A DNA stretch of 40,000 nucleotides from an uncultured Roseibium sp. (GTDB taxonomy: Bacteria > Pseudomonadota > Alphaproteobacteria > Rhizobiales > Stappiaceae), in the NCBI RefSeq assembly GCF_963675985.2, contig NZ_CAXXUC010000002.1:3054285-3094284 (forward strand), read 5' to 3'. The translations under genes and the position numbers were made by a program. A model generated the notes under the pieces. It was given only the letters and a program-made list of their open reading frames with translations, did not search any database and had not been told where the DNA came from. This document shows positions 1 to 40,000 of the stretch, in pieces. Within the stretch, counting starts at the first letter, position 1. Every line of letters starts with the position of its first letter.

Positions 1-359
1 AAGATCTCGAAGCCGCGAGGTCCTTTCTCCGCATCGCGCCAGGTGCACATTTGATCGCGACCGGCTGTTCGCTGGAAGACACGCCCCCCGGCCACATTGA
101 AAGCGTCATTCTCGGCGCTGAAGGCGCAAGCCGCCATCCGGTGAAGCACCTGCCGGTCGCGCTGCCGGGAACGGGCGATCTGTTCGCCGGGCTGATCGTC
201 GCGGGGCGCGCGCGCGGATTGCCCCTGACGCAAACCGTGGAAGCGGCGCAGCGCCTCACGTCGCGCGCGCTGGACCACGCCCGCGCCCTCGGCGCCGGGG
301 AAGTTGTGCTCAGCGAACCGGAATTCCGCCGCGAGCTTCTGACTGTTGATGCCCGCTGA
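1..359 (+). CDS. pyridoxal/pyridoxamine kinase-like protein (ribokinase superfamily), C-terminal fragment; 5' end lies outside the window
   Basis: Frame 3 is open from the window edge to the stop at 357-359. The LPGTGDLFAGL motif resembles the GTGD motif of PdxK/PdxY-type kinases. Confidence 0.6.
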   Translation, partial: DLEAARSFLRIAPGAHLIATGCSLEDTPPGHIESVILGAEGASRHPVKHLPVALPGTGDLFAGLIVAGRARGLPLTQTVEAAQRLTSRALDHARALGAGEVVLSEPEFRRELLTVDAR

Positions 360-545
360 CCCTTGCCCGTCGATACGTCCGGCATAACCGACAGTCATAT
401 CGTGGAGAACGGACGCTCGCCGCGCCGACCGAATTCAGAAAAAAGGCTCCAATCACCCGGTCAAGGAAGGGCTGCTTCGGAAGCTGTGACCGGAACAGGA
501 TCTGAACGGCCCCGCACGATAGAGCACCCGTTCCGGCTGACCTGT

Positions 546-1208
546 TCAAACGCCCTGCTCGATCCCGAATGACAGCAGGAAGCGGTCCACAGCCCTTGAA
601 ATGGCCTCGGATGGATCGTCCGGGCACGGCATGCGGTAGATGTGCTGACGGATGCCGATGTAGACGATGCCGCCGTGCAGGTTCCAGATGTCTTCCATCA
701 CCGGCACTTCATCCGACCGCGCCGCGAGCTCGAGTTCGCCAAGCAACGGCCGCAGAATCACGTCGCCCAGGTGCTTGAGGTAGCGCCGATTAAGCTGTGC
801 GCCGTAGAGACCGGAAAACATGAAGATCCGCATCCACTCATACTGGAAGATGAGGGTGCTGTACTCGGTATAGAAGTCGAGCAGCCGCTGCCTGAGCGAC
901 ACCGAACGGTCGGTGAGACGGGTGGGCCAGTCGGGCGACAGGCGGTTGAGATAGACCTGCTCATAAACCGCCTCGATCAGGTCGTCCTTGGTCGCGAAAT
1001 AGTTGAACAGAAGCGATTGCGTCACGCCAAGCCGCTTGGCGAGATCACGTGTGTTTCCCTCCAGTCCGACCTCTGCGAAGAAAGCGACGGCGCCGTCGAC
1101 GATCTGCTGGCGGCGCTCGCCGGGAGGCAATCTCCGGCGGCTCGACCGCTCGTCACACTCAGCGATTTTTGCCATTCCGTTCGCATCCTTCTTTCGGCGC
1201 TCCGTCAT
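546..1208 (-). CDS. TetR family transcriptional regulator
   Basis: 220 aa. N-terminal HTH segment TRDLAKRLGVTQSLLFNYFATKDDL. Divergent from the Mo-hydroxylase/TRAP operon. Confidence 0.9.
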   Translation of the reverse strand: MTERRKKDANGMAKIAECDERSSRRRLPPGERRQQIVDGAVAFFAEVGLEGNTRDLAKRLGVTQSLLFNYFATKDDLIEAVYEQVYLNRLSPDWPTRLTDRSVSLRQRLLDFYTEYSTLIFQYEWMRIFMFSGLYGAQLNRRYLKHLGDVILRPLLGELELAARSDEVPVMEDIWNLHGGIVYIGIRQHIYRMPCPDDPSEAISRAVDRFLLSFGIEQGV

Positions 1209-1256
1209 ACGTCACGAAATATTCTACTTGCAATCTTTCGCTTTTTATAGATCATT

Positions 1257-1288
1257 TGCTCAATAAGACTGAGCATCTGCTCAATAAG
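1257..1288. promoter_or_regulatory. candidate TetR operator in the divergent promoter region
   Basis: The 11-mer TGCTCAATAAG occurs twice (1257-1267 and 1278-1288), 21 bp apart. The first copy is also part of the inverted repeat TGCTCA-N7-TGAGCA (1257-1275). Confidence 0.4.
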
Positions 1289-1326
1289 CGGCGCGAGGAG
1301 GCGTCGCAACAAGGGAGGGAGACGCC

Positions 1327-2160
1327 ATGAAGGCATCGGCGGGCGGCTATGCGCGTGCATCCGACGTGCGGCAGGCCTTGGAAATGCTTGCCGCCAGCGA
1401 TGGTAGCGGTCGTGTTCTTGCGGGCGGTCAGAGCCTGATCGCCGCGATGAACATGCGGCTTTCCACAGGCGACATTCTGGTCGATATCTCGCGCATCGAG
1501 GAACTGGCCGGTGTCCGGGAAACACCCGACAGCCTTTGGATCGGCGCGCTGACGCCACATGCGGAGATCGGGCGCAACGCCCTCATCCGCGAGCATGCCC
1601 CTCTCCTTTCCCAGGCCGTCACGTTTATCGCCCATGCGGCAATCCGCAATCGCGGAACGATCGGCGGCGCGCTCGCCCATGCGGATCCGGCCGCGGAGTT
1701 TCCGGCTTGCATCCTGGCGCTCGGCGCGACCCTTCATGTGGAAGGACTGGACGGCACCCGCGACATCCCGGCTGAGGACTTCTTCCAGGACATTTTCGAG
1801 ACAGCCATCCAGGAAGGCGAAATCCTGACGGGCATCTCGATCCCGAAGGCCGGACCGGACGAACGTCAGACGATCACCGAAGTCGCCCGCCGCTCCGGCG
1901 ATTACGCGCTTGCCGGCGTCTGCCTGGTGAAGCGCTCGGGAAAACACCGGCTGTCGCTGTTTTCCGTCGCCCCCAAACCGGTTCTGGCCGCTCAGGCCAT
2001 GGCCGCGCTTGACCAGGGCGACGTCGATGGCGCCGTCCAGGCGCTGCAGGCGGACATCGATCCGTCGTCCGACACACAGGCAACAGCCACCTATCGCCGT
2101 CATCTTGCCGGCACCCTGCTGCGGCGTGCCGTGGCAACGATCCGGGGAGAAAGCGAATGA
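1327..2160 (+). CDS. molybdenum hydroxylase (xanthine dehydrogenase/CoxM family) FAD-binding medium subunit
   Basis: 277 aa. AGGQSL motif near the N-terminus. GGGAGGGAG ribosome-binding site upstream of the ATG. ATGA overlap with the next gene. Confidence 0.9.
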   Translation: MKASAGGYARASDVRQALEMLAASDGSGRVLAGGQSLIAAMNMRLSTGDILVDISRIEELAGVRETPDSLWIGALTPHAEIGRNALIREHAPLLSQAVTFIAHAAIRNRGTIGGALAHADPAAEFPACILALGATLHVEGLDGTRDIPAEDFFQDIFETAIQEGEILTGISIPKAGPDERQTITEVARRSGDYALAGVCLVKRSGKHRLSLFSVAPKPVLAAQAMAALDQGDVDGAVQALQADIDPSSDTQATATYRRHLAGTLLRRAVATIRGESE

Positions 2161-2657
2161 CCGAACAATTTCGGGACAAGGTCGACATCGCGCTGACGGT
2201 AAACGGCGAGCCGGTCGAGGCGCGCGTCCCGGCAGGCCAGCACCTTGTGGACTTCCTGCGCACATCCCTCGGCCTGACCGGGGCCCATGCCAGCTGCGAA
2301 CACGGTGTTTGCGGCGCCTGCACCGTGCAGGTCGACGGCAAGGCGGTGCGCGGCTGCCTGATGCTTGCAGCCCAAGCCGACGGTACCGAGGTCTGGACCG
2401 TGGAAGGCCTGTCGGACACGGCCGAAATCAACGACCTGCAGGACGCCTTCGTTGCGCGCAATGCGCTCCAGTGCGGCTTCTGCACCCCCGGAATGCTCGT
2501 CGCGGCGAAAGAATTGCTCGCCGGCGGAGGTGTTCCCTCTCGCGCCGACATCCGGGAACACCTGTCTGGAAACTACTGTCGCTGCACGGGATACGAAGCC
2601 ATCGTGGATGCGGTTGAGACCGTGGCCCGCACACGCGCCGAAAGGGGGGCGGCATGA
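2157..2657 (+). CDS. molybdenum hydroxylase [2Fe-2S]-binding small subunit (CoxS family)
   Basis: 166 aa. Plant-type cluster motif CEHGVCGACTVQVDGKAVRGC (C-x4-C-x2-C-x11-C). Second cluster motif CGFCTPGM ... CRCTGY. Confidence 0.95.
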   Translation: MTEQFRDKVDIALTVNGEPVEARVPAGQHLVDFLRTSLGLTGAHASCEHGVCGACTVQVDGKAVRGCLMLAAQADGTEVWTVEGLSDTAEINDLQDAFVARNALQCGFCTPGMLVAAKELLAGGGVPSRADIREHLSGNYCRCTGYEAIVDAVETVARTRAERGAA

Positions 2658-5035
2658 CTATTCAATTCGGAAATCCGGACCGTCCCAATTCCTACATAGG
2701 CAAGACGGTTCCCCGTCCGAACGCCAAACGGCTCGTTCAAGGGCGCGGCATCTATGTCGACGACATCGTGCTGCCTCGTCTTGTTCACGTCGCCTTCGTC
2801 CGCTCCCCATTCGCGCATGCAAAGATCAACGGCATCGATGCCGGCGAAGCGCTGAACGTCAAAGGCGTTCTGAAGGTCTTTACAGGCGAAGACATTGCCA
2901 AGGTGTGCACGCCCTGGGTGGCCGTTCTCGCCCATCTGAAAGGCCTGAAGTCGCCTCCCGAATATCCGATCGCCGTGGACCGGGCCTGCTGGGTGGGAGA
3001 GCCCGTCGCGGCCGTGGTCGCGACCTCGCGCGCAGCCGCCGAAGACGGCGCGGCCCTGATCGATGTGGACTACGAGCCGCTGGCGGCCGTCACCGACATG
3101 ATGACCGCGCTTGACCCCGACACGCCGGTGCTCCACGAGGACATGGGCGATAACCTCGCCTTCGAGCGCCTGCACGAGCAAGGCGATGTCGACGCGGCGC
3201 TGAAGTCCGCTCACAAGGTCATATCGGCACGTTTCGTCACCGGCCGGCACACGGGCGTAACGCTGGAACCGCGCTCCATCCTGGTCGACTGGAACCCGGC
3301 CGAAGAACAGATGACCGCCTATCATGCGACCCAGGCACCGCACATGATCCAGACGGTGCTGGCGGAGCATCTCGGCCTGCCGGAAGGCAATGTCCGGGTC
3401 ATCTGCGAGGATGTTGGCGGATCCTATGGCATCAAGGTCCATGTCTATCCGGACGAAGTGGCAACAGCGGCCATTGCAAAGATCATGGGCCGGCCCGTCA
3501 AATTCGTGGCCGACCGGTTGGAGAGCTTCACCAGCGACATCCACGCCCGCGATCATGAAATCGAAGCGAAGATCGCGGTCCAGGAAGACGGCACGATCGT
3601 CGCCATGGACGTAGACGACTGGACGGCGATCGGCGCCTATTCGGTCTATCCCCGCACCTCCGCCATCGAAGGCAACCAGGTGGTGAACCTCTGCGGCGGG
3701 CCTTACGACTTCAAGCACTACCGCGCGAAGACGACGGTCGTATTCCAGAACAAGACGCCGACCTGCCAATACCGCGCGGTGGGTCACCCCATCGCGGTTG
3801 CGATCACGGAAGGGCTCGTCGACATGGCGGCTGCGGAGATCGGGATGGATCCGGTCGAAATCCGCCGGCGCAACATGTTCCGGGACGATGCCTATCCGGC
3901 GACCTCCCCCGCAAACATGCGGTTCGAGGGCCTGTCGCACCACGCTTCGCTGAACAAGCTCCTGGAGCTGATGGATTACGATGGTCTCAGGGCCGAGCAG
4001 GCGGAGCTGCGCAAGAGGGGCATCCATCGCGGTATCGGGATTGCCAGCTTCATCGAGCTGACCAACCCCTCCCCGTTCATGTACGGCATCGGCGGCGCGC
4101 GGATCTCCGCCCAGGACGGATGCACGGTGCGGATGGATCCTGACGGTTCGGTCGTGGCCCTGTCCGGCGTGACGGAACAGGGCCAGGGAACCGAGGCGAT
4201 GCTGAGCCAGGTGGTGGCCGAAGGGGTGGGCGTATCACCCTCCAGGGTCCGTGTGATCACCGGCGATACCCAGGTCACGCCTTACGGAGGCGGAACATGG
4301 GCCTCGCGCGGGGCCGGTATCGGCGGCGAGGCTGCCCTGCAGGCGGCCCGCGCGCTTCGCGACTCGATCCTCGAAGTGGCGGCGGCAATGCTCCAGGCCG
4401 AGCAATCGAAGCTCGATATCCGGGAGGGCGCCGTCGTCGACAGTGCTACGGACGAGGCCCGGATGCCGCTGGAGGAACTGGGCCGGATCGTCTATTTCCG
4501 CGGGGATACGCTGCCGAAGGGGCTGCCGCGCGAACTGGTGCAAACCCGGCACTACATCACCTCCGACTATCCGTTTGCCTTCACCAACGGTATTCAGGCC
4601 TCCTACCTGGAGGTCGATACCGATACCGGGATCGTCAAGCTTCTCAAGCATTGGTGCGTCGAGGATTGCGGACGGGTGATCAACCCGCAGCTCGTCGACG
4701 AACAGATCCGCGGCGGGATTGTTCAGGGCCTTGGCGGCGCCCTGTTCGAGGAAATCCACTATGACGCCGACGGCCAGCTCCTGAACGGATCCATGGCGGA
4801 CTATCTGGTTCCCATGGCCGCCGAAATGCCCGACATGATTATCGGCCACGTGGAGACGCCGACGCAGGAAAGCATGCTCGGCGCCAAGGGCGCCGGGGAA
4901 GCGGGAACGGCCGGGTCTCCGGCTGCCGTCATGAATGCGATCAACGATGCCTTGCGGCCCATGGGCGCGCAGGTCACCGAAATGCCGTTCACGCCTGAAC
5001 GGATCCTTCGGGCACTTGGGGCCCTGAAAGACTGA
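2654..5035 (+). CDS. molybdopterin-binding large subunit of a xanthine dehydrogenase family hydroxylase
   Basis: 793 aa. ATGA overlap with the small-subunit gene. The active-site loop region reads CQYRAVGHP, which lacks the Cys of the CODH loop VAYRCSFR. Confidence 0.9.
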   Translation: MTIQFGNPDRPNSYIGKTVPRPNAKRLVQGRGIYVDDIVLPRLVHVAFVRSPFAHAKINGIDAGEALNVKGVLKVFTGEDIAKVCTPWVAVLAHLKGLKSPPEYPIAVDRACWVGEPVAAVVATSRAAAEDGAALIDVDYEPLAAVTDMMTALDPDTPVLHEDMGDNLAFERLHEQGDVDAALKSAHKVISARFVTGRHTGVTLEPRSILVDWNPAEEQMTAYHATQAPHMIQTVLAEHLGLPEGNVRVICEDVGGSYGIKVHVYPDEVATAAIAKIMGRPVKFVADRLESFTSDIHARDHEIEAKIAVQEDGTIVAMDVDDWTAIGAYSVYPRTSAIEGNQVVNLCGGPYDFKHYRAKTTVVFQNKTPTCQYRAVGHPIAVAITEGLVDMAAAEIGMDPVEIRRRNMFRDDAYPATSPANMRFEGLSHHASLNKLLELMDYDGLRAEQAELRKRGIHRGIGIASFIELTNPSPFMYGIGGARISAQDGCTVRMDPDGSVVALSGVTEQGQGTEAMLSQVVAEGVGVSPSRVRVITGDTQVTPYGGGTWASRGAGIGGEAALQAARALRDSILEVAAAMLQAEQSKLDIREGAVVDSATDEARMPLEELGRIVYFRGDTLPKGLPRELVQTRHYITSDYPFAFTNGIQASYLEVDTDTGIVKLLKHWCVEDCGRVINPQLVDEQIRGGIVQGLGGALFEEIHYDADGQLLNGSMADYLVPMAAEMPDMIIGHVETPTQESMLGAKGAGEAGTAGSPAAVMNAINDALRPMGAQVTEMPFTPERILRALGALKD

Positions 5036-5082
5036 AGCAATTGGGGCTTGGGAGGAAAAGCCCCGTAACCTGGGAGGAAATC

Positions 5083-6138
5083 ATGAAGTTCATTACCTTG
5101 GCGACCGCGACGGCCATCGTCGCCTGTTCCGCCGGCTTCGCCGCCGCGCAACAGACCATAACCGTGAATATCGGTTCATCGCACCCGGAACAGAACATCT
5201 GGGTCTATGCGATGAAGAACACGTTCGAACCGGAAGTGAACCGCATTCTGGAAGCCGCCGGCGAGTACAAGATCAACTGGGTCGAGTCCTACGGCGGCAC
5301 GCTTTACAAGTTCACCGATACCCGTGAAGCCGTCATGGACGGCATCGTCGACGTCGGCATGGTCGGCACGGTCTGGGAAGGCGCCAACATGCCGCTCCAG
5401 AACGTGACCTATTTCACGCCTTTCGCCACCGAAGACCACAAGATGATCATCGAGATTTTCGATGATCTGTCGGAAAACCTGCCCGAGCTTCGCGACAGCT
5501 GGGCCGAAAACGGCATGGTTCACCTGTCGTCGCTGATCACCGACAGCTACGACATCTACGCGACCTTCCCGGTCAACTCGATGGGTGACCTCGCCAACCG
5601 GAAGCTGAACGCACCCGGAACGTCGGCGAACTGGCTGCGCGGCACAGGCGCTACGCCGGTCGATGGCGCGCTCACGACCTATTACACCAATATCCAGACG
5701 GGCGTGACCGAAGGCACGCTGTCGTTTGCGTCCGGCATTCTGCCGACCCGCGTCTACGAAGTCGCGCCGGAACTCACCCGCGTGGGCATCGGCTCGATGT
5801 ATTTCGGCGGCATCGCGGCCAACAAGGATTTCTTCGAGGGCCTGCCCGAGCCGGTCCAGAAGGCCTTCCGCGAAGCGGCCAAGGCAACCTCCCAGGCCCA
5901 TGGCCAGTATGTCGAGGATCTTGCCAAGCGCGCTCTGACCGAAATGCAGGCCGCAGGCCTGACGATCCACGAACTGCCGGAAGCCGAAAAGACGGCCTGG
6001 GTCAACGGCCTGCCCAATATCGTGGAGCCGTGGCTCGAGCAGACCGGCGATGCCGGGCGCGTGGTTCTGAAGGCTTATTTCGATGCGCTGCGCGCGCATG
6101 GCGCCGAGCCGTTGAGGGCCTGGGACGAAGGCCTCTAA
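5083..6138 (+). CDS. TRAP transporter substrate-binding protein (DctP family)
   Basis: Start moved to the ATG at 5083, giving the signal peptide MKFITLATATAIVACSAGFAAAQ. It lies 47 nt after the hydroxylase gene and directly before the DctQ- and DctM-type genes. Confidence 0.85.
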   Translation: MKFITLATATAIVACSAGFAAAQQTITVNIGSSHPEQNIWVYAMKNTFEPEVNRILEAAGEYKINWVESYGGTLYKFTDTREAVMDGIVDVGMVGTVWEGANMPLQNVTYFTPFATEDHKMIIEIFDDLSENLPELRDSWAENGMVHLSSLITDSYDIYATFPVNSMGDLANRKLNAPGTSANWLRGTGATPVDGALTTYYTNIQTGVTEGTLSFASGILPTRVYEVAPELTRVGIGSMYFGGIAANKDFFEGLPEPVQKAFREAAKATSQAHGQYVEDLAKRALTEMQAAGLTIHELPEAEKTAWVNGLPNIVEPWLEQTGDAGRVVLKAYFDALRAHGAEPLRAWDEGL

Positions 6139-6159
6139 GATCAGCCTGAGTTCACGTTG

Positions 6160-6191
6160 CACCCGCCCGGGGTCTGTCCGGGCGGGTGTTT
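6160..6191 (+). terminator. intercistronic GC-rich stem-loop (partial terminator or mRNA stabiliser) between the TRAP SBP gene and the membrane-subunit genes
   Basis: Perfect 11-bp stem CACCCGCCCGG (6160-6170) / CCGGGCGGGTG (6178-6188) with a 7-nt loop, followed by TTT. Confidence 0.55.
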
Positions 6192-6201
6192 GCAGATTGA
6201 A

Positions 6202-6777
6202 ATGGATGCGACGATGACCGACGACACCAATGCCGAAACCGACGACGCCTTCGTCCCGGCCTTCTCGGAGGCGCCTTTCGGCGCGGCCCTCGGCAGTCTG
6301 GCCGCCATCATGTCATCCGTCGGCACGCTCGCCATCGGAGCGCTCATGGTGCTCATCGTCGTGGATGTGCTGGGGCGCAACTTCTTCAATGCGCCGATTA
6401 CCGGGGTCGCGGAAATCGCGGGCCGCGCCGTTGTCGCCATCGTCTTCCTGCAGGTGGCCGCCGCGATATTGCAGAAACGCCTGACCCGCGCCGATTTTCT
6501 GATCCGTCGTCTTCAGGGCGTTTCGCCAAAGGGCGTATGCCTGATCGAAGCGCTGTTTTGCATTGCCGGGATGATCGTGTTCGCGCTGATCGTCTGGGCC
6601 TCCTGGCCGAAACTGGCGAGCGCCTGGGCGACATCGGAATTCTTCGGCGTCCAGGGCGTTTTCACCATTCCGACCTGGCCCTTCAGGGGCATCACGGTTT
6701 TGGGGTCCGCAGTCGCGGTCCTCGCCGCGCTTTATCGCGCGCAAGATGAAATCCGCAAGTTCCGGAGCCTGCCATGA
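6202..6777 (+). CDS. TRAP transporter small permease (DctQ family)
   Basis: Hydrophobic protein of about 190 aa. The start is placed at the first ATG after the hairpin (6202; 6214 is also possible). ATGA overlap with the DctM gene at 6774-6777. Confidence 0.8.
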   Translation: MDATMTDDTNAETDDAFVPAFSEAPFGAALGSLAAIMSSVGTLAIGALMVLIVVDVLGRNFFNAPITGVAEIAGRAVVAIVFLQVAAAILQKRLTRADFLIRRLQGVSPKGVCLIEALFCIAGMIVFALIVWASWPKLASAWATSEFFGVQGVFTIPTWPFRGITVLGSAVAVLAALYRAQDEIRKFRSLP

Positions 6778-8102
6778 CCACCCTGACCATCGGCCTCCTG
6801 CTTGTCGGTGCGCTGATCCTGCTGGTCCTGCTTGGGATGCAGATCGCCTACGCGCTGTTCCTGGTGGCCTTCGCCGGCATCTGGATCATTCGGCACAATG
6901 TCGATCTCGCCTTTCGCATGCTGGAACTGACCGCCTACAGCGGGATCGCGGATTATCTTTTCGCGACGATTCCGCTGTTCGTGCTGATGGGGCTTCTCGT
7001 CAGCGTCTCGAACGTCGGGCGGGATACGTTCGAAGTGGCCGAGGAACTGCTTCGCCGCGTCGTCTGCGGACTTGGCGTGGCGACCGTTGCGGCCAACACG
7101 ATCTTTGCCGCCGTGACCGGCGTTTCCATCGCTTCGGCGGCGGTTTTCACCCGTGTCGCGGTTCCGGAAATGAAGCGCCACGGCTATCGCTCGGCGTTTT
7201 CCGCCGGCACCGTCGCGGGTTCGTCCGTGCTCGGCATGCTGATCCCGCCAAGCCTGCTGCTGATCATTTACGGCGTGCTTGCGGAAGTCTCCATCGGCGG
7301 CATGTTCCTCGCCGGCATCGTGCCCGGCCTGCTGCTCGCCGGCGGCTTCGTGGCAATGCTGATCTCCGTGACCCTGCTCTTTCCGGGGTTCGTGATGACC
7401 GACCCGGACGCCGCGAAGCAACGCCGGCAGGACCGCGATGTCGAAACCATGCCGCTCGGGCGAATGATCGCGAAGCTGTTGCCGATCATCCTGCTCGTCA
7501 TCCTGGTTCTCGGCGGACTTTACTCCGGCTTCTTTACGCCGACGGAGGCCGGTGGCGTGGGCGCGTTCGGTGCCCTGCTGGTTGCCCTCTCCCGGCGCTC
7601 CCTCGACCGTCACAATCTCTGGCAGGTGATGAAGCAGACGGGCGTCATCTCGGTTTCGATCCTGCTCCTCCTGATCGCGGCGAGCTATTATTCGCGCATG
7701 CTTTCGATCGCCGGGCTGCCTAATGCGATCGCAGGGCTGGTCAACCAGAGCGGTCTCGGCCCCATGGGATTCATGGTGCTCTGCTCCGGCCTCATCCTCC
7801 TCATGGGCATGATCCTGGACAGCACGTCGATCCTCCTGATCATGGTTCCGATTGCAGCGCCGATCGCGCAGGGCATGGGGATCGACCTAAGCCAATTCGG
7901 CATCGCAGTCGTGATCGCGGTGGAGATCGGCCTGCTCACGCCGCCGTTCGGGATCTCTGTGTTCACGGTCCACAACACGCTCAACGACCCGGACGTGTCC
8001 GTCGAACAAATCTTCGCCGGCACGCTGCCGTTCATCGCGGTAATGCTGTGCGTCCTGTTGCTCGTTATTCTGATCCCGGGAATCGCGACACTCTTTCTGT
8101 GA
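6774..8102 (+). CDS. TRAP transporter large permease (DctM family)
   Basis: 442-aa polytopic membrane protein, translationally coupled to the small permease. Confidence 0.9.
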   Translation: MTTLTIGLLLVGALILLVLLGMQIAYALFLVAFAGIWIIRHNVDLAFRMLELTAYSGIADYLFATIPLFVLMGLLVSVSNVGRDTFEVAEELLRRVVCGLGVATVAANTIFAAVTGVSIASAAVFTRVAVPEMKRHGYRSAFSAGTVAGSSVLGMLIPPSLLLIIYGVLAEVSIGGMFLAGIVPGLLLAGGFVAMLISVTLLFPGFVMTDPDAAKQRRQDRDVETMPLGRMIAKLLPIILLVILVLGGLYSGFFTPTEAGGVGAFGALLVALSRRSLDRHNLWQVMKQTGVISVSILLLLIAASYYSRMLSIAGLPNAIAGLVNQSGLGPMGFMVLCSGLILLMGMILDSTSILLIMVPIAAPIAQGMGIDLSQFGIAVVIAVEIGLLTPPFGISVFTVHNTLNDPDVSVEQIFAGTLPFIAVMLCVLLLVILIPGIATLFL

Positions 8103-8175
8103 TCGCAGGAGCGGAATTCGGAGCGGTGGCCGGTTCGAACGTGAAGACCGAACAGCGGATTGCCCGACCCGTGTT

Positions 8176-8988
8176 TCAGGACTGCAGCATCTGGCCGATG
8201 CTTCGGTAGATCATATAGCTCGCAACCACGAAAATCAGGCCGGCAAACAGGGTGTTCAAGGTGCCTTTTCGCGCCGACAATCGTTTGGCGAGCATTCCGC
8301 CGATGAGACCGCCGACAACACCGCCTCCGATAAAGACGGCCGCAAGCACCCAGTCGACATAGCCGGAGAGGGCATAGTTCAAGGCCGTTGTCAGGCCGAA
8401 TGCGGTGACGGCGACGAGCGACGAGCCGATTGCGAAAATGATCGGCATGCCGGTCGATGCAAGCAGGCCGGGCACGATCAAAAAACCGCCGCCAATACCG
8501 AAAAAGCCTGAGAAAATGCCGGTCAAGCCACCGAAACCCAGAACCTTGTGCGCGTTCTCGCGCGAGCATTGCGCCCCCGGATTTCCCTCCGCCCCGCGCT
8601 TGCGGAACATGAGGCCGCCGACCACGAACATGAGCAGGGCAAACAGCAGGAGAAGTTTCTGCCCGTCGACGATCTTGCCGACACTGGAGCCTATGAAGGC
8701 GCCGGCGATACCGGCGACACTGTAGACGGCTGCACACCGCCATTTGACGTTGCCGAGCCGGGCGTGGCTCAGGAGATTGGCAAAGGCATTGGCCGCGACG
8801 GCGAACGCACTCGTTCCGATGGCCATATGGGCACTTGGAACGCCGACGAGATAAACCATCAGAGGCACGGCCAGAACCGACCCGCCACCGCCGAACATGC
8901 CGAGCGTAAAACCCACCAGTCCGCCTGAGAGAATACCGAGACCGTATTGTATCGGTTCAAGATGCATCATCTGATCGCCGGCCTTCAT
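8176..8988 (-). CDS. TauE/SafE (TSUP) family anion permease
   Basis: 270-aa membrane protein with Gly-rich repeats GMFGGGGSVLAVP and GFFGIGGGFLIVP, typical of a two-repeat TSUP protein. The exact start is uncertain (MKAGDQMMH...). Confidence 0.8.
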   Translation of the reverse strand: MKAGDQMMHLEPIQYGLGILSGGLVGFTLGMFGGGGSVLAVPLMVYLVGVPSAHMAIGTSAFAVAANAFANLLSHARLGNVKWRCAAVYSVAGIAGAFIGSSVGKIVDGQKLLLLFALLMFVVGGLMFRKRGAEGNPGAQCSRENAHKVLGFGGLTGIFSGFFGIGGGFLIVPGLLASTGMPIIFAIGSSLVAVTAFGLTTALNYALSGYVDWVLAAVFIGGGVVGGLIGGMLAKRLSARKGTLNTLFAGLIFVVASYMIYRSIGQMLQS

Positions 8989-9180
8989 CCGGCCGGTCCA
9001 CTTGTTTTATCGACAGCAATCGCCCGAAGGCCTTTTTTGGTGGCCCTGTAACGCGGTCGCCGCTTTCCGGCGGGACCATAGTCGGAAGAATACTTTCATA
9101 CAATGTGAAATATAAATGTGATCGTTTTCAGGCCGCACCAACCGTCCGAGGGCACGCTTCCGCTCCCTCTCCCCGCAAAG

Positions 9181-9218
9181 AAAAAAGGCGCCGTCCCTTT
9201 CGGACGGCGCCTCATTTT
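9181..9218 (-). terminator. rho-independent terminator of ABC operon no. 1 (bidirectional shape)
   Basis: Stem AGGCGCCGTCC (9186-9196) / GGACGGCGCCT (9202-9212) with loop CTTTC. An A-run lies on the plus-strand 5' side, giving a T-run after the stem on the minus strand. It sits about 70 nt past the permease stop at 9283. Confidence 0.8.
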
Positions 9219-9282
9219 CACGAGCTGGCCTGATTTGCCGGCAGGTCAGACCCGGTAGCGGCCAGACTTTTGCCGTCCGACC

Positions 9283-10056
9283 TCAGGCCTTCTTGTTCGA
9301 GACGTGCCATGGCGTCAGCCAGGCGCGGAGCTGCGAAATCAGCCCGTAGAGCACAAGGCCGACGAGTGTCAGGATCACGATGGTGCCGAAGAGTTCGGCA
9401 ACGGCCAGATCCTGCAGATAAGCCACGGCCAGGTAGCCGAGCCCCTCGTTGCCGCCGATGAACTCCCCGACGATGGCACCGATCATGGCCAGCACGACCG
9501 CGACCTCGGCACCGGCCAGAATGACCGGCAGGGCTGACGGCAGCTCCAGCAGCGTGAACCGCTGCCAGGACTTCGCCTGAAGCATGGTGAGCACGTCCTT
9601 GTCTCCGGGCTCGACCGACTTGAAGGCGACCAGCGAGTTGGAGAAGACCGGGAAGAACGACAGGGCCGCCGCGATCACGATCTTCGATTCCAATCCAAAG
9701 CCGAACCACAGGATGAAGAGTGGTGCCAAAGCGATTTTCGGGATCAGCTGCAGACAGACGATGAAAGGCTTCGCCGCCCATTCGACCGGCGGGAACCGGG
9801 CCATGGTGAAGCCCAGGCCGACACCGATGAACGTGGCGATCAGGAACCCGGAGATCGCTTCCGTCGCCGTTATCCGCGCATGATGCCAGAGTTTCGGCTC
9901 GGTAATCATCTGGCTCAGTGCAACCAGGATCTTTTCCGGCGGCGGCAGAACGAAGGCGGAGACGTCCGCCGAATGAACATAGACCGACCAGATGATCAGG
10001 AAAACGGTCACCGAGGCGATCGGCAAGCCGATCCGGTACAGGCGTTCCCGGCTCAT
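9283..10056 (-). CDS. ABC transporter permease, NitT/TauT (nitrate/sulfonate/bicarbonate) type
   Basis: 257-aa membrane protein. 4-nt overlap with the upstream ATPase gene. Confidence 0.85.
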   Translation of the reverse strand: MSRERLYRIGLPIASVTVFLIIWSVYVHSADVSAFVLPPPEKILVALSQMITEPKLWHHARITATEAISGFLIATFIGVGLGFTMARFPPVEWAAKPFIVCLQLIPKIALAPLFILWFGFGLESKIVIAAALSFFPVFSNSLVAFKSVEPGDKDVLTMLQAKSWQRFTLLELPSALPVILAGAEVAVVLAMIGAIVGEFIGGNEGLGYLAVAYLQDLAVAELFGTIVILTLVGLVLYGLISQLRAWLTPWHVSNKKA

Positions 10057-10859
10057 TGCATCCCTCCCGTCAGAGCGTTTCTCAGATGGGCAACCGCGTC
10101 CTGGAACTCCGTTCGCCGTTGCAGATCGAGATCGCGGGGTCTTGGGAATGGAAGGTCCTCAATCCCGATGATGCGGGCGGGGCGCGGCGCGAGCACCACG
10201 ACCCTGTCGCTCAGGAAGGCGGCCTCGGTGATCGAGTGCGTGACCAGGATCGTGGTCACCTTCGCCCGGGCGCAGACGTTCATCAGCTCCATGTTGAGCG
10301 TGTCGCGCGTCATGGCGTCGAGCGCACCGAAAGGCTCGTCGAGCAGCAGCACCTGGGGATCGGTGACAAGGGCACGTGCGAGCGACGCGCGCTGGCGCAT
10401 GCCTCCGGAGAGTTCCGACGGGCGATTGTTTTCAAAGCCGGCCAGGCCGACCATGTCGCACAGCGCGATGGCCCGCTCCATCCGCTCGGCCTTCGCAACG
10501 CCGGAAATCCGGAGCGGCAACGCGACGTTTTCCGCAACCGAGAACCAGGGAAACAGACGCGCTTCCTGGAACATCATGGAAACCGGCCGGGTTGCTTCCA
10601 CCGACCGTTTCCGGCCCGACCAGACGGCGTTGCCGCGAACGGCCACGTCGCCGCTGGTGGGGTATTCCAACCCCGCGATGATCCGCAGCAATGTGGTCTT
10701 TCCGCATCCCGACGGCCCGAGCAGGGAGACGAACTCTCCCTTGCTCAAAGTCAGGCTGGCGTTGGAGATCGCCGTGACGGCCTTGTCGTCCGTTCCGAAG
10801 ATCTTCTCCACGCCCGAGAGTGCGATTTCCGGTTCTTTTGAAACCGTATGTGCATTCAT
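10053..10859 (-). CDS. ABC transporter ATP-binding protein, NitT/TauT type
   Basis: Walker A GPSGCGKTT, signature LSGGMRQRASLARAL, Walker B LLLDEPFGALD. Confidence 0.95.
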   Translation of the reverse strand: MNAHTVSKEPEIALSGVEKIFGTDDKAVTAISNASLTLSKGEFVSLLGPSGCGKTTLLRIIAGLEYPTSGDVAVRGNAVWSGRKRSVEATRPVSMMFQEARLFPWFSVAENVALPLRISGVAKAERMERAIALCDMVGLAGFENNRPSELSGGMRQRASLARALVTDPQVLLLDEPFGALDAMTRDTLNMELMNVCARAKVTTILVTHSITEAAFLSDRVVVLAPRPARIIGIEDLPFPRPRDLDLQRRTEFQDAVAHLRNALTGGMQ

Positions 10860-11875
10860 TTCTGCAGGGCCTTGTCGAGCAGGGCGTTGGTGTAGAGGGA
10901 TTTCGGATCCGGCGTGGTGTCGATCATCTTCGCCTCGGTCAGAAGCGAGACCGCCTTTTCCCAGACTTCGGGAATGTTGCGCAGCAGATTCGCCTCGGAC
11001 TTGGACACCCAGTTTTCCGAGTTGGCACGCAGATCCTGCTTGGCCGTTTCCATGTCTTTGAGACCGCGCACGTCGTGCTTGGATCCGATGGCCTTCAGGA
11101 TCGGCTCCAGATCGGAGGCCGTCGCGATTTCGAGTGCGGATTTATGGGTCGCGCGCAGAAACTTGACGAACTTCTCCGGGTTTTCCTTGATCGCGTCTTC
11201 ATGCGCGACATAGACCTGCCCGGGCATGCCGTCATCCATGGGAATGGCATGAACGTCGTCGCTGGCGGCCTTGGCCTTGATCATGGAGGAGGTATTGCCG
11301 ATGAAAGCGCCCGCGCGGCCGGCCTCGATCAGGGCGAAGGATGCGGCGCTGTCGGCGACCTTGACCTTCTCAACAGAGTCCGTTGCAAGGCCCGCGCCGG
11401 ATAAGAGCAGGTCGAGCGTGCCTTCCATCGAGCCCCCGAGGGAAGCCATGCCTACGGTACGGCCCTTCAGGTCGGCGACCGTGTTCACCGGGTTCGACTT
11501 GGAAGAGATGATGTAGAACGGCGAAAGCTGCGCGATGGTCGCGATCGAAATCAGCGGCGCGCCGTTGTTGACCTTGGAAACAATGTAGTTGGTGCCCCCG
11601 GTCCGCCCGGAATCCATCTGCTTCGCAATCACCATCTGGGCGGCCATGGCTGCGCCCTTGGCCGACTGGATCGAGAAGGTCAGGCCTTCGTCGGCGTAGT
11701 AGCCGGCGGCTTCCGCATAGAGAACGGAGCCGAATGCCAGAGACAGGCTGAACGGGGTTATGAATTGAAACTCATCGCCCGCAGCATATCCGGATTTCGG
11801 AAGGGCAAGATAGGCTGCCCCGGTGGCTGCTGCGCCAAGAAAATTCCTGCGGTTCAGTTTACCTGTCATCATCAT
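10856..11875 (-). CDS. ABC transporter substrate-binding protein (NMT1/THI5-like) with a Tat-type signal
   Basis: Start moved to the MMM cluster (11875). Twin-arginine motif NRRNFLGAAATGAAYLALP. 4-nt overlap with the ATPase gene. Confidence 0.8.
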   Translation of the reverse strand: MMMTGKLNRRNFLGAAATGAAYLALPKSGYAAGDEFQFITPFSLSLAFGSVLYAEAAGYYADEGLTFSIQSAKGAAMAAQMVIAKQMDSGRTGGTNYIVSKVNNGAPLISIATIAQLSPFYIISSKSNPVNTVADLKGRTVGMASLGGSMEGTLDLLLSGAGLATDSVEKVKVADSAASFALIEAGRAGAFIGNTSSMIKAKAASDDVHAIPMDDGMPGQVYVAHEDAIKENPEKFVKFLRATHKSALEIATASDLEPILKAIGSKHDVRGLKDMETAKQDLRANSENWVSKSEANLLRNIPEVWEKAVSLLTEAKMIDTTPDPKSLYTNALLDKALQK

Positions 11876-11950
11876 GCTGGCGTCCCCGTTTGCTTGTTGG
11901 CAGTTACGAAGACTCAAGCCTATGTGTAAGTATTTTCACTAGCGATAGGC

Positions 11951-11988
11951 CGTTTTATATATAAAACGCAGGTTAAAAAGAAAACGCA
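11951..11988. promoter_or_regulatory. candidate operator upstream of ABC operon no. 1
   Basis: Perfect 18-bp palindrome CGTTTTATATATAAAACG (11951-11968). The octamer AAAACGCA occurs at 11963-11970 and 11981-11988. Confidence 0.4.
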
Positions 11989-12028
11989 ACCAGAGATATA
12001 CTTTTCCTTCTTACCGCTACCCTAAGCA

Positions 12029-12811
12029 CTACGTTGCCGTTTCCTGCCAGCCGAGCAACCTGGAAATGCGCTTGGCTGTCCGAACCACGGACTCACGCAC
12101 CGGGCCGTGGATCTCCGCCAGGTGCTGTTCGGAGATCGGTGCGGTGACATTGATGCCGGCGGCAACGCGCCCGGTGATGTCGTGAATGGGCGCTGCGACC
12201 GAGGCAATACCCGCTTCGAAATTGCCGGCATGCACGATCGCTTCCGCGCCATGATCTGCTTTCGCCTGGGAGAGGACCTCGGTCATGCTGATGGCACCGC
12301 GCACAAGCGAGGCGTTGTCGCTGCGGAACATGCTGACGAGGCTGTCGGTGGACAGATCCGCCAGCATCACGCGCCCGATGGCGGTGTTTCGGGCAGGAAG
12401 CCGGCTACCGACATGGACAATGGACATGTCCGCATATTTGGCAGGAATCCGAAGCACGTAGAGAACCGAGGTGCCGTCCAGCACCCCCATATGGGCGGAC
12501 CAGTTCAGTTCGTCGCGCAGGCGCTCCAGTTCCGGCTGGGCGATCTCCACGATCTCGCGCGTGGCCAGATAACCGTAGCTGAGCCTCAGGATACCGGGAC
12601 CGACCGCATAGGTGTTGGTGCGCTGGTCGTGGATCAGGCATCCCATCTCTGCTAGTGTGTAGACCGTACGGAACGCTGCGGAGCGCGTGATCCCCAGACG
12701 TTCGGATATGTCTTTCAGGGAAAGGTTCGGTGTTTCCGGGGTAAAACACTGCAACGCCTTCAATCCGCGCACGAGGCCCGGGACCAGGTATCGATCCTCG
12801 TCAGCCGCCAT
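12029..12811 (-). CDS. IclR family transcriptional regulator
   Basis: 260 aa. N-terminal wHTH (LSLKDISERLGITRSAAFRTVYTLAEMG) followed by a C-terminal effector-domain-sized region. Confidence 0.9.
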   Translation of the reverse strand: MAADEDRYLVPGLVRGLKALQCFTPETPNLSLKDISERLGITRSAAFRTVYTLAEMGCLIHDQRTNTYAVGPGILRLSYGYLATREIVEIAQPELERLRDELNWSAHMGVLDGTSVLYVLRIPAKYADMSIVHVGSRLPARNTAIGRVMLADLSTDSLVSMFRSDNASLVRGAISMTEVLSQAKADHGAEAIVHAGNFEAGIASVAAPIHDITGRVAAGINVTAPISEQHLAEIHGPVRESVVRTAKRISRLLGWQETAT

Positions 12812-12849
12812 GTTCTCTCATCTTCCTGTTCGCCGAAGTGAAATCGGTT

Positions 12850-12917
12850 TGCGTTTCACCAGTAAAACGCAGCCTCACCCGTAAAACAAGATGCCCCTAG
12901 AGTTGATCCATATCAAC
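12850..12917. promoter_or_regulatory. candidate operators between the iclR gene and the bicupin gene
   Basis: Inverted repeat TGCGTTT-N8-AAACGCA (12850-12871) shares its half-site with the 11951-11988 region. A second inverted repeat, GTTGAT-N4-ATCAAC, lies at 12902-12917. Confidence 0.4.
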
Positions 12918-12942
12918 CGCGTATGAGGACGGAGACGCTGTC

Positions 12943-13890
12943 ATGAACATTGAGAACCAGGAATTCAAAACGCTTCAAGAGGCTCTGAAGGCCAATACCG
13001 GCCGCTTTGTCGACAAGCGCTTCGACTGGGAAGCCTTCCCGTCGAACATCGGTTTTCCCGACCTTTCCCGCGCCCAGATGCGTTACATTGGCGCCGGTGG
13101 CTCGCCGAAGGTCGGCGACAACACGACCCTTAAGCCGGATCACTTCACCCTGTCCCTGATCTACAAGGAGCCGGGCAAATACGCCGCCTGCCACAGCCAT
13201 GAGATCGAGGAAAGTTTCCTGATCATCGACGGCAGCCTGATCGTCGGCTGGGAAAAGGACGGCGAAGTGGTCGAAGTCAACCTCGGCCCGAAGGACATGA
13301 TCCTGAACGCCCGCGAAATCGGCCACGGTTTCCGTGTCGACGGCGTCGAGCCGGTTTTGATGTCGATTTCCGTCGACGTCGGCAAGCCGCTGCCGCCGGT
13401 CTACCACTACCACCCGAAGGAGCATGCGCCGGAACTGGCCCGCAGCTTCGGTGCCGAACCGGGCAAGACCATGCCGTTCGACCCGAACGGATCCCATCCC
13501 CTGCAGAAGCTGATGGGAAAATACGTTGCCCGTCACAATGAACTGGAAACGATCTGGGACGATGCCGGCTTCACCCGCAAGGTCTACTGCGGCCCCGGAG
13601 GCGTGGAGACCGACACCTGCCGGAAGGAAATGCTCGGTATTCCGTCGCGGGTCGGCGTCAAGCCGTTCACGCGGGACGTGGAAGACGCTTTCCTGGTGCT
13701 TGAAGGCTCCCTGACCGTCGGGTGGGAAGAGAACGGCGAAACCACTGAAGTCGAACTCGGACCGCGCGACCTTGTGAAGACCCCGGCCGGCCGCAAGCAC
13801 TGGTTCCGCAACAACAGCGCCACGCCTGCAACCGTCTGGTATGTGGTGGGCTCCGCCGTGCCGGAAACGGTCAAGTTCGAAAAGGCCTGA
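12943..13890 (+). CDS. bicupin (two cupin domains) protein, possible metal-dependent dioxygenase
   Basis: 315 aa. The N-terminal cupin has HSHEIEESFLIIDG (HxH...E) plus a downstream GH. The C-terminal repeat RDVEDAFLVLEG lacks the His pair. GGACGGAG ribosome-binding site upstream. Confidence 0.75.
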   Translation: MNIENQEFKTLQEALKANTGRFVDKRFDWEAFPSNIGFPDLSRAQMRYIGAGGSPKVGDNTTLKPDHFTLSLIYKEPGKYAACHSHEIEESFLIIDGSLIVGWEKDGEVVEVNLGPKDMILNAREIGHGFRVDGVEPVLMSISVDVGKPLPPVYHYHPKEHAPELARSFGAEPGKTMPFDPNGSHPLQKLMGKYVARHNELETIWDDAGFTRKVYCGPGGVETDTCRKEMLGIPSRVGVKPFTRDVEDAFLVLEGSLTVGWEENGETTEVELGPRDLVKTPAGRKHWFRNNSATPATVWYVVGSAVPETVKFEKA

Positions 13891-13918
13891 CAGCTCCGGA
13901 TTCGAAGCTGACTAGACG

Positions 13919-13974
13919 ATGAAAGGGGCGGCTGCCCGACGGCATGGATTGCCCGAGCGGCCGCCCCTTTTCAT
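13919..13974 (+). terminator. stem-loop after the bicupin gene, possible intrinsic terminator
   Basis: Perfect 11-bp arms AAAGGGGCGGC (13922-13932) / GCCGCCCCTTT (13960-13970), followed by T. The 27-nt loop is large, which lowers confidence. Confidence 0.45.
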
Positions 13975-14064
13975 GAGATGAAGGATCTCTTTTGCACACA
14001 GCTTGCGAGAAGGCCTCCTTCGTCACCGAGGTCCCCTGATATCGAGAGTTACGTAGTAATCCGG

Positions 14065-14109
14065 TTGACGGGCACGCCACAAACGATAATAATTGAACTT
14101 AATGTTCAA
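14065..14109 (+). promoter_or_regulatory. sigma70-like promoter with an overlapping palindrome, upstream of the flavin monooxygenase gene
   Basis: TTGACG (14065-14070), 17-nt spacer, AATAAT (14088-14093). Inverted repeat TTGAAC-N5-GTTCAA at 14093-14109. The start codon is at 14134. Confidence 0.35.
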
Positions 14110-14133
14110 ATAAGAACTTTCAAAGGGATTCAA

Positions 14134-15276
14134 ATGGCCGTTTTGAAGATTGGAATCTGCGGTGGCGGTGTCGGTGGTTTGTGTGCGGCGATCGCGCTGA
14201 CCGACATGGGCCATAACGTGACGGTTTACGAACAGGCTTCCGAATTCGGCCGCGTGGGCGCCGATATCAACTTGACCCCCAATGCCGTCCATGCCCTCGA
14301 CCGGCTTGGGGTCGGCGAACGGTTGCGCGAAACCGCGGCACGTCCCACCCACCGCATCAGCCGCCAGTGGGACACCGGCGAGGAAACCTCGCGCCTGCCG
14401 ATGAGCACGGCCGCCGAGGAACGCTACGGCTCGCCGCAGTTGACCATCCACCGGGCCGACCTTCTCAACGCCCTGACTGACCGCCTTCCGGCCAACCGCA
14501 TCCTCTTCGGCTGCAAGGTGACCGGTATCGAACAGGACGACACAAAGGCGACCATCCGCTTTGCGGACGGCAGCCATGCGGACTTTGACGCGGTCATCGG
14601 TGCCGATGGCATCCACTCCGTCGTCCGGACCGCTCTGTTCGGCAAGGACGACCCGAAGTTCACCGGCCTGGTGTCCTACCGCGCGGTGTTCCCACGCTCC
14701 AAGGGCGCTGGTATTCCGGATCTCGATGCCTTCACGAAATGGTGGGGCCCGACCAGCGACTATCAGATCGTCACCTTCCCGCTCACCCGAGGCGAGGAGA
14801 TCTTCGTCTTCGCGACCACGCCTCAGACCGACTGGACCGAGGAAGGCTGGACCCTGCCGGGCGACATCAACGAACTGCGTGCGGTCTACAAGGACTTCCA
14901 CCCCCAGGCCCGCGCCCTGCTCGACGCCTGCGAGACCGTAACCCGGTCTGCGCTGCATGTGCGCACGCCGATGGAACACTGGTCCAAGGGCCGGATCACC
15001 ATTCTCGGCGACGCCGCCCATCCCATGGTGCCATTCATGGCCCAGGGCGCCTGCATGGCGATCGAGGACGCTGTCGTTCTGGCACGGTCCCTTGACGGCA
15101 GATCTTCCGCAGAGGTGCCGGCTGCACTCGAAACCTACGAGACCGCGCGGAAACCCCGTACCGCCCATGTCCAGGAAAGCTCGCTTGCCAATGAATGGCT
15201 GAAAGACCGAGGCAATGCCGACTGGGTCTACGGCTACCAAGCATGGGAAGTGGGTCTGGACGACCTGGCTGCGTGA
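14134..15276 (+). CDS. class A FAD-dependent aromatic monooxygenase (salicylate hydroxylase / 3-hydroxybenzoate 6-hydroxylase-like)
   Basis: Start moved to the ATG at 14134 (MAVLKIGICGGGVGGLCAAIAL, GxGxxG). ADGIHSVVR motif. GDAAHPMVPFMAQGACMAIEDA motif. Confidence 0.85.
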   Translation: MAVLKIGICGGGVGGLCAAIALTDMGHNVTVYEQASEFGRVGADINLTPNAVHALDRLGVGERLRETAARPTHRISRQWDTGEETSRLPMSTAAEERYGSPQLTIHRADLLNALTDRLPANRILFGCKVTGIEQDDTKATIRFADGSHADFDAVIGADGIHSVVRTALFGKDDPKFTGLVSYRAVFPRSKGAGIPDLDAFTKWWGPTSDYQIVTFPLTRGEEIFVFATTPQTDWTEEGWTLPGDINELRAVYKDFHPQARALLDACETVTRSALHVRTPMEHWSKGRITILGDAAHPMVPFMAQGACMAIEDAVVLARSLDGRSSAEVPAALETYETARKPRTAHVQESSLANEWLKDRGNADWVYGYQAWEVGLDDLAA

Positions 15277-15292
15277 CGAAACGGCGATTGAG

Positions 15293-15337
15293 AAGCTGAT
15301 CAATATGTGACATATCGTTCATATTAGATCAGCTTTT
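15293..15337 (+). terminator. imperfect 15-bp palindrome between the monooxygenase gene and the second iclR gene (terminator and/or operator)
   Basis: AAGCTGATCAATATG (15293-15307) pairs with CATATTAGATCAGCTT (15320-15335) with one bulged base, followed by TT. Confidence 0.35.
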
Positions 15338-15391
15338 CTGAGATCATCCCGATTTCGTATAAAAGTAAATAACCTGGATCAGGGGGGCAGC

Positions 15392-16210
15392 ATGACGTTG
15401 GCATCCGACAAGGACGCGGAACAGACAGGCTATTCGGTCCCGCCGGTTCTGCGGGCAATCGCACTGCTGCGCTATATCGGAGCCGGCAACCGCTGCCGCA
15501 ACATCTCTTCGGCCTCCAAGGAACTGGGCATCAACCGCACCACGTTGATCCGCCTCATTCATACGCTGGAAGACGAGCGCATGATCGAGGAGATCGACGA
15601 AGGCGCCGGCTACCGGCTCGGAACCGGGTTGATCGCGCTGGCTTCCGAGGCCATCGCCGACCGGGACGTCGTCCAGGTCGCCCGGCCGATCCTTGCCGAC
15701 CTGGCAGCCGAACTCAACCTGTCGGCACATCTGGGCATTCTCGACGGGCTCGAGATCGTCTACCTGGCCCGGGAAACGCCGAACTCCTATCTGGTCAGCA
15801 ACGTGCGCGTGGGCACCCGTTTACCGGCGCATGCGACCACCATCGGACGCATTCTGCTGTCCGAGCTCGCGCCCGAGGCGTTGCACAAGCTTTATGACCA
15901 CGTGACGCTCGATGCCTATACGGACAAGACCAGAACCTCCCTGGAGGAACTGGAAGCGCAACTCGCCGAGGACCGCAAAGGCAGTATCGCCTGGAGTGTC
16001 GCCAACTTCGAGCCCGGGATCGGTTCCTGCGCAGTCGCCGTTTACGACGATCGCGGCCGTGCGGTCGGCGGCATTAACGTGACCGGGCAGGACAGCGTGT
16101 TCACGCCTGGAACTTACGAGGCGAATGTGATCGAACGCGCCATAAAGTCCGCCGCGAACCGGATTTCCGAGGGGCTCGGCCACACCTCGCGCACCGCTCG
16201 CAGAGCCTAA
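15392..16210 (+). CDS. IclR family transcriptional regulator
   Basis: 272 aa. wHTH (ISSASKELGINRTTLIRLIHTLEDERM). AGGGGGG ribosome-binding site before the ATG. Confidence 0.9.
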   Translation: MTLASDKDAEQTGYSVPPVLRAIALLRYIGAGNRCRNISSASKELGINRTTLIRLIHTLEDERMIEEIDEGAGYRLGTGLIALASEAIADRDVVQVARPILADLAAELNLSAHLGILDGLEIVYLARETPNSYLVSNVRVGTRLPAHATTIGRILLSELAPEALHKLYDHVTLDAYTDKTRTSLEELEAQLAEDRKGSIAWSVANFEPGIGSCAVAVYDDRGRAVGGINVTGQDSVFTPGTYEANVIERAIKSAANRISEGLGHTSRTARRA

Positions 16211-16222
16211 TTTCAGAAATAA

Positions 16223-16822
16223 TCAGTCGTAGGTATAACCGAAGGACAGGCCGAACCGGTCCGCCGTCAGCGGTCGGTTGCCGGTCAGGGCCCGGCGGAG
16301 CCACAAGCGACCGTGGATCTGGGTGTCGGTGAAATCGGCGTTTTCCGGAAGCCGGACACCATCAAACCAAAGCCCACCCAACCACTCGGCGCCGGAGAAA
16401 TCCGCCTGTTTGCGTAAGTTCGCGCCTTCCAGCGAAAAGTTGCCATAGGCGACGACGGCTGAAAAATCCGCGTTGTCCTCAAAAACGGCACCATTGAAGT
16501 TGCCGATGCCGCGGAATTCACACCCGGCAAAGGACACTGTGCGGGAGAAGGTTACCTCTTCGAACCGCGCGTCGTTGCGAAACGAAGCGCCCGCGAAGGA
16601 AACCTCGCCGCCGAAGACCGATCCGCCGAACCAGGACAGGCCCTGGAACACCGCATCGCGCGCATCGATGCCGTCGGGAAACCGCGCATTCCGGAAATCG
16701 ACGCCAGCCAACTCAAGGCCGGCGAGATCAAGCCTGCCTTCGCAGTCGACCCCGGATAGATCGATGCGCTCGCCGTGATGCCACGGCGTCGACAGGCGGT
16801 CGCGGATTTCCCCCGCCAACAT
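16223..16822 (-). CDS. pentapeptide-repeat protein
   Basis: Tandem A(D/N)LxX-like pentapeptides run through most of the protein (e.g. GASFRNDARFEEVTFSRTVSFAGCEFRGIGNFNGAVFEDNADFS). Start placed at the ATG 16822-16820, which overlaps the flavodoxin stop as TAATG. Confidence 0.85.
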   Translation of the reverse strand: MLAGEIRDRLSTPWHHGERIDLSGVDCEGRLDLAGLELAGVDFRNARFPDGIDARDAVFQGLSWFGGSVFGGEVSFAGASFRNDARFEEVTFSRTVSFAGCEFRGIGNFNGAVFEDNADFSAVVAYGNFSLEGANLRKQADFSGAEWLGGLWFDGVRLPENADFTDTQIHGRLWLRRALTGNRPLTADRFGLSFGYTYD

Positions 16823-17289
16823 TACGCGGCCTCTGAGTTCTGTTTTTCTGCGAGAGCGACCATTTCCTCCGCCCAAGGCAGAGCCAGATCATCCGCCATG
16901 TCGGCGCCGGACGCATCATGGGTCAGCCGCTCGCCAAGCTGGGTCGCGCCGTGTTTGGTGAGCAGATCGGCAATATGCTTGCTGCCGTGGTTGAAGGTCT
17001 CGTCATATTCGGAATCGCCGAGACCGAAGACGGAGAAACAGACGCCGGAGAGATCCGCGTCGGACTTGGCCATGGCTTCCTCGAAGGGTTTCGCCGAGGC
17101 AGGCAGTTCGCCGTCGCCGTAGGTCGAACAGACAACCAGGTAGAACCCGCCTGCCTCGAAGTCGTCCGGCGCGAAATCGGACAGGTTGACGGCTTCGGCG
17201 TCGTGGTCGCCTTCCAGGCTGGAGACGATGTCCTCCGCCAGCATCTCGGCATTCCCGGTTTCGGTACCGTAGAGAACAGTGATCTTCAT
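16822..17289 (-). CDS. flavodoxin
   Basis: 155 aa. N-terminal FMN phosphate-binding signature KITVLYGTETGNAEMLAEDI. ATGA overlap with the upstream reductase gene. Confidence 0.9.
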   Translation of the reverse strand: MKITVLYGTETGNAEMLAEDIVSSLEGDHDAEAVNLSDFAPDDFEAGGFYLVVCSTYGDGELPASAKPFEEAMAKSDADLSGVCFSVFGLGDSEYDETFNHGSKHIADLLTKHGATQLGERLTHDASGADMADDLALPWAEEMVALAEKQNSEAA

Positions 17290-18542
17290 CCGTTGATCTC
17301 CTCAGATTTTTGCAGGGCCAAGGCCAGCATGTCCTGCCGGCAGGCGATCTTCCGGCGGGTCCTGTCCGCCGGCAGGTCGGCCGTTTCCGCCTCATCGATG
17401 CGCTTCCAGCCGGCGTAATCGACCATATTTTCGCGGCCAACAATCAGACTATCCCGACCGCCTTTTCCGGTATCCGTACCGGCGGCGTCAAGATCCGCCA
17501 ATATACGGGTGGCGAGCGCCTGAGCGTCGGCGCGGTTTTCAGGGATCGTGCCTCGCGGGCCGCGGCGGAACCAGCCGGTCGCATAGAGCCCCGGAGCGAG
17601 CGCGCCGGCCTCCACGTCTTCTGCGGCGGCGACCAGATCGTCGCGCCCCAGAGGGCCGGCAGCGGCAAATCCGACGGCTGTGATGAGACTGTCGCAGGGG
17701 CGTTCGACTGTATCGCCGCTTGCATTCCGGAAGCGGACACCGGTCACCTTGCCGCCTTCACCGGTAATCTCCGCCGGTGTCAGGCCGAAGCGGAAGGTCA
17801 GACGGCGCGGACCGGTCCCATGGCCGTCAACAGTGGCCAAGGCGTCCAGCTTCTTCTGACCGTCGCCGCTCTGAGCCGTTCCCATTTCCTCGACGCGAAT
17901 GGTCACGCCGGAAAGCTTGGAAAGTTCCTTGATCATCACCGGATCGAACTTGGCGGCTTCGGCCACAGAGCGACCGACGATATCGATCGTCTCGATATCG
18001 TTGGCGGCAAGCCAGGCGCTCGGTCCGGCTCCGAAATCGGATCCGGCCAGTTCCTCGGGCGTTTTGCCGAGGATGCGCAACAGGTCGATGGCAACATTGC
18101 CGTTGCCCATGATGACGACCTTTTTGCCGAGCGTTGGCAGGGTTTCAGCATCTGGATGCTCGTAAAGGGCGCGGGTCAGATCACCGGCGCGGATCACGCC
18201 GTCCAGATCCTCACCCGGAATACCAAGCTGCCTGTCGCCCGGAAGACCGGCTGCCAACACGACGACATCGTAGCAAGCCCGTAGGTCGTCCAGGGACACA
18301 TCGTCGCCGATGGAAAGGTTGCCGATGAAGGTTGCGCCCATGCGTTCGAACACCCGCTCGAACTGGCGCGTGATCCCCTTGGTGCCCTGGTGATCGGCGG
18401 CGACGCCGTAGCGCACCAGACCGTAAGGCACCGGCAGACGGTCGATCAGGTCAACCTTGAGTTCCGAATTGGCCTTGAGCAGGGCCTGCGCCAGGAAGCA
18501 CCCGGATGGCCCGGCTCCGATGATGGCGACGGATGCACTCAT
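17286..18542 (-). CDS. FAD/NAD(P)H oxidoreductase, adrenodoxin-reductase / FprA-like
   Basis: 418 aa. Two dinucleotide folds: AIIGAGPSGCF and VVIMGNGNVAIDLLRIL. ATGA overlap with the aldehyde dehydrogenase gene. Confidence 0.8.
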   Translation of the reverse strand: MSASVAIIGAGPSGCFLAQALLKANSELKVDLIDRLPVPYGLVRYGVAADHQGTKGITRQFERVFERMGATFIGNLSIGDDVSLDDLRACYDVVVLAAGLPGDRQLGIPGEDLDGVIRAGDLTRALYEHPDAETLPTLGKKVVIMGNGNVAIDLLRILGKTPEELAGSDFGAGPSAWLAANDIETIDIVGRSVAEAAKFDPVMIKELSKLSGVTIRVEEMGTAQSGDGQKKLDALATVDGHGTGPRRLTFRFGLTPAEITGEGGKVTGVRFRNASGDTVERPCDSLITAVGFAAAGPLGRDDLVAAAEDVEAGALAPGLYATGWFRRGPRGTIPENRADAQALATRILADLDAAGTDTGKGGRDSLIVGRENMVDYAGWKRIDEAETADLPADRTRRKIACRQDMLALALQKSEEING

Positions 18543-20035
18543 GCGGCGCCCTCCATGGCCGGCAGGGCCCAGGGATGCGGTTTACCGGAGAGATCGGTAT
18601 AGATCGACTTCTGCGCCATATAGGCGCGCATGCCTTCCCTGCCCTTCTCCCGGCCGATACCGCTGTCCTTTTCGCCGCCGAACGGGGTCGAGATGGAGAA
18701 TTGCTTGTAGGTGTTGACCCAGACCGTGCCGGTGCTGATCGCCCGGCCCACGCGCCAGGCCTTCGGGAAATCCTTTGTCCAGAGCCCCAGCGCAAGACCG
18801 TAGCTGTTGTCGTTGGACTGGGCGATGACGTCCTCTTCGCTGTCGAAGGGCAGCACCGCCAGAACCGGGCCGAACACCTCTTCGCGGCACAAGCGCGCGG
18901 TGTTGGGCAGGCCCGCGATGATCGTCGGCAGGTAATAGGCGCCCTTGGCGTAATCCGCGCCGTCCGGGGCCATTCCGCCGCAGAGGATCTCGCCGCCATC
19001 GGCGCGGGCGGCCTCCACGTGTTCGATGACGCTCTCACGATGATCGAAGTGGATCAGCGGCGCCACCTGGGTATCGGCCTCGAACGGATTGCCGACCTTG
19101 AGGCGCTTGGTGACCTCCACCAGTCGGGACACGAACCGGTCATAGATCGGCCGTTCCACGAACAGGCGCGCACCGGCGATGCAGCTCTGGCCGGTGGAGG
19201 AAAAGATTCCGAACAGGACACCTGCGATGGCCTGGTCGATATCGGCATCGGCAAAGACGATGGTCGGCGATTTGCCCCCCAGTTCGAGGGAAACCGGCAT
19301 CAGCTTTTCCGCCGCCTGACGGGCGAGCTGGCGGCCGGTGGTCGTCCCGCCGGTGAAGCTGACCCGCGCGATATCGGGATGGTCGACCAGCAGGTTGCCG
19401 ATCTCGCGGCCCGCCCCCGGCAGTACGGAGAACAGGCCTTTCGGCAGGCCTGCCGCTTCCACGATCCGCGCCAGTTCCAGGCTGACCAGCGGCGACCAGG
19501 AGGCCGGCTTGAGCAGCACCGCGTTGCCGGCGGCAAGGGCCGGCGCCACCTTCTGGGCATCCGAGGCGATCGGCGAATTCCACGGCGTGATCGCACCAAC
19601 GAGCCCGAGCGGCTCGTAGACCGACAGGGTCATTGCATCGCCGCGCTGAACGGTCAGCGCCTCGTCGGAGGTTTCCAGGACCGCGCCGAAATAGCGGAAG
19701 GTTCCCGCCGCCGACATCGCCAGCGCCCTGGTTTCCCTTAAGGTTTTGCCGGTATCGCGGGTCTGGATATAGGAAATCCGGTCCGCATTCGCTTCGATGC
19801 CGTCGGCAATGGCATAGAGATATTTCGCCCGCTCATGGGCCTTCAGATTACGCCAGGCGGGATCGGCCTGTGCTGCGCGGGCGCGCTCGATGGCGCGCAA
19901 GCCGTCGTCTTGCGACGCTCCGCGCAACACCCGGTTGACTGAACCGTCAGCGGGGAAGATCGAGGTGATTTCCGGGCCCGTGCCCACTTCCCACTCGCCT
20001 GCGACGAAAAGCTTGCCTTCAGGAAGGTCGATCAT
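18539..20035 (-). CDS. NAD(P)-dependent aldehyde dehydrogenase
   Basis: 498 aa. Catalytic Glu region LELGGKSP. Catalytic Cys region SSTGQSCIAGARLFV. Confidence 0.95.
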   Translation of the reverse strand: MIDLPEGKLFVAGEWEVGTGPEITSIFPADGSVNRVLRGASQDDGLRAIERARAAQADPAWRNLKAHERAKYLYAIADGIEANADRISYIQTRDTGKTLRETRALAMSAAGTFRYFGAVLETSDEALTVQRGDAMTLSVYEPLGLVGAITPWNSPIASDAQKVAPALAAGNAVLLKPASWSPLVSLELARIVEAAGLPKGLFSVLPGAGREIGNLLVDHPDIARVSFTGGTTTGRQLARQAAEKLMPVSLELGGKSPTIVFADADIDQAIAGVLFGIFSSTGQSCIAGARLFVERPIYDRFVSRLVEVTKRLKVGNPFEADTQVAPLIHFDHRESVIEHVEAARADGGEILCGGMAPDGADYAKGAYYLPTIIAGLPNTARLCREEVFGPVLAVLPFDSEEDVIAQSNDNSYGLALGLWTKDFPKAWRVGRAISTGTVWVNTYKQFSISTPFGGEKDSGIGREKGREGMRAYMAQKSIYTDLSGKPHPWALPAMEGAA

Positions 20036-20045
20036 CCGGGTCTCC

Positions 20046-20870
20046 TTAAATCGCGACTGGAGCGACGCGGTTCCGCAACTCGCGCAGAACGCTGTAAACG
20101 GTCGTCACGGACGTCTTGATATTGCCCGGCGACGGCAGGTTCTCGATGCGGATCGACGTGCGTGCGACGCCTGAAACCGCAGTGAATTCATGGGTGTTGC
20201 CGGACGCGGCCGGATCGGCGATCAGCTCGACCTTCGTGTCGTCGAAGCCGAGACCGGCCAGCGCGATGGTGGCCGCCACGTTGGCGTTCTTCGGGTATTG
20301 CGCGGCGGCATCTCGGGCCGTGCCGGTAAAGAACACGGTTGCTTCCTTGAGACCGTCGAGATCGACCGCGGTTTCAGCGGGCGTCCCGGCCCAGGCCGCA
20401 GGCGGCTTGCACCCCTGATAGGTGACCGACGTCAGTCCCGCCGGGCGCAAGGCGGCCAGCAGATCGATCCCGCCGACCGCACCAGCCGGCAGCACGATCC
20501 GGGCACCGCCTTCCTCGGCCGCCGCGCGAAGCTCCGCTTCCAGCTCCCGGTGCGCAAAGGCTCCGATCGAGACGAGCACCACATCAACACCCGCTTTCAG
20601 GATCGTCGGCACATGGCTGACGACGGCCTGATGGCCGGCACATTCAACGACAAAGTCGGGCTTGGCCGCCAGCAGCTCTTCGGCGCTGGAGACAGCAGCG
20701 AAGCTGCATCCCAGGCCTCCATGAGAGGCTTCAAGATCCTTGCCCAATTCGTCCGTTTTTCCCGGCAGACCGAGAACCGTGAGTGCTTCCAGCCTGATTT
20801 CCGGGGTCTCCGCAATCAGTCGCAGCAGCGTTCCGGCGATATTGCCGTATCCGATCAGTCCGAGGCGCAT
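20046..20870 (-). CDS. aspartate dehydrogenase-like (NadX/DUF108 family) amino acid dehydrogenase
   Basis: 274 aa. N-terminal Rossmann motif MRLGLIGYGNIAG. Size and layout are typical of the family. Confidence 0.7.
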   Translation of the reverse strand: MRLGLIGYGNIAGTLLRLIAETPEIRLEALTVLGLPGKTDELGKDLEASHGGLGCSFAAVSSAEELLAAKPDFVVECAGHQAVVSHVPTILKAGVDVVLVSIGAFAHRELEAELRAAAEEGGARIVLPAGAVGGIDLLAALRPAGLTSVTYQGCKPPAAWAGTPAETAVDLDGLKEATVFFTGTARDAAAQYPKNANVAATIALAGLGFDDTKVELIADPAASGNTHEFTAVSGVARTSIRIENLPSPGNIKTSVTTVYSVLRELRNRVAPVAI

Positions 20871-20873
20871 GGT

Positions 20874-22547
20874 TCAGGTCCTGTTCCCCGCGGCACCGGC
20901 GGGCGGACCGGAAAAGGCCTGGGCGAAGGGACCGATGGCGCACATGTCGACTTCGATCACCTTGGGCCCGTCGACGGAAACGGCTTCCTCGAAGGCGTCC
21001 GCAAATTCGTCCACCGAGCCGACAACCCGGTGCGGCATGCCGATGGAAGCGCAGAAGGTTGCAAAGTCCGGGGTCGACAGCGCCGAATAATGCCGGCGGG
21101 AGTCATACTGCGCATCCTGGATATTCTGGATGACGCCGTAGGCCTTGTCGTTCATCAGCACGTAGACCAGACCGGCCTTCTCTTCGACGGCCGTGATCAT
21201 CTCGGCAATGCCGAGCATGGTGCCGCCGTCGCCGAGCAGGGTCACCGCCTTGGCCTCGGGCGAGGCGATAGCCGCGCCGATGCCCATCGCCACACCCTGG
21301 CCGATACCGCCGCCAAGGGCGTGAACGCCGTGCCGGGGTTCGGCGATCCGCACATAGCGGTTGCCGAAGGTCGAGTTGGAGATGGTGACGTCCCGGACCC
21401 AGGGATGCCTGCCGCCGGAGACCCGCACGGCCAGTTCGTCCGCGATCACCCGGTAGGGACCGAGAACATCGCGCATGCGGCCTTCAGCCGTTGCCCGCGC
21501 CGCTGCGATATCAAAGGCCTGCTCCGGATCGACATCGAGCTTTTCCGGCAACAGTTCGAGGATCCGGCCCAGTGTGTCGGCGGCATCGCCATGGGCGAAG
21601 ATCTCGACAGGGTAGTTGCGGCCGCCCTGGGTGGCATCCGCATCGATCTGAACCAGGGGCGACGGCAGAACCATCGCGTTGTTATGGGTCTCGTTGCCAC
21701 GCAGCCGCGATCCGACGACGATCATCATGTCGGACTTACGGTAAAGCTCCTGGGCCTCGGGTGTCATGTTGAAGGCGCCGAGATTGCCCGGCTGCTCTTC
21801 GGAGACGATGGCACGGCCGTTGGTGCTGGTAACGATGCCGATGCCGCGGCGGTGGAGTTCGCTTGCTTCCTTGGAGGCGCCGCGGGCACCGCCGCCAAGC
21901 CACAGCAGCGGCCGCTTGGCGGACTTGAGCCTCGCGGCGATTTCCTCGACGACCGCATCAGGCGCACGCGGTGTCATCGGCACCGGCGCATGGATCGCTC
22001 CGGTCTCACAGGCCTGGGTGCGCTGAACGTCGACCGGGATCTCCAGGCTGACCGGGCCCGTCGGAGCGCTCAGGGCGGAGGAGACGGCGGCGGTCAGGGT
22101 GCCGACGGCATTGCGCGCGTCCCACATGCGGAAATAGGCCTTGGAGACACCTTTGAGCATGTCCGGCTGGCGCGGAACGTCGTGAATGGCGGCGCGGTCC
22201 CGGTCGGCGAATTCGACATCGACCTGCGTGGTGATGTGCAGGACCCGCGACCCGGCTGTCAGGGCTTCGGCCTGCGCACCGGCCGCGTTGCCGGCGGCCG
22301 TGCCTGTTGAGGTGATGACCACGCCGAGGCTCTCGGAGACCCGGGCATAGGCATCGGCCATGTTCATGGCGCCGGCCTCGCCACGCGCCGGCACGAAGCG
22401 GATCCGCTCCTGGCGGGCGATCGCGTCCAGGATCGGCATATTGTGGATCGAGATGACCCCGAACACGGTGGTCACACCGATCTCGGCGAGGTAGCGGGCG
22501 ATGAAGTCCCCGACCGTCTCAGTGATCGTGATCTTTTCCATTTTCAT
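20874..22547 (-). CDS. thiamine diphosphate-dependent enzyme (acetolactate synthase / 2-oxoacid decarboxylase superfamily)
   Basis: Start moved to the ATG at 22547 (MKMEKITITETVGDF) with a GAGGGAA ribosome-binding site. ThDP motif GDGGTMLG...VYVLMNDKAYG. Confidence 0.9.
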   Translation of the reverse strand: MKMEKITITETVGDFIARYLAEIGVTTVFGVISIHNMPILDAIARQERIRFVPARGEAGAMNMADAYARVSESLGVVITSTGTAAGNAAGAQAEALTAGSRVLHITTQVDVEFADRDRAAIHDVPRQPDMLKGVSKAYFRMWDARNAVGTLTAAVSSALSAPTGPVSLEIPVDVQRTQACETGAIHAPVPMTPRAPDAVVEEIAARLKSAKRPLLWLGGGARGASKEASELHRRGIGIVTSTNGRAIVSEEQPGNLGAFNMTPEAQELYRKSDMMIVVGSRLRGNETHNNAMVLPSPLVQIDADATQGGRNYPVEIFAHGDAADTLGRILELLPEKLDVDPEQAFDIAAARATAEGRMRDVLGPYRVIADELAVRVSGGRHPWVRDVTISNSTFGNRYVRIAEPRHGVHALGGGIGQGVAMGIGAAIASPEAKAVTLLGDGGTMLGIAEMITAVEEKAGLVYVLMNDKAYGVIQNIQDAQYDSRRHYSALSTPDFATFCASIGMPHRVVGSVDEFADAFEEAVSVDGPKVIEVDMCAIGPFAQAFSGPPAGAAGNRT

Positions 22548-22557
22548 TTTTGTTCCC

Positions 22558-23346
22558 TCAAATATGCCGGGAGACGCCGCCCGAGACCTCGATCTGTGCG
22601 CCGGTGATGTAGCTGGCGGCAGGCGAGCCCAGGAAGCAGATCGCCGCGGCGGCCTCCTCCGGCTGCCCCAGCCGTCCCAGCGGGATGCGTTTTTTCGAAG
22701 CGAGATCGGCGTACCAGTCTTCGCGGCTCTGGCTCTTGTCCTCACGGGCTTCGAACCGGCGCTGCCACTGGCCGGAATCGACCAGGCCGATCAGGATGGA
22801 ATTGACCCGCACCTTCGGCGCCAGTTCCACGCTCAGCGACTTGGCCAGGTTCTGCACGCCGGCCCGGGCGGAAGACGTGCACACCATGTGCGCTTCCGGC
22901 TGGTAGGCGAGCAGCGAATTGACCACGACGATGGCGCCGTTCGCTTCCGCCAGCATCGCCTTGAAGGCGCGCACCGGGCGGACCTGGCTGAACACCTTCA
23001 ATTCGTACTCGGCACGCCAGTCGTCATCCGACGTTTCGGCGAAGGTCGATACCCTGCCCTGGCCGGCGTTGTTGACCAGCAGATCGCACCGGCCGGACCG
23101 GTCCTGAACATCGACGGCGAAGGCCTGGACATCGGCCTCGTCGAGCACGTTCAGCGCCTTGGCAAACACCCGACCCTCACCGAATTCGGCGGTCAGTTCC
23201 GAAGCGACCTTCTGCAGTCGCTCCTCATTGCGGGCGCAGATCGCCACGTTCGCACCGCTTGCCAGAAGCAGGCGCGTCGTCGCCAATCCGATGCCTGAGG
23301 ATCCGCCGGTCACCACAGCGACCCGGCCGTCATAGCCGTAATGCAT
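22558..23346 (-). CDS. short-chain dehydrogenase/reductase family protein with a non-canonical active site
   Basis: 262 aa. Contains TGGSSGIG and NNAG. At the spacing expected for YxxxK after the catalytic Ser (VVNS), the sequence reads TSSAR. Confidence 0.85.
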   Translation of the reverse strand: MHYGYDGRVAVVTGGSSGIGLATTRLLLASGANVAICARNEERLQKVASELTAEFGEGRVFAKALNVLDEADVQAFAVDVQDRSGRCDLLVNNAGQGRVSTFAETSDDDWRAEYELKVFSQVRPVRAFKAMLAEANGAIVVVNSLLAYQPEAHMVCTSSARAGVQNLAKSLSVELAPKVRVNSILIGLVDSGQWQRRFEAREDKSQSREDWYADLASKKRIPLGRLGQPEEAAAAICFLGSPAASYITGAQIEVSGGVSRHI

Positions 23347-24260
23347 CAGTTCTTCCTCAGTTCCGGGAAGCCGGGATCGGGACGGCCCTGCATGACCGCG
23401 CGCTGCGCCGGGGTCGGCGGCCCGGCAGTCATCCAGCGGTCCATGGCTTCCGGATCGTTGCGCGACCAGACCTTGGCCTCGTGGGTCGCCTCGTCGATCT
23501 GTTGCAGTTCGGAGGTGAACTCGATCACGAAACCGGACGGCGAAACGAAATAGGCGAAGGGGTTGTTGCCCGGCCCGTGCCGGCCCGGTCCCCAGGTCGG
23601 AACATGACCCTTCTGCTTCATCCGGCCGATGCCGCGCATGAACTCGTCCAGCGTCGGCATTTCGAAGGCCACGTGATTGACGCTCGGGTAATGGGCGCGC
23701 ACCAGGGCAATCGAATGGTGATCCGTGTTGCAGCGGAGAAAGACCATCTGGTCGGCGGAATAGTCGGACACCCGGAAGCCGAGCACGTTGCAGTACCAGT
23801 CCTGAACGCCTTCCATGTCCGGTGTATTGAGCACCACATGACTGACCTTGCGCGGCATCGCCCAGTCGTCCTTCGGCTCCAGCTCCTTGGCCTCGGTGCG
23901 GAAACGCAGGCGGCGGTTGTCCGGGTCGAGCACCTCGAAACCGTAGCCGCCGCAGAAATCGGGGAACGGCGCCGGATCGCTAACAACAGCCGCGCCCGCT
24001 GCCTTCACCTGGGCATGCAGGGCGTCCATCGAGGCCCGGTCGGGCATGGAAAAGTGGACATATTCGATGCCGTAGACCGGTGCGTCCTTGAGACCGTAGA
24101 GAAACGGCTCGGTGCCCGTGCCACGCAGAAGAACTTCGTCGTTCCCCTTATGCGACAGGTCGAGGCCCCACATGTCTTCGTAAAACGGCAGCGTCTCGGT
24201 AATACCGGGTCCGCGCATCATGATGCCGCGCAGGGCGCCGACGCGTATCGGATCAGACAT
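23346..24260 (-). CDS. type I two-domain extradiol ring-cleavage dioxygenase (VOC superfamily)
   Basis: 304 aa. Candidate Fe ligands in SHVVLN, NHVAFE and IEFTSE. Its stop overlaps the next start as TGATG. Confidence 0.85.
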   Translation of the reverse strand: MSDPIRVGALRGIMMRGPGITETLPFYEDMWGLDLSHKGNDEVLLRGTGTEPFLYGLKDAPVYGIEYVHFSMPDRASMDALHAQVKAAGAAVVSDPAPFPDFCGGYGFEVLDPDNRRLRFRTEAKELEPKDDWAMPRKVSHVVLNTPDMEGVQDWYCNVLGFRVSDYSADQMVFLRCNTDHHSIALVRAHYPSVNHVAFEMPTLDEFMRGIGRMKQKGHVPTWGPGRHGPGNNPFAYFVSPSGFVIEFTSELQQIDEATHEAKVWSRNDPEAMDRWMTAGPPTPAQRAVMQGRPDPGFPELRKN

Positions 24261-24284
24261 TTTCCAGTCTCCTGTTCCGGCCCG

Positions 24285-25100
24285 TCATTGTGCGGGCGAC
24301 GTCATTGAAGCCAGCGCCAGGGCAAAAGCCTCAGGCGCCTGCTGATAAAGGGCGTGTCCCGCCGACGGCACTTCCGTGAGCGCACCGCGTGCGGACTGTG
24401 GGATGGCAGCATGGGTCTTGCGGGCGGCCTCGGGCGGCGTCACCACGTCTTCCGCACCGACAATCACGTCTGTCGGCACGGTCAGCCGGGCAGCATCGTC
24501 AAGCAGACGGCCGGACGCCAGCATGCGCACCGCCATGTCGTAGCCGGGGCTGGAGACGCGGGACATCGCATCGAAAACGCGCGCCACCAGATCCGGATTT
24601 GTCTCCGGTTCGAACACCAGCCGGGACGCACGGGCTTCGGCGAATTTTTCAGCCCCAAGGGCTGCCAGATCATCCAGCCGCTTCTGTGCCGCAGCACTCA
24701 AGGCGGACCCCGGCGTCACGCCGTGACCGAGCGCGGGCGATGCCAGTAGCAGATGCGCCACGCGGTCCGGGTAACCGGCCGCAAAGGCGGCCCCGATCAG
24801 GGTGCCGAGCGAATGGCCAACAAGCAGCACCCGATCCAGTCCGAGACGGTCCAGAAGGCCTTTCAGGGCCTCGGCATAGTCGGCGGCCTGAGGCCAATCC
24901 TTTGCCAGAGGCTCCGATCCGCCATAGCCTGGCGCGTTCCAGACAATCACCCGGAAGGTCGGGGCGATGTGATCGAGAAAGGGCGCGAACGACATCGCAT
25001 TGCTGCCGATGCCGTGAAGCAGCACCAGAACCGGACCTTCGCCCTGCGCTGGCCGTTCCAGATATTCGATACCGCCGGAAATGTGGGTCTGGACAGTCAT
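24285..25100 (-). CDS. alpha/beta hydrolase (meta-cleavage-product hydrolase-like)
   Basis: 271 aa. HG oxyanion motif VLVLLHGIG. Nucleophile elbow GHSLG. Located between the SDR and extradiol dioxygenase genes. Confidence 0.8.
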   Translation of the reverse strand: MTVQTHISGGIEYLERPAQGEGPVLVLLHGIGSNAMSFAPFLDHIAPTFRVIVWNAPGYGGSEPLAKDWPQAADYAEALKGLLDRLGLDRVLLVGHSLGTLIGAAFAAGYPDRVAHLLLASPALGHGVTPGSALSAAAQKRLDDLAALGAEKFAEARASRLVFEPETNPDLVARVFDAMSRVSSPGYDMAVRMLASGRLLDDAARLTVPTDVIVGAEDVVTPPEAARKTHAAIPQSARGALTEVPSAGHALYQQAPEAFALALASMTSPAQ

Positions 25101-25107
25101 GGGCGGC

Positions 25108-25851
25108 TCACTTGAAAACGAAACCGTTGTTGACCGGCATCACCTGGCCGGTCAGGGTCAGGGCGCCTTCGCTGACGAGGAAGGCGATCACGTCGGTGAT
25201 CTCGGAAGCTTCCTGCGGACCGGGAACCGCCCTGCCCTCGGCGTAAAGCCGATGGCGAGCTTCGGGCACGTAGTCGGTGGATTCCGTGGTCAGAATGCCC
25301 GGAGCGACAGCCGTGACGCCGATCCGTTCCGGCCCGAGCTCGCGCGCCAGCGAACGGGTCATGGACATGACCGCGCCCTTGCTGGCCACATAGGACATCA
25401 GCCGGGGCGCACCCCAGAGCGCGGTATCCGACGCGACGTTGACGATGCGGCCGGAGCCGGAGGCCGACAGCATCGGCCGGCAGGCCTTGGTCATCAGCCA
25501 GGTGCCGCGCACGTTGACGCGCATGACCCGATCCCAGCTGTCGATCTCGATCTCGTCGAAGGGAATACCGCCGATGCCGGTCGCGATCGCGCCGTTGTTG
25601 ACGAGACCGTGGAGCTTGCCGCCCGTCTCTGAAGCGACGGCCTCACCAAGCGCCTGAATGGATGCCGGCTCGCCGAGATCGACGGGAAAAAAGCGAACCG
25701 CCTCACCAAGCTCCTGTGCCACGGCACGGCCTTCCTCCTCGGCGATATCCGCCAGGATCAGCCGTGCACCATGGCCGGCAAGACTGCGGGCGATTTCGCG
25801 CCCGAGGCCACGCGCCGCGCCGGTGACGAGAATGGTCCGCTCTTTCAGCAT
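25108..25851 (-). CDS. classical SDR (dihydrodiol dehydrogenase-like)
   Basis: 247 aa. Contains TGAARGLG and the catalytic YVASK. Its start overlaps the Rieske gene stop as TAATG. Confidence 0.85.
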   Translation of the reverse strand: MLKERTILVTGAARGLGREIARSLAGHGARLILADIAEEEGRAVAQELGEAVRFFPVDLGEPASIQALGEAVASETGGKLHGLVNNGAIATGIGGIPFDEIEIDSWDRVMRVNVRGTWLMTKACRPMLSASGSGRIVNVASDTALWGAPRLMSYVASKGAVMSMTRSLARELGPERIGVTAVAPGILTTESTDYVPEARHRLYAEGRAVPGPQEASEITDVIAFLVSEGALTLTGQVMPVNNGFVFK

Positions 25852-26915
25852 TATTCGGCTGCCTCACTGGCGGTCAGTTCGGCCTCGATCTGGCTCTTGG
25901 CCGCACGGGTCAGCATCTGGCGGATACGGGAGACGCCGAGGTCGTGCTGATAGAGCATCTCGCGCTTGCGGGCATCGTCCGGCATGCCTTCCAGCATGAC
26001 CCGGTCCTGCTCCAGCACGTGCCAGTGGCGCTCCTCGAGCATGGCACGATAGAGGAAGCGCCAGCTTTCACGCGCCAGGCCGCTGACCTTGCGCAAGCGC
26101 CAGAAGAACACCTTGCAGGTGGTGGCATCGATCGGGGAAACGAAGCCTACGATACGCATGTTGCCGCCCGGGCCGGCCGCCGGCGGATAGGGAATGTCCA
26201 GGAAGCAGAACATGGTGCCCGGATGGATCTCGAATTCCGTCCAGTCGAAGTTGTCGCCCGCCTGCTCGACCCGGCTGACACGGAAACCGTCATCGGTCTT
26301 GTCCAGCTTCATCAGGTCCTGCTTGGCGCCATAAGCCAGCGTGAAGCTTTCCGCATGCAGATAGCAGCCGTGCATGGGGTCCGCGAGATTGTCGATGGCG
26401 TAGCGGTAGTTGGTGCTCCAGACGGAGGTGCACAGGAAGCCGGTCCATTCGTCGCTGGTGAACTCATGCGGCATCGCCAGTTCCGGCGGCTCAGGCTGCT
26501 CGACGCTCGGCATGTAGACGAAGACGGCGTCGTGGGTTTCCGTGGTGTGGAAGGACTTCAGCGCCTTGCGGCCTTCGAGTGCGCACTCCGGCATGGCAGG
26601 CACCCGCTTGACCACACCTTCTCCATCGACGATGACGCCGTGGTAGCGGCAGCCGATATCGCCGTCATGGATCTCACCGTAGGAGAGCGGCGCGCCGCGG
26701 TGGGGGCAGAAATCCTCGATGCACTGGATCTTACCTTCCTTGTCGCGCCACAGGACCAGCTTCTGGCCAAGCAGCTTGGCGCCGTAAGGCCGGGAATCCT
26801 TGACTTCGACGGATTTGGCAACCGGGTACCACTGCCCCAGGAGCCCCTGGTTCACGCGTTCCTCGATCAGCGCCTTCTTATCGATATCGGCCATGTCTCT
26901 CCACTCCTTGTCCAA
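25851..26915 (-). CDS. Rieske non-haem iron oxygenase, alpha-only type (VanA/KshA/phthalate-family-like)
   Basis: 354 aa. Rieske motif CPHRGAPLSYGEIHDGDIGCRYH (CxH-x16-CxxH). Mononuclear iron motif DPMHGCYLH. No beta-subunit gene nearby. Confidence 0.9.
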   Translation of the reverse strand: MDKEWRDMADIDKKALIEERVNQGLLGQWYPVAKSVEVKDSRPYGAKLLGQKLVLWRDKEGKIQCIEDFCPHRGAPLSYGEIHDGDIGCRYHGVIVDGEGVVKRVPAMPECALEGRKALKSFHTTETHDAVFVYMPSVEQPEPPELAMPHEFTSDEWTGFLCTSVWSTNYRYAIDNLADPMHGCYLHAESFTLAYGAKQDLMKLDKTDDGFRVSRVEQAGDNFDWTEFEIHPGTMFCFLDIPYPPAAGPGGNMRIVGFVSPIDATTCKVFFWRLRKVSGLARESWRFLYRAMLEERHWHVLEQDRVMLEGMPDDARKREMLYQHDLGVSRIRQMLTRAAKSQIEAELTASEAAE

Positions 26916-27055
26916 GGCCAGCGGTCCAATATCCCGCCCCGGCTCTCATCTAAGCTTCGGTGTCTTTTTTCTCGCAGGTGTCCCTTCCCGGCCGGTCATG
27001 CCGGGGTGTTCGGTTCTGCATTTCCCTCTGGACGGATCGGCCGTTGCCGGTCCGT

Positions 27056-27904
27056 TTAGCTCTGCGCTTTCGGCAGGTAATGGAGCACACGCTCTTCGAC
27101 CCGCGCGATCGCGGTATAAAGAACGATCCCGATGACCGTGAGCAACACGATGGCGTTGAACACCATGGCCGCATTCGCCTGACCGCCACCATAGGAGATC
27201 AGGAAGCCGAGCCCGACGTTGCCGCCGACCAGTTCACCGACGGTCACACCAATCACGGCGAGGGTCGAAGCGATGCGCAGACCCGCAAGCAGGTTCGGCA
27301 TGGTGGACGGCATCTCGACCTTGAAAAAGACACCCAGGCGGGACAGGTTGTAGGCTCGCGCCAGGTTGACCAGATCCCGGTCCACCGTCTTCATCGCCTG
27401 CAGCACATTGACCAGCACCGGAAAGAACACGATCAGGACGGTCACCAGCAGCTTGGGCATGGCGTTATAGCCGAACCACATGATGAACAGCGGCGCGAAG
27501 GCAACTTTCGGCGCGATCTGCAGGGCCAGGATGTAAGGTGACAGCACCTTTTCCCAGAAGCTCGACATGCCCAGGACATAGCCGATCACTGCGCCGAGCA
27601 GACTGCCCAGGGCAAAGCCCAGAACGGTATAGACCGCAGTGGAGATCGTGTTGCCGAGCAGGTTTTCCTGCTGCCACATGCGGACCATTTCCACCGCGCA
27701 GTCGGACACGGTCGGAATGATATACTTCGGCACACCGAGCGCGGGCGGCAGGAACTCCCAGCACAGGAGCAGTACGGCCAGGACCGCAAGGCTCATAAAC
27801 AGGGCGTTTTTCGACGAAGTCATCGGTTTCTTCCGTCTCTTGTGATCCTCACGGGTCACGGCGACTGGCGCCGCGACCTCGATTGAAGGACTTGCGTCCG
27901 TCAT
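27056..27904 (-). CDS. ABC transporter permease, NitT/TauT type
   Basis: 282-aa membrane protein. ATGA overlap with the SBP gene. Confidence 0.85.
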   Translation of the reverse strand: MTDASPSIEVAAPVAVTREDHKRRKKPMTSSKNALFMSLAVLAVLLLCWEFLPPALGVPKYIIPTVSDCAVEMVRMWQQENLLGNTISTAVYTVLGFALGSLLGAVIGYVLGMSSFWEKVLSPYILALQIAPKVAFAPLFIMWFGYNAMPKLLVTVLIVFFPVLVNVLQAMKTVDRDLVNLARAYNLSRLGVFFKVEMPSTMPNLLAGLRIASTLAVIGVTVGELVGGNVGLGFLISYGGGQANAAMVFNAIVLLTVIGIVLYTAIARVEERVLHYLPKAQS

Positions 27905-28875
27905 TGCGGGACGAATTCGTTCGTGTAGAGATCTTCAACCGGAACGGCCGTCTTGACGATACCGTTGTCGATATAGAACTTCTGCACCTTGGCCATACGC
28001 TCCGGATCGAATGCGCCCAGCGGCTGGCCTTCGGCGGCCGGATAGACCTTTTCCACGTAGGCACGCATGATCGCTTCGATCGCCTTCTCCTTGCCGGTAT
28101 GCTGCGGCACGAAGGAGACGTATTCCTTGGCGGCCTTTGCCGGATCGGCTTCGATATCCTTGAGGGCGCGGATCACGCCGGCAACGATGCCCTTCACGAC
28201 TTCCGGGCGCTCGGCGATGGTTTTGTCGGAGGCCAGGATCGCCTGGGCCATGGCCGGGAACATGGTGTCCACGGAGACCTGATCCATCGGGACACCGGCC
28301 GCTTCGACAGCCGCGATCCACTCCGGAACGCCGGACATGCCCTGCAGGGTACCGGCGATGGTGAGCTGGATGATGCCGCCCGGGCCGACGCCCTGGATGT
28401 TGACGTCATTCTTGGTCAGGCCGACGGAGGCCATCGCGCCGAGCAGATTGTAGTAGGTCGTGTCCTGGAAGCCGAGAACGCCGATCGCCTTGCCCTTGAA
28501 GTCGGCCGGGCCGGTGATGCCGGAATCCTTGCGCCATGCAAGCTGGGTCAGACCGCGGCCGCCCAGCAGGGCCACGCCGCGGATCTTCAGGCCGTTGGCG
28601 CGCACAATGATCGGCGTGTCGCCGATGCCGCCGCCGATGTCGGCATTGCCGACGGCAACCTGGGTGGCGACATCCGCGCCGCCCTTGCCGACCATGAAGG
28701 TGACGTCCAGACCTTCATCGGCAAAATAGCCCTTGTGCTTTGCAAGCTGGAACGGGGCAAAGGCCGGCAGGAAGTCCGGTGCCGGAAAAAGGTAGCTCAC
28801 CTTTTCGGCCGCCTGGGCGGCTCCTGCGGAAACCGCCATCACGGCGGCCATCATGCTAATTGCGAAACGCTTCAT
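27901..28875 (-). CDS. ABC transporter substrate-binding protein (NMT1/THI5-like)
   Basis: 324 aa. Sec signal peptide MKRFAISMMAAVMAVSAGAAQA. Confidence 0.8.
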   Translation of the reverse strand: MKRFAISMMAAVMAVSAGAAQAAEKVSYLFPAPDFLPAFAPFQLAKHKGYFADEGLDVTFMVGKGGADVATQVAVGNADIGGGIGDTPIIVRANGLKIRGVALLGGRGLTQLAWRKDSGITGPADFKGKAIGVLGFQDTTYYNLLGAMASVGLTKNDVNIQGVGPGGIIQLTIAGTLQGMSGVPEWIAAVEAAGVPMDQVSVDTMFPAMAQAILASDKTIAERPEVVKGIVAGVIRALKDIEADPAKAAKEYVSFVPQHTGKEKAIEAIMRAYVEKVYPAAEGQPLGAFDPERMAKVQKFYIDNGIVKTAVPVEDLYTNEFVPQ

Positions 28876-28908
28876 TACAGAGATCCCCTGCTGGATATCA
28901 AAAATGAT

Positions 28909-29679
28909 CTAGATGGTCTTTTCTTCTAGTTTGAGCAGCTCGAAGAGCTGCGCGGCGTAATTATTGACTTCCGGCAACTTGCGCCGCTGCAGTGGCCGTT
29001 CACGGTGTGGCAGATCGACCTTGATATCCGCGATCACGCGTCCCGGACGCTCCGACAGGACCAGGATCCGGTCTGACATCAGGACGGCTTCGGCAAGGTC
29101 GTGGGTAATCAGAAGAGTGGTCTTGCGGCTCTCGAAGATCGTTTCCGCAAAACTGTTCTGCAGCAGCATCTTGGTCTGCGCATCGAGGGCGGAAAACGGT
29201 TCGTCGAGCAGAATGATCTCGGGATCGATGGCAAGGGTGCGCGCAAGAGCTGCGCGTTGGCGCATGCCGCCGGAAAGCTGATAGGGATAATGGCCCTCGA
29301 AGCCGTCCAGGTGACAGTGCTTGAGTTCCTTCATGGCGGTGGCACGGCGCTCCTCGCGGGCCACGCCTCGGGCCTCCAGTCCGAACTCGATATTTTGCAC
29401 GATGCTGCGCCAGGGAAGCAGCAGATCCTTCTGCAGCATGAAACCGACATGCTGGTTCGGACCGGTCACCGTCTCGCCGCTGACCAGAACGTCACCGACG
29501 GTCGGCTGATACAAACCGGCGGTCATGCTCAAGATGGTGCTCTTGCCGCAACCGGACGGACCGACGACAGAAACGAATTCCCCCTCATCGACGCAAAAGC
29601 TGACGTCATCGACAGCCGTCATCCTGTCGCCGGAGCGGGACTCGAATTCCTTGGTGACGCCGCGAAATTCAAGCGCCAT
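28909..29679 (-). CDS. ABC transporter ATP-binding protein, NitT/TauT type
   Basis: Walker A GPSGCGKST, signature LSGGMRQRAALARTL, Walker B ILLDEPFSALD. Confidence 0.95.
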   Translation of the reverse strand: MALEFRGVTKEFESRSGDRMTAVDDVSFCVDEGEFVSVVGPSGCGKSTILSMTAGLYQPTVGDVLVSGETVTGPNQHVGFMLQKDLLLPWRSIVQNIEFGLEARGVAREERRATAMKELKHCHLDGFEGHYPYQLSGGMRQRAALARTLAIDPEIILLDEPFSALDAQTKMLLQNSFAETIFESRKTTLLITHDLAEAVLMSDRILVLSERPGRVIADIKVDLPHRERPLQRRKLPEVNNYAAQLFELLKLEEKTI

Positions 29680-29971
29680 AGCCGTTTTCCAGGTAAGCGG
29701 CGTCGAAATCCACGTTGATGGCGGTCAGCTCTTCGGACAGAAGCGCTTCGGTCCAGTCGGTCTTGCCGGAGATCGGCGCGACGACCTTGCGGTCCGTCAA
29801 GGCAGCGGCAACAGCGGCGTAGTCGCCGGCACCGGCCCCATAGATTTCCATCAGCGCTTCGGCGAGTTTTTGCTCAACCTCGGTCAATTCCCGTCCCCGG
29901 GACTGATGGGCAAGCGCCGGACGGCTGGTGTCGAACGCTTTTTGCGATAGGCGGTCTTTGAACAGATCCAT
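29669..29971 (-). CDS. small conserved-looking protein of unknown function; first gene of the long operon
   Basis: 100-aa soluble acidic protein. It overlaps the ATPase start by 11 nt. No motif I can assign with confidence. Confidence 0.6.
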   Translation of the reverse strand: MDLFKDRLSQKAFDTSRPALAHQSRGRELTEVEQKLAEALMEIYGAGAGDYAAVAAALTDRKVVAPISGKTDWTEALLSEELTAINVDFDAAYLENGYGA

Positions 29972-29986
29972 GTGACCCTCTGATTT

Positions 29987-30013
29987 TGTTCAATTTTGAA
30001 CACATTGATCAAT
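29987..30013. promoter_or_regulatory. two adjacent palindromes immediately upstream of the long operon
   Basis: TGTTCAA-TT-TTGAACA at 29987-30002 and the perfect 10-bp palindrome ATTGATCAAT at 30004-30013. They lie 16-42 nt upstream of the start at 29971. Confidence 0.4.
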
Positions 30014-30490
30014 TATGATGATTGCGCGGATAAAGGGGTCGAGTCAATGAAAAATTCACAAAGGCGGACCGGAAGGTTTACTGGCGGACAACGCAAGCCA
30101 TGGACCGCCCAGCCTACCGGCTAAAAAACAATCCGCATTTCAACGAATAAGGTGAGACGGTGGGATGAACTCTGCCTTGGGGTCGCTAAGCCGGGCCGGA
30201 AAGTTTTGCAAGGAAACCGGATGGCGCGCCGTTCCCACGCCGGGTCAAATTCGTTTCCATTTAAGAAGGCGGTCAAACGACGGCAGCGGTGACTGACCAC
30301 TTCCGGGCTTTAACAACAGCCCTCATTGACAGAACAAAAAGCCTGCGCCCGGCTCCGGAAATTTGCGAGCGACCGATCGCTCATTCCAGGCATTCTTCAC
30401 CGCAAAACGTCGCTCTTACTTCGGCGCCGTTACAACAGCCGCTCGCACTTTCGCTGACTTTCCGCGATTTCCGTTCCGCTACGTTGCTCT

Positions 30491-32695
30491 CTACACTTTC
30501 CCCTTCCGCCACGCGATCAGGCTCGGCAGCAGCAACAGGTCACCCAGGAGGGCCGTCAGGAGGGTTGCGATGAGCATCCCACCAAAGAGCCTGATGGTGT
30601 GGAACTCGCTGGCAAGCGTGACGAGCAATCCGCAGCTGATCAGCACAGTCGTGATGATCATCGCCTGTCCGGTTTCGCTCATGGTCGCGGCAAGCGCGCT
30701 GCGTGTGTCCGGCCAACGCCTCCTCTCCAGCATGTAGCGGTTGATGAAATGAATGGAGTCGTCGACCGCTATGCCGAAGGCGATGGTCAGCGACAGCAGA
30801 GCTGCAGGTGTCAACTCGCTGGCGTTGAGAACATGCAGGGCGGCAACAGCGACAGCAATGGGAAGCAGGTTGGGGAGAAGCAGCAGAACAATGAAGACCG
30901 GCGCCCGGTAGTAACCAGCGATCAGCAGCACCGTGATCAGACATGCACCGCCGAGACCAAGCGCATTGCGCCGGACAAGTTCCAACGTGTCATATCGCAT
31001 GATCATCGGCTGGCCGAAGATGTGCGCGGACGAGCCGGTCCGAACCGCTTCAACCAGCCGGTCCTGCACCTCAAGGGTTACCTTGTCGAACATGGGTTCC
31101 GGCATCAGGGCGACGACACGCGCACGATTTCCGTCGCCGGAAAGGAACAGAGACTTCGCGTCTGACGGCCAATCTGCGATTTCCTCAGGTGACGGCATCC
31201 GGCCCGGCTGCCCCAGCCACCGGGCCAGCGATACCAGCGACAGCACCGTATTGCCCGGAGCTTCCTTTTCGACCAGATCGTTCAGGTGTACCAGCCGCTC
31301 CCAGTCGGAGTGCGAGGCAAAGCCCTTACCGGTTCCGTTCTCCGCTTCCAGCTCGAACCAGAGCTGGTAGAAGCCGCCGAATTCCTGCGTGATGACGTCG
31401 TTGGCATAGATCAGGGCGCTATCGGCCGGCAGGTTGTCGTCCATCTTGAACCAGGGTTTGACCGTAAACACCCCGGCAAAGGCGGCGGCGGCTAGGATGA
31501 GGCTGCAGGCACGGATCGCGCCGGCATGATCCAGCATCCAGGAAACCCGTTCCTTTGAGAGCGCGAACAAGACCCTACGCCGGGTGCCCGGTTTTTTGGG
31601 CCACAACACCGGCGCGAGCAGACAGAAAACAGCGACAATCACTGCGTAACTCACGAGAACGGAAACCGCTCCCGCCACAGCCATCTCGCGTGTCTGTACA
31701 TTCTCGCTGATCATGATCGTCGAAAAGGCAATCGACGTGGTCACGCCTGTCAGCGCACAGGCTGGACCAACCGTCTCAAGCGCCTTGCGGGCACGTGCGC
31801 GCGCCGTGTCGCTGCTTGTGTTGGCATTGGCGCGCATGTTCAGGATCAGGTGCACCGTGTCCGCCACCCCCAGCACCATCACCAGCAATGGGATCGCGTT
31901 GTTGAGCACCGTGATCTTCAGTCCGAGCACGACAAAGACGACCAGCGATGTATAGGCGGCAGCAATTGAGGGCACCGCCGCCAGGACGACCAGACGCAGA
32001 TTACCGAAAACGATGAAGGAAACCACAAGGACAACCGCCACGCCCGCGACGTTGAAGATCCACAAATCCTGACGCAGCGCCCGGACCATTTCCGGGCCGA
32101 CGGTTTCCTCACCGGTAAAGGTGACGTGGAACCGATCACCGGCGGTCTCCTCCGTTATCTGTTTCAGTTCGGTCAGCAGATCAGCGGAAACGCCTTTGCC
32201 GGTCTCGATCAGGAACAGCGCCGATGTCCTGTCGGCGGAAACAGGCAGCTTTGGCTGCAGCTTCAACGCGTCATAGGCGGCAAGCCGTGCCTCGACCGTT
32301 TCCACATCCAGCTCCAGCGGCAGTAACGGTTCCTCGGGATAGTCCGGATGCCAAGGGGGAAACCGGGCCGATGCAAGGGAAAAGACCGCATCGACCCCAT
32401 CCGCAAGGGAATAACCGAACTGCAGGTCGCGCAAGAGCTCATAGCCGGCTGCGTCCAGCGGTTCGGGCGACTGGACCAGTGCCAGAAGCGGGGACGCCGG
32501 TCCGCCATTGGTGTCGGCGAATTCGAAATAGGCCTTCGCATGACCGCTGGAGGAAGCGAAGCTCGCGGTGATATCGTTCTCAAACCGGATATTGAGGACG
32601 GGAAAGACGGAAAGTCCCGCCAAAATCATCAGAACAATGGAAACAATGACGGGCCGCGACAGCGCCGCGTGGCCGGGCCACAACAGAAAATACAA
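30491..32695 (-). CDS. MMPL / RND-superfamily (HAE3/HpnN-like) lipid exporter
   Basis: 734 aa with two-fold architecture. Each half has a large loop followed by a TM bundle with a charged motif (VLGVADTVHL and FGIAVDDSIHF). TTG start with an AGGAGG ribosome-binding site. Confidence 0.8.
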   Translation of the reverse strand: MYFLLWPGHAALSRPVIVSIVLMILAGLSVFPVLNIRFENDITASFASSSGHAKAYFEFADTNGGPASPLLALVQSPEPLDAAGYELLRDLQFGYSLADGVDAVFSLASARFPPWHPDYPEEPLLPLELDVETVEARLAAYDALKLQPKLPVSADRTSALFLIETGKGVSADLLTELKQITEETAGDRFHVTFTGEETVGPEMVRALRQDLWIFNVAGVAVVLVVSFIVFGNLRLVVLAAVPSIAAAYTSLVVFVVLGLKITVLNNAIPLLVMVLGVADTVHLILNMRANANTSSDTARARARKALETVGPACALTGVTTSIAFSTIMISENVQTREMAVAGAVSVLVSYAVIVAVFCLLAPVLWPKKPGTRRRVLFALSKERVSWMLDHAGAIRACSLILAAAAFAGVFTVKPWFKMDDNLPADSALIYANDVITQEFGGFYQLWFELEAENGTGKGFASHSDWERLVHLNDLVEKEAPGNTVLSLVSLARWLGQPGRMPSPEEIADWPSDAKSLFLSGDGNRARVVALMPEPMFDKVTLEVQDRLVEAVRTGSSAHIFGQPMIMRYDTLELVRRNALGLGGACLITVLLIAGYYRAPVFIVLLLLPNLLPIAVAVAALHVLNASELTPAALLSLTIAFGIAVDDSIHFINRYMLERRRWPDTRSALAATMSETGQAMIITTVLISCGLLVTLASEFHTIRLFGGMLIATLLTALLGDLLLLPSLIAWRKGKV

Positions 32696-32926
32696 TCCGC
32701 CTCCTCTCCCGGCTGCCCGCCGCTACGCATGGAAAGGGCCGTGATCACGACCGCTTCCCGATCCCCGCACCAGAATATCCGATGGAAGACAAAAAGCCAT
32801 TCCGAACCCGGCTTCGCCGCGACCCTGTCTTTCCAGTACCGGCGAACCTCTGCTAGCATTCGCATCCGGACCCGGTAAACTGGCTCACGGGAACAAAATC
32901 CCGGATGTTTTCGTCCGGACAGGTAC

Positions 32927-33454
32927 TTGGGAACGCGCAACGTGACCAGAAGATCCTATTTAGCGGCAACGGCACTTGCTCTCGCAATTGCCTGCGGACC
33001 AGCTGCAGCCGATGATTTCCTGTCCAGAGCGGAAGGAACCTGGCGGGGCAAGGGATGGGCGAAGCAGAGCCTGGACGCGCCGAAGGAAGCCGTCCTGTGC
33101 CGCATCACGAACACCGTGGACACACGGAACAACCGGCTGAAAACCTCCGGACGCTGCGCGGTCGCCAGCCAGACCTTCACGGTAAACGGACAAATCACTG
33201 TTGCGCCGGGAACCGGCCGGATCACCGGCACCTGGCACATTCCGCAAGGGGCCGGCGATGCCGCCATATCCGGCCGAAGACAGGGAAACCGGATTGTCTT
33301 TACCTTTCAGGCCCCGGAAAAAAGTACGAAACAGGATCTGTTGCACAAGAGCCTGTGGACGCTCGGCACTTCGGCGTTGACGATCACTGCCAGCGTCAGA
33401 CAGCCGAATGACGGAAAGTACATCTCCTTGAGTTCTATAAATTTTTCAAAATAG
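32927..33454 (+). CDS. secreted lipocalin/FABP-like beta-barrel protein (hypothetical)
   Basis: 175 aa. Signal peptide SYLAATALALAIACGPAAA. GTWRGKG motif reminiscent of lipocalin-like/nitrobindin-type domains. The start is ambiguous (TTG 32927 or GTG 32942). Confidence 0.6.
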   Translation: MGTRNVTRRSYLAATALALAIACGPAAADDFLSRAEGTWRGKGWAKQSLDAPKEAVLCRITNTVDTRNNRLKTSGRCAVASQTFTVNGQITVAPGTGRITGTWHIPQGAGDAAISGRRQGNRIVFTFQAPEKSTKQDLLHKSLWTLGTSALTITASVRQPNDGKYISLSSINFSK

Positions 33455-33655
33455 CCATCGAAATAAAAACAAAACAACACGATTATATAGTCAATGACCG
33501 GCCTCTTTCGGCAGAAAAACTCGTTTTCGGACAAATATTTTCGATCAAACCAAATGTAAAGGAGAGCCAATTTTTACTGGACTACACATCTTGTCTTTGC
33601 CTTAATAGTATTTGATTTTATCGGTATTTTTCAGGTATTCGGCGGGTTGCGACAT

Positions 33656-35113
33656 ATGAACAGGTCAGAAGACATCGCCGAGGGGGCGCCCGTCTCCTCC
33701 CGCGTCGTCATTGTCGGCGCCGGAATGGCCGGTCTTCTTGCGGCACGCGTACTGGCCGATGACTTCGTGGATGTGGTGATGATCGAACGCGACCGGCTGC
33801 CGGACCGGTCCGGAGCCCGCCCCGGCGTGCCCCAATCCGCCCACGGGCATATTCTTCTCGCCGCCGGGTTCAGAACGATCGCCGAACTGTTTCCGGGAAT
33901 TGACCGGGAACTGGAGGAGGAAGGTGCCGAACCGGGCGACATATGCGCCGACGGCATCGTCAACGTCCGTGGCAGGCGCCTGCCGAGGTTTGCCTCCGAC
34001 CTGAAGACCCTCCTTATGAGCCGAGCCCTTCTGGAAGGACATATCCGGCAGCGGATCACGGCGATCCCCAATGTCGCCATCCGTACCGGCTGCAGGTCCA
34101 CCGGGTTTCTTTTTGACCGGACAGCCTCCCGCGTGACCGGAATCCGCCTGAAGACGACCGATGGCGCAGAGGAAGACCTTGTTGCGGATCTCGTCATCGA
34201 CGCCAGCGGACGCAGCGCCGCAGCATCGGCCTGGCTCGATAAAAACGGCCTCGGGCAGGTTCCAGAGATTGTCGTGGACGCCCATGTGGGCTATGCGTCG
34301 CGCCGGTTTTCCCTTCCCACAGAGCAAACAATGCTTCCAGCGGCAGACTGGAAAGTCGCCGCATGCGCCTGGCTGCCGCCAGGCAACCGGCGCGCGGGCG
34401 GCCTCTATCGGGAGGAAAACGGCGTCTGGGTCGCAAGCCTGGTCGGAGCGCTGGAGGCTACTCCCTCTACCGAAGCAGATGCCTTTCTGGACCACGCACG
34501 ACAGCTGGAGGACCCGGCACTTTACGAGGCCTTGCGCCACGGCGTGCCCCTGTCGAAGATCGCGGGCTACCGGGTGACCGGCAGCCGTCGGCGCCGTTTC
34601 AGCCCGTTGACGGCGCGCCTCAAGCGGCTGGTGGTCATCGGAGACGCCCTTTGCACCGTCAATCCTTTCTATGGTCAGGGTATGACGATCGCCGCCCTTC
34701 AGGCACGCGCCTTGCGAAGACGGTTCCGCCGGGGCGCCGCCCGGGGCGGCAGCACCCTAGATCGGGCCGCCCGTCATGCCCAGCGCGCCTGTGAAAGGGT
34801 AACGGCGGTGCCGTGGCTGTTTTCCACCACCGAGGATCTGCGCCACGGAGCGGCGGTGGAAGGTCGGCGCACCTTTGTGCACCGGGTGATCGATTGGTAC
34901 GTCAACCGAGCCCTTGCCGGAGGCGGACCACGCACGGTCCGCGCGCTCTACAACACCATGAGCCTAGTCGATCCGTTCGCCCTCGTCCGCCCGGGCACCG
35001 TATTAGACATTCTACTCATGCCGTTTTTAAGACGGGAGCGATACAATTTCAGAGAGACCAGCGATCAGCGGCCCTCGACCCTGAAGAAGCGCTGCGGGGG
35101 GGGTAGCACATGA
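33656..35113 (+). CDS. class A flavin-dependent monooxygenase (epoxidase/hydroxylase-like)
   Basis: Start at the ATG 33656. VVIVGAGMAGLLAA (GxGxxG), VIDASGRSAAAS, and VIGDALCTVNPFYGQGMTIAALQA (GD...G.G motif). Confidence 0.8.
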   Translation: MNRSEDIAEGAPVSSRVVIVGAGMAGLLAARVLADDFVDVVMIERDRLPDRSGARPGVPQSAHGHILLAAGFRTIAELFPGIDRELEEEGAEPGDICADGIVNVRGRRLPRFASDLKTLLMSRALLEGHIRQRITAIPNVAIRTGCRSTGFLFDRTASRVTGIRLKTTDGAEEDLVADLVIDASGRSAAASAWLDKNGLGQVPEIVVDAHVGYASRRFSLPTEQTMLPAADWKVAACAWLPPGNRRAGGLYREENGVWVASLVGALEATPSTEADAFLDHARQLEDPALYEALRHGVPLSKIAGYRVTGSRRRRFSPLTARLKRLVVIGDALCTVNPFYGQGMTIAALQARALRRRFRRGAARGGSTLDRAARHAQRACERVTAVPWLFSTTEDLRHGAAVEGRRTFVHRVIDWYVNRALAGGGPRTVRALYNTMSLVDPFALVRPGTVLDILLMPFLRRERYNFRETSDQRPSTLKKRCGGGST

Positions 35114-35991
35114 TGGCCGCCAAGACCGATTTCGCCAGTGAAAAAGCAGACGTCCGGGATGCGGTCGAGCGCTACCTGGAAGAGCAGTTCGCCGCCTATC
35201 CCGAGACCGAAGTCCGCCGGGCGGCCGAATACACAGCTCTTGGAGGCGGTCACCGTTGGCGGCCGATCGTGGCCATCTCGGCTGGACGCATCTTTCACAC
35301 CGACGCGCTGGAAATCGCCCTGCCAGGGGCCTGCGGCGCCGAACTTGCCCACGCCGCATCGCTGATTCTGGATGATCTGCCGTCAATGGACGACGCTGCC
35401 CTCAGACGCGGAAAACCCTGCGTCCATCTGGTCTTCCCCAGATGGGCTGTGGACATGGCCCCGGTCTTCCTGGTGACCATGGCTTATGCCATCAGCCTCA
35501 ATCACGACCGCTCGTCCGCAGACCGGCGCGTTCAGGCAGCGCTTGCCCTCAGTTCCGCCGGCACCGACATGATCGAAGGCCAGTGCCTCGACCTAGCCAG
35601 CAGCCTGGCAGACGGAACGGAATCCCAGATGCTCGATTGCTACCGGTTGAAGAGCGCCGCCCTTTATGGCGCGGCCGCACGTGGCGGTGCGCTCCTGTGC
35701 GGCGCGGGCCCTGAAGATGCGGACCGGATGGAACGCGCCGGCTTTTATCTCGGCCTCGCCTACCAGTTCATGGACGATGTCGCAGACGTCACCGCCACGG
35801 TCGAGGAGGTCGGCAAGCAGGTTCATCAGGATGACGGAAAGTTCACCGCCACGGCCTGGCTGGGCGTAGAGGGAGCAGCCGAAATGAGCCGGTCTTATCA
35901 GACGAAGGCCCTGGCCGAGCTTGAGCCCTACGGACCCGAGGCGGAATGGCTACGCAGTATCGTCAGCGAGGCAAGCTGGGCCACGCACTGA
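35110..35991 (+). CDS. polyprenyl diphosphate synthase (trans-isoprenyl diphosphate synthase family)
   Basis: 293 aa. First Asp-rich motif LILDDLPSMDDAALRRG. Second Asp-rich motif FMDDVAD. ATGA overlap with the monooxygenase gene. Confidence 0.9.
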   Translation: MMAAKTDFASEKADVRDAVERYLEEQFAAYPETEVRRAAEYTALGGGHRWRPIVAISAGRIFHTDALEIALPGACGAELAHAASLILDDLPSMDDAALRRGKPCVHLVFPRWAVDMAPVFLVTMAYAISLNHDRSSADRRVQAALALSSAGTDMIEGQCLDLASSLADGTESQMLDCYRLKSAALYGAAARGGALLCGAGPEDADRMERAGFYLGLAYQFMDDVADVTATVEEVGKQVHQDDGKFTATAWLGVEGAAEMSRSYQTKALAELEPYGPEAEWLRSIVSEASWATH

Positions 35992-35999
35992 ACGCCCGG

Positions 36000-37340
36000 C
36001 TAAGCCGAGGCCGTCGCCTGTCGCCGTACCCCTTTAAAGGGCATTCGCGTCGCGCCGCGCAACAGCAGCGACTTGCGCCACGACACCCTGCCGGCTTCGA
36101 TGTCGAAGCGGGAATAGGCATCCAGAAAGGCCTTGATTCCCTCCTCCAGCACCATCCGCGTCAGCGCCGCCCCCAGGCAGAAGTGAATACCATAGCCGAA
36201 GGTCAGGGGCTGCGGGTCGGGCCGATCCAGCAGCAAGCGGTCAGGCTCGACATAACGTCGCGGATCCCGGTTCGCGGCGACAAGCTGGATCATGATATTC
36301 GACCCGGCCGGGATGCGCTTGCCGCCGAGTTCCATATCCCGGGGAACATACCGCGGCGCGAACTTCACCGACGTGTCGAACCGACAGAACTCCTCCACCG
36401 CATTCGGCCAGATTTCCGGGTTATCCCGCAGTAGCGCCTGTTGATCGGGAAATCGGGCCAGAGCCAGGAGGGAATTACCGACCAGTCCGCCGGTCGTCTG
36501 CGACCCTGCCCCCAGCATCATCAATGCCATGGTGATCGTTTCCTTGCGGCTGAACTCCTCCCCCTCCGCACGGACCATGCCGGTGATGAAATCGTCCCTC
36601 GGCTCTTGCTTGCGCCGTTCGGCCAGTGCGTCGAAATAGCCGTAAAGCTCGTCGATAGTGGCGCTGACCGTTTCCGGATCGAACCGCAACAGAGGATCGA
36701 GCAGCTTGACGATCACGTCGGTCATGCGCTGCGACCAGTCCCAGTCCTCCTCCTGAATACCGATCAGGCTCGCAACGGCCGCATTCGCCAGCGGCCTGGT
36801 GAAATCCCGCGCCAGGTCGCCGTCGGGCCTGTCCGCAAGCCTCTCCAGAAGCCTATGCGCCGTGGCCTCGATTTGCCTTTGGAGCCGCGCGATGCTGCGC
36901 GAGGTGAACTCCCTGTGCACCATCCGGCGCAAGCGGGTGTGATCCGGCGGGTCGCTGACCAGGATCAGATTCCGGAACGTCCATTGCGCCAACGGCGAAA
37001 GTTTTGAATAAGGCCGGACGTTCAACAGCAGGCCGATCGGTTCGCCCACCAGCAGATCGTCGCGGGAAAGCACCTCCAGGGCTTCGTCATAGCCGGTCAC
37101 GACCCAGTGCCTGTAAAGCATCCGGTAGGTAACCGCTCCTTCCCTGTGCATGGCGGTGATCGCCGTAGTTGGATCGCGGGAAAACGACTCCCCCAGAGGG
37201 TTTCCCCAGGGGTCGAAGGCGAACACGAGACCGGCAAGTTTCGGATTGGCCGCAACGGCCTGCATCACCGGATAGAATATCTGCTCGAAATGCACGCTCG
37301 CCCCCGCCTGCAAACCCGATAGGCGGCTTCCTGCCGACAA
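36000..37340 (-). CDS. cytochrome P450
   Basis: Haem loop FGYGIHFCLGAALTR, ExxR in VEEFCRFD, I-helix LGAGSQTT. The start is uncertain: TTG 37340, GTG 37295 (preceded by GGGGG) or ATG 37268. Confidence 0.9.
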   Translation of the reverse strand: MSAGSRLSGLQAGASVHFEQIFYPVMQAVAANPKLAGLVFAFDPWGNPLGESFSRDPTTAITAMHREGAVTYRMLYRHWVVTGYDEALEVLSRDDLLVGEPIGLLLNVRPYSKLSPLAQWTFRNLILVSDPPDHTRLRRMVHREFTSRSIARLQRQIEATAHRLLERLADRPDGDLARDFTRPLANAAVASLIGIQEEDWDWSQRMTDVIVKLLDPLLRFDPETVSATIDELYGYFDALAERRKQEPRDDFITGMVRAEGEEFSRKETITMALMMLGAGSQTTGGLVGNSLLALARFPDQQALLRDNPEIWPNAVEEFCRFDTSVKFAPRYVPRDMELGGKRIPAGSNIMIQLVAANRDPRRYVEPDRLLLDRPDPQPLTFGYGIHFCLGAALTRMVLEEGIKAFLDAYSRFDIEAGRVSWRKSLLLRGATRMPFKGVRRQATASA

Positions 37341-37434
37341 CCGGGCTTAGAAGTTTCGCTTGATGGTCTTTCCAGGAGACACAGTTTCTTTCTGCGGCCG
37401 TTTGAATTCGCTCAGGTAGTCGATTTCCCTACCA

Positions 37435-37460
37435 CCCTATCGCATCCTTCAGCGATAGGG
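37435..37460. promoter_or_regulatory. perfect 9-bp stem-loop in the gap upstream of the P450 gene
   Basis: CCCTATCGC (37435-37443) / GCGATAGGG (37452-37460) with an 8-nt loop. No U-tract follows on either strand. Confidence 0.3.
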
Positions 37461-37622
37461 GATCTGCCTGGTTGTTTAGACGTGAAGCCTCAGTAGGCTG
37501 TCCATTCAGTTCACTGCAAACCGGACGAACAGCCTCAAGCCTGCTCGAAACAGAAAGCCTTCGCAAGGCGTCTGTCAGATGCCTGCTGTATTTTTAAGAA
37601 GCCATGCCGTGGAAACGTTTAC

Positions 37623-38831
37623 CTACGCCCCACCGCCCGCGCTGTACCGCCCGGCCGCCTCACCGGTGGCGAAGGCCGTGCCCATGACGCGGATGGAGGC
37701 ATAAGCTGCGCTGTCGGCGCCGATAACGCGGCCGGCGTAGCACAGGTTGTCGACACCTTTGGCGCGCAGGCAATCGAGCGGGATATCGGCGAAGCCCTCG
37801 CCGCCGATGGAGCGGTAGACCGGTTTGCCGGGGACCGAATGATCCTCGATCGGCCAGGCCGCGCGGGCCACGCCATCAGGGCGGCGGCGGCCGGTGAGGA
37901 GATCCTCGGCCGTCAGTTCGTAGCGTGCGGGCGGATGGCGGCTTTCGCGTACGCCGATCTGCGGGCCGGTCTGGGCCAGATAGGCGTTTTCGAAACCGGG
38001 CACATGCTTGCGCAGCACGGCGACATAGTCATGGGCGGCGGCACGGGAGGCCTGTTCGGCGCGGGTGAAGCTCTTGGAGCTGAGATCCTCCAGTGGGTGA
38101 TCGAAGATCATCCACCACATCTCGCCGGTCTGCGGCACTTCGGTGTAGATGCCGCCGTCGGTGCGGGCCACGGGCCAGTCGCCGGTCCTGTTGTAGTCCT
38201 CGAGTGCCGCAACGATCGCCTTGCGGTCGATGGGGACGGACGGGTTACGCCCGCCAACGCGGATTGGACCGGAGACCGCCTGCAATCGGCCTTCTTCATT
38301 GCCCGTCCGGCAGGCAAGGCCGGTCAGCAGCGCCAGGTTGGCGTCACCCGTGGCATCGACGAAAGCTTCGCCGACGACGCGGCGGCGCCCGTCCATGCCG
38401 GCAAGGGTCACCGATTCCAGCCGGTCGGCGGTGCGGGTCACGGCCGCGACCCGCGTGTGCAGGAGCACGTCGACGCCGTGGCTTTGCAGAACACGGTCGA
38501 GCGCCAGTTTCACCGCTTCCGGTTCCAACAGAATGATCCAGTTCGACGTGGTCGGCGAACGGAACGGGTCGCAAGGCAGGCCAAGGGCGCGCAGCTCGTC
38601 GAGCACCAGATCGGCGACACCGCCCACGGCCCGGATCGGGTCCGGCCCTTGCTGGAAGAAACCGCAATAGGCGAGCACGTTTGAGGTGGTCGCGGCCCCG
38701 CCGAGGAAGCCGTATTTTTCCACCAGCAGCACCTTGGCGCCTTCCTGTGCGGCCCCGAGTGCGGCGCCGACACCGCCGGCACCGCCGCCGGCGACGATCA
38801 CGTCATAGTCGGCTTCCGGCTTGCGGCTCAT
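37623..38831 (-). CDS. FAD-dependent oxidoreductase (GlcD/FixC-unrelated 'FAD_oxidored'-type)
   Basis: N-terminal DYDVIVAGGGAGGVGAALGAAQEGAKVLLVEK dinucleotide fold. Start placed at the ATG 38831, giving an ATGA overlap with the permease gene (the GTG at 38840 is also possible). Confidence 0.75.
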   Translation of the reverse strand: MSRKPEADYDVIVAGGGAGGVGAALGAAQEGAKVLLVEKYGFLGGAATTSNVLAYCGFFQQGPDPIRAVGGVADLVLDELRALGLPCDPFRSPTTSNWIILLEPEAVKLALDRVLQSHGVDVLLHTRVAAVTRTADRLESVTLAGMDGRRRVVGEAFVDATGDANLALLTGLACRTGNEEGRLQAVSGPIRVGGRNPSVPIDRKAIVAALEDYNRTGDWPVARTDGGIYTEVPQTGEMWWMIFDHPLEDLSSKSFTRAEQASRAAAHDYVAVLRKHVPGFENAYLAQTGPQIGVRESRHPPARYELTAEDLLTGRRRPDGVARAAWPIEDHSVPGKPVYRSIGGEGFADIPLDCLRAKGVDNLCYAGRVIGADSAAYASIRVMGTAFATGEAAGRYSAGGGA

Positions 38832-39658
38832 GAGCGCCACCCGAGCACGCGGCGCTCGATCAGGCCGATCACGGCGGAGACGATGACGCCAAGCAGCGAC
38901 AGGATCACCACGCCGGCAAACAGGCGCTCCAGATCATAAAGCGAGCCTGCTTCAAGGATATAGGCGCCGATGCCGTATTGCGCGCCGAGCATTTCGGCGG
39001 CGACCAGCAGGATGATGGCAATCGCCAGACTGATGCGCAGGCCCGACAGGATGCCCGGCATGGCGCCCGGCAGCACGATCTTGCGCACGATGGAAAACCA
39101 CGACAGGCCGAAGCTCTGCCCCATGCGGATCAGCGACCGGTCGACGTTATCGACCGCTCCATAGGTGGCGACCACGGTAGGCGTGAAGGTACCGAAGGCG
39201 ATCAAAGCGTATTTCGACCCCTCGTCGATGCCGAACCAGATTACGAAGAGCGGCAGCAGCGCGATCTTCGGGATCGGGAAGATCGCGGCGATCAGCGGCA
39301 CCAGGCCGGCGCGGATATAGGAGAACAGGGCAATGACGACGCCGACCGAGACGCCCGCGCTTGCCCCGAGGGCCGCGCCGATCACCAGGCGGGAGAGCGA
39401 GAGCGAGAGATGCTTGTAGAGGAGACCGGAGGTGTAGAGCTCGCCCAGGGTTTTCAGAACATCAGAGGGCTTCGGCAAGGTCAGGCTGGAGATCCAGCCC
39501 GTGCGCGTACCCCATTCCACCAGGCCGATCAGCACGGCGAAAACGGCAAAGCCGACCCAGCGGTGGCTTTTCGGCGCGAAGCCGCCGCCACGGAAACGGA
39601 CCTCGATCTGGCGATTGTCCGTCTGGGCCGAGGCGGTGTTCAGCGGAATATCAGACAT
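38828..39658 (-). CDS. ABC transporter permease, NitT/TauT type
   Basis: 276-aa membrane protein. 8-nt overlap with the upstream ATPase gene. Confidence 0.85.
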   Translation of the reverse strand: MSDIPLNTASAQTDNRQIEVRFRGGGFAPKSHRWVGFAVFAVLIGLVEWGTRTGWISSLTLPKPSDVLKTLGELYTSGLLYKHLSLSLSRLVIGAALGASAGVSVGVVIALFSYIRAGLVPLIAAIFPIPKIALLPLFVIWFGIDEGSKYALIAFGTFTPTVVATYGAVDNVDRSLIRMGQSFGLSWFSIVRKIVLPGAMPGILSGLRISLAIAIILLVAAEMLGAQYGIGAYILEAGSLYDLERLFAGVVILSLLGVIVSAVIGLIERRVLGWRS

Positions 39659-40000
39659 CGAGCAACTCCTCGTCCGCCGCCCGCGCCTCTTCGCGCATCA
39701 GGCCCCACAGGTGCTTCTGGATGTTTTCCAGGTCAGGGTCCGCGTAACCACGTTCCGAAAGGGGCTTGTCGATTTCGACGATCTCACGGATCCGCCCCGG
39801 TCGGCGCGACAGCACGACGACGGAATGACCGAGCCGCACGGCTTCGGCAAGATTGTGGGTGACATAGACGGCGGTGAATGGCGTGCGCGTCCAAAGGGCG
39901 ATCAGGTCATCCATGAGGAGTTCGCGCGTCTGGCTATCGAGGGCCGATAGGGGTTCATCCATCAGCATCACCGCAGGATTGACCGCAAGCGCCCGAGCGA
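39651..40000 (-). CDS. ABC transporter ATP-binding protein, C-terminal part; 5' end lies outside the window
   Basis: The frame stays open to the window edge. It reads ARALAVNPAVMLMDEPLSALD (end of the signature region plus Walker B). Confidence 0.9.
   Translation of the reverse strand, partial: ARALAVNPAVMLMDEPLSALDSQTRELLMDDLIALWTRTPFTAVYVTHNLAEAVRLGHSVVVLSRRPGRIREIVEIDKPLSERGYADPDLENIQKHLWGLMREEARAADEELLDV

What the first reader, a model, noticed from the sequence alone, without database searches (positions are those of the whole stretch)
16822..18542. A flavodoxin and an adrenodoxin-reductase-type flavoprotein are the only redox partners encoded with an alpha-only Rieske oxygenase
**What the sequence shows.** The co-directional block 16223-29971 contains a Rieske oxygenase (25851-26915; CxH-x16-CxxH plus DPMHGCYLH).
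- It contains no [2Fe-2S] or [3Fe-4S] ferredoxin ORF.
- It contains no phthalate-dioxygenase-reductase or FNR-fusion gene.
- It contains no Rieske-type ferredoxin.
- The only electron-transfer genes are a 155-aa flavodoxin (TGNAE signature) and a 418-aa two-dinucleotide-fold reductase (GAGPSG and GNGNVAID). These are joined to each other and to the preceding ALDH gene by ATGA overlaps.

**Background.** The established Rieske oxygenase classes use a PDR-type reductase, or a ferredoxin plus a reductase.

**Inference.** An FMN flavodoxin as the direct donor would be an unusual electron-transfer chain. Alternatively the pair could serve the orphan P450 at 36000-37340, which has no adjacent ferredoxin.
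Basis: partly seen in the sequence, partly recalled or inferred. Interest (0 to 1): 0.7.

Follow-up and report, generated by a model that had tools for sequence, protein, structure and literature searches.

The report
Flavodoxin-based electron supply for Rieske oxygenases
A catabolic operon of a marine Roseibium-like bacterium pairs a Rieske oxygenase with an iron-free electron chain (a FAD reductase plus an FMN flavodoxin) so far known only from P450 systems. The same two-gene pair sits beside two unrelated Rieske oxygenase systems in dozens of genomes, which points to an undescribed type of Rieske redox chain.

Summary
Genes 17286-18542 (a 418-aa reductase of the FprA/adrenodoxin-reductase type) and 16822-17289 (a 155-aa flavodoxin resembling cindoxin) close a 15-gene minus-strand operon. 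They overlap each other, and the reductase overlaps the preceding ALDH gene, by ATGA. The operon holds one alpha-only Rieske/VanA_C oxygenase (25851-26915). It has no ferredoxin, PDR/VanB-type reductase or Rieske ferredoxin, and neither does the rest of the 40-kb window.

Comparative genomics supports a functional link:
- Where the Rieske orthologue is at least 73% identical and enough flank is available, 22 of 23 genomes keep the reductase and flavodoxin at the operon end.
- In a Phaeobacter rearrangement the order becomes reductase-flavodoxin-HTH_62-Rieske.
- A paralogous reductase-flavodoxin pair lies next to a different, split LigXa-type Rieske oxygenase in 10 of 10 sampled loci. No Fe-S partner is encoded there either.
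- The closest characterised relatives are cindoxin (41% identical), a cindoxin-reductase-like gene and XplB. All of these serve P450s.

The nearby P450 (36000-37340) is never syntenic with the operon, so that alternative is rejected.

More distant operon versions lack the pair, and a 45% paralogue in Zhengella carries a VanB-type reductase instead. Direct electron transfer from flavodoxin to the Rieske cluster is inferred, not shown. I file this as a new variant of a known kind.

The parts
17286..18542 (-). NAD(P)H-dependent FAD reductase of the adrenodoxin-reductase/FprA type (418 aa). It belongs with XplB and cindoxin-reductase-like flavodoxin reductases.
   Evidence: Pyr_redox_2, GAGPSG and GNGNVAID. 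Full-length match to FprA 1lqt (E 8e-49) and AdR 1cjc. 43% identical to the XplB locus of Gordonia pGKT2 and 37-38% to a reductase in a Klebsiella reductase-flavodoxin-P450 cluster. ATGA overlaps on both sides.
16822..17289 (-). Short-chain FMN flavodoxin resembling cindoxin and MioC (155 aa, pI about 4.0). Proposed one-electron shuttle to the Rieske cluster.
   Evidence: PF00258, E 9e-29. Best solved relative is cindoxin 4oxx (E 3e-24; 41% identity over 139 residues). The YGTETGNAE, TYG(D/E)GE and FGLGDS loops are conserved.
25851..26915 (-). Alpha-only Rieske non-haem iron oxygenase (Rieske plus VanA_C domains). Probable start is the ATG at 26894. Proposed terminal electron acceptor.
   Evidence: Pfam. 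CPH-x16-CRYH and D-x2-H-x4-H motifs. Orthologues are 74-97% identical in many marine Alphaproteobacteria. Nearest solved structures are alpha-only enzymes: KshA, SxtT, CarAa and phthalate dioxygenase.
16223..16822 (-). Pentapeptide-repeat protein (199 aa), the last gene of the operon. It co-travels with the Rieske gene. Role unknown.
   Evidence: Pentapeptide_3, E 3e-27. TAATG overlap with the flavodoxin stop. It stays next to Rieske/SDR1 in the mini-clusters and in L093.
29669..29971 (-). HTH_62 small protein (100 aa, no cysteine), the first gene of the operon. It is almost always just upstream of the transporter or Rieske genes. Role unknown.
   Evidence: PF20552. Synteny.
27056..29679 (-). 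ABC importer: ATPase 28909-29679, NMT1/SsuA-type binding protein 27901-28875, permease 27056-27904.
   Evidence: Pfam. Weak SsuA/TauA-family matches below the NCBIfam cut-offs. Syntenic.
18539..25851 (-). Seven catabolic enzymes between the Rieske gene and the reductase: SDR1 25108-25851, alpha/beta hydrolase 24285-25100, extradiol dioxygenase 23346-24260, SDR2 22558-23346, TPP enzyme 20874-~22547, AspDH-like 20046-20870, ALDH 18539-20035.
   Evidence: Pfam and NCBIfam. Same order in more than 20 genomes. None of these enzyme families needs an external one-electron donor for catalysis (established knowledge of the families).
12029..16210 (.). Co-conserved neighbours, probably part of the same pathway or regulon: IclR 12029-12811(-), bicupin 12943-13890(+), FAD decarboxylative-hydroxylase-like monooxygenase 13978-15276(+), IclR 15392-16210(+).
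   Evidence: Pfam. The cupin is 67-86% identical and the monooxygenase 61-75% identical in most operon-bearing loci. The monooxygenase's best solved relative is 6-hydroxynicotinate 3-monooxygenase.

Best explanation
The two genes encode a dedicated, Fe-S-free electron-transfer chain for the operon's Rieske oxygenase. The proposed path is: NAD(P)H, then FAD in the AdR/FprA-type reductase, then FMN in the cindoxin-like flavodoxin (cycling between semiquinone and hydroquinone), then the Rieske [2Fe-2S] cluster of the alpha-only VanA_C-type oxygenase, then the mononuclear Fe(II) site. That site activates O2 to hydroxylate or demethylate a still unidentified (hetero)aromatic substrate brought in by the operon's ABC importer.

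What is shown: gene content, motifs, homology, translational coupling and conserved co-occurrence.

What is inferred by homology: the reductase-to-flavodoxin step, from cindoxin reductase/cindoxin and XplB/XplA.

What is inferred from gene association only: the flavodoxin-to-Rieske step.

The module behaves as a mobile two-gene cassette in Alphaproteobacteria. It occupies the role that a VanB/PDR-type reductase has in a distant paralogue. It also serves a second, split LigXa-type Rieske oxygenase.
For: 1. Operon structure. ATGA and TAATG overlaps link ALDH, reductase, flavodoxin and the pentapeptide gene, and the 15 genes are tightly packed.

2. The Rieske oxygenase is the only operon product whose family needs an external one-electron donor. 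No Fe-S partner is encoded in the window.

3. Conservation. 22 of 23 loci with a Rieske orthologue of at least 73% identity and sufficient flank keep the reductase and flavodoxin. These loci span Rhodobacterales and Hyphomicrobiales genera including Roseitalea, Paenochrobactrum, Mesorhizobium, Nitratireductor, Maritimibacter, Mameliella, Pacificibacter, Pseudodonghicola and Rhodovulum. Plasmids of Nitratireductor, Pseudosulfitobacter and Paracoccus also carry reductase homologues; the full operon was confirmed in Paracoccus, while for the other two only the ALDH-reductase junction was seen.

4. Rearrangement. In Phaeobacter sp. J2-8 the order is ALDH-reductase-flavodoxin-HTH_62-Rieske-pentapeptide, so the pair is still adjacent to the oxygenase.

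5. Independent second context. A pair with 50% reductase identity lies divergently next to a small Rieske protein, a LigXa_C oxygenase and a hypothetical gene in 10 of 10 loci. This holds despite varied surroundings, and no ferredoxin, PDR-type reductase or P450 motif occurs in those flanks.

6. Trees. In rough NJ trees the reductases and flavodoxins associated with Rieske oxygenases group apart from the XplB and cindoxin-reductase-like (P450) sequences.

7. Homology. The characterised relatives of both proteins form exactly such a chain: NADPH to cindoxin reductase (FAD) to cindoxin (FMN) to P450cin (PMC9687028). XplB is the cognate flavodoxin reductase of XplA (PMC8081977).

8. A 45% Rieske paralogue in three Zhengella loci, lying next to the same SDR/hydrolase/extradiol genes, is followed by a VanB/PDR-type reductase. 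A reductase function therefore belongs beside this oxygenase family.
Against: - There is no biochemical evidence.
- Operon versions with 55-73% Rieske identity lack the pair (L033, L034, L037), as does L027 at 73%. They encode no partner within 10 kb, so the oxygenase can evidently be served by proteins encoded elsewhere.
- Roseomonas mucosa (L047) has the reductase but no flavodoxin.
- E. coli flavodoxin plus flavodoxin reductase failed to support a different Rieske oxygenase (CAO) in vitro, whereas VanB, TsaB and DdmA/B worked (PMC9615114).
- Whole genomes could not be searched for unlinked ferredoxins or PDR-type reductases.
Confidence: 0.68

Rival explanations
1. The pair supplies electrons to the Rieske oxygenase only indirectly. 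The AdR-type reductase and/or the flavodoxin would reduce an unlinked Fe-S ferredoxin, which is the true donor. Alternatively, the reductase works with a ferredoxin encoded elsewhere and the flavodoxin is an iron-limitation back-up.
For: FprA/AdR-type enzymes classically reduce ferredoxins (molecule names). Roseomonas has the reductase without a flavodoxin, and several operon versions have neither. [quoted passage not shown]
Against: No ferredoxin is encoded in the window, in 22 orthologous loci or in 10 loci of the second context. The flavodoxin is conserved with the reductase in 32 of 33 pair-bearing loci. The closest characterised reductases (XplB, cindoxin reductase) act on flavodoxins.
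Confidence: 0.12
2. The pair is a repair system of the XylT type. It would re-reduce the oxidised Fe(III) of the operon's extradiol dioxygenase (or other Fe(II) enzymes) rather than feed the Rieske oxygenase catalytically.
For: The operon has an extradiol dioxygenase (23346-24260). Ferredoxin-mediated reactivation of catechol 2,3-dioxygenase by XylT is established knowledge.
Against: The core of the second context (Rieske protein, LigXa_C oxygenase, reductase, flavodoxin) has no extradiol dioxygenase in most loci. Operon versions with the extradiol dioxygenase but without the pair exist. XylT-type proteins are [2Fe-2S] ferredoxins without a dedicated reductase.
Confidence: 0.07
3. The pair serves the orphan cytochrome P450 at 36000-37340, as cindoxin and cindoxin reductase serve P450cin.
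For: The flavodoxin's best solved relative is cindoxin, and the reductase resembles XplB and cindoxin-reductase-like enzymes. The P450 has no adjacent ferredoxin.
Against: The P450 lies about 17.5 kb from the pair, in a separate block with MMPL, polyprenyl synthase and FAD-enzyme genes. It is of the CYP107 type. It was not detected in the roughly 9-10 kb of upstream flank of any of the 80 operon-related loci, although that flank would reach only about two-thirds of a P450 gene placed as in the window, while the pair stays with the Rieske operon. No P450 haem motif occurs in the loci of the second context.
Confidence: 0.03
4. The pair is a housekeeping flavodoxin/reductase system (for example general low-iron redox supply) that sits at the operon end without a specific link to it.
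For: Flavodoxins commonly replace ferredoxins under iron limitation (established knowledge). The NCBIfam matches to MioC and FldA models are below their cut-offs.
Against: Translational coupling to the ALDH gene. Location on catabolic plasmids. Absence from related operon versions, and strict co-occurrence with two Rieske oxygenase systems. This distribution is patchy and accessory, not that of a housekeeping gene.
Confidence: 0.03

Closest known systems
P450cin redox system of Citrobacter braakii: cindoxin reductase (CinB, FAD) plus cindoxin (CinC, FMN) plus CYP176A1
   Same: A separate AdR-like FAD reductase and a small FMN flavodoxin are encoded side by side. The window flavodoxin is 41% identical to cindoxin, with the same FMN loops. 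A Klebsiella plasmid shows reductase-flavodoxin-P450 with 38% reductase identity. The chain NADPH to FAD to FMN to acceptor is described in PMC9687028.
   Different: The terminal acceptor there is a P450 haem. Here no P450 is linked, and the associated oxygenase is a Rieske/non-haem iron enzyme.
XplB/XplA RDX-degrading system (Rhodococcus, Gordonia)
   Same: XplB is an AdR-like flavodoxin reductase. The XplB locus on Gordonia pGKT2 is 43% identical to the window reductase.
   Different: The flavodoxin is fused to the P450 (a 552-aa protein), and the acceptor is haem.
Two-component (class IA) alpha-only Rieske oxygenases with a PDR/VanB-type reductase (VanAB, phthalate dioxygenase, TsaMB)
   Same: The oxygenase architecture is the same: Rieske plus VanA_C, with no beta subunit. 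A flavin is the entry point for NAD(P)H. A 45% paralogue in Zhengella has exactly this arrangement.
   Different: The PDR-type reductase is one polypeptide with an FNR-like flavin domain and a plant-type [2Fe-2S] domain. Here there are two polypeptides, an AdR fold and no Fe-S centre before the Rieske cluster.
Three-component alpha-only Rieske oxygenases (LigXa/LigXc/LigXd, DdmABC, CarAa/Ac/Ad)
   Same: A separate reductase and a small diffusible one-electron shuttle serve the oxygenase. The oxygenase in the second context carries the LigXa_C domain.
   Different: The shuttle in all described systems is an Fe-S ferredoxin (PMC12445004). Here it is an FMN flavodoxin.
M. tuberculosis FprA and mitochondrial adrenodoxin reductase
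   Same: Same fold and the same two dinucleotide-binding motifs. These are the best solved matches.
   Different: Their known partners are Fe-S ferredoxins or adrenodoxin. The window enzyme is about 40 residues shorter and is paired with a flavodoxin.

Membership tests
Rieske non-haem iron oxygenase, alpha-only (VanA/phthalate-type) | Rieske [2Fe-2S] ligands CxH-x15-17-CxxH | tested here: met
   CPHRGAPLSYGEIHDGDIGCRYH. PF00355, E 2e-23.
Rieske non-haem iron oxygenase, alpha-only (VanA/phthalate-type) | Catalytic domain with mononuclear-iron motif D-x2-H-x4-H | tested here: met
   NLADPMHGCYLH. PF19112 VanA_C, E 2e-15. The carboxylate ligand was not mapped.
Rieske non-haem iron oxygenase, alpha-only (VanA/phthalate-type) | No beta (Ring_hydroxyl_B) subunit | tested here: met
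   No such domain in any operon ORF.
Class IA two-component Rieske oxygenase system | Adjacent PDR/VanB-type reductase (FNR-like domain plus plant-type [2Fe-2S]) | tested here: not met
   Absent from the window. Motif scans of the pair-lacking loci and of L093 found none; the 22 pair-bearing orthologous loci were compared only by tblastn with the operon proteins and were not themselves scanned for Fe-S motifs. Present only beside a 45% paralogue.
Three-component Rieske oxygenase system | Small Fe-S ferredoxin ([2Fe-2S] plant/Rieske type or [3Fe-4S]) as shuttle | tested here: not met
   No ferredoxin motif in six frames of the window or in related loci.
AdR/FprA-type flavodoxin/ferredoxin reductase (XplB / cindoxin reductase group) | Two Rossmann dinucleotide motifs and full-length homology to FprA/AdR | tested here: met
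   GAGPSG and GNGNVAID. 1lqt E 8e-49 over residues 5-410. 43% and 38% identity to the XplB and cindoxin-reductase-like loci.
AdR/FprA-type flavodoxin/ferredoxin reductase (XplB / cindoxin reductase group) | FAD binding, and NAD(P)H-dependent reduction of the adjacent flavodoxin | not testable with these tools
   Needs purified proteins. Only gene adjacency and homology are available.
Short-chain flavodoxin (cindoxin/MioC-like) | Flavodoxin fold with the FMN phosphate loop T-x-T-G-x-x-E and the 50s and 90s loops | tested here: met
   PF00258 covers residues 5-138. YGTETGNAE, STYGDGE and FGLGDSEY align with cindoxin.
P450cin-type (class III) P450 redox system | A P450 encoded with, and served by, the reductase and flavodoxin | tested here: not met
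   The nearest P450 is about 17.5 kb away. It is of the CYP107 type and was not found in the upstream flank of any of 80 related loci.

The most novel reading that the evidence does not exclude
Rieske oxygenases have a further, undescribed class of electron-transfer chain with no Fe-S centre upstream of the Rieske cluster. It consists of an AdR/FprA-type FAD reductase plus a cindoxin-like FMN flavodoxin.

The pair spreads as a two-gene cassette among marine and soil Alphaproteobacteria. It serves at least two unrelated oxygenases:
- a VanA_C-type alpha-only enzyme;
- a split LigXa-type enzyme whose Rieske domain is a separate polypeptide.

It may be an iron-sparing replacement for VanB/PDR-type reductases.
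Probability: 0.55. Interest if true: 0.8.

Novelty: new variant of a known kind. Interest (0 to 1): 0.7.

Why it matters
All current classifications of Rieske oxygenases (Batie classes, Kweon types) and the 2025 review define the systems by an Fe-S-containing reductase or an Fe-S ferredoxin shuttle. A natural flavodoxin-dependent system would have three consequences:
- It would add a new class to those classifications.
- It would give biocatalysis a simple, soluble redox module without Fe-S clusters for alpha-only Rieske oxygenases.
- It would suggest that marine bacteria lower the iron cost of aromatic catabolism in the same way phytoplankton swap ferredoxin for flavodoxin.

The idea is directly testable, because the proteins are small and soluble and several culturable strains carry the operon.

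Tried and rejected
- The P450 alternative was rejected on synteny and P450 type.
- The promoter and terminator scan of 15300-30600 gave counts no higher than shuffled sequence, so it says nothing about operon boundaries.
- Nine full-text searches combined flavodoxin, cindoxin, FprA or adrenodoxin reductase with Rieske terms, or combined the operon's gene set. None found a paper describing this system or operon.
- Substrate identification failed.
  - NCBIfam gave only generic or below-cut-off names. SDR1 resembles pyridoxal 4-dehydrogenase at 205 bits against a cut-off of 325. The hydrolase resembles PcaD. The TPP enzyme and SDR2 match the uncharacterised models PRK07064 and PRK07062.
  - The bicupin has no solved relative.
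  - The extradiol dioxygenase matches only an uncharacterised structure (3b59) and, weakly, homoprotocatechuate dioxygenase.
- Motif hits for ferredoxins in related loci were inspected and dismissed as Arg/Pro/Ala/Gly-rich off-frame or antisense ORFs.
- I considered the HTH_62 protein as a hidden redox carrier and rejected the idea because it has no cysteine.
- Structure prediction and docking were not attempted. Only single chains can be modelled here, and that would not test the interaction.
Full report
**1. Checking the observation**

The window has about 62% G+C. It comes from a Roseibium-like alphaproteobacterium: the Rieske protein is 96-97% identical, and the reductase 90-98% identical, to Roseibium sequences.

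On the minus strand, 15 genes run from 29971 to 16223:

| Order | Gene product | Coordinates |
|---|---|---|
| 1 | HTH_62 small protein | 29669-29971 |
| 2 | ABC ATPase | 28909-29679 |
| 3 | NMT1/SsuA-type binding protein | 27901-28875 |
| 4 | ABC permease | 27056-27904 |
| 5 | Rieske/VanA_C oxygenase | 25851-26915 |
| 6 | SDR1 | 25108-25851 |
| 7 | alpha/beta hydrolase | 24285-25100 |
| 8 | extradiol dioxygenase | 23346-24260 |
| 9 | SDR2 | 22558-23346 |
| 10 | TPP enzyme | 20874-~22547 |
| 11 | AspDH-like protein | 20046-20870 |
| 12 | ALDH | 18539-20035 |
| 13 | AdR-type reductase | 17286-18542 |
| 14 | flavodoxin | 16822-17289 |
| 15 | pentapeptide-repeat protein | 16223-16822 |

So are the ATGA overlaps. 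The flavodoxin stop also overlaps the next start codon as TAATG.

No ORF of the block carries a ferredoxin, FNR-like or beta-subunit domain. A six-frame scan of the whole window for Fe-S cysteine motifs found only the Rieske oxygenase. The window does hold one other [2Fe-2S] protein, but it is the small subunit of a molybdenum hydroxylase at 1327-5035 and not a free ferredoxin.

**2. What the two proteins are**

The reductase aligns end to end with M. tuberculosis FprA (E 8e-49) and with adrenodoxin reductase.

A tblastn search of plasmids gave three groups of relatives:
- Alphaproteobacterial orthologues.
- At 43% identity, the gene preceding a 552-aa P450 on Gordonia pGKT2. This is the XplB/XplA arrangement.
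- At 37-38% identity, a gene in a reductase-flavodoxin-P450 cluster on Klebsiella and Enterobacter plasmids. This is a P450cin-type arrangement.

One public record even names a 67%-identical orthologue "cindoxin reductase".

The flavodoxin's best solved relative is cindoxin (E 3e-24; 41% identity; FMN loops conserved), followed by MioC.

The literature describes the chain NADPH to cindoxin reductase (FAD) to cindoxin (FMN) to P450cin (PMC9687028). It also describes XplB as the cognate flavodoxin reductase of XplA (PMC8081977). The reductase-to-flavodoxin step is therefore well supported by homology.

**3. Which enzyme the pair serves**

I fetched 80 loci around relatives of the Rieske protein from one-genome-per-species contigs. 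I then scored every operon protein against them.

- Where the Rieske orthologue is at least 73% identical and at least 1.8 kb is available beyond ALDH, 22 of 23 loci carry the reductase and flavodoxin in the same position. These loci come from many genera of Rhodobacterales and Hyphomicrobiales. One locus (L027) carries neither.
- The RefSeq annotation of a Paracoccus plasmid shows the same 15 genes.
- In Phaeobacter sp. J2-8 the operon is rearranged to ALDH-reductase-flavodoxin-HTH_62-Rieske-pentapeptide. The pair stays with the oxygenase.

A second, independent context settles the direction of the inference. A paralogous pair (50% reductase identity) lies divergently next to three genes: a 133-150-aa Rieske protein, a roughly 409-aa LigXa_C oxygenase and a small hypothetical protein. 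I found this in all 10 loci sampled:
- plasmids of Pseudooceanicola and Palleronia;
- genomes of Thalassovita, Pacificibacter, Salipiger and Tianweitania;
- a Phyllobacterium MAG and three metagenomic contigs, one of them from TARA.

The neighbours outside this five-gene core differ from locus to locus. None of these loci has a ferredoxin, PDR-type reductase or P450 motif.

Apart from generic IclR regulators and solute transporters, the only component shared by the two contexts is a Rieske protein with a non-haem iron oxygenase domain.

In rough NJ trees, the reductases and flavodoxins associated with Rieske oxygenases group apart from the XplB and cindoxin-reductase-like sequences.

**4. Limits and counter-evidence**

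- More distant versions of the operon (55-73% Rieske identity) lack the pair. They encode no credible redox partner within 10 kb.
- Roseomonas mucosa has the reductase only.
- Three Zhengella loci have a 45% Rieske paralogue beside the same SDR, hydrolase and extradiol genes. That paralogue is followed by a classical VanB/PDR-type reductase with RSYS, GGIGVTP and CxxGxCGxC motifs.

The oxygenase family can therefore be served in other ways. The pair looks like a lineage-specific solution that fills the place of a PDR-type reductase.

A heterologous flavodoxin system from E. coli did not drive another Rieske oxygenase, CAO, in vitro (PMC9615114). Compatibility is therefore not automatic.

Whole genomes could not be searched. 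A ferredoxin encoded elsewhere cannot be excluded.

**5. Rival explanations**

- *The P450 at 36000-37340.* It is of the CYP107 type and lies in a separate block with MMPL, polyprenyl synthase and FAD-enzyme genes. It was not found in the upstream flank of any of the 80 loci, although that flank (about 9-10 kb) would reach only the first two-thirds of a P450 gene placed as in the window.
- *XylT-like repair of the extradiol dioxygenase.* This does not explain the second context, which usually has no extradiol enzyme.
- *A housekeeping role.* This conflicts with the patchy, plasmid-borne, operon-coupled distribution of the pair.

**6. Comparison with what is known, and novelty**

[quoted passage not shown] It mentions flavodoxin only in its references on engineered P450 fusions (PMC12445004). 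None of the nine full-text searches retrieved a natural flavodoxin-dependent Rieske oxygenase or a description of this operon.

The module itself (AdR-like reductase plus cindoxin-like flavodoxin) is known from P450cin and XplA. Its association with Rieske oxygenases appears to be undescribed. I therefore rate the finding as a new variant of a known kind, supported by strong comparative evidence but by no biochemistry.

**7. Pathway context (secondary question)**

Four genes are co-conserved with the operon: a bicupin at 12943-13890, an FAD monooxygenase at 13978-15276 and two IclR regulators. The monooxygenase's best solved relative is 6-hydroxynicotinate 3-monooxygenase.

SDR1 is most similar to SDR-type pyridoxal 4-dehydrogenase, the hydrolase to enol-lactonases, and the ALDH to ring-fission semialdehyde dehydrogenases. 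All of these matches are below the family cut-offs.

The substrate is probably a hydroxylated or methylated (hetero)aromatic carboxylate, but it remains unidentified.

Noticed in passing
L082 11595-13756; L083 10961-13083; L087-L092, L094, L095 (about 5.0-7.9 kb in each): The second oxygenase looks like a split Rieske oxygenase. The ~409-aa 'alpha' subunit has only the LigXa_C catalytic domain, and its N-terminal ~100 residues lack the CxH/CxxH ligands. A separate 133-150-aa protein just upstream carries an alpha-subunit-type Rieske motif (CPHRGADLC.GR.E.NG.RCPFH). In the Palleronia plasmid this small gene is missing from the PLSDB feature table.
   Followed up: partly
window 29669-29971 and 16223-16822; L028-L043; L093 8765-10710: A 100-aa HTH_62 protein without cysteine and a pentapeptide-repeat protein co-travel with the Rieske gene. 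They form a mini-cluster of HTH_62, Rieske, SDR1 and pentapeptide in genomes whose locus lacks most of the operon. In Phaeobacter they moved together with the Rieske gene. Their roles (regulator? accessory subunit?) are unknown.
   Followed up: partly
window 12029-16210: A bicupin with no solved relative (67-86% identical across genera), a NicC-like decarboxylative FAD hydroxylase and two IclR regulators are syntenic with the Rieske operon in most loci. They probably belong to the same unidentified pathway.
   Followed up: partly
window 20046-23346: SDR2, the TPP enzyme and the AspDH-like protein match the NCBIfam models PRK07062, PRK07064 and PRK13303 above their cut-offs; the adjacent ALDH (18539-20035) matches only models below their cut-offs. 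From memory, these four resemble the uncharacterised P. aeruginosa PA3504-PA3507 cluster. They suggest an amino- or oxo-acid to aldehyde to acid segment of unknown substrate.
   Followed up: no
window 1327-5035 and 5041-8102: A three-subunit molybdenum hydroxylase (FAD subunit 1327-2160, [2Fe-2S] subunit 2157-2657, Mo subunit 2654-5035) is followed by a TRAP transporter. A TauE-type exporter (8176-8988) and a second NMT1-type ABC system (9283-11917) lie nearby. The whole window is an island of (hetero)aromatic or sulfonate catabolism.
   Followed up: no
L047 19029-20992 (Roseomonas mucosa): This version of the operon has the AdR-type reductase followed directly by the pentapeptide gene, with no flavodoxin. 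This implies a flavodoxin encoded elsewhere or a different acceptor for the reductase.
   Followed up: partly
L094 1724-4009 (Tianweitania sediminis): In the second context, a glutamine-synthetase-like gene and an arylamine N-acetyltransferase lie next to the split Rieske oxygenase. This hints that arylamines or gamma-glutamylated amines are its substrates.
   Followed up: no
window 20874-22745: The longest ORF of the TPP enzyme starts at a GTG and adds about 66 Arg/Ser/Pro-rich residues that overlap SDR2. The real start is almost certainly the ATG near 22547 (MKMEKITITE...), which gives about 557 aa, as in the homologues.
   Followed up: yes

Follow-up and report, generated by a model that had tools for sequence, protein, structure and literature searches.

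A Roseibium gene cluster predicted to import and degrade a polar nitrogen-containing aromatic carboxylic acid under IclR control

Layout of the locus

Within a window of 40,000 nucleotides from an uncultured marine Roseibium sp., we analyzed a minus-strand series of fifteen genes that runs from 29971 to 16223 and is 98.4% coding over its 13,749 bp. All fifteen open reading frames of the original prediction are present, and its domain calls are borne out by both Pfam and NCBIfam. From first to last cistron, the genes and the one long gap between them are:

29669–29971, minus: 100-aa 'recombinase-like HTH' protein (PF20552), first cistron
28909–29679, minus: ABC transporter ATPase, taurine/sulfonate/nitrate type
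27901–28875, minus: periplasmic substrate-binding protein, NMT1/THI5 family
27056–27904, minus: ABC transporter permease
26895–27055, minus: the operon's only long intergenic gap, 161 nt
25851–26894, minus: alpha-only Rieske non-heme iron oxygenase with Rieske and VanA_C domains
25108–25851, minus: classical short-chain dehydrogenase (SDR1), YVASK
24285–25100, minus: alpha/beta-fold hydrolase, GHSLG
23346–24260, minus: two-domain VOC extradiol ring-cleavage dioxygenase, metal triad intact
22558–23346, minus: atypical SDR (SDR2, NF005468)
20874–22547, minus: ThDP enzyme, NF005470 family (761 bits, cut-off 495)
20046–20870, minus: aspartate dehydrogenase (AspDH) family protein, catalytic His at the canonical position
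18539–20035, minus: NAD(P) aldehyde dehydrogenase (ALDH), nearest families BADH, HpaE and hydroxymuconic semialdehyde DH
17286–18542, minus: FAD NAD(P)H oxidoreductase, adrenodoxin-reductase/FprA-like
16822–17289, minus: short-chain flavodoxin, MioC-like
16223–16822, minus: pentapeptide-repeat protein, last cistron

The junctions described earlier proved exact: three ATGA overlaps (27901–27904, 18539–18542 and 17286–17289), three TAATG or TGATG overlaps (25849–25853, 23344–23348 and 16820–16824), the 11-nt overlap of the HTH and ATPase genes, and a 33-nt gap. The long gap had been rightly named as the sole exception, but it measures 161 nt rather than 140 nt because the start of the Rieske gene moves from TTG 26915 to ATG 26894, most likely the true start, which lies behind GGAGTGGAGAG. 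Starts were also corrected for the ThDP gene (ATG 22547) and the pentapeptide gene (ATG 16822). As had been stated, a hairpin scan finds no terminator in the gap. Between 15300 and 30600, nine terminator-like hairpins compare with 11.7 expected from shuffles, which is no excess. A terminator-like hairpin after the MMPL gene, upstream of the operon, frames it together with the promoter-like site described below. We infer from the sequence that the fifteen genes form one operon, and their arrangement is not due to chance, since the same genes are fully colinear in 43 of 80 related alphaproteobacterial loci.

Control elements, neighboring genes and conservation

Several further features lie ahead of the first gene and beyond the last:

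30018–30047, minus: TTGACT-18 nt-AATCAT, a promoter-like site preceding the first gene
29987–30013, minus: three-part operator ATTGATCAATGTGTTCAAAATTGAACA, directly 3' of the -10 hexamer
15392–16210, plus: regulator 1, of the IclR family, convergent to the operon, whose end is 12 nt away
15297–15323, minus: weaker copy of the operator ahead of the IclR gene (13 of 17 positions)
14134–15276, plus: FAD aromatic hydroxylase, start ATG 14134, closest to NicC (6-hydroxynicotinate 3-monooxygenase)
14092–14118, plus: second copy of the operator ahead of the hydroxylase gene, overlapping TTGACG-17-GATAAT
12943–13890, plus: bicupin with a conserved N-terminal HxH...E motif
12850–12871, plus: different palindrome, TGCGTTTCAC-CA-GTAAAACGCA, in the intergenic region of the second IclR and bicupin genes
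12029–12811, minus: second regulator of the IclR family, its gene divergent from that of the bicupin
9283–11917, minus: second NMT1-type ABC importer (binding protein 10856–11917, ATPase 10053–10859, permease 9283–10056)

The TTGAC -35 element is repeated at the same place in relatives. Of 74 related loci, 61 have the operator, with consensus TGAACA-N3-TGTTC-N5-TGAACA, in the 220 nt that precede the HTH gene, against 0.32 sites in shuffles of the window. Both IclR regulators score best with TIGR02431, at 147–155 and thus below the curated cut-off of 285. PcaU/PobR-type IclR regulators use operators with three repeats; as in those sites, two inverted half-sites are joined here by one direct half-site. 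Unlike PcaU/PobR sites, however, the predicted operator directly follows the -10 hexamer, a position more suggestive of repression than of activation.

The conserved operator precedes no genes but the first one, that of the hydroxylase and that of the regulator, and this argues against dividing the series into a transporter transcript (29971–27056) and an enzyme transcript (26894–16223). Such a division is rather unlikely, although it would fit with any substrate. The 161-nt gap is the only long one and could house the internal promoter required; its position is evolutionarily plastic, being occupied by a small cupin gene in eight alphaproteobacterial relatives, and the beta- and gammaproteobacterial enzymes lack this importer. 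However, scans of the gap revealed neither a promoter-like nor a terminator-like site and no further copy of the operator, and in most relatives the gap ahead of the Rieske gene is short.

The conserved unit exceeds the fifteen genes. The FAD hydroxylase (co-conserved at 63–76% identity), the bicupin and the two IclR regulators belong to it, and the second ABC importer is co-conserved in some relatives. Elsewhere in the window are a TauE/SafE sulfite-exporter gene (8176–8988), which shows no co-conservation among relatives, and a set of Mo-hydroxylase and TRAP genes, the former not co-conserved in the alphaproteobacterial loci. A similar set adjoins the Cupriavidus cassette described below.

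The unit divides into two modules. In the upper module, the HTH, Rieske, SDR1 and pentapeptide genes travel with the bicupin and second IclR genes; in the split variant the pentapeptide gene directly follows Rieske-SDR1. In nine loci of the split variant, a sulfatase gene adjoins this Rieske module. In the lower module, the hydrolase, VOC, SDR2, ThDP, AspDH and ALDH genes travel with the hydroxylase and an IclR gene. This module also occurs alone with the hydroxylase, in one locus adjoining a TRAP permease gene.

An enzyme core of small HTH protein, Rieske oxygenase, SDR1, cupin, hydrolase, VOC dioxygenase, SDR2, ThDP enzyme, AspDH and ALDH recurs elsewhere among the Pseudomonadota, in Acinetobacter baumannii (NZ_CP043459.1), Cupriavidus pauculus (plasmid NZ_CP033971.1) and four further genomes, and Vibrio nigripulchritudo has its lower part with only a cupin. 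The same cassette is presumably carried by Pseudomonas aeruginosa PA3498–PA3514, with PA3505 as the AspDH. The HTH gene invariably precedes the Rieske gene in the beta- and gammaproteobacterial versions. Orthologues in A. baumannii and C. pauculus share 47–48% identity for the Rieske oxygenase, 48–49% for SDR1, 37–42% for the hydrolase, 53–58% for SDR2, 42–50% for the ThDP enzyme, 48–50% for AspDH and 55–58% for ALDH, while the VOC and FAD enzymes are more divergent. Both cassettes resemble that of Roseibium in having the HTH protein and a cupin. However, they carry MFS or TTT carriers rather than the ABC importer, lack the pentapeptide protein, and encode a small cupin where Roseibium has a fused bicupin, whose halves each show about 31% identity with the beta- and gammaproteobacterial small cupin. 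Alphaproteobacterial loci have the FprA-like reductase and flavodoxin; betaproteobacterial loci, such as that of Cupriavidus, have a PDR/VanB reductase instead. The A. baumannii AspDH-ALDH-ThDP trio matches the annotations of A1S_0956–0958 (ATCC 17978), which are up approximately 2.2–2.4-fold on mucin (PMC5757984).

Enzymes, candidate pathway and substrate

The Rieske oxygenase has the motifs CPH-x17-CRYH and DPMHGCYLH, and its similarity to any characterized member of the class IA or phthalate-family systems is limited to the Rieske domain. SDR1, whose gene accompanies the Rieske gene in every variant, is a probable dihydrodiol or alcohol dehydrogenase partnering that enzyme; its best named family is pyridoxal 4-dehydrogenase, under that family's cut-off. 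The FAD hydroxylase is nearest to NicC, its closest solved relative (269 bits), and to decarboxylating hydroxylases, with an NCBIfam score under every curated cut-off. In the VOC dioxygenase the counterparts of the HPCD iron ligands in the alignment are residues of VSH, NHVAF and IEF, and the closest structure is 3b59, a protein of unknown function. For the bicupin model, the only matches are generic bicupins, among them oxalate decarboxylase and quercetinase. SDR2 has T-S-S-A-R in place of YxxxK, a replacement conserved in its orthologues, and the nearest named family of the ThDP enzyme is 2-oxo-acid decarboxylase. AspDH passes two NCBIfam cut-offs and is the sole copy in the genome, which encodes NadB elsewhere. 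AspDHs of mesophilic bacteria are oxaloacetate-specific (PMC5554190), and reduction of a ring-fission enamine by an AspDH homologue has been described (bioRxiv 10.64898/2026.06.05.730449). The AF2 model of the HTH protein is helical and a structure search gave no match; neither this nor the pentapeptide protein is used by any step proposed below.

Meta-cleavage-product (MCP) C-C hydrolases carry G-N-S-M-G and His-Trp. The hydrolase of the operon has GHSLG and lacks that motif. It is nearer to PcaD/RutD-type enzymes, scoring higher with PcaD-type lactonases, and also resembles RutD and 3kxp, the AAMS hydrolase of the vitamin-B6 pathway.

The original prediction had called the locus an orphan uptake and ring-cleavage operon without the canonical lower pathway, and indeed neither the cluster nor the whole 100%-complete genome encodes a DmpG-type aldolase or a DmpF-type acylating dehydrogenase. 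The SDR2, ThDP, AspDH and ALDH genes, proposed as its replacement, form a portable unit together with the hydrolase and VOC genes. Close homology to a characterized pathway had been named as a point that would speak against this reading; NCBIfam names are generic only, no such pathway was found in the literature searched, and neither source assigns a substrate to the operon or cassette. That the substrate is polar is supported because orthologous cassettes exchange the ABC importer for TRAP, TTT or MFS carriers. The division into two modules points to an aromatic acid with two rings, whose nitrogen would leave as aspartate or oxaloacetate.

On balance, the locus is probably an IclR-controlled regulon that takes up a polar nitrogen-containing aromatic carboxylic acid and degrades it completely; this acid probably has two rings. 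The acid would be imported by the ABC importer, and one ring dihydroxylated by the Rieske oxygenase with electrons arriving via the FprA-like reductase and flavodoxin. SDR1 would restore aromaticity, and the resulting diol would be opened by one dioxygenase, cupin or VOC. The remaining ring would then be prepared by the NicC-like hydroxylase and opened by the other dioxygenase. The hydrolase, SDR2, ThDP 2-oxo-acid decarboxylase and ALDH would trim the carbon fragments, with AspDH handling a nitrogen-bearing fragment of the iminoaspartate, aspartate or oxaloacetate type; together these enzymes would make up for the absence of a hydratase/aldolase route. Both the sequence of the reactions and the division of labor between cupin and VOC enzymes are a guess.

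The best candidate for the substrate, tentatively the most likely one, is kynurenate. A pseudomonad kynurenate ('quinoline') pathway comprising EC 1.14.99.2, 1.3.1.18 and 1.13.11.10 was reportedly worked out, as biochemistry only, by the Hayaishi laboratory in 1961–63. It is said to proceed by an NAD(P)H/O2-dependent double hydroxylation that gives a dihydrodiol, on which a dehydrogenase acts before extradiol cleavage, with an NADH-dependent reduction at a later step. This order matches the Rieske oxygenase, SDR1 and one dioxygenase, which would be EC 1.14.99.2, EC 1.3.1.18 and EC 1.13.11.10, respectively, and SDR2 could perform the late reduction. The remaining pyridine ring of kynurenate, N1-C2(COOH)-C3-C4, holds the aspartate skeleton, which fits AspDH. 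However, the ThDP enzyme, cupin, HTH and pentapeptide proteins have no counterpart in the classical scheme. In classical work, pseudomonads converted kynurenate to glutamate, alanine and organic acids, aspartate not being among the reported products. If the ThDP enzyme decarboxylates a 2-oxo side chain, 2-oxoglutarate could not form, which counts against kynurenate, as do the kynA and kynU genes of the genome, i.e. the anthranilate route. A further point against it is that none of the more than 80 loci has a tryptophan or kynurenine gene linked to the cluster. In its favor, the literature searched assigns no genes or sequences to the kynurenate degradation enzymes.

It is possible, if somewhat doubtful, that the same architecture serves another acid of the N-heteroaromatic or amino-aromatic kind; examples are xanthurenate, quinaldate, an aminobenzoate derivative and a hydroxylated picolinate or quinoline carboxylate. 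In that case several entries would lead into a lower module for hydroxypyridine- or aminophenol-type acids, the upper module being one of them, as suggested by the loci with the lower module and hydroxylase alone and by Vibrio with only a cupin. The likeness of the hydroxylase to NicC, an enzyme of a hydroxypyridine carboxylate, points the same way, as do the resemblance of the hydrolase to RutD and to the vitamin-B6 pathway enzyme 3kxp, the sub-cut-off pyridoxal 4-dehydrogenase match of SDR1, and the Mo-hydroxylase and TRAP set near the operon and beside the Cupriavidus cassette. However, no evidence favors any single listed compound, the pathways known for nicotinate, picolinate and pyridoxine (encoded by the nic, pic and M. 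loti B6 genes) rely on different enzyme sets, and the Mo-hydroxylase is not co-conserved in alphaproteobacterial loci.

The oxygenase, SDR, hydrolase and extradiol dioxygenase had been likened to a classical upper pathway. Their order does parallel HcaE/HcaB/MhpC/MhpB. An amino-acid variant of the E. coli Hca/Mhp route starting from phenylalanine or m-tyrosine is nevertheless quite improbable. Here Rieske and SDR1, or the FAD hydroxylase in the role of MhpA, would give 2,3-dihydroxyphenylalanine for VOC cleavage; the hydrolase would free L-aspartate and 2-hydroxypentadienoate, AspDH would deaminate the aspartate, and SDR2, the ThDP enzyme and ALDH would turn the C5 acid into a C4 acid. Chemically, C-C hydrolysis of the ring-fission product would yield exactly aspartate, and since canonical hydroxypentadienoate handling is absent, a replacement is needed. 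However, the hydrolase lacks the MCP motif and favors PcaD-type lactonases, the cupin, universal in the cassette, is left without a role, aromatic amino acids rarely use TRAP, TTT or MFS carriers, and the modular split points to two ring-opening stages.

Very improbable is a pathway for aromatic sulfonates or sulfate esters like those of TsaMBCD/PsbAC, in which the VanA-like Rieske enzyme would oxidize a methyl group or desulfonate the ring, SDR1 and ALDH would finish side-chain oxidation, and NMT1-type importers would carry sulfonates. Rieske, SDR and ALDH together make the TsaM/TsaC/TsaD pattern, which the operon shows; the window has two NMT1/SsuA-type binding proteins and the TauE/SafE gene, and the sulfatase gene beside the Rieske module of the nine split-variant loci is also consistent with it. 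Against this, TauE is not co-conserved, the beta- and gammaproteobacterial cassettes have MFS, TTT and TRAP carriers and zero sulfur-related genes, and AspDH, the ThDP enzyme and two dioxygenases are left unaccounted for.

Comparison with known systems

The FAD hydroxylase is a relative of NicC, which acts on a hydroxypyridine carboxylate in the nicotinate pathway; however, homologues of NicX, NicF and NicE are absent from the Roseibium cluster. With E. coli Hca/Mhp, Bph, Xyl and Dmp the locus shares a Rieske dioxygenase, dihydrodiol dehydrogenase, VOC extradiol dioxygenase and alpha/beta hydrolase, and the FAD hydroxylase could offer an alternative entry, as MhpA does. In contrast to classical meta-cleavage systems, the Roseibium genome has no beta subunit, hydratase, aldolase or acylating dehydrogenase, its hydrolase is not of the MCP type, and a cupin, ThDP enzyme, AspDH and atypical SDR are added. 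The class IA or phthalate-family systems VanAB, TsaMB, IphABCD and PsbAC likewise feature an alpha-only oxygenase with a VanA_C catalytic domain, a regulator of the IclR type and a transporter dedicated to the acid. Betaproteobacterial orthologues retain the PDR/VanB reductase of class IA systems, whereas Roseibium has an FprA-like reductase and a flavodoxin as redox partners.

Predicted enzymes of the operon

All fifteen genes of the original prediction are present on the minus strand of the window (29971-16223), and every protein family assigned to them earlier was confirmed by Pfam and NCBIfam. In operon order they are:

29971-29669: PF20552 'recombinase-like HTH' protein (HTH protein), 100 amino acids
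gene 2: ABC ATPase
gene 3: NMT1/THI5-type binding protein
gene 4: permease
gene 5: alpha-only Rieske oxygenase (VanA_C)
25851-25108: classical short-chain dehydrogenase (SDR1)
gene 7: alpha/beta hydrolase
gene 8: two-domain VOC dioxygenase
23346-22558: atypical SDR (SDR2)
gene 10: ThDP enzyme
gene 11: aspartate dehydrogenase (AspDH)
gene 12: ALDH
gene 13: FprA/adrenodoxin-reductase-like flavoprotein
gene 14: flavodoxin
16822-16223: pentapeptide-repeat protein

Alpha-only oxygenases of the phthalate/VanA family are recognized by a CxH-x15-18-CxxH cluster, a DxxHxxxxH iron motif, a VanA_C-type catalytic domain, and no beta subunit. The Rieske protein carries CPH...CRYH at residue 63, DPMHGCYLH at residue 172, and matches to PF00355 and PF19112, and the operon holds no beta-subunit ORF. 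The single redox partner of class IA systems, a PDR/VanB-type FMN-[2Fe-2S] reductase, is encoded neither in the window nor in the 80 alphaproteobacterial loci that we fetched. Instead, an FprA-like reductase and a flavodoxin are found in 50 of these loci, and PDR/VanB reductases are found in the orthologous betaproteobacterial cassettes. This mutual exclusion supports a role for the flavoprotein and flavodoxin as the probable electron supply of the Rieske enzyme.

The VOC enzyme has the two VOC domains, Pfam Glyoxalase match, iron triad, and catalytic His and Tyr of a type I extradiol dioxygenase. Aligned to 1f1r, its vsHv, vnHvaf, viEf, dhHsial, and faYfv segments fall at the active-site positions of homoprotocatechuate dioxygenase (HPCD): His155, His214, and Glu267 of the 2-His-1-Glu iron triad, and the catalytic His200 and Tyr257. 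Meta-cleavage-product (MCP) C-C hydrolases (BphD/MhpC/HsaD) have a Ser-Asp-His triad within G-N-S-M-G, and His-Trp after the catalytic His. The hydrolase of the operon has GHSLG and GHALY instead (motifs judged by eye). Its best NCBIfam matches are PcaD-type lactonases (111-123 bits, versus 55-69 bits for BphD/HsaD), and its matches to HsaD and BphD in the PDB reach at most 69 bits. By these measures it looks more like PcaD/RutD-type enzymes than MCP hydrolases.

SDR2 belongs to NF005468 (401 bits, cut-off 266) and departs from the classical Ser...Tyr-x3-Lys arrangement, with T-S-S-A-R replacing the Y-x3-K that SDR1 keeps as YVASK. The same T-S-S-A-R is present in orthologues from Vibrio, Acinetobacter, and Cupriavidus and in the alphaproteobacterial locus L102. 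Conservation across Alpha-, Beta-, and Gammaproteobacteria therefore indicates a functional Tyr-less SDR lineage rather than decay. The ThDP enzyme has the three domains of the 2-oxo-acid decarboxylase/acetolactate synthase superfamily (PF02776, PF00205, and PF02775; TPP_enzyme N, M, and C) and scores 761.6 against the 495 cut-off of NF005470. Although both families are curated, neither NF005468 nor NF005470 has been given a functional name.

In all beta- and gammaproteobacterial versions (loci L109 1-155, L110 5532-5852, L124, L126, and L127), the gene directly 5' of the Rieske gene is that of the HTH protein. This protein has a conserved C-terminal NA-LDAAY-ENGYGA tail and no Cys, and its predicted structure (pLDDT 78.6) gave no structural match with E below 1. 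It may be an oxygenase accessory rather than a DNA-binding protein. The pentapeptide-repeat protein ends the long operon, is directly 3' of Rieske-SDR1 where the Rieske module stands apart from the remaining genes (L064 11766-12302), and is absent from the beta- and gammaproteobacterial cassettes.

Operon layout and regulatory sites

The gene junctions are as tight as first described. The ATGA overlaps at 27901-27904, 18539-18542, and 17286-17289 are exact on the reverse complement, as are TAATG at 25849-25853 and 16820-16824 and TGATG at 23344-23348, and the 11-nucleotide overlap lies at 29669-29679. The best starts give junctions of -11, +33, -4, +161, -1, +7, +24, -1, +10, +3, +10, -4, -4, and -1 nucleotides, and coding density is 98.4% over 13,749 bp. 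ATG 26894, with GGAGTGGAGAG upstream, is a more likely start of the Rieske gene than TTG 26915. Thus, the single long gap stands as predicted; however, its length is 161 rather than 140 nucleotides. No terminator-like hairpin was found in it, in line with the earlier reading, and such hairpins are not enriched around the operon (9 seen, 11.7 expected). Judged from sequence only, a single transcript of all fifteen genes fits the short junctions, the one promoter-like site and one operator ahead of them, and a terminator count that does not exceed expectation.

The 161-nucleotide gap (26895-27055) is the exact site of a small cupin gene (approximately 180 amino acids) between the permease and Rieske genes in eight alphaproteobacterial relatives (loci L016, L021, L023, L029, L049, L067, L070, and L079). 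A fused bicupin encoded elsewhere may have replaced this cupin in the lineage of the window. The idea of a cupin-gene remnant in the gap was dropped, as no significant similarity was found.

Sites and neighbouring genes that bear on regulation are:

30356-30338: terminator-like hairpin after the MMPL gene, upstream of the operon
30047-30018: promoter-like TTGACT-18-AATCAT ahead of the first cistron
29987-30013: putative operator ATTGATCAATGTGTTCAAAATTGAACA, just downstream of the -10 hexamer
15392-16210, plus strand: IclR gene, with a third, weaker operator copy ahead of it
14092-14118: second operator copy, overlapping a TTGACG-17-GATAAT promoter ahead of the FAD hydroxylase gene (plus strand; true start ATG 14134)
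12943-13890: bicupin gene
12850-12871: different palindrome, between the bicupin and IclR2 genes
12029-12811, minus strand: second regulator gene (IclR2), divergent from the bicupin gene

Aligned upstream regions of relatives share a three-part operator, TGAACA-N3-TGTTC-N5-TGAACA. In 61 of 74 loci, a simple scorer located it no more than 220 nucleotides from the HTH gene, against 0.32 sites in shuffled windows. The exact palindrome TGTTCAAAATTGAACA was rejected as the operator; it occurs in only 4 of 75 loci, and the broader three-part consensus is the conserved element. The FAD hydroxylase (63-76% identity) and IclR genes are co-conserved with the operon, as are the bicupin (67-86% identity) and IclR2 genes. 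In part of the genomes, co-conservation extends to a second NMT1-type ABC importer. Because the palindrome between the bicupin and IclR2 genes is distinct, two regulators likely act through two operators.

A 12-nucleotide inverted repeat, GAGAAGCTGATC...GATCAGCTTTTC (15290-15338), brackets the weak operator between the hydroxylase and IclR genes. It may terminate transcription of the hydroxylase gene or serve in autoregulation by IclR. Only 12 nucleotides (16211-16222), with no terminator among them, separate the convergent ends of the IclR gene and the final gene of the operon; the two transcripts probably overlap at the 3' ends.

The structures closest to the hydroxylase are 6-hydroxynicotinate 3-monooxygenase and other decarboxylating hydroxylases. 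The predicted bicupin structure (pLDDT 92.5) matched only generic bicupins (TM 0.55-0.64); neither this model nor that of the HTH protein pointed to a function. Genes for a CoxS/CoxL-type molybdenum hydroxylase, a TRAP transporter, and a TauE/SafE sulfite exporter adjoin the system (2157-8988) and are not co-conserved in the alphaproteobacterial loci; a molybdenum hydroxylase also flanks the Cupriavidus cassette (L110 19910-21626). The lack of co-conservation of TauE counts against a sulfonate as the substrate, a reading that we consider very improbable.

Distribution and modular composition

At an E-value threshold of 0.001, the homologues of the Rieske protein number more than 1,500, and the best 120 are all at least 73% identical and generically named. 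A relative is encoded in 425 stretches of species genomes; all fifteen genes are colinear in 43 of the 80 loci that were fetched. Twelve loci have a split variant, in which bicupin-HTH-Rieske-SDR1-pentapeptide stands behind the IclR2 gene and the hydroxylase, IclR, and ALDH genes lie elsewhere in the same locus, in some loci with the AspDH and ThDP genes. Here the three-part operator is at the hydroxylase/IclR pair and not at the HTH gene, with sulfatase and TRAP carrier genes separating the two groups. The sulfatase and TRAP DctM genes are directly 3' of the Rieske module in L055, L057, L062-L066, and L080 (for example, L064 12293-15281), a hint that these bacteria may use the substrate in sulfated form.

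In two other genomes the set is limited to hydrolase-VOC-SDR2-ThDP-AspDH-ALDH plus the IclR and hydroxylase genes, in one case alongside a TRAP permease gene. A Vibrio nigripulchritudo plasmid carries the same six lower genes with a small cupin, an IclR gene, and a TRAP carrier. In Acinetobacter baumannii the order is HTH-Rieske-SDR-VOC-FAD enzyme-MFS-cupin-hydrolase-SDR-AspDH-ALDH-ThDP, and a Cupriavidus pauculus plasmid has the same set plus a PDR/VanB reductase, an MFS carrier, and TTT binding proteins. The enzyme set also occurs in four further Pseudomonadota genomes. Identity among the small cupins is 67-70%, and between them and either half of the Roseibium bicupin it is approximately 31%. 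Matches to NF005470 were obtained in 14 of 401 sampled Pseudomonadota genomes (12 of 212 genera). A relative with a genome of approximately 2.9 Mb (L101; G100 contig C29) keeps the cassette in the fetched locus without the ALDH, reductase, and flavodoxin genes, which are therefore dispensable or supplied from elsewhere.

Comparison of the loci thus separates an upper module (HTH protein, Rieske enzyme, SDR1, and cupin) from a lower module (FAD hydroxylase, hydrolase, VOC enzyme, SDR2, ThDP enzyme, AspDH, and ALDH), with transporters and reductases that are interchangeable. Both the size and, by far, the spread of the system exceed what the sequence alone could reveal. Approximately eleven proteins, among them the two unnamed curated families and a universal small protein that is the putative partner of the Rieske oxygenase, stay linked in Alpha-, Beta-, and Gammaproteobacteria, hospital and marine bacteria among them; we found no substrate assigned to this set. 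Ligand discovery has direct handles in the conserved operator, the two regulators, and the two binding proteins (27901-28875 and 10856-11917).

Candidate substrate and pathway

The canonical lower pathway is marked by 4-hydroxy-2-oxovalerate aldolase (DmpG-type, TIGR03217) and acylating acetaldehyde dehydrogenase (DmpF-type, TIGR03215). In the 100%-complete genome the former gave no match over its cut-off and the latter no match at all, so the proposed absence of this pathway holds genome-wide. The view of the pathway as an orphan was likewise borne out; no characterization of the system was found in the literature or databases searched, and queries for locus tags PA35xx and A1S_09xx and for enzyme combinations turned up only expression lists. 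The system is a new form of aerobic aromatic catabolism.

We infer a reaction order from the gene set. The ABC importer would take up the acid, the Rieske enzyme would dihydroxylate it, and SDR1 would oxidize the product to a diol. One of two dioxygenases (VOC or cupin) would open the first ring, the NicC-like enzyme would hydroxylate the remaining ring, and the other dioxygenase would open it. Hydrolysis, reduction by SDR2, decarboxylation of a 2-oxo acid by the ThDP enzyme, and aldehyde oxidation could follow, and AspDH would act on the nitrogen-carrying fragment.

AspDH has the Asp_DH_C and NAD_binding_3 domains of L-aspartate dehydrogenases (NadX/AspDH) and exceeds the curated cut-offs (NF009828, 263 versus 177; NF009827, 235.5 versus 226). 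The catalytic His of its GNTHEF aligns with that of NIH in T. maritima TM1643 and NIHEI in A. fulgidus, and is unshifted, unlike in human ASPDH/AMR. It is the sole AspDH-family gene of the genome. A bona fide NadB is encoded elsewhere, so AspDH is not needed for NAD synthesis, and the cassette offers a first physiological context for 'non-NadB' bacterial aspartate dehydrogenases. Assayed mesophilic bacterial enzymes are specific for oxaloacetate and aspartate (PMC5554190); the human homologue, with its shifted His, reduces the ring-fission enamine 2-aminomuconate (bioRxiv 10.64898/2026.06.05.730449). We infer that pathway nitrogen would pass through an iminoaspartate/aspartate/oxaloacetate-type intermediate.

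We propose kynurenate, tentatively, as the substrate on three grounds: ring opening in two stages, a hydroxylase of the hydroxypyridine type, and an end point of the aspartate type. When its benzene ring is removed, N1-C2(COOH)-C3-C4 of kynurenate is the aspartate skeleton. Several points stand against this proposal. A 2024 review says of pseudomonads only that they turn kynurenate into glutamate, alanine, and organic acids (PMC11354673); these old end products do not include aspartate, and ThDP decarboxylation would prevent formation of 2-oxoglutarate. No tryptophan gene is linked to the cassette: among the flanks of more than 80 loci no tryptophan or kynurenine gene recurs, only transporters, sulfatase, and cupins. 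The genome also has the anthranilate route of tryptophan catabolism (kynA-kynU), as seen from adjacent tryptophan 2,3-dioxygenase and kynureninase genes (G000 contig C2 403089-405136). Another nitrogen-containing aromatic acid is only slightly less probable than kynurenate, each by itself being less likely than not, and a phenylalanine-type substrate is highly doubtful.

The riboflavin/lumichrome pathway was rejected since its enzymes, a two-subunit ThDP enzyme (LumK/L), a four-component Rieske system, a P450, and a xanthine oxidase, do not match (PMC12746152). Tropone/tropolone catabolism, considered because the hydroxylase matches tropone 2-monooxygenase, was dropped after no papers were found.

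The kynurenate hypothesis is bench-testable. No sequence is attached to EC 1.14.99.2, 1.3.1.18, or 1.13.11.10 in the databases and literature searched, no gene assignment for kynurenate degradation was found in the literature, and no paper among the best matches listed pairs kynurenate terms with Rieske. If kynurenate is the substrate, three EC numbers sequence-less for 60 years gain genes, and microbial removal of a host- and plankton-derived signalling metabolite becomes traceable in genomes.

It is conceivable, though we hold it with reserve, that the cassette is the long-missing genetic basis of bacterial degradation of kynurenate (and perhaps xanthurenate), here in the version of a marine alphaproteobacterium, which has an ABC importer and would supply the Rieske enzyme with electrons through flavodoxin. 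The lower half would be an undescribed route in which a hydroxylated picolinate ring is opened, its nitrogen is recovered in aspartate through a catabolic AspDH, and the hydratase and aldolase steps are taken over by a ThDP decarboxylase together with an ALDH and a Tyr-less SDR. The classical kynurenate pathway begins with a dihydrodiol-forming hydroxylase, a dihydrodiol dehydrogenase, and an extradiol dioxygenase, and these three activities match, as enzyme types, the Rieske enzyme, SDR1, and a dioxygenase of the cassette.

Follow-up and report, generated by a model that had tools for sequence, protein, structure and literature searches.

Five neighboring genes spanning positions 30491-37340 of the 40-kb stretch of Roseibium DNA that was analyzed (the window) form what we consider, with about even confidence, to be a rare, accessory and horizontally mobile cassette of two modules, by which an oxygenated isoprenoid lipid would be made and then moved from the inner membrane. 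The five ORFs were verified in the sequence, in agreement with an initial sequence-only reading of the same DNA, and are listed with their intergenic regions in Table 1.

Table 1. Genes and intergenic regions of the cassette, in window coordinates.
Feature	Coordinates	Strand	Basis or remark
MMPL/HAE3-type RND transporter with sterol-sensing (Patched) domain, 734 aa	30491..32695	-	Pfam
Divergent promoter region of the pump and barrel genes	32696..32941	.	Palindrome GGAAAGGGCCGTGATCACGACCGCTTCC at 32731-32758
Nitrobindin/OlmO-like 10-stranded beta-barrel, secreted, 170 aa	32942..33454	+	AlphaFold2 + Foldseek
AT-rich intergenic region 5' of the epoxidase-synthase operon	33455..33655	.	Conserved short blocks
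Class A FAD-dependent monooxygenase, MonCI/Lsd18 epoxidase family, 485 aa, WP_346899149.1	33656..35113	+	Pfam FAD_binding_3, DAO
Short-chain trans-prenyl diphosphate synthase, 293 aa, WP_346899151.1	35110..35991	+	Pfam polyprenyl_synt 132.9 bits
Cytochrome P450, CYP107-like, 446-aa ORF, convergent with the synthase	36000..37340	-	Pfam p450 77.4 bits

Gene order and its conservation

Two close junctions described in the sequence-only reading were confirmed directly from the sequence, namely an ATGA at 35110-35113 in which the epoxidase stop overlaps the synthase start, and a gap of 8 nt between the stops of the synthase and the P450. That reading had also warned that the grouping might be coincidental and had suggested checking its conservation; we find that the five genes stay together in divergent Roseibium lineages whose flanks differ. 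All five genes are present at locus L001 in the same order and orientation, with the same flanks and at 86-96% identity. A second Roseibium lineage (L003, L084 and L085, from Roseibium sp. MMSF_3544-type genomes) has the same five genes, order and orientation with proteins 54-75% identical, and there the flanks are STAS, Na/Pi cotransporter, LacI and TRAP genes, as opposed to the ABC genes at the window's locus. Since the same arrangement is kept between unrelated flanks, the grouping is not due to chance, and this synteny together with the ATGA overlap argues for one functional unit. At L002 the epoxidase-synthase pair occurs alone, without the export genes, and with this locus included the two genes overlap or adjoin in all four lineages. 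Homologues of the barrel protein directly follow homologous RND pumps, or form fusions with them, at L173/L174, L175 and P0290, loci in which no synthase or epoxidase genes were found. Because the pump-barrel pair thus recurs without isoprenoid genes, we regard the cassette as having two separable modules.

Both intergenic regions may carry regulatory elements. The palindrome between the pump and barrel genes may act as an operator; the inverted repeat region is kept in L001 and not in L084. Upstream of the epoxidase gene, the blocks TTTTTACTGGACT and TTTGATTTTATCGG are conserved in an alignment of the window, L001 and L084, even in the 55%-identity lineage, and this region is a candidate promoter or operator.

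The isoprenoid module

The synthase has the same fold as type II GGPP synthases (CrtE-like) and IspA, with both Asp-rich motifs intact (DDLPSMDD as the first, or FARM, and DDVAD as the second, or SARM), and among PDB entries the GGPP synthase 7mxz matches it best (E 2e-40). The first motif carries a two-residue insertion and is preceded by Ser at -4 and Ala at -5, small residues like those of GGPP synthases, and because of these residues the predicted product is GGPP, with a C15 chain as the alternative. However, the protein scores under the curated cut-offs of both the FPPsyn (155.7 versus 275) and CrtE (144.2 versus 460) models. Its motif I reads GGHRWRP, invariant in the family, where GGKRLRP is usual, and FPRWAVDMAPVF replaces the AILAGD region; with the conserved Lys replaced by His and the AILAGD stretch missing, the chemistry could differ from simple elongation. 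Orthologues are 96% (L001), 75% (L002) and 74% (L003/L084) identical. Among 5.8 billion protein clusters, only four reach at least 74% identity, the next being at 63% or lower, and the gene is restricted to a handful of Roseibium assemblies. A housekeeping gene would occur in all Roseibium, so we regard this one as accessory to the genus; the sequence-only reading would have been undone had it been the organism's sole housekeeping synthase, and it is instead a rare accessory gene. Members of the synthase family adjoin other isoprenoid-tailoring genes, one of them (L172) lying between dxs and xseB, and such neighbors argue that the family comprises genuine precursor synthases.

The flavoprotein (100% identical to P0001) can be read from position 33647 or 33656, of which the database record uses the ATG at 33656. 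In phmmer searches of the PDB it matched MonCI (E 6.6e-53, 183 bits, residues 15-396) and Lsd18/LasC (E 1.1e-39), the clear homology spanning its FAD and substrate domains, and its GxGxxG and GD motifs align with those of MonCI. The flavin epoxidase named in the sequence-only reading is thus, as judged from sequence, genuinely homologous to olefin epoxidases. MonCI and Lsd18, of the monensin and lasalocid pathways, are class A flavin monooxygenases that epoxidize trisubstituted olefins of long linear chains; MonCI forms three epoxides, and when overexpressed it increased epoxidation of the terpene linalool (PMC10560226). In contrast to those pathways, the neighborhood of the cassette contains neither a type I PKS nor a carrier protein or MonB/Lsd19 epoxide hydrolase, and since its partner is a prenyl synthase, the flavoprotein is predicted to act on an isoprenoid and not on an ACP-bound polyketide. 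Among the 80 loci examined from the wider MonCI-like family, none has the flavoprotein gene adjoining a prenyl synthase, and relatives therefore give no basis for assigning the substrate class. An alpha/beta hydrolase gene adjoins the family member in 11 of these loci and carries HGxP and GHDWGG motifs, which we take to be of the epoxide-hydrolase type.

The P450 has its top PDB matches among bacterial hydroxylases (7wex, 3wvs, Vdh and EryF; E 1e-58 to 1e-53), and its translation contains the heme-Cys motif FGYGIHFCLG and an ExxR motif. Its true start probably lies some 15 codons downstream of the TTG that opens the ORF. Orthologues are 92% (L001) and 67% (L003/L084) identical. Inside the five-gene cassette we found neither a redox partner for the P450 nor a diphosphate-removing enzyme.

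The pump and the secreted barrel

The pump scores 83.8 bits with the Pfam MMPL model, 41.6 with Patched and 37.4 with Sterol-sensing, and its hydropathy fits the 12-TM layout of RND proteins (TM, long loop, TM cluster, TM, long loop, TM cluster). Sequence searches of the PDB matched it only to NPC1L1 and HMG-CoA reductase, in their regions of the sterol-sensing type. The MMPL/RND assignment of the sequence-only reading therefore stands at the level of the family; a mycobacterial MmpL identity was dropped in favor of an HAE3/HpnN-like one, given the NCBIfam matches to HAE3 (106 bits) and HpnN (47.8 bits), both of them far under the curated cut-offs. The L001 orthologue is 93% identical, and those in L003/L084 are 57-58% identical. 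We propose that the pump exports the lipid product.

The barrel ORF can be extended to a TTG at 32927 (32927-33454, 175 aa), although the true start is probably the GTG at 32942. The protein has no Pfam match above threshold; it carries an N-terminal signal peptide and two invariant cysteines, and an AlphaFold2 model built from a 48-sequence alignment gave 10 strands with a pLDDT of 90.5 and a pTM of 0.80. The prediction of a secreted beta-barrel thus held, whereas its description as lipocalin-like did not, the modeled barrel being of the 10-stranded nitrobindin type and not the classical 8-stranded lipocalin. A Foldseek search of the PDB ranked the spirocyclases OlmO and OssO and nitrobindin first (TM 0.64-0.76), and with these and THAP4-type barrels of the calycin superfamily the protein shares an antiparallel 10-stranded fold of about 150 residues, at a sequence identity of only 10-14%. 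Sub-threshold Pfam matches to DUF1579 occur in 21 of the 48 family members, with THAP4_heme-bd also matched in some. There are 296 remote homologues, and a Glu (E49) and a Trp (W34) are nearly invariant. The barrel differs from this group in having no conserved His for heme, in being secreted, in its conserved Cys pair (presumably a disulfide) and in its genetic linkage to RND pumps. We propose that it may be a periplasmic lipid carrier partnering the pump.

Alternative readings and the proposed route

Pfam scans of all other coding-looking ORFs in the 40-kb window found no terpene cyclase, squalene/phytoene synthase or UbiA prenyltransferase, as the sequence-only reading had claimed. These ORFs gave only catabolic, transporter and regulator genes, the window outside the cassette being rich in catabolic ones. 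The window lacks any aromatic or UbiA prenyl acceptor enzyme, which leaves the earlier suggestion of a meroterpenoid without support. Nor is the route undescribed in its first half: phenalinolactone, brasilicardin and atolypene biosynthesis is established to begin with a synthase and a flavin epoxidase acting on a polyprenyl chain (PMC11317874, PMC11600129). The nearest known system is the core of four genes found in the phenalinolactone and atolypene clusters (PlaT1-4/AtoC-F: polyprenyl synthase, flavin epoxidase, UbiA and class II cyclase), two genes of which are absent here; we liken PlaT1/AtoF to the cassette flavoprotein by enzyme description and not by sequence subfamily. The cassette, with half of this core and with a P450, a common component of such pathways, might deliver epoxy-GGPP to a UbiA protein and an epoxide-opening class II cyclase encoded elsewhere in the genome, for a cyclized diterpenoid or meroterpenoid of the phenalinolactone, brasilicardin or atolypene type. 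The lone pair at L002 would fit such a split pathway. Nevertheless, we consider it unlikely, as there is no UbiA or class II cyclase gene in the window or, at L001, L002, L003 and L084, less than 10 kb away from the pair, and the five-gene unit has changed its genomic context without either.

Less probable again, at long odds, is a terpenoid polyether, in which the MonCI-type enzyme would set several epoxides on a C20 chain and an opening cascade would give tetrahydrofuran or tetrahydropyran rings, the OlmO-like barrel serving as ether-forming cyclase after export. MonCI and Lsd18 are multi-epoxidizing enzymes of polyether pathways, OlmO and OssO form polyketide spiroacetals, E49 and W34 are conserved across the barrel family, and a SnoaL_2-family protein, from the fold family of the MonB/Lsd19 epoxide hydrolases, adjoins the cassette in L084. 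However, neither the window nor L001 has the SnoaL_2 gene, the barrel is secreted and the oxidases are cytoplasmic, nitrobindin (a binding protein) resembles the barrel as strongly as OlmO does, and the recurrence of barrel and pump without an epoxidase fits a carrier better. A slightly smaller chance still attaches to there being no dedicated product, with the synthase as a general FPP/GGPP supplier, or the oxidases modifying or degrading isoprenoids from outside or from the membrane, for example quinone side chains, the pump as a general solvent or lipid efflux system, and the grouping without pathway meaning. The dxs/xseB setting of the L172 family member is the usual housekeeping position of ispA, the surroundings are catabolic, and JGI annotates the flavoprotein as 'UbiH-like'; yet the Ubi-OHase model gives only 29 bits against a cut-off of 224.65, and the rarity of the synthase, the stop/start overlap and the synteny across different flanks all speak for a dedicated function. 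Very improbable, finally, is a flavoprotein of the geranylgeranyl-reductase type, by which the pair would make a partly saturated, phytyl-like chain and not an epoxide. The geranylgeranyl-reductase superfamily model TIGR02032 is the best NCBIfam match (E 1.2e-10), and a synthase relative at L171 adjoins a protein with a GYGWVF motif, presumably typical of such reductases, but the TIGR02032 score of 41.6 bits is far from the cut-off of 158.8, the MonCI match extends over 380 residues, and a BLASTP comparison of the L171 flavoprotein with the window enzyme gave no match at E <= 1e-3.

Under the preferred reading of a two-module cassette, the synthase would elongate to the all-trans C20 diphosphate (GGPP) at the cytoplasmic face, and the translationally coupled MonCI/Lsd18-family enzyme would epoxidize at least one trisubstituted double bond of the chain with NAD(P)H and O2. 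Its substrate may be the diphosphate or the alcohol; for the former, AtoC (a GFPP synthase) and AtoF (the epoxidase) alone are reported to form a terminal epoxide that was recovered in diol form (PMC11600129). The P450 could then add a further hydroxyl or oxidation. As no cyclase or prenyltransferase is present, the expected product would be an acyclic epoxy, diol or hydroxy C20 isoprenoid, an epoxide-opening ether, or possibly a precursor for enzymes encoded elsewhere.

The export step would parallel those of HpnN for hopanoids, BstA/BstB/BstC for bacterial sterols and NPC1/NPC2 of eukaryotes. Like these, the cassette combines an MMPL/HAE3-type RND protein bearing a sterol-sensing-type domain with isoprenoid-lipid genes and a small soluble periplasmic partner of hydrophobic-ligand fold, the Bst system in particular having an MMPL-family pump and periplasmic binders beside isoprenoid-lipid synthesis genes (PMC10942540). 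It differs from HpnN and Bst in lacking hopanoid or sterol genes, and from BstB (PF12974) and BstC in that the putative lipid binder is a nitrobindin-like barrel. Whereas the PlaT1-4/AtoC-F hosts are actinomycetes, the host here is an alphaproteobacterium whose cassette has a pump-barrel export module attached, by which the pump would pull the lipid from the inner membrane and pass it to the periplasmic barrel, and so to the outer membrane or the medium.

Genes of the cassette and the surrounding 40 kb

All five open reading frames named in the sequence-only reading were recovered from the window by ORF calling and Pfam searches, and the two gene junctions it described can be seen directly in the sequence, i.e., the ATGA at 35110-35113 in which the stop of the flavoprotein gene overlaps the start of the polyprenyl synthase gene, and the convergent arrangement of the synthase and P450 genes across a gap of 8 nt. 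Its statement that there is no terpene cyclase, squalene/phytoene synthase or prenyltransferase likewise held in Pfam scans of all coding-looking ORFs of the 40 kb, which found none of these enzymes (for prenyltransferases, no UbiA). Outside the cassette, the ORFs encode TRAP and ABC transporters, regulators, a molybdopterin dehydrogenase and a set for aromatic-ring cleavage.

Genes of the cassette, with window coordinates and the main basis for each assignment
Feature	Position	Strand	Basis
MMPL-type RND pump	30491-32695	-	Pfam MMPL (83.8 bits), Patched and sterol-sensing domains
Small secreted barrel protein	32927-33454 (alternatively 32942-33454)	+	Signal peptide; no Pfam family above threshold
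FAD enzyme (flavoprotein)	33656-35113	+	Homology to MonCI/Lsd18
Polyprenyl synthase	35110-35991	+	Pfam polyprenyl_synt (132.9 bits, gathering score 27); DDLPSMDD and DDVAD motifs
P450	36000-37340	-	Haem-Cys and ExxR motifs

A membrane cyclase hidden in unannotated space was considered and rejected, as the intergenic gaps of the cassette are at most 519 nt long and none holds an ORF with coding-like composition. We judged the 519-nt gap, the largest non-coding stretch in the cassette, too short for a class II terpene cyclase. This stretch adjoins the 3' end of the pump gene and follows a gene for a 100-aa HTH_62 ("recombinase-like HTH") protein in the 29669-30490 region. That gene and the start of the neighbouring ABC ATPase gene overlap; the HTH_62 gene is kept in the closely related locus L001 and missing from the more distant L084. 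Also common to the window and L001 is an aromatic catabolic set (23346-26915, minus strand) comprising a Rieske/VanA-type oxygenase, an SDR, a meta-cleavage-type hydrolase and a glyoxalase-fold dioxygenase, which lies between two ABC importer systems and is unrelated to the cassette.

The cassette includes no regulator gene. Promoter-like sites were no commoner than background (1 against 2.0 expected), and terminator-like sites numbered 15 against a shuffle mean of 8.2, an excess from which we draw no conclusion. The divergent promoter region between the pump and barrel genes holds a palindrome, GGAAAGGGCCGTGATCACGACCGCTTCC, at 32731-32758, which is kept in L001, absent from the L084 lineage, and may be an operator. 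The intergenic region upstream of the flavoprotein gene (33455-33655) is AT-rich, and two blocks within it, TTTTTACTGGACT and TTTGATTTTATCGG, are conserved even in the lineage at 55% identity, a hint that the flavoprotein-synthase operon has a conserved promoter or operator of its own.

Conservation and origin of the five-gene unit

The sequence-only reading had allowed that the grouping could be coincidental, and comparison with related loci contradicts this. The five genes are co-conserved in L001, at 86-96% protein identity and with the same flanks, and again in a second, diverged Roseibium lineage (L003, L084 and L085), where order and orientation are as in the window. Identities to the window proteins in that lineage are 57-58% for the pump, 54% for the barrel, 54-56% for the flavoprotein, 74% for the synthase and 67% for the P450, and the synthase on these contigs is identical to that of Roseibium sp. 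MMSF_3544. The flanks there (STAS, Na/Pi cotransporter, SnoaL_2 and Ser hydrolase genes on one side, LacI and TRAP genes on the other) are unrelated to the ABC transporter genes that flank the cassette in the window. In a fourth lineage, L002, the flavoprotein and the synthase (57% and 75% identical to those of the window, respectively) are the only two of the five present. This pairing is thus conserved in four lineages, with the flavoprotein stop and synthase start overlapping by 4-8 nt in three of them, and the five-gene grouping is more than chance.

The GC content falls to 0.58-0.60 across 29-34 kb, a region that takes in the pump, the barrel and the start of the flavoprotein gene, against 0.64-0.65 on both sides, which is compatible with a horizontally acquired cassette. 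At the cassette borders we found no tRNA, no Rfam match and no convincing terminal repeats as signatures of a mobile element, and in the plasmid collection there was no match to the synthase at E <= 1e-40 and only distant relatives of the flavoprotein. Between the cassette and the flanking genes, L084 carries a SnoaL_2-family protein and a Ser-nucleophile alpha/beta hydrolase (4071-5312). SnoaL-like folds include polyether epoxide hydrolases, and these two proteins may provide an optional tailoring step; the window has no counterpart of either, nor of an AttH protein. Our literature search found no description of this cluster in Roseibium or Labrenzia.

Predicted biosynthetic enzymes and putative export proteins

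At 100% identity, the flavoprotein matches WP_346899149.1 of an uncultured Roseibium sp., and a mycobacterial origin, first guessed at from the presence of MMPL, P450 and synthase genes together, was rejected on this ground. Searched against solved structures, it matched MonCI over residues 15-396 (E 6.6e-53, 183.5 bits) and Lsd18/LasC (E 1.1e-39), with all subsequent PDB matches at E > 1e-4. Its FAD-fold GxGxxG and GD(x)nNPxYGxGM motifs, VIVGAGMAGLLAA and VVIGDALCTVNPFYGQGMT, align with VVLGASMAGTLAA and LVIGDSLTAFNPIYGHGMS of MonCI. By homology it belongs to the MonCI/Lsd18-type family of class A epoxidases, and NAD(P)H- and O2-dependent olefin epoxidation is the predicted activity. MonCI is a class A flavin monooxygenase that installs three epoxides on a linear polyene, and epoxidation of linalool, a terpene, rose by as much as 20-fold when monCI was overexpressed (PMC10560226). 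Two other assignments were rejected: a UbiH-like quinone hydroxylase, as in the JGI label "UbiH-like", for which the Ubi-hydroxylase model gave 29 bits against a cut-off of 224.65, and a geranylgeranyl reductase, for which the superfamily model gave 41.6 bits against a cut-off of 158.8, compared with 183 bits for MonCI.

More than 2,000 proteins are 35-44% identical to the flavoprotein, and the broad MonCI-like family occupies at least 588 genome loci in cyanobacteria, Chloroflexota, actinomycetes, Acidobacteriota and Nitrososphaerales. A profile scan of genome contigs with the flavoprotein alignment returned this distant family (at most 41% identity), with no Roseibium locus and no further copy of the cassette. 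Among the 80 loci that we looked at, which served as a negative control, neither prenyl synthases nor MMPL pumps occur within 10 kb, and a P450 match of any kind is present nearby in only three. The sole recurrent neighbour is an alpha/beta hydrolase, which adjoins the flavoprotein in 11 of the 80 (for instance L044, 5548-6408) and carries HGxP and GHDWGG motifs that we take to be of the epoxide-hydrolase type; with such a neighbour, the broad family as a whole looks like epoxidases. Two Archangium loci (L024 and L063) have tandem flavoprotein copies. The link between epoxidase and prenyl synthase is specific to a small Roseibium clade.

For the synthase, DDLPSMDD (the FARM, with the bacterial two-residue insertion) and DDVAD (the SARM) are invariant in a family alignment of 25 sequences, as are GQxxD, KS/T and GKxxGxD...K.T, so that every catalytic signature of an enzyme that elongates trans-prenyl chains is kept. 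The closest solved protein is the GGPP synthase 7mxz (E 2e-40). Five residues before the FARM stands Ala, a position taken by Tyr in the FPP synthase 7lbj and by Met in the GGPP synthase; under the established rule for chain length, we infer from this Ala a product of C20 or longer. The family is set apart by an invariant GGHRWRP in place of the GGKRLRP of 7mxz, in which the Lys that normally binds the IPP diphosphate (motif I, GGKRxR) has become His and the Arg residues are kept, and by an invariant FPRWAVDMAPVF where the AILAGD region would be. Curated models score it under their cut-offs (FPPsyn 155.7 against 275, CrtE 144.2 against 460, IspA 116.1 against 321).

Whether this synthase is a housekeeping enzyme was assessed from its distribution. 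Among 5.8 billion clusters only four are at least 74% identical to it, all from a few Roseibium-type assemblies; since a housekeeping gene would show in every sequenced Roseibium, such rarity points to an accessory enzyme. Further relatives are at most 63% identical and come from other taxa, and this wider family (55-63% identity; Hyphomicrobiales, Phycisphaerae and others) has varied isoprenoid-related neighbours. A metagenome-contig scan with the synthase alignment returned mostly generic prenyl synthases and only four family members, of which L091, the one we looked at, was uninformative. Five loci have relatives that are 55-60% identical to the synthase. On three Hyphomicrobiales-type contigs, L086 (6481-8888), L170 (6410-8897) and L172 (4500-9166), the synthase relative adjoins a CYP4-like P450, and in L172 the pair is inserted between dxs and xseB. 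These P450s are mutual orthologues (31-52% identity) and are not orthologous to the window P450, so the idea of a wider orthologous synthase-P450 pair was dropped. Elsewhere, in a Phycisphaerae MAG (L088, 6170-8870), the synthase relative is preceded by an AttH/CrtC-like gene and by a hydrophobic protein of 240 aa that has no annotation, and in L171 (8001-10120) it faces, in convergent orientation, a flavoprotein with a motif like that of geranylgeranyl reductases.

The P450 has intact haem-Cys and ExxR motifs, and its best PDB matches are 7wex, 3wvs, Vdh and EryF (E 1e-58 to 1e-53), bacterial CYP107-type hydroxylases. The cassette encodes no redox partner for it. Proteins that could take this role are a flavodoxin and a Pyr_redox_2 reductase at 16822-18542 (minus strand), 19 kb away and outside the conserved cassette, in an operon that also has aldehyde dehydrogenase, aspartate-dehydrogenase-like and TPP-enzyme genes.

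The hydropathy of the pump is compatible with the RND layout of 12 transmembrane segments and two periplasmic loops, and its sequence matches in the PDB are confined to sterol-sensing-type regions. It scores far under the curated cut-offs for TIGR00921 (HAE3, 106.4 against 351.9), TIGR03480 (HpnN, 47.8 against 751.85) and NF052374 (22 against 1100), and is best described as HAE3/HpnN-like. The barrel has three close homologues and 296 remote ones by exhaustive profile search, and no sequence match in the PDB. An AlphaFold2 model built from a 48-sequence alignment (pLDDT 90.5, pTM 0.80) has a short helix and ten strands, and Foldseek placed it near nitrobindin, Rv2717c and the OlmO and OssO spirocyclases (TM 0.64-0.76), so the predicted fold is a 10-stranded antiparallel nitrobindin-like calycin barrel. 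Only sub-threshold matches to the known families DUF1579 and THAP4_heme-bd were found: the barrel itself scores 13.7 bits against 25.2 for DUF1579, and 21 of the 48 relatives match that family at E <= 1 (best E 6.3e-05). The conserved columns of the same alignment are a Gly, two Cys, a Trp, a Glu and a Phe; no haem-ligating His is among its invariant or nearly invariant columns, and the barrel is therefore no haem nitrobindin. A twin-arginine signal was also considered for the barrel and set aside, as it is not conserved among the orthologues.

The pump and barrel form an independent, recurrent unit. In L173 (5710-8516) and L174, the gene for a remote barrel homologue and the stop of a homologous MMPL/sterol-sensing pump gene overlap; the pump gene lies downstream of a fatty-acid-desaturase-family gene, with no synthase or epoxidase. 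In L175 (3-1627) there is again such an overlap, here with the end of a gene for a pump that is 42% identical to the window pump, and in one protein, P0290, the barrel is joined in a single predicted product to a C-terminal segment of the pump. This independent recurrence favours a carrier role over that of a pathway-specific enzyme, and from these sequences the two proteins look like an undescribed lipid-export pair. In L173, a PAP2 gene lies downstream of the pair. The recurrent RND-barrel pair is a by-product of this work of some independent interest.

A candidate route to an exported oxidised isoprenoid

As in the phenalinolactone/atolypene (Pla/Bra/Ato) cores, a polyprenyl synthase adjoins a flavin epoxidase; unlike those cores, neither a UbiA prenyltransferase nor a class II (SHC/OSC-like) cyclase is present in the window ORFs or in the gene tables of L001, L002, L003 and L084. 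Unlike the MonCI and Lsd18 polyether systems, the epoxidase has no PKS context: neither the ORFs of the 40-kb window nor those same four loci include a type I PKS, a carrier protein or a MonB/Lsd19 epoxide hydrolase. The cassette's synthase and pump also differ from the curated FPPS/GGPPS and HAE3/HpnN families in falling under their cut-offs. By analogy, the export module would parallel HpnN and BstA/B/C in its logic; BstA is an MMPL-family pump found beside sterol genes together with periplasmic binders (PMC10942540). Unlike BstABC, the cassette has no BstB-type (PF12974) or BstC-type binder and there are no sterol genes (the window does encode NMT1/Phosphonate-bd proteins, but as parts of the flanking ABC importers), and its periplasmic partner has another fold than those of BstABC/HpnN-type systems. 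The cassette would join early phenalinolactone/atolypene-type steps to HpnN/Bst-like export, and falls outside each of these groups.

We propose a scheme of two modules, synthesis and export, to which we give an even chance of being correct. The synthase would make GGPP, the MonCI-type enzyme coupled to it would epoxidise one or more olefins of the chain, and the P450 would oxidise the product further; the diphosphate would presumably be lost. The pump would then take the product from the inner membrane and deliver it to the periplasmic barrel, which may bind the lipid. As a precedent for the first steps, AtoC and AtoF suffice for a polyprenyl chain with a terminal epoxide, which was isolated in the form of the diol and the acid (PMC11600129).

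Other readings of the cassette can be weighed against this scheme. The cassette could encode the first half of a pathway of the Pla/Bra/Ato type, with the UbiA prenyltransferase and the class II cyclase of that pathway encoded elsewhere in the genome. This seems unlikely, as such cores are usually a single operon (PMC11600129) and the five-gene unit has moved without either enzyme. The capacity of MonCI-type enzymes to install several epoxides would also suit a terpenoid polyether, in which a GGPP-derived chain is poly-epoxidised, exported by the pump and ether-cyclised by an OlmO-like periplasmic barrel; the barrel is, however, periplasmic and recurs without epoxidases, and we regard this route as decidedly improbable. 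That the genes are housekeeping or grouped by coincidence is more doubtful still, being contradicted by the rarity of the synthase, the gene overlap and the synteny, and it is very hard to credit that the flavoprotein is a reductase instead of an epoxidase, given the model scores.

The cassette is a rare and credible candidate for oxidised isoprenoid chemistry that needs no cyclase, and one that lends itself to experiment. If the two-module scheme is true, marine alphaproteobacteria have turned epoxidases of the polyether type to isoprenoid chains, oxygenated isoprenoid lipids are made without any terpene cyclase, and genome mining by rules built around terpene cyclases would probably overlook this chemistry. 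The HAE3/MMPL-type pump and nitrobindin-like barrel would be a widespread, undescribed lipid-export pair (there are about 300 barrel homologues), joining the few known movers of isoprenoid lipids in the Gram-negative envelope, HpnN and BstABC. The GGHRWRP synthase family, lying beside varied tailoring enzymes, would offer a tractable handle for further small terpenoid clusters. Were the polyether reading true instead, cyclic terpenoids would be made by a route without a cyclase, and periplasmic barrels that pair with RND lipid pumps would form a new class of enzymes. Roseibium is often found in association with corals, sponges and algae, and with such host association one may speculate that an exported oxidised isoprenoid could be a host-interaction signal.
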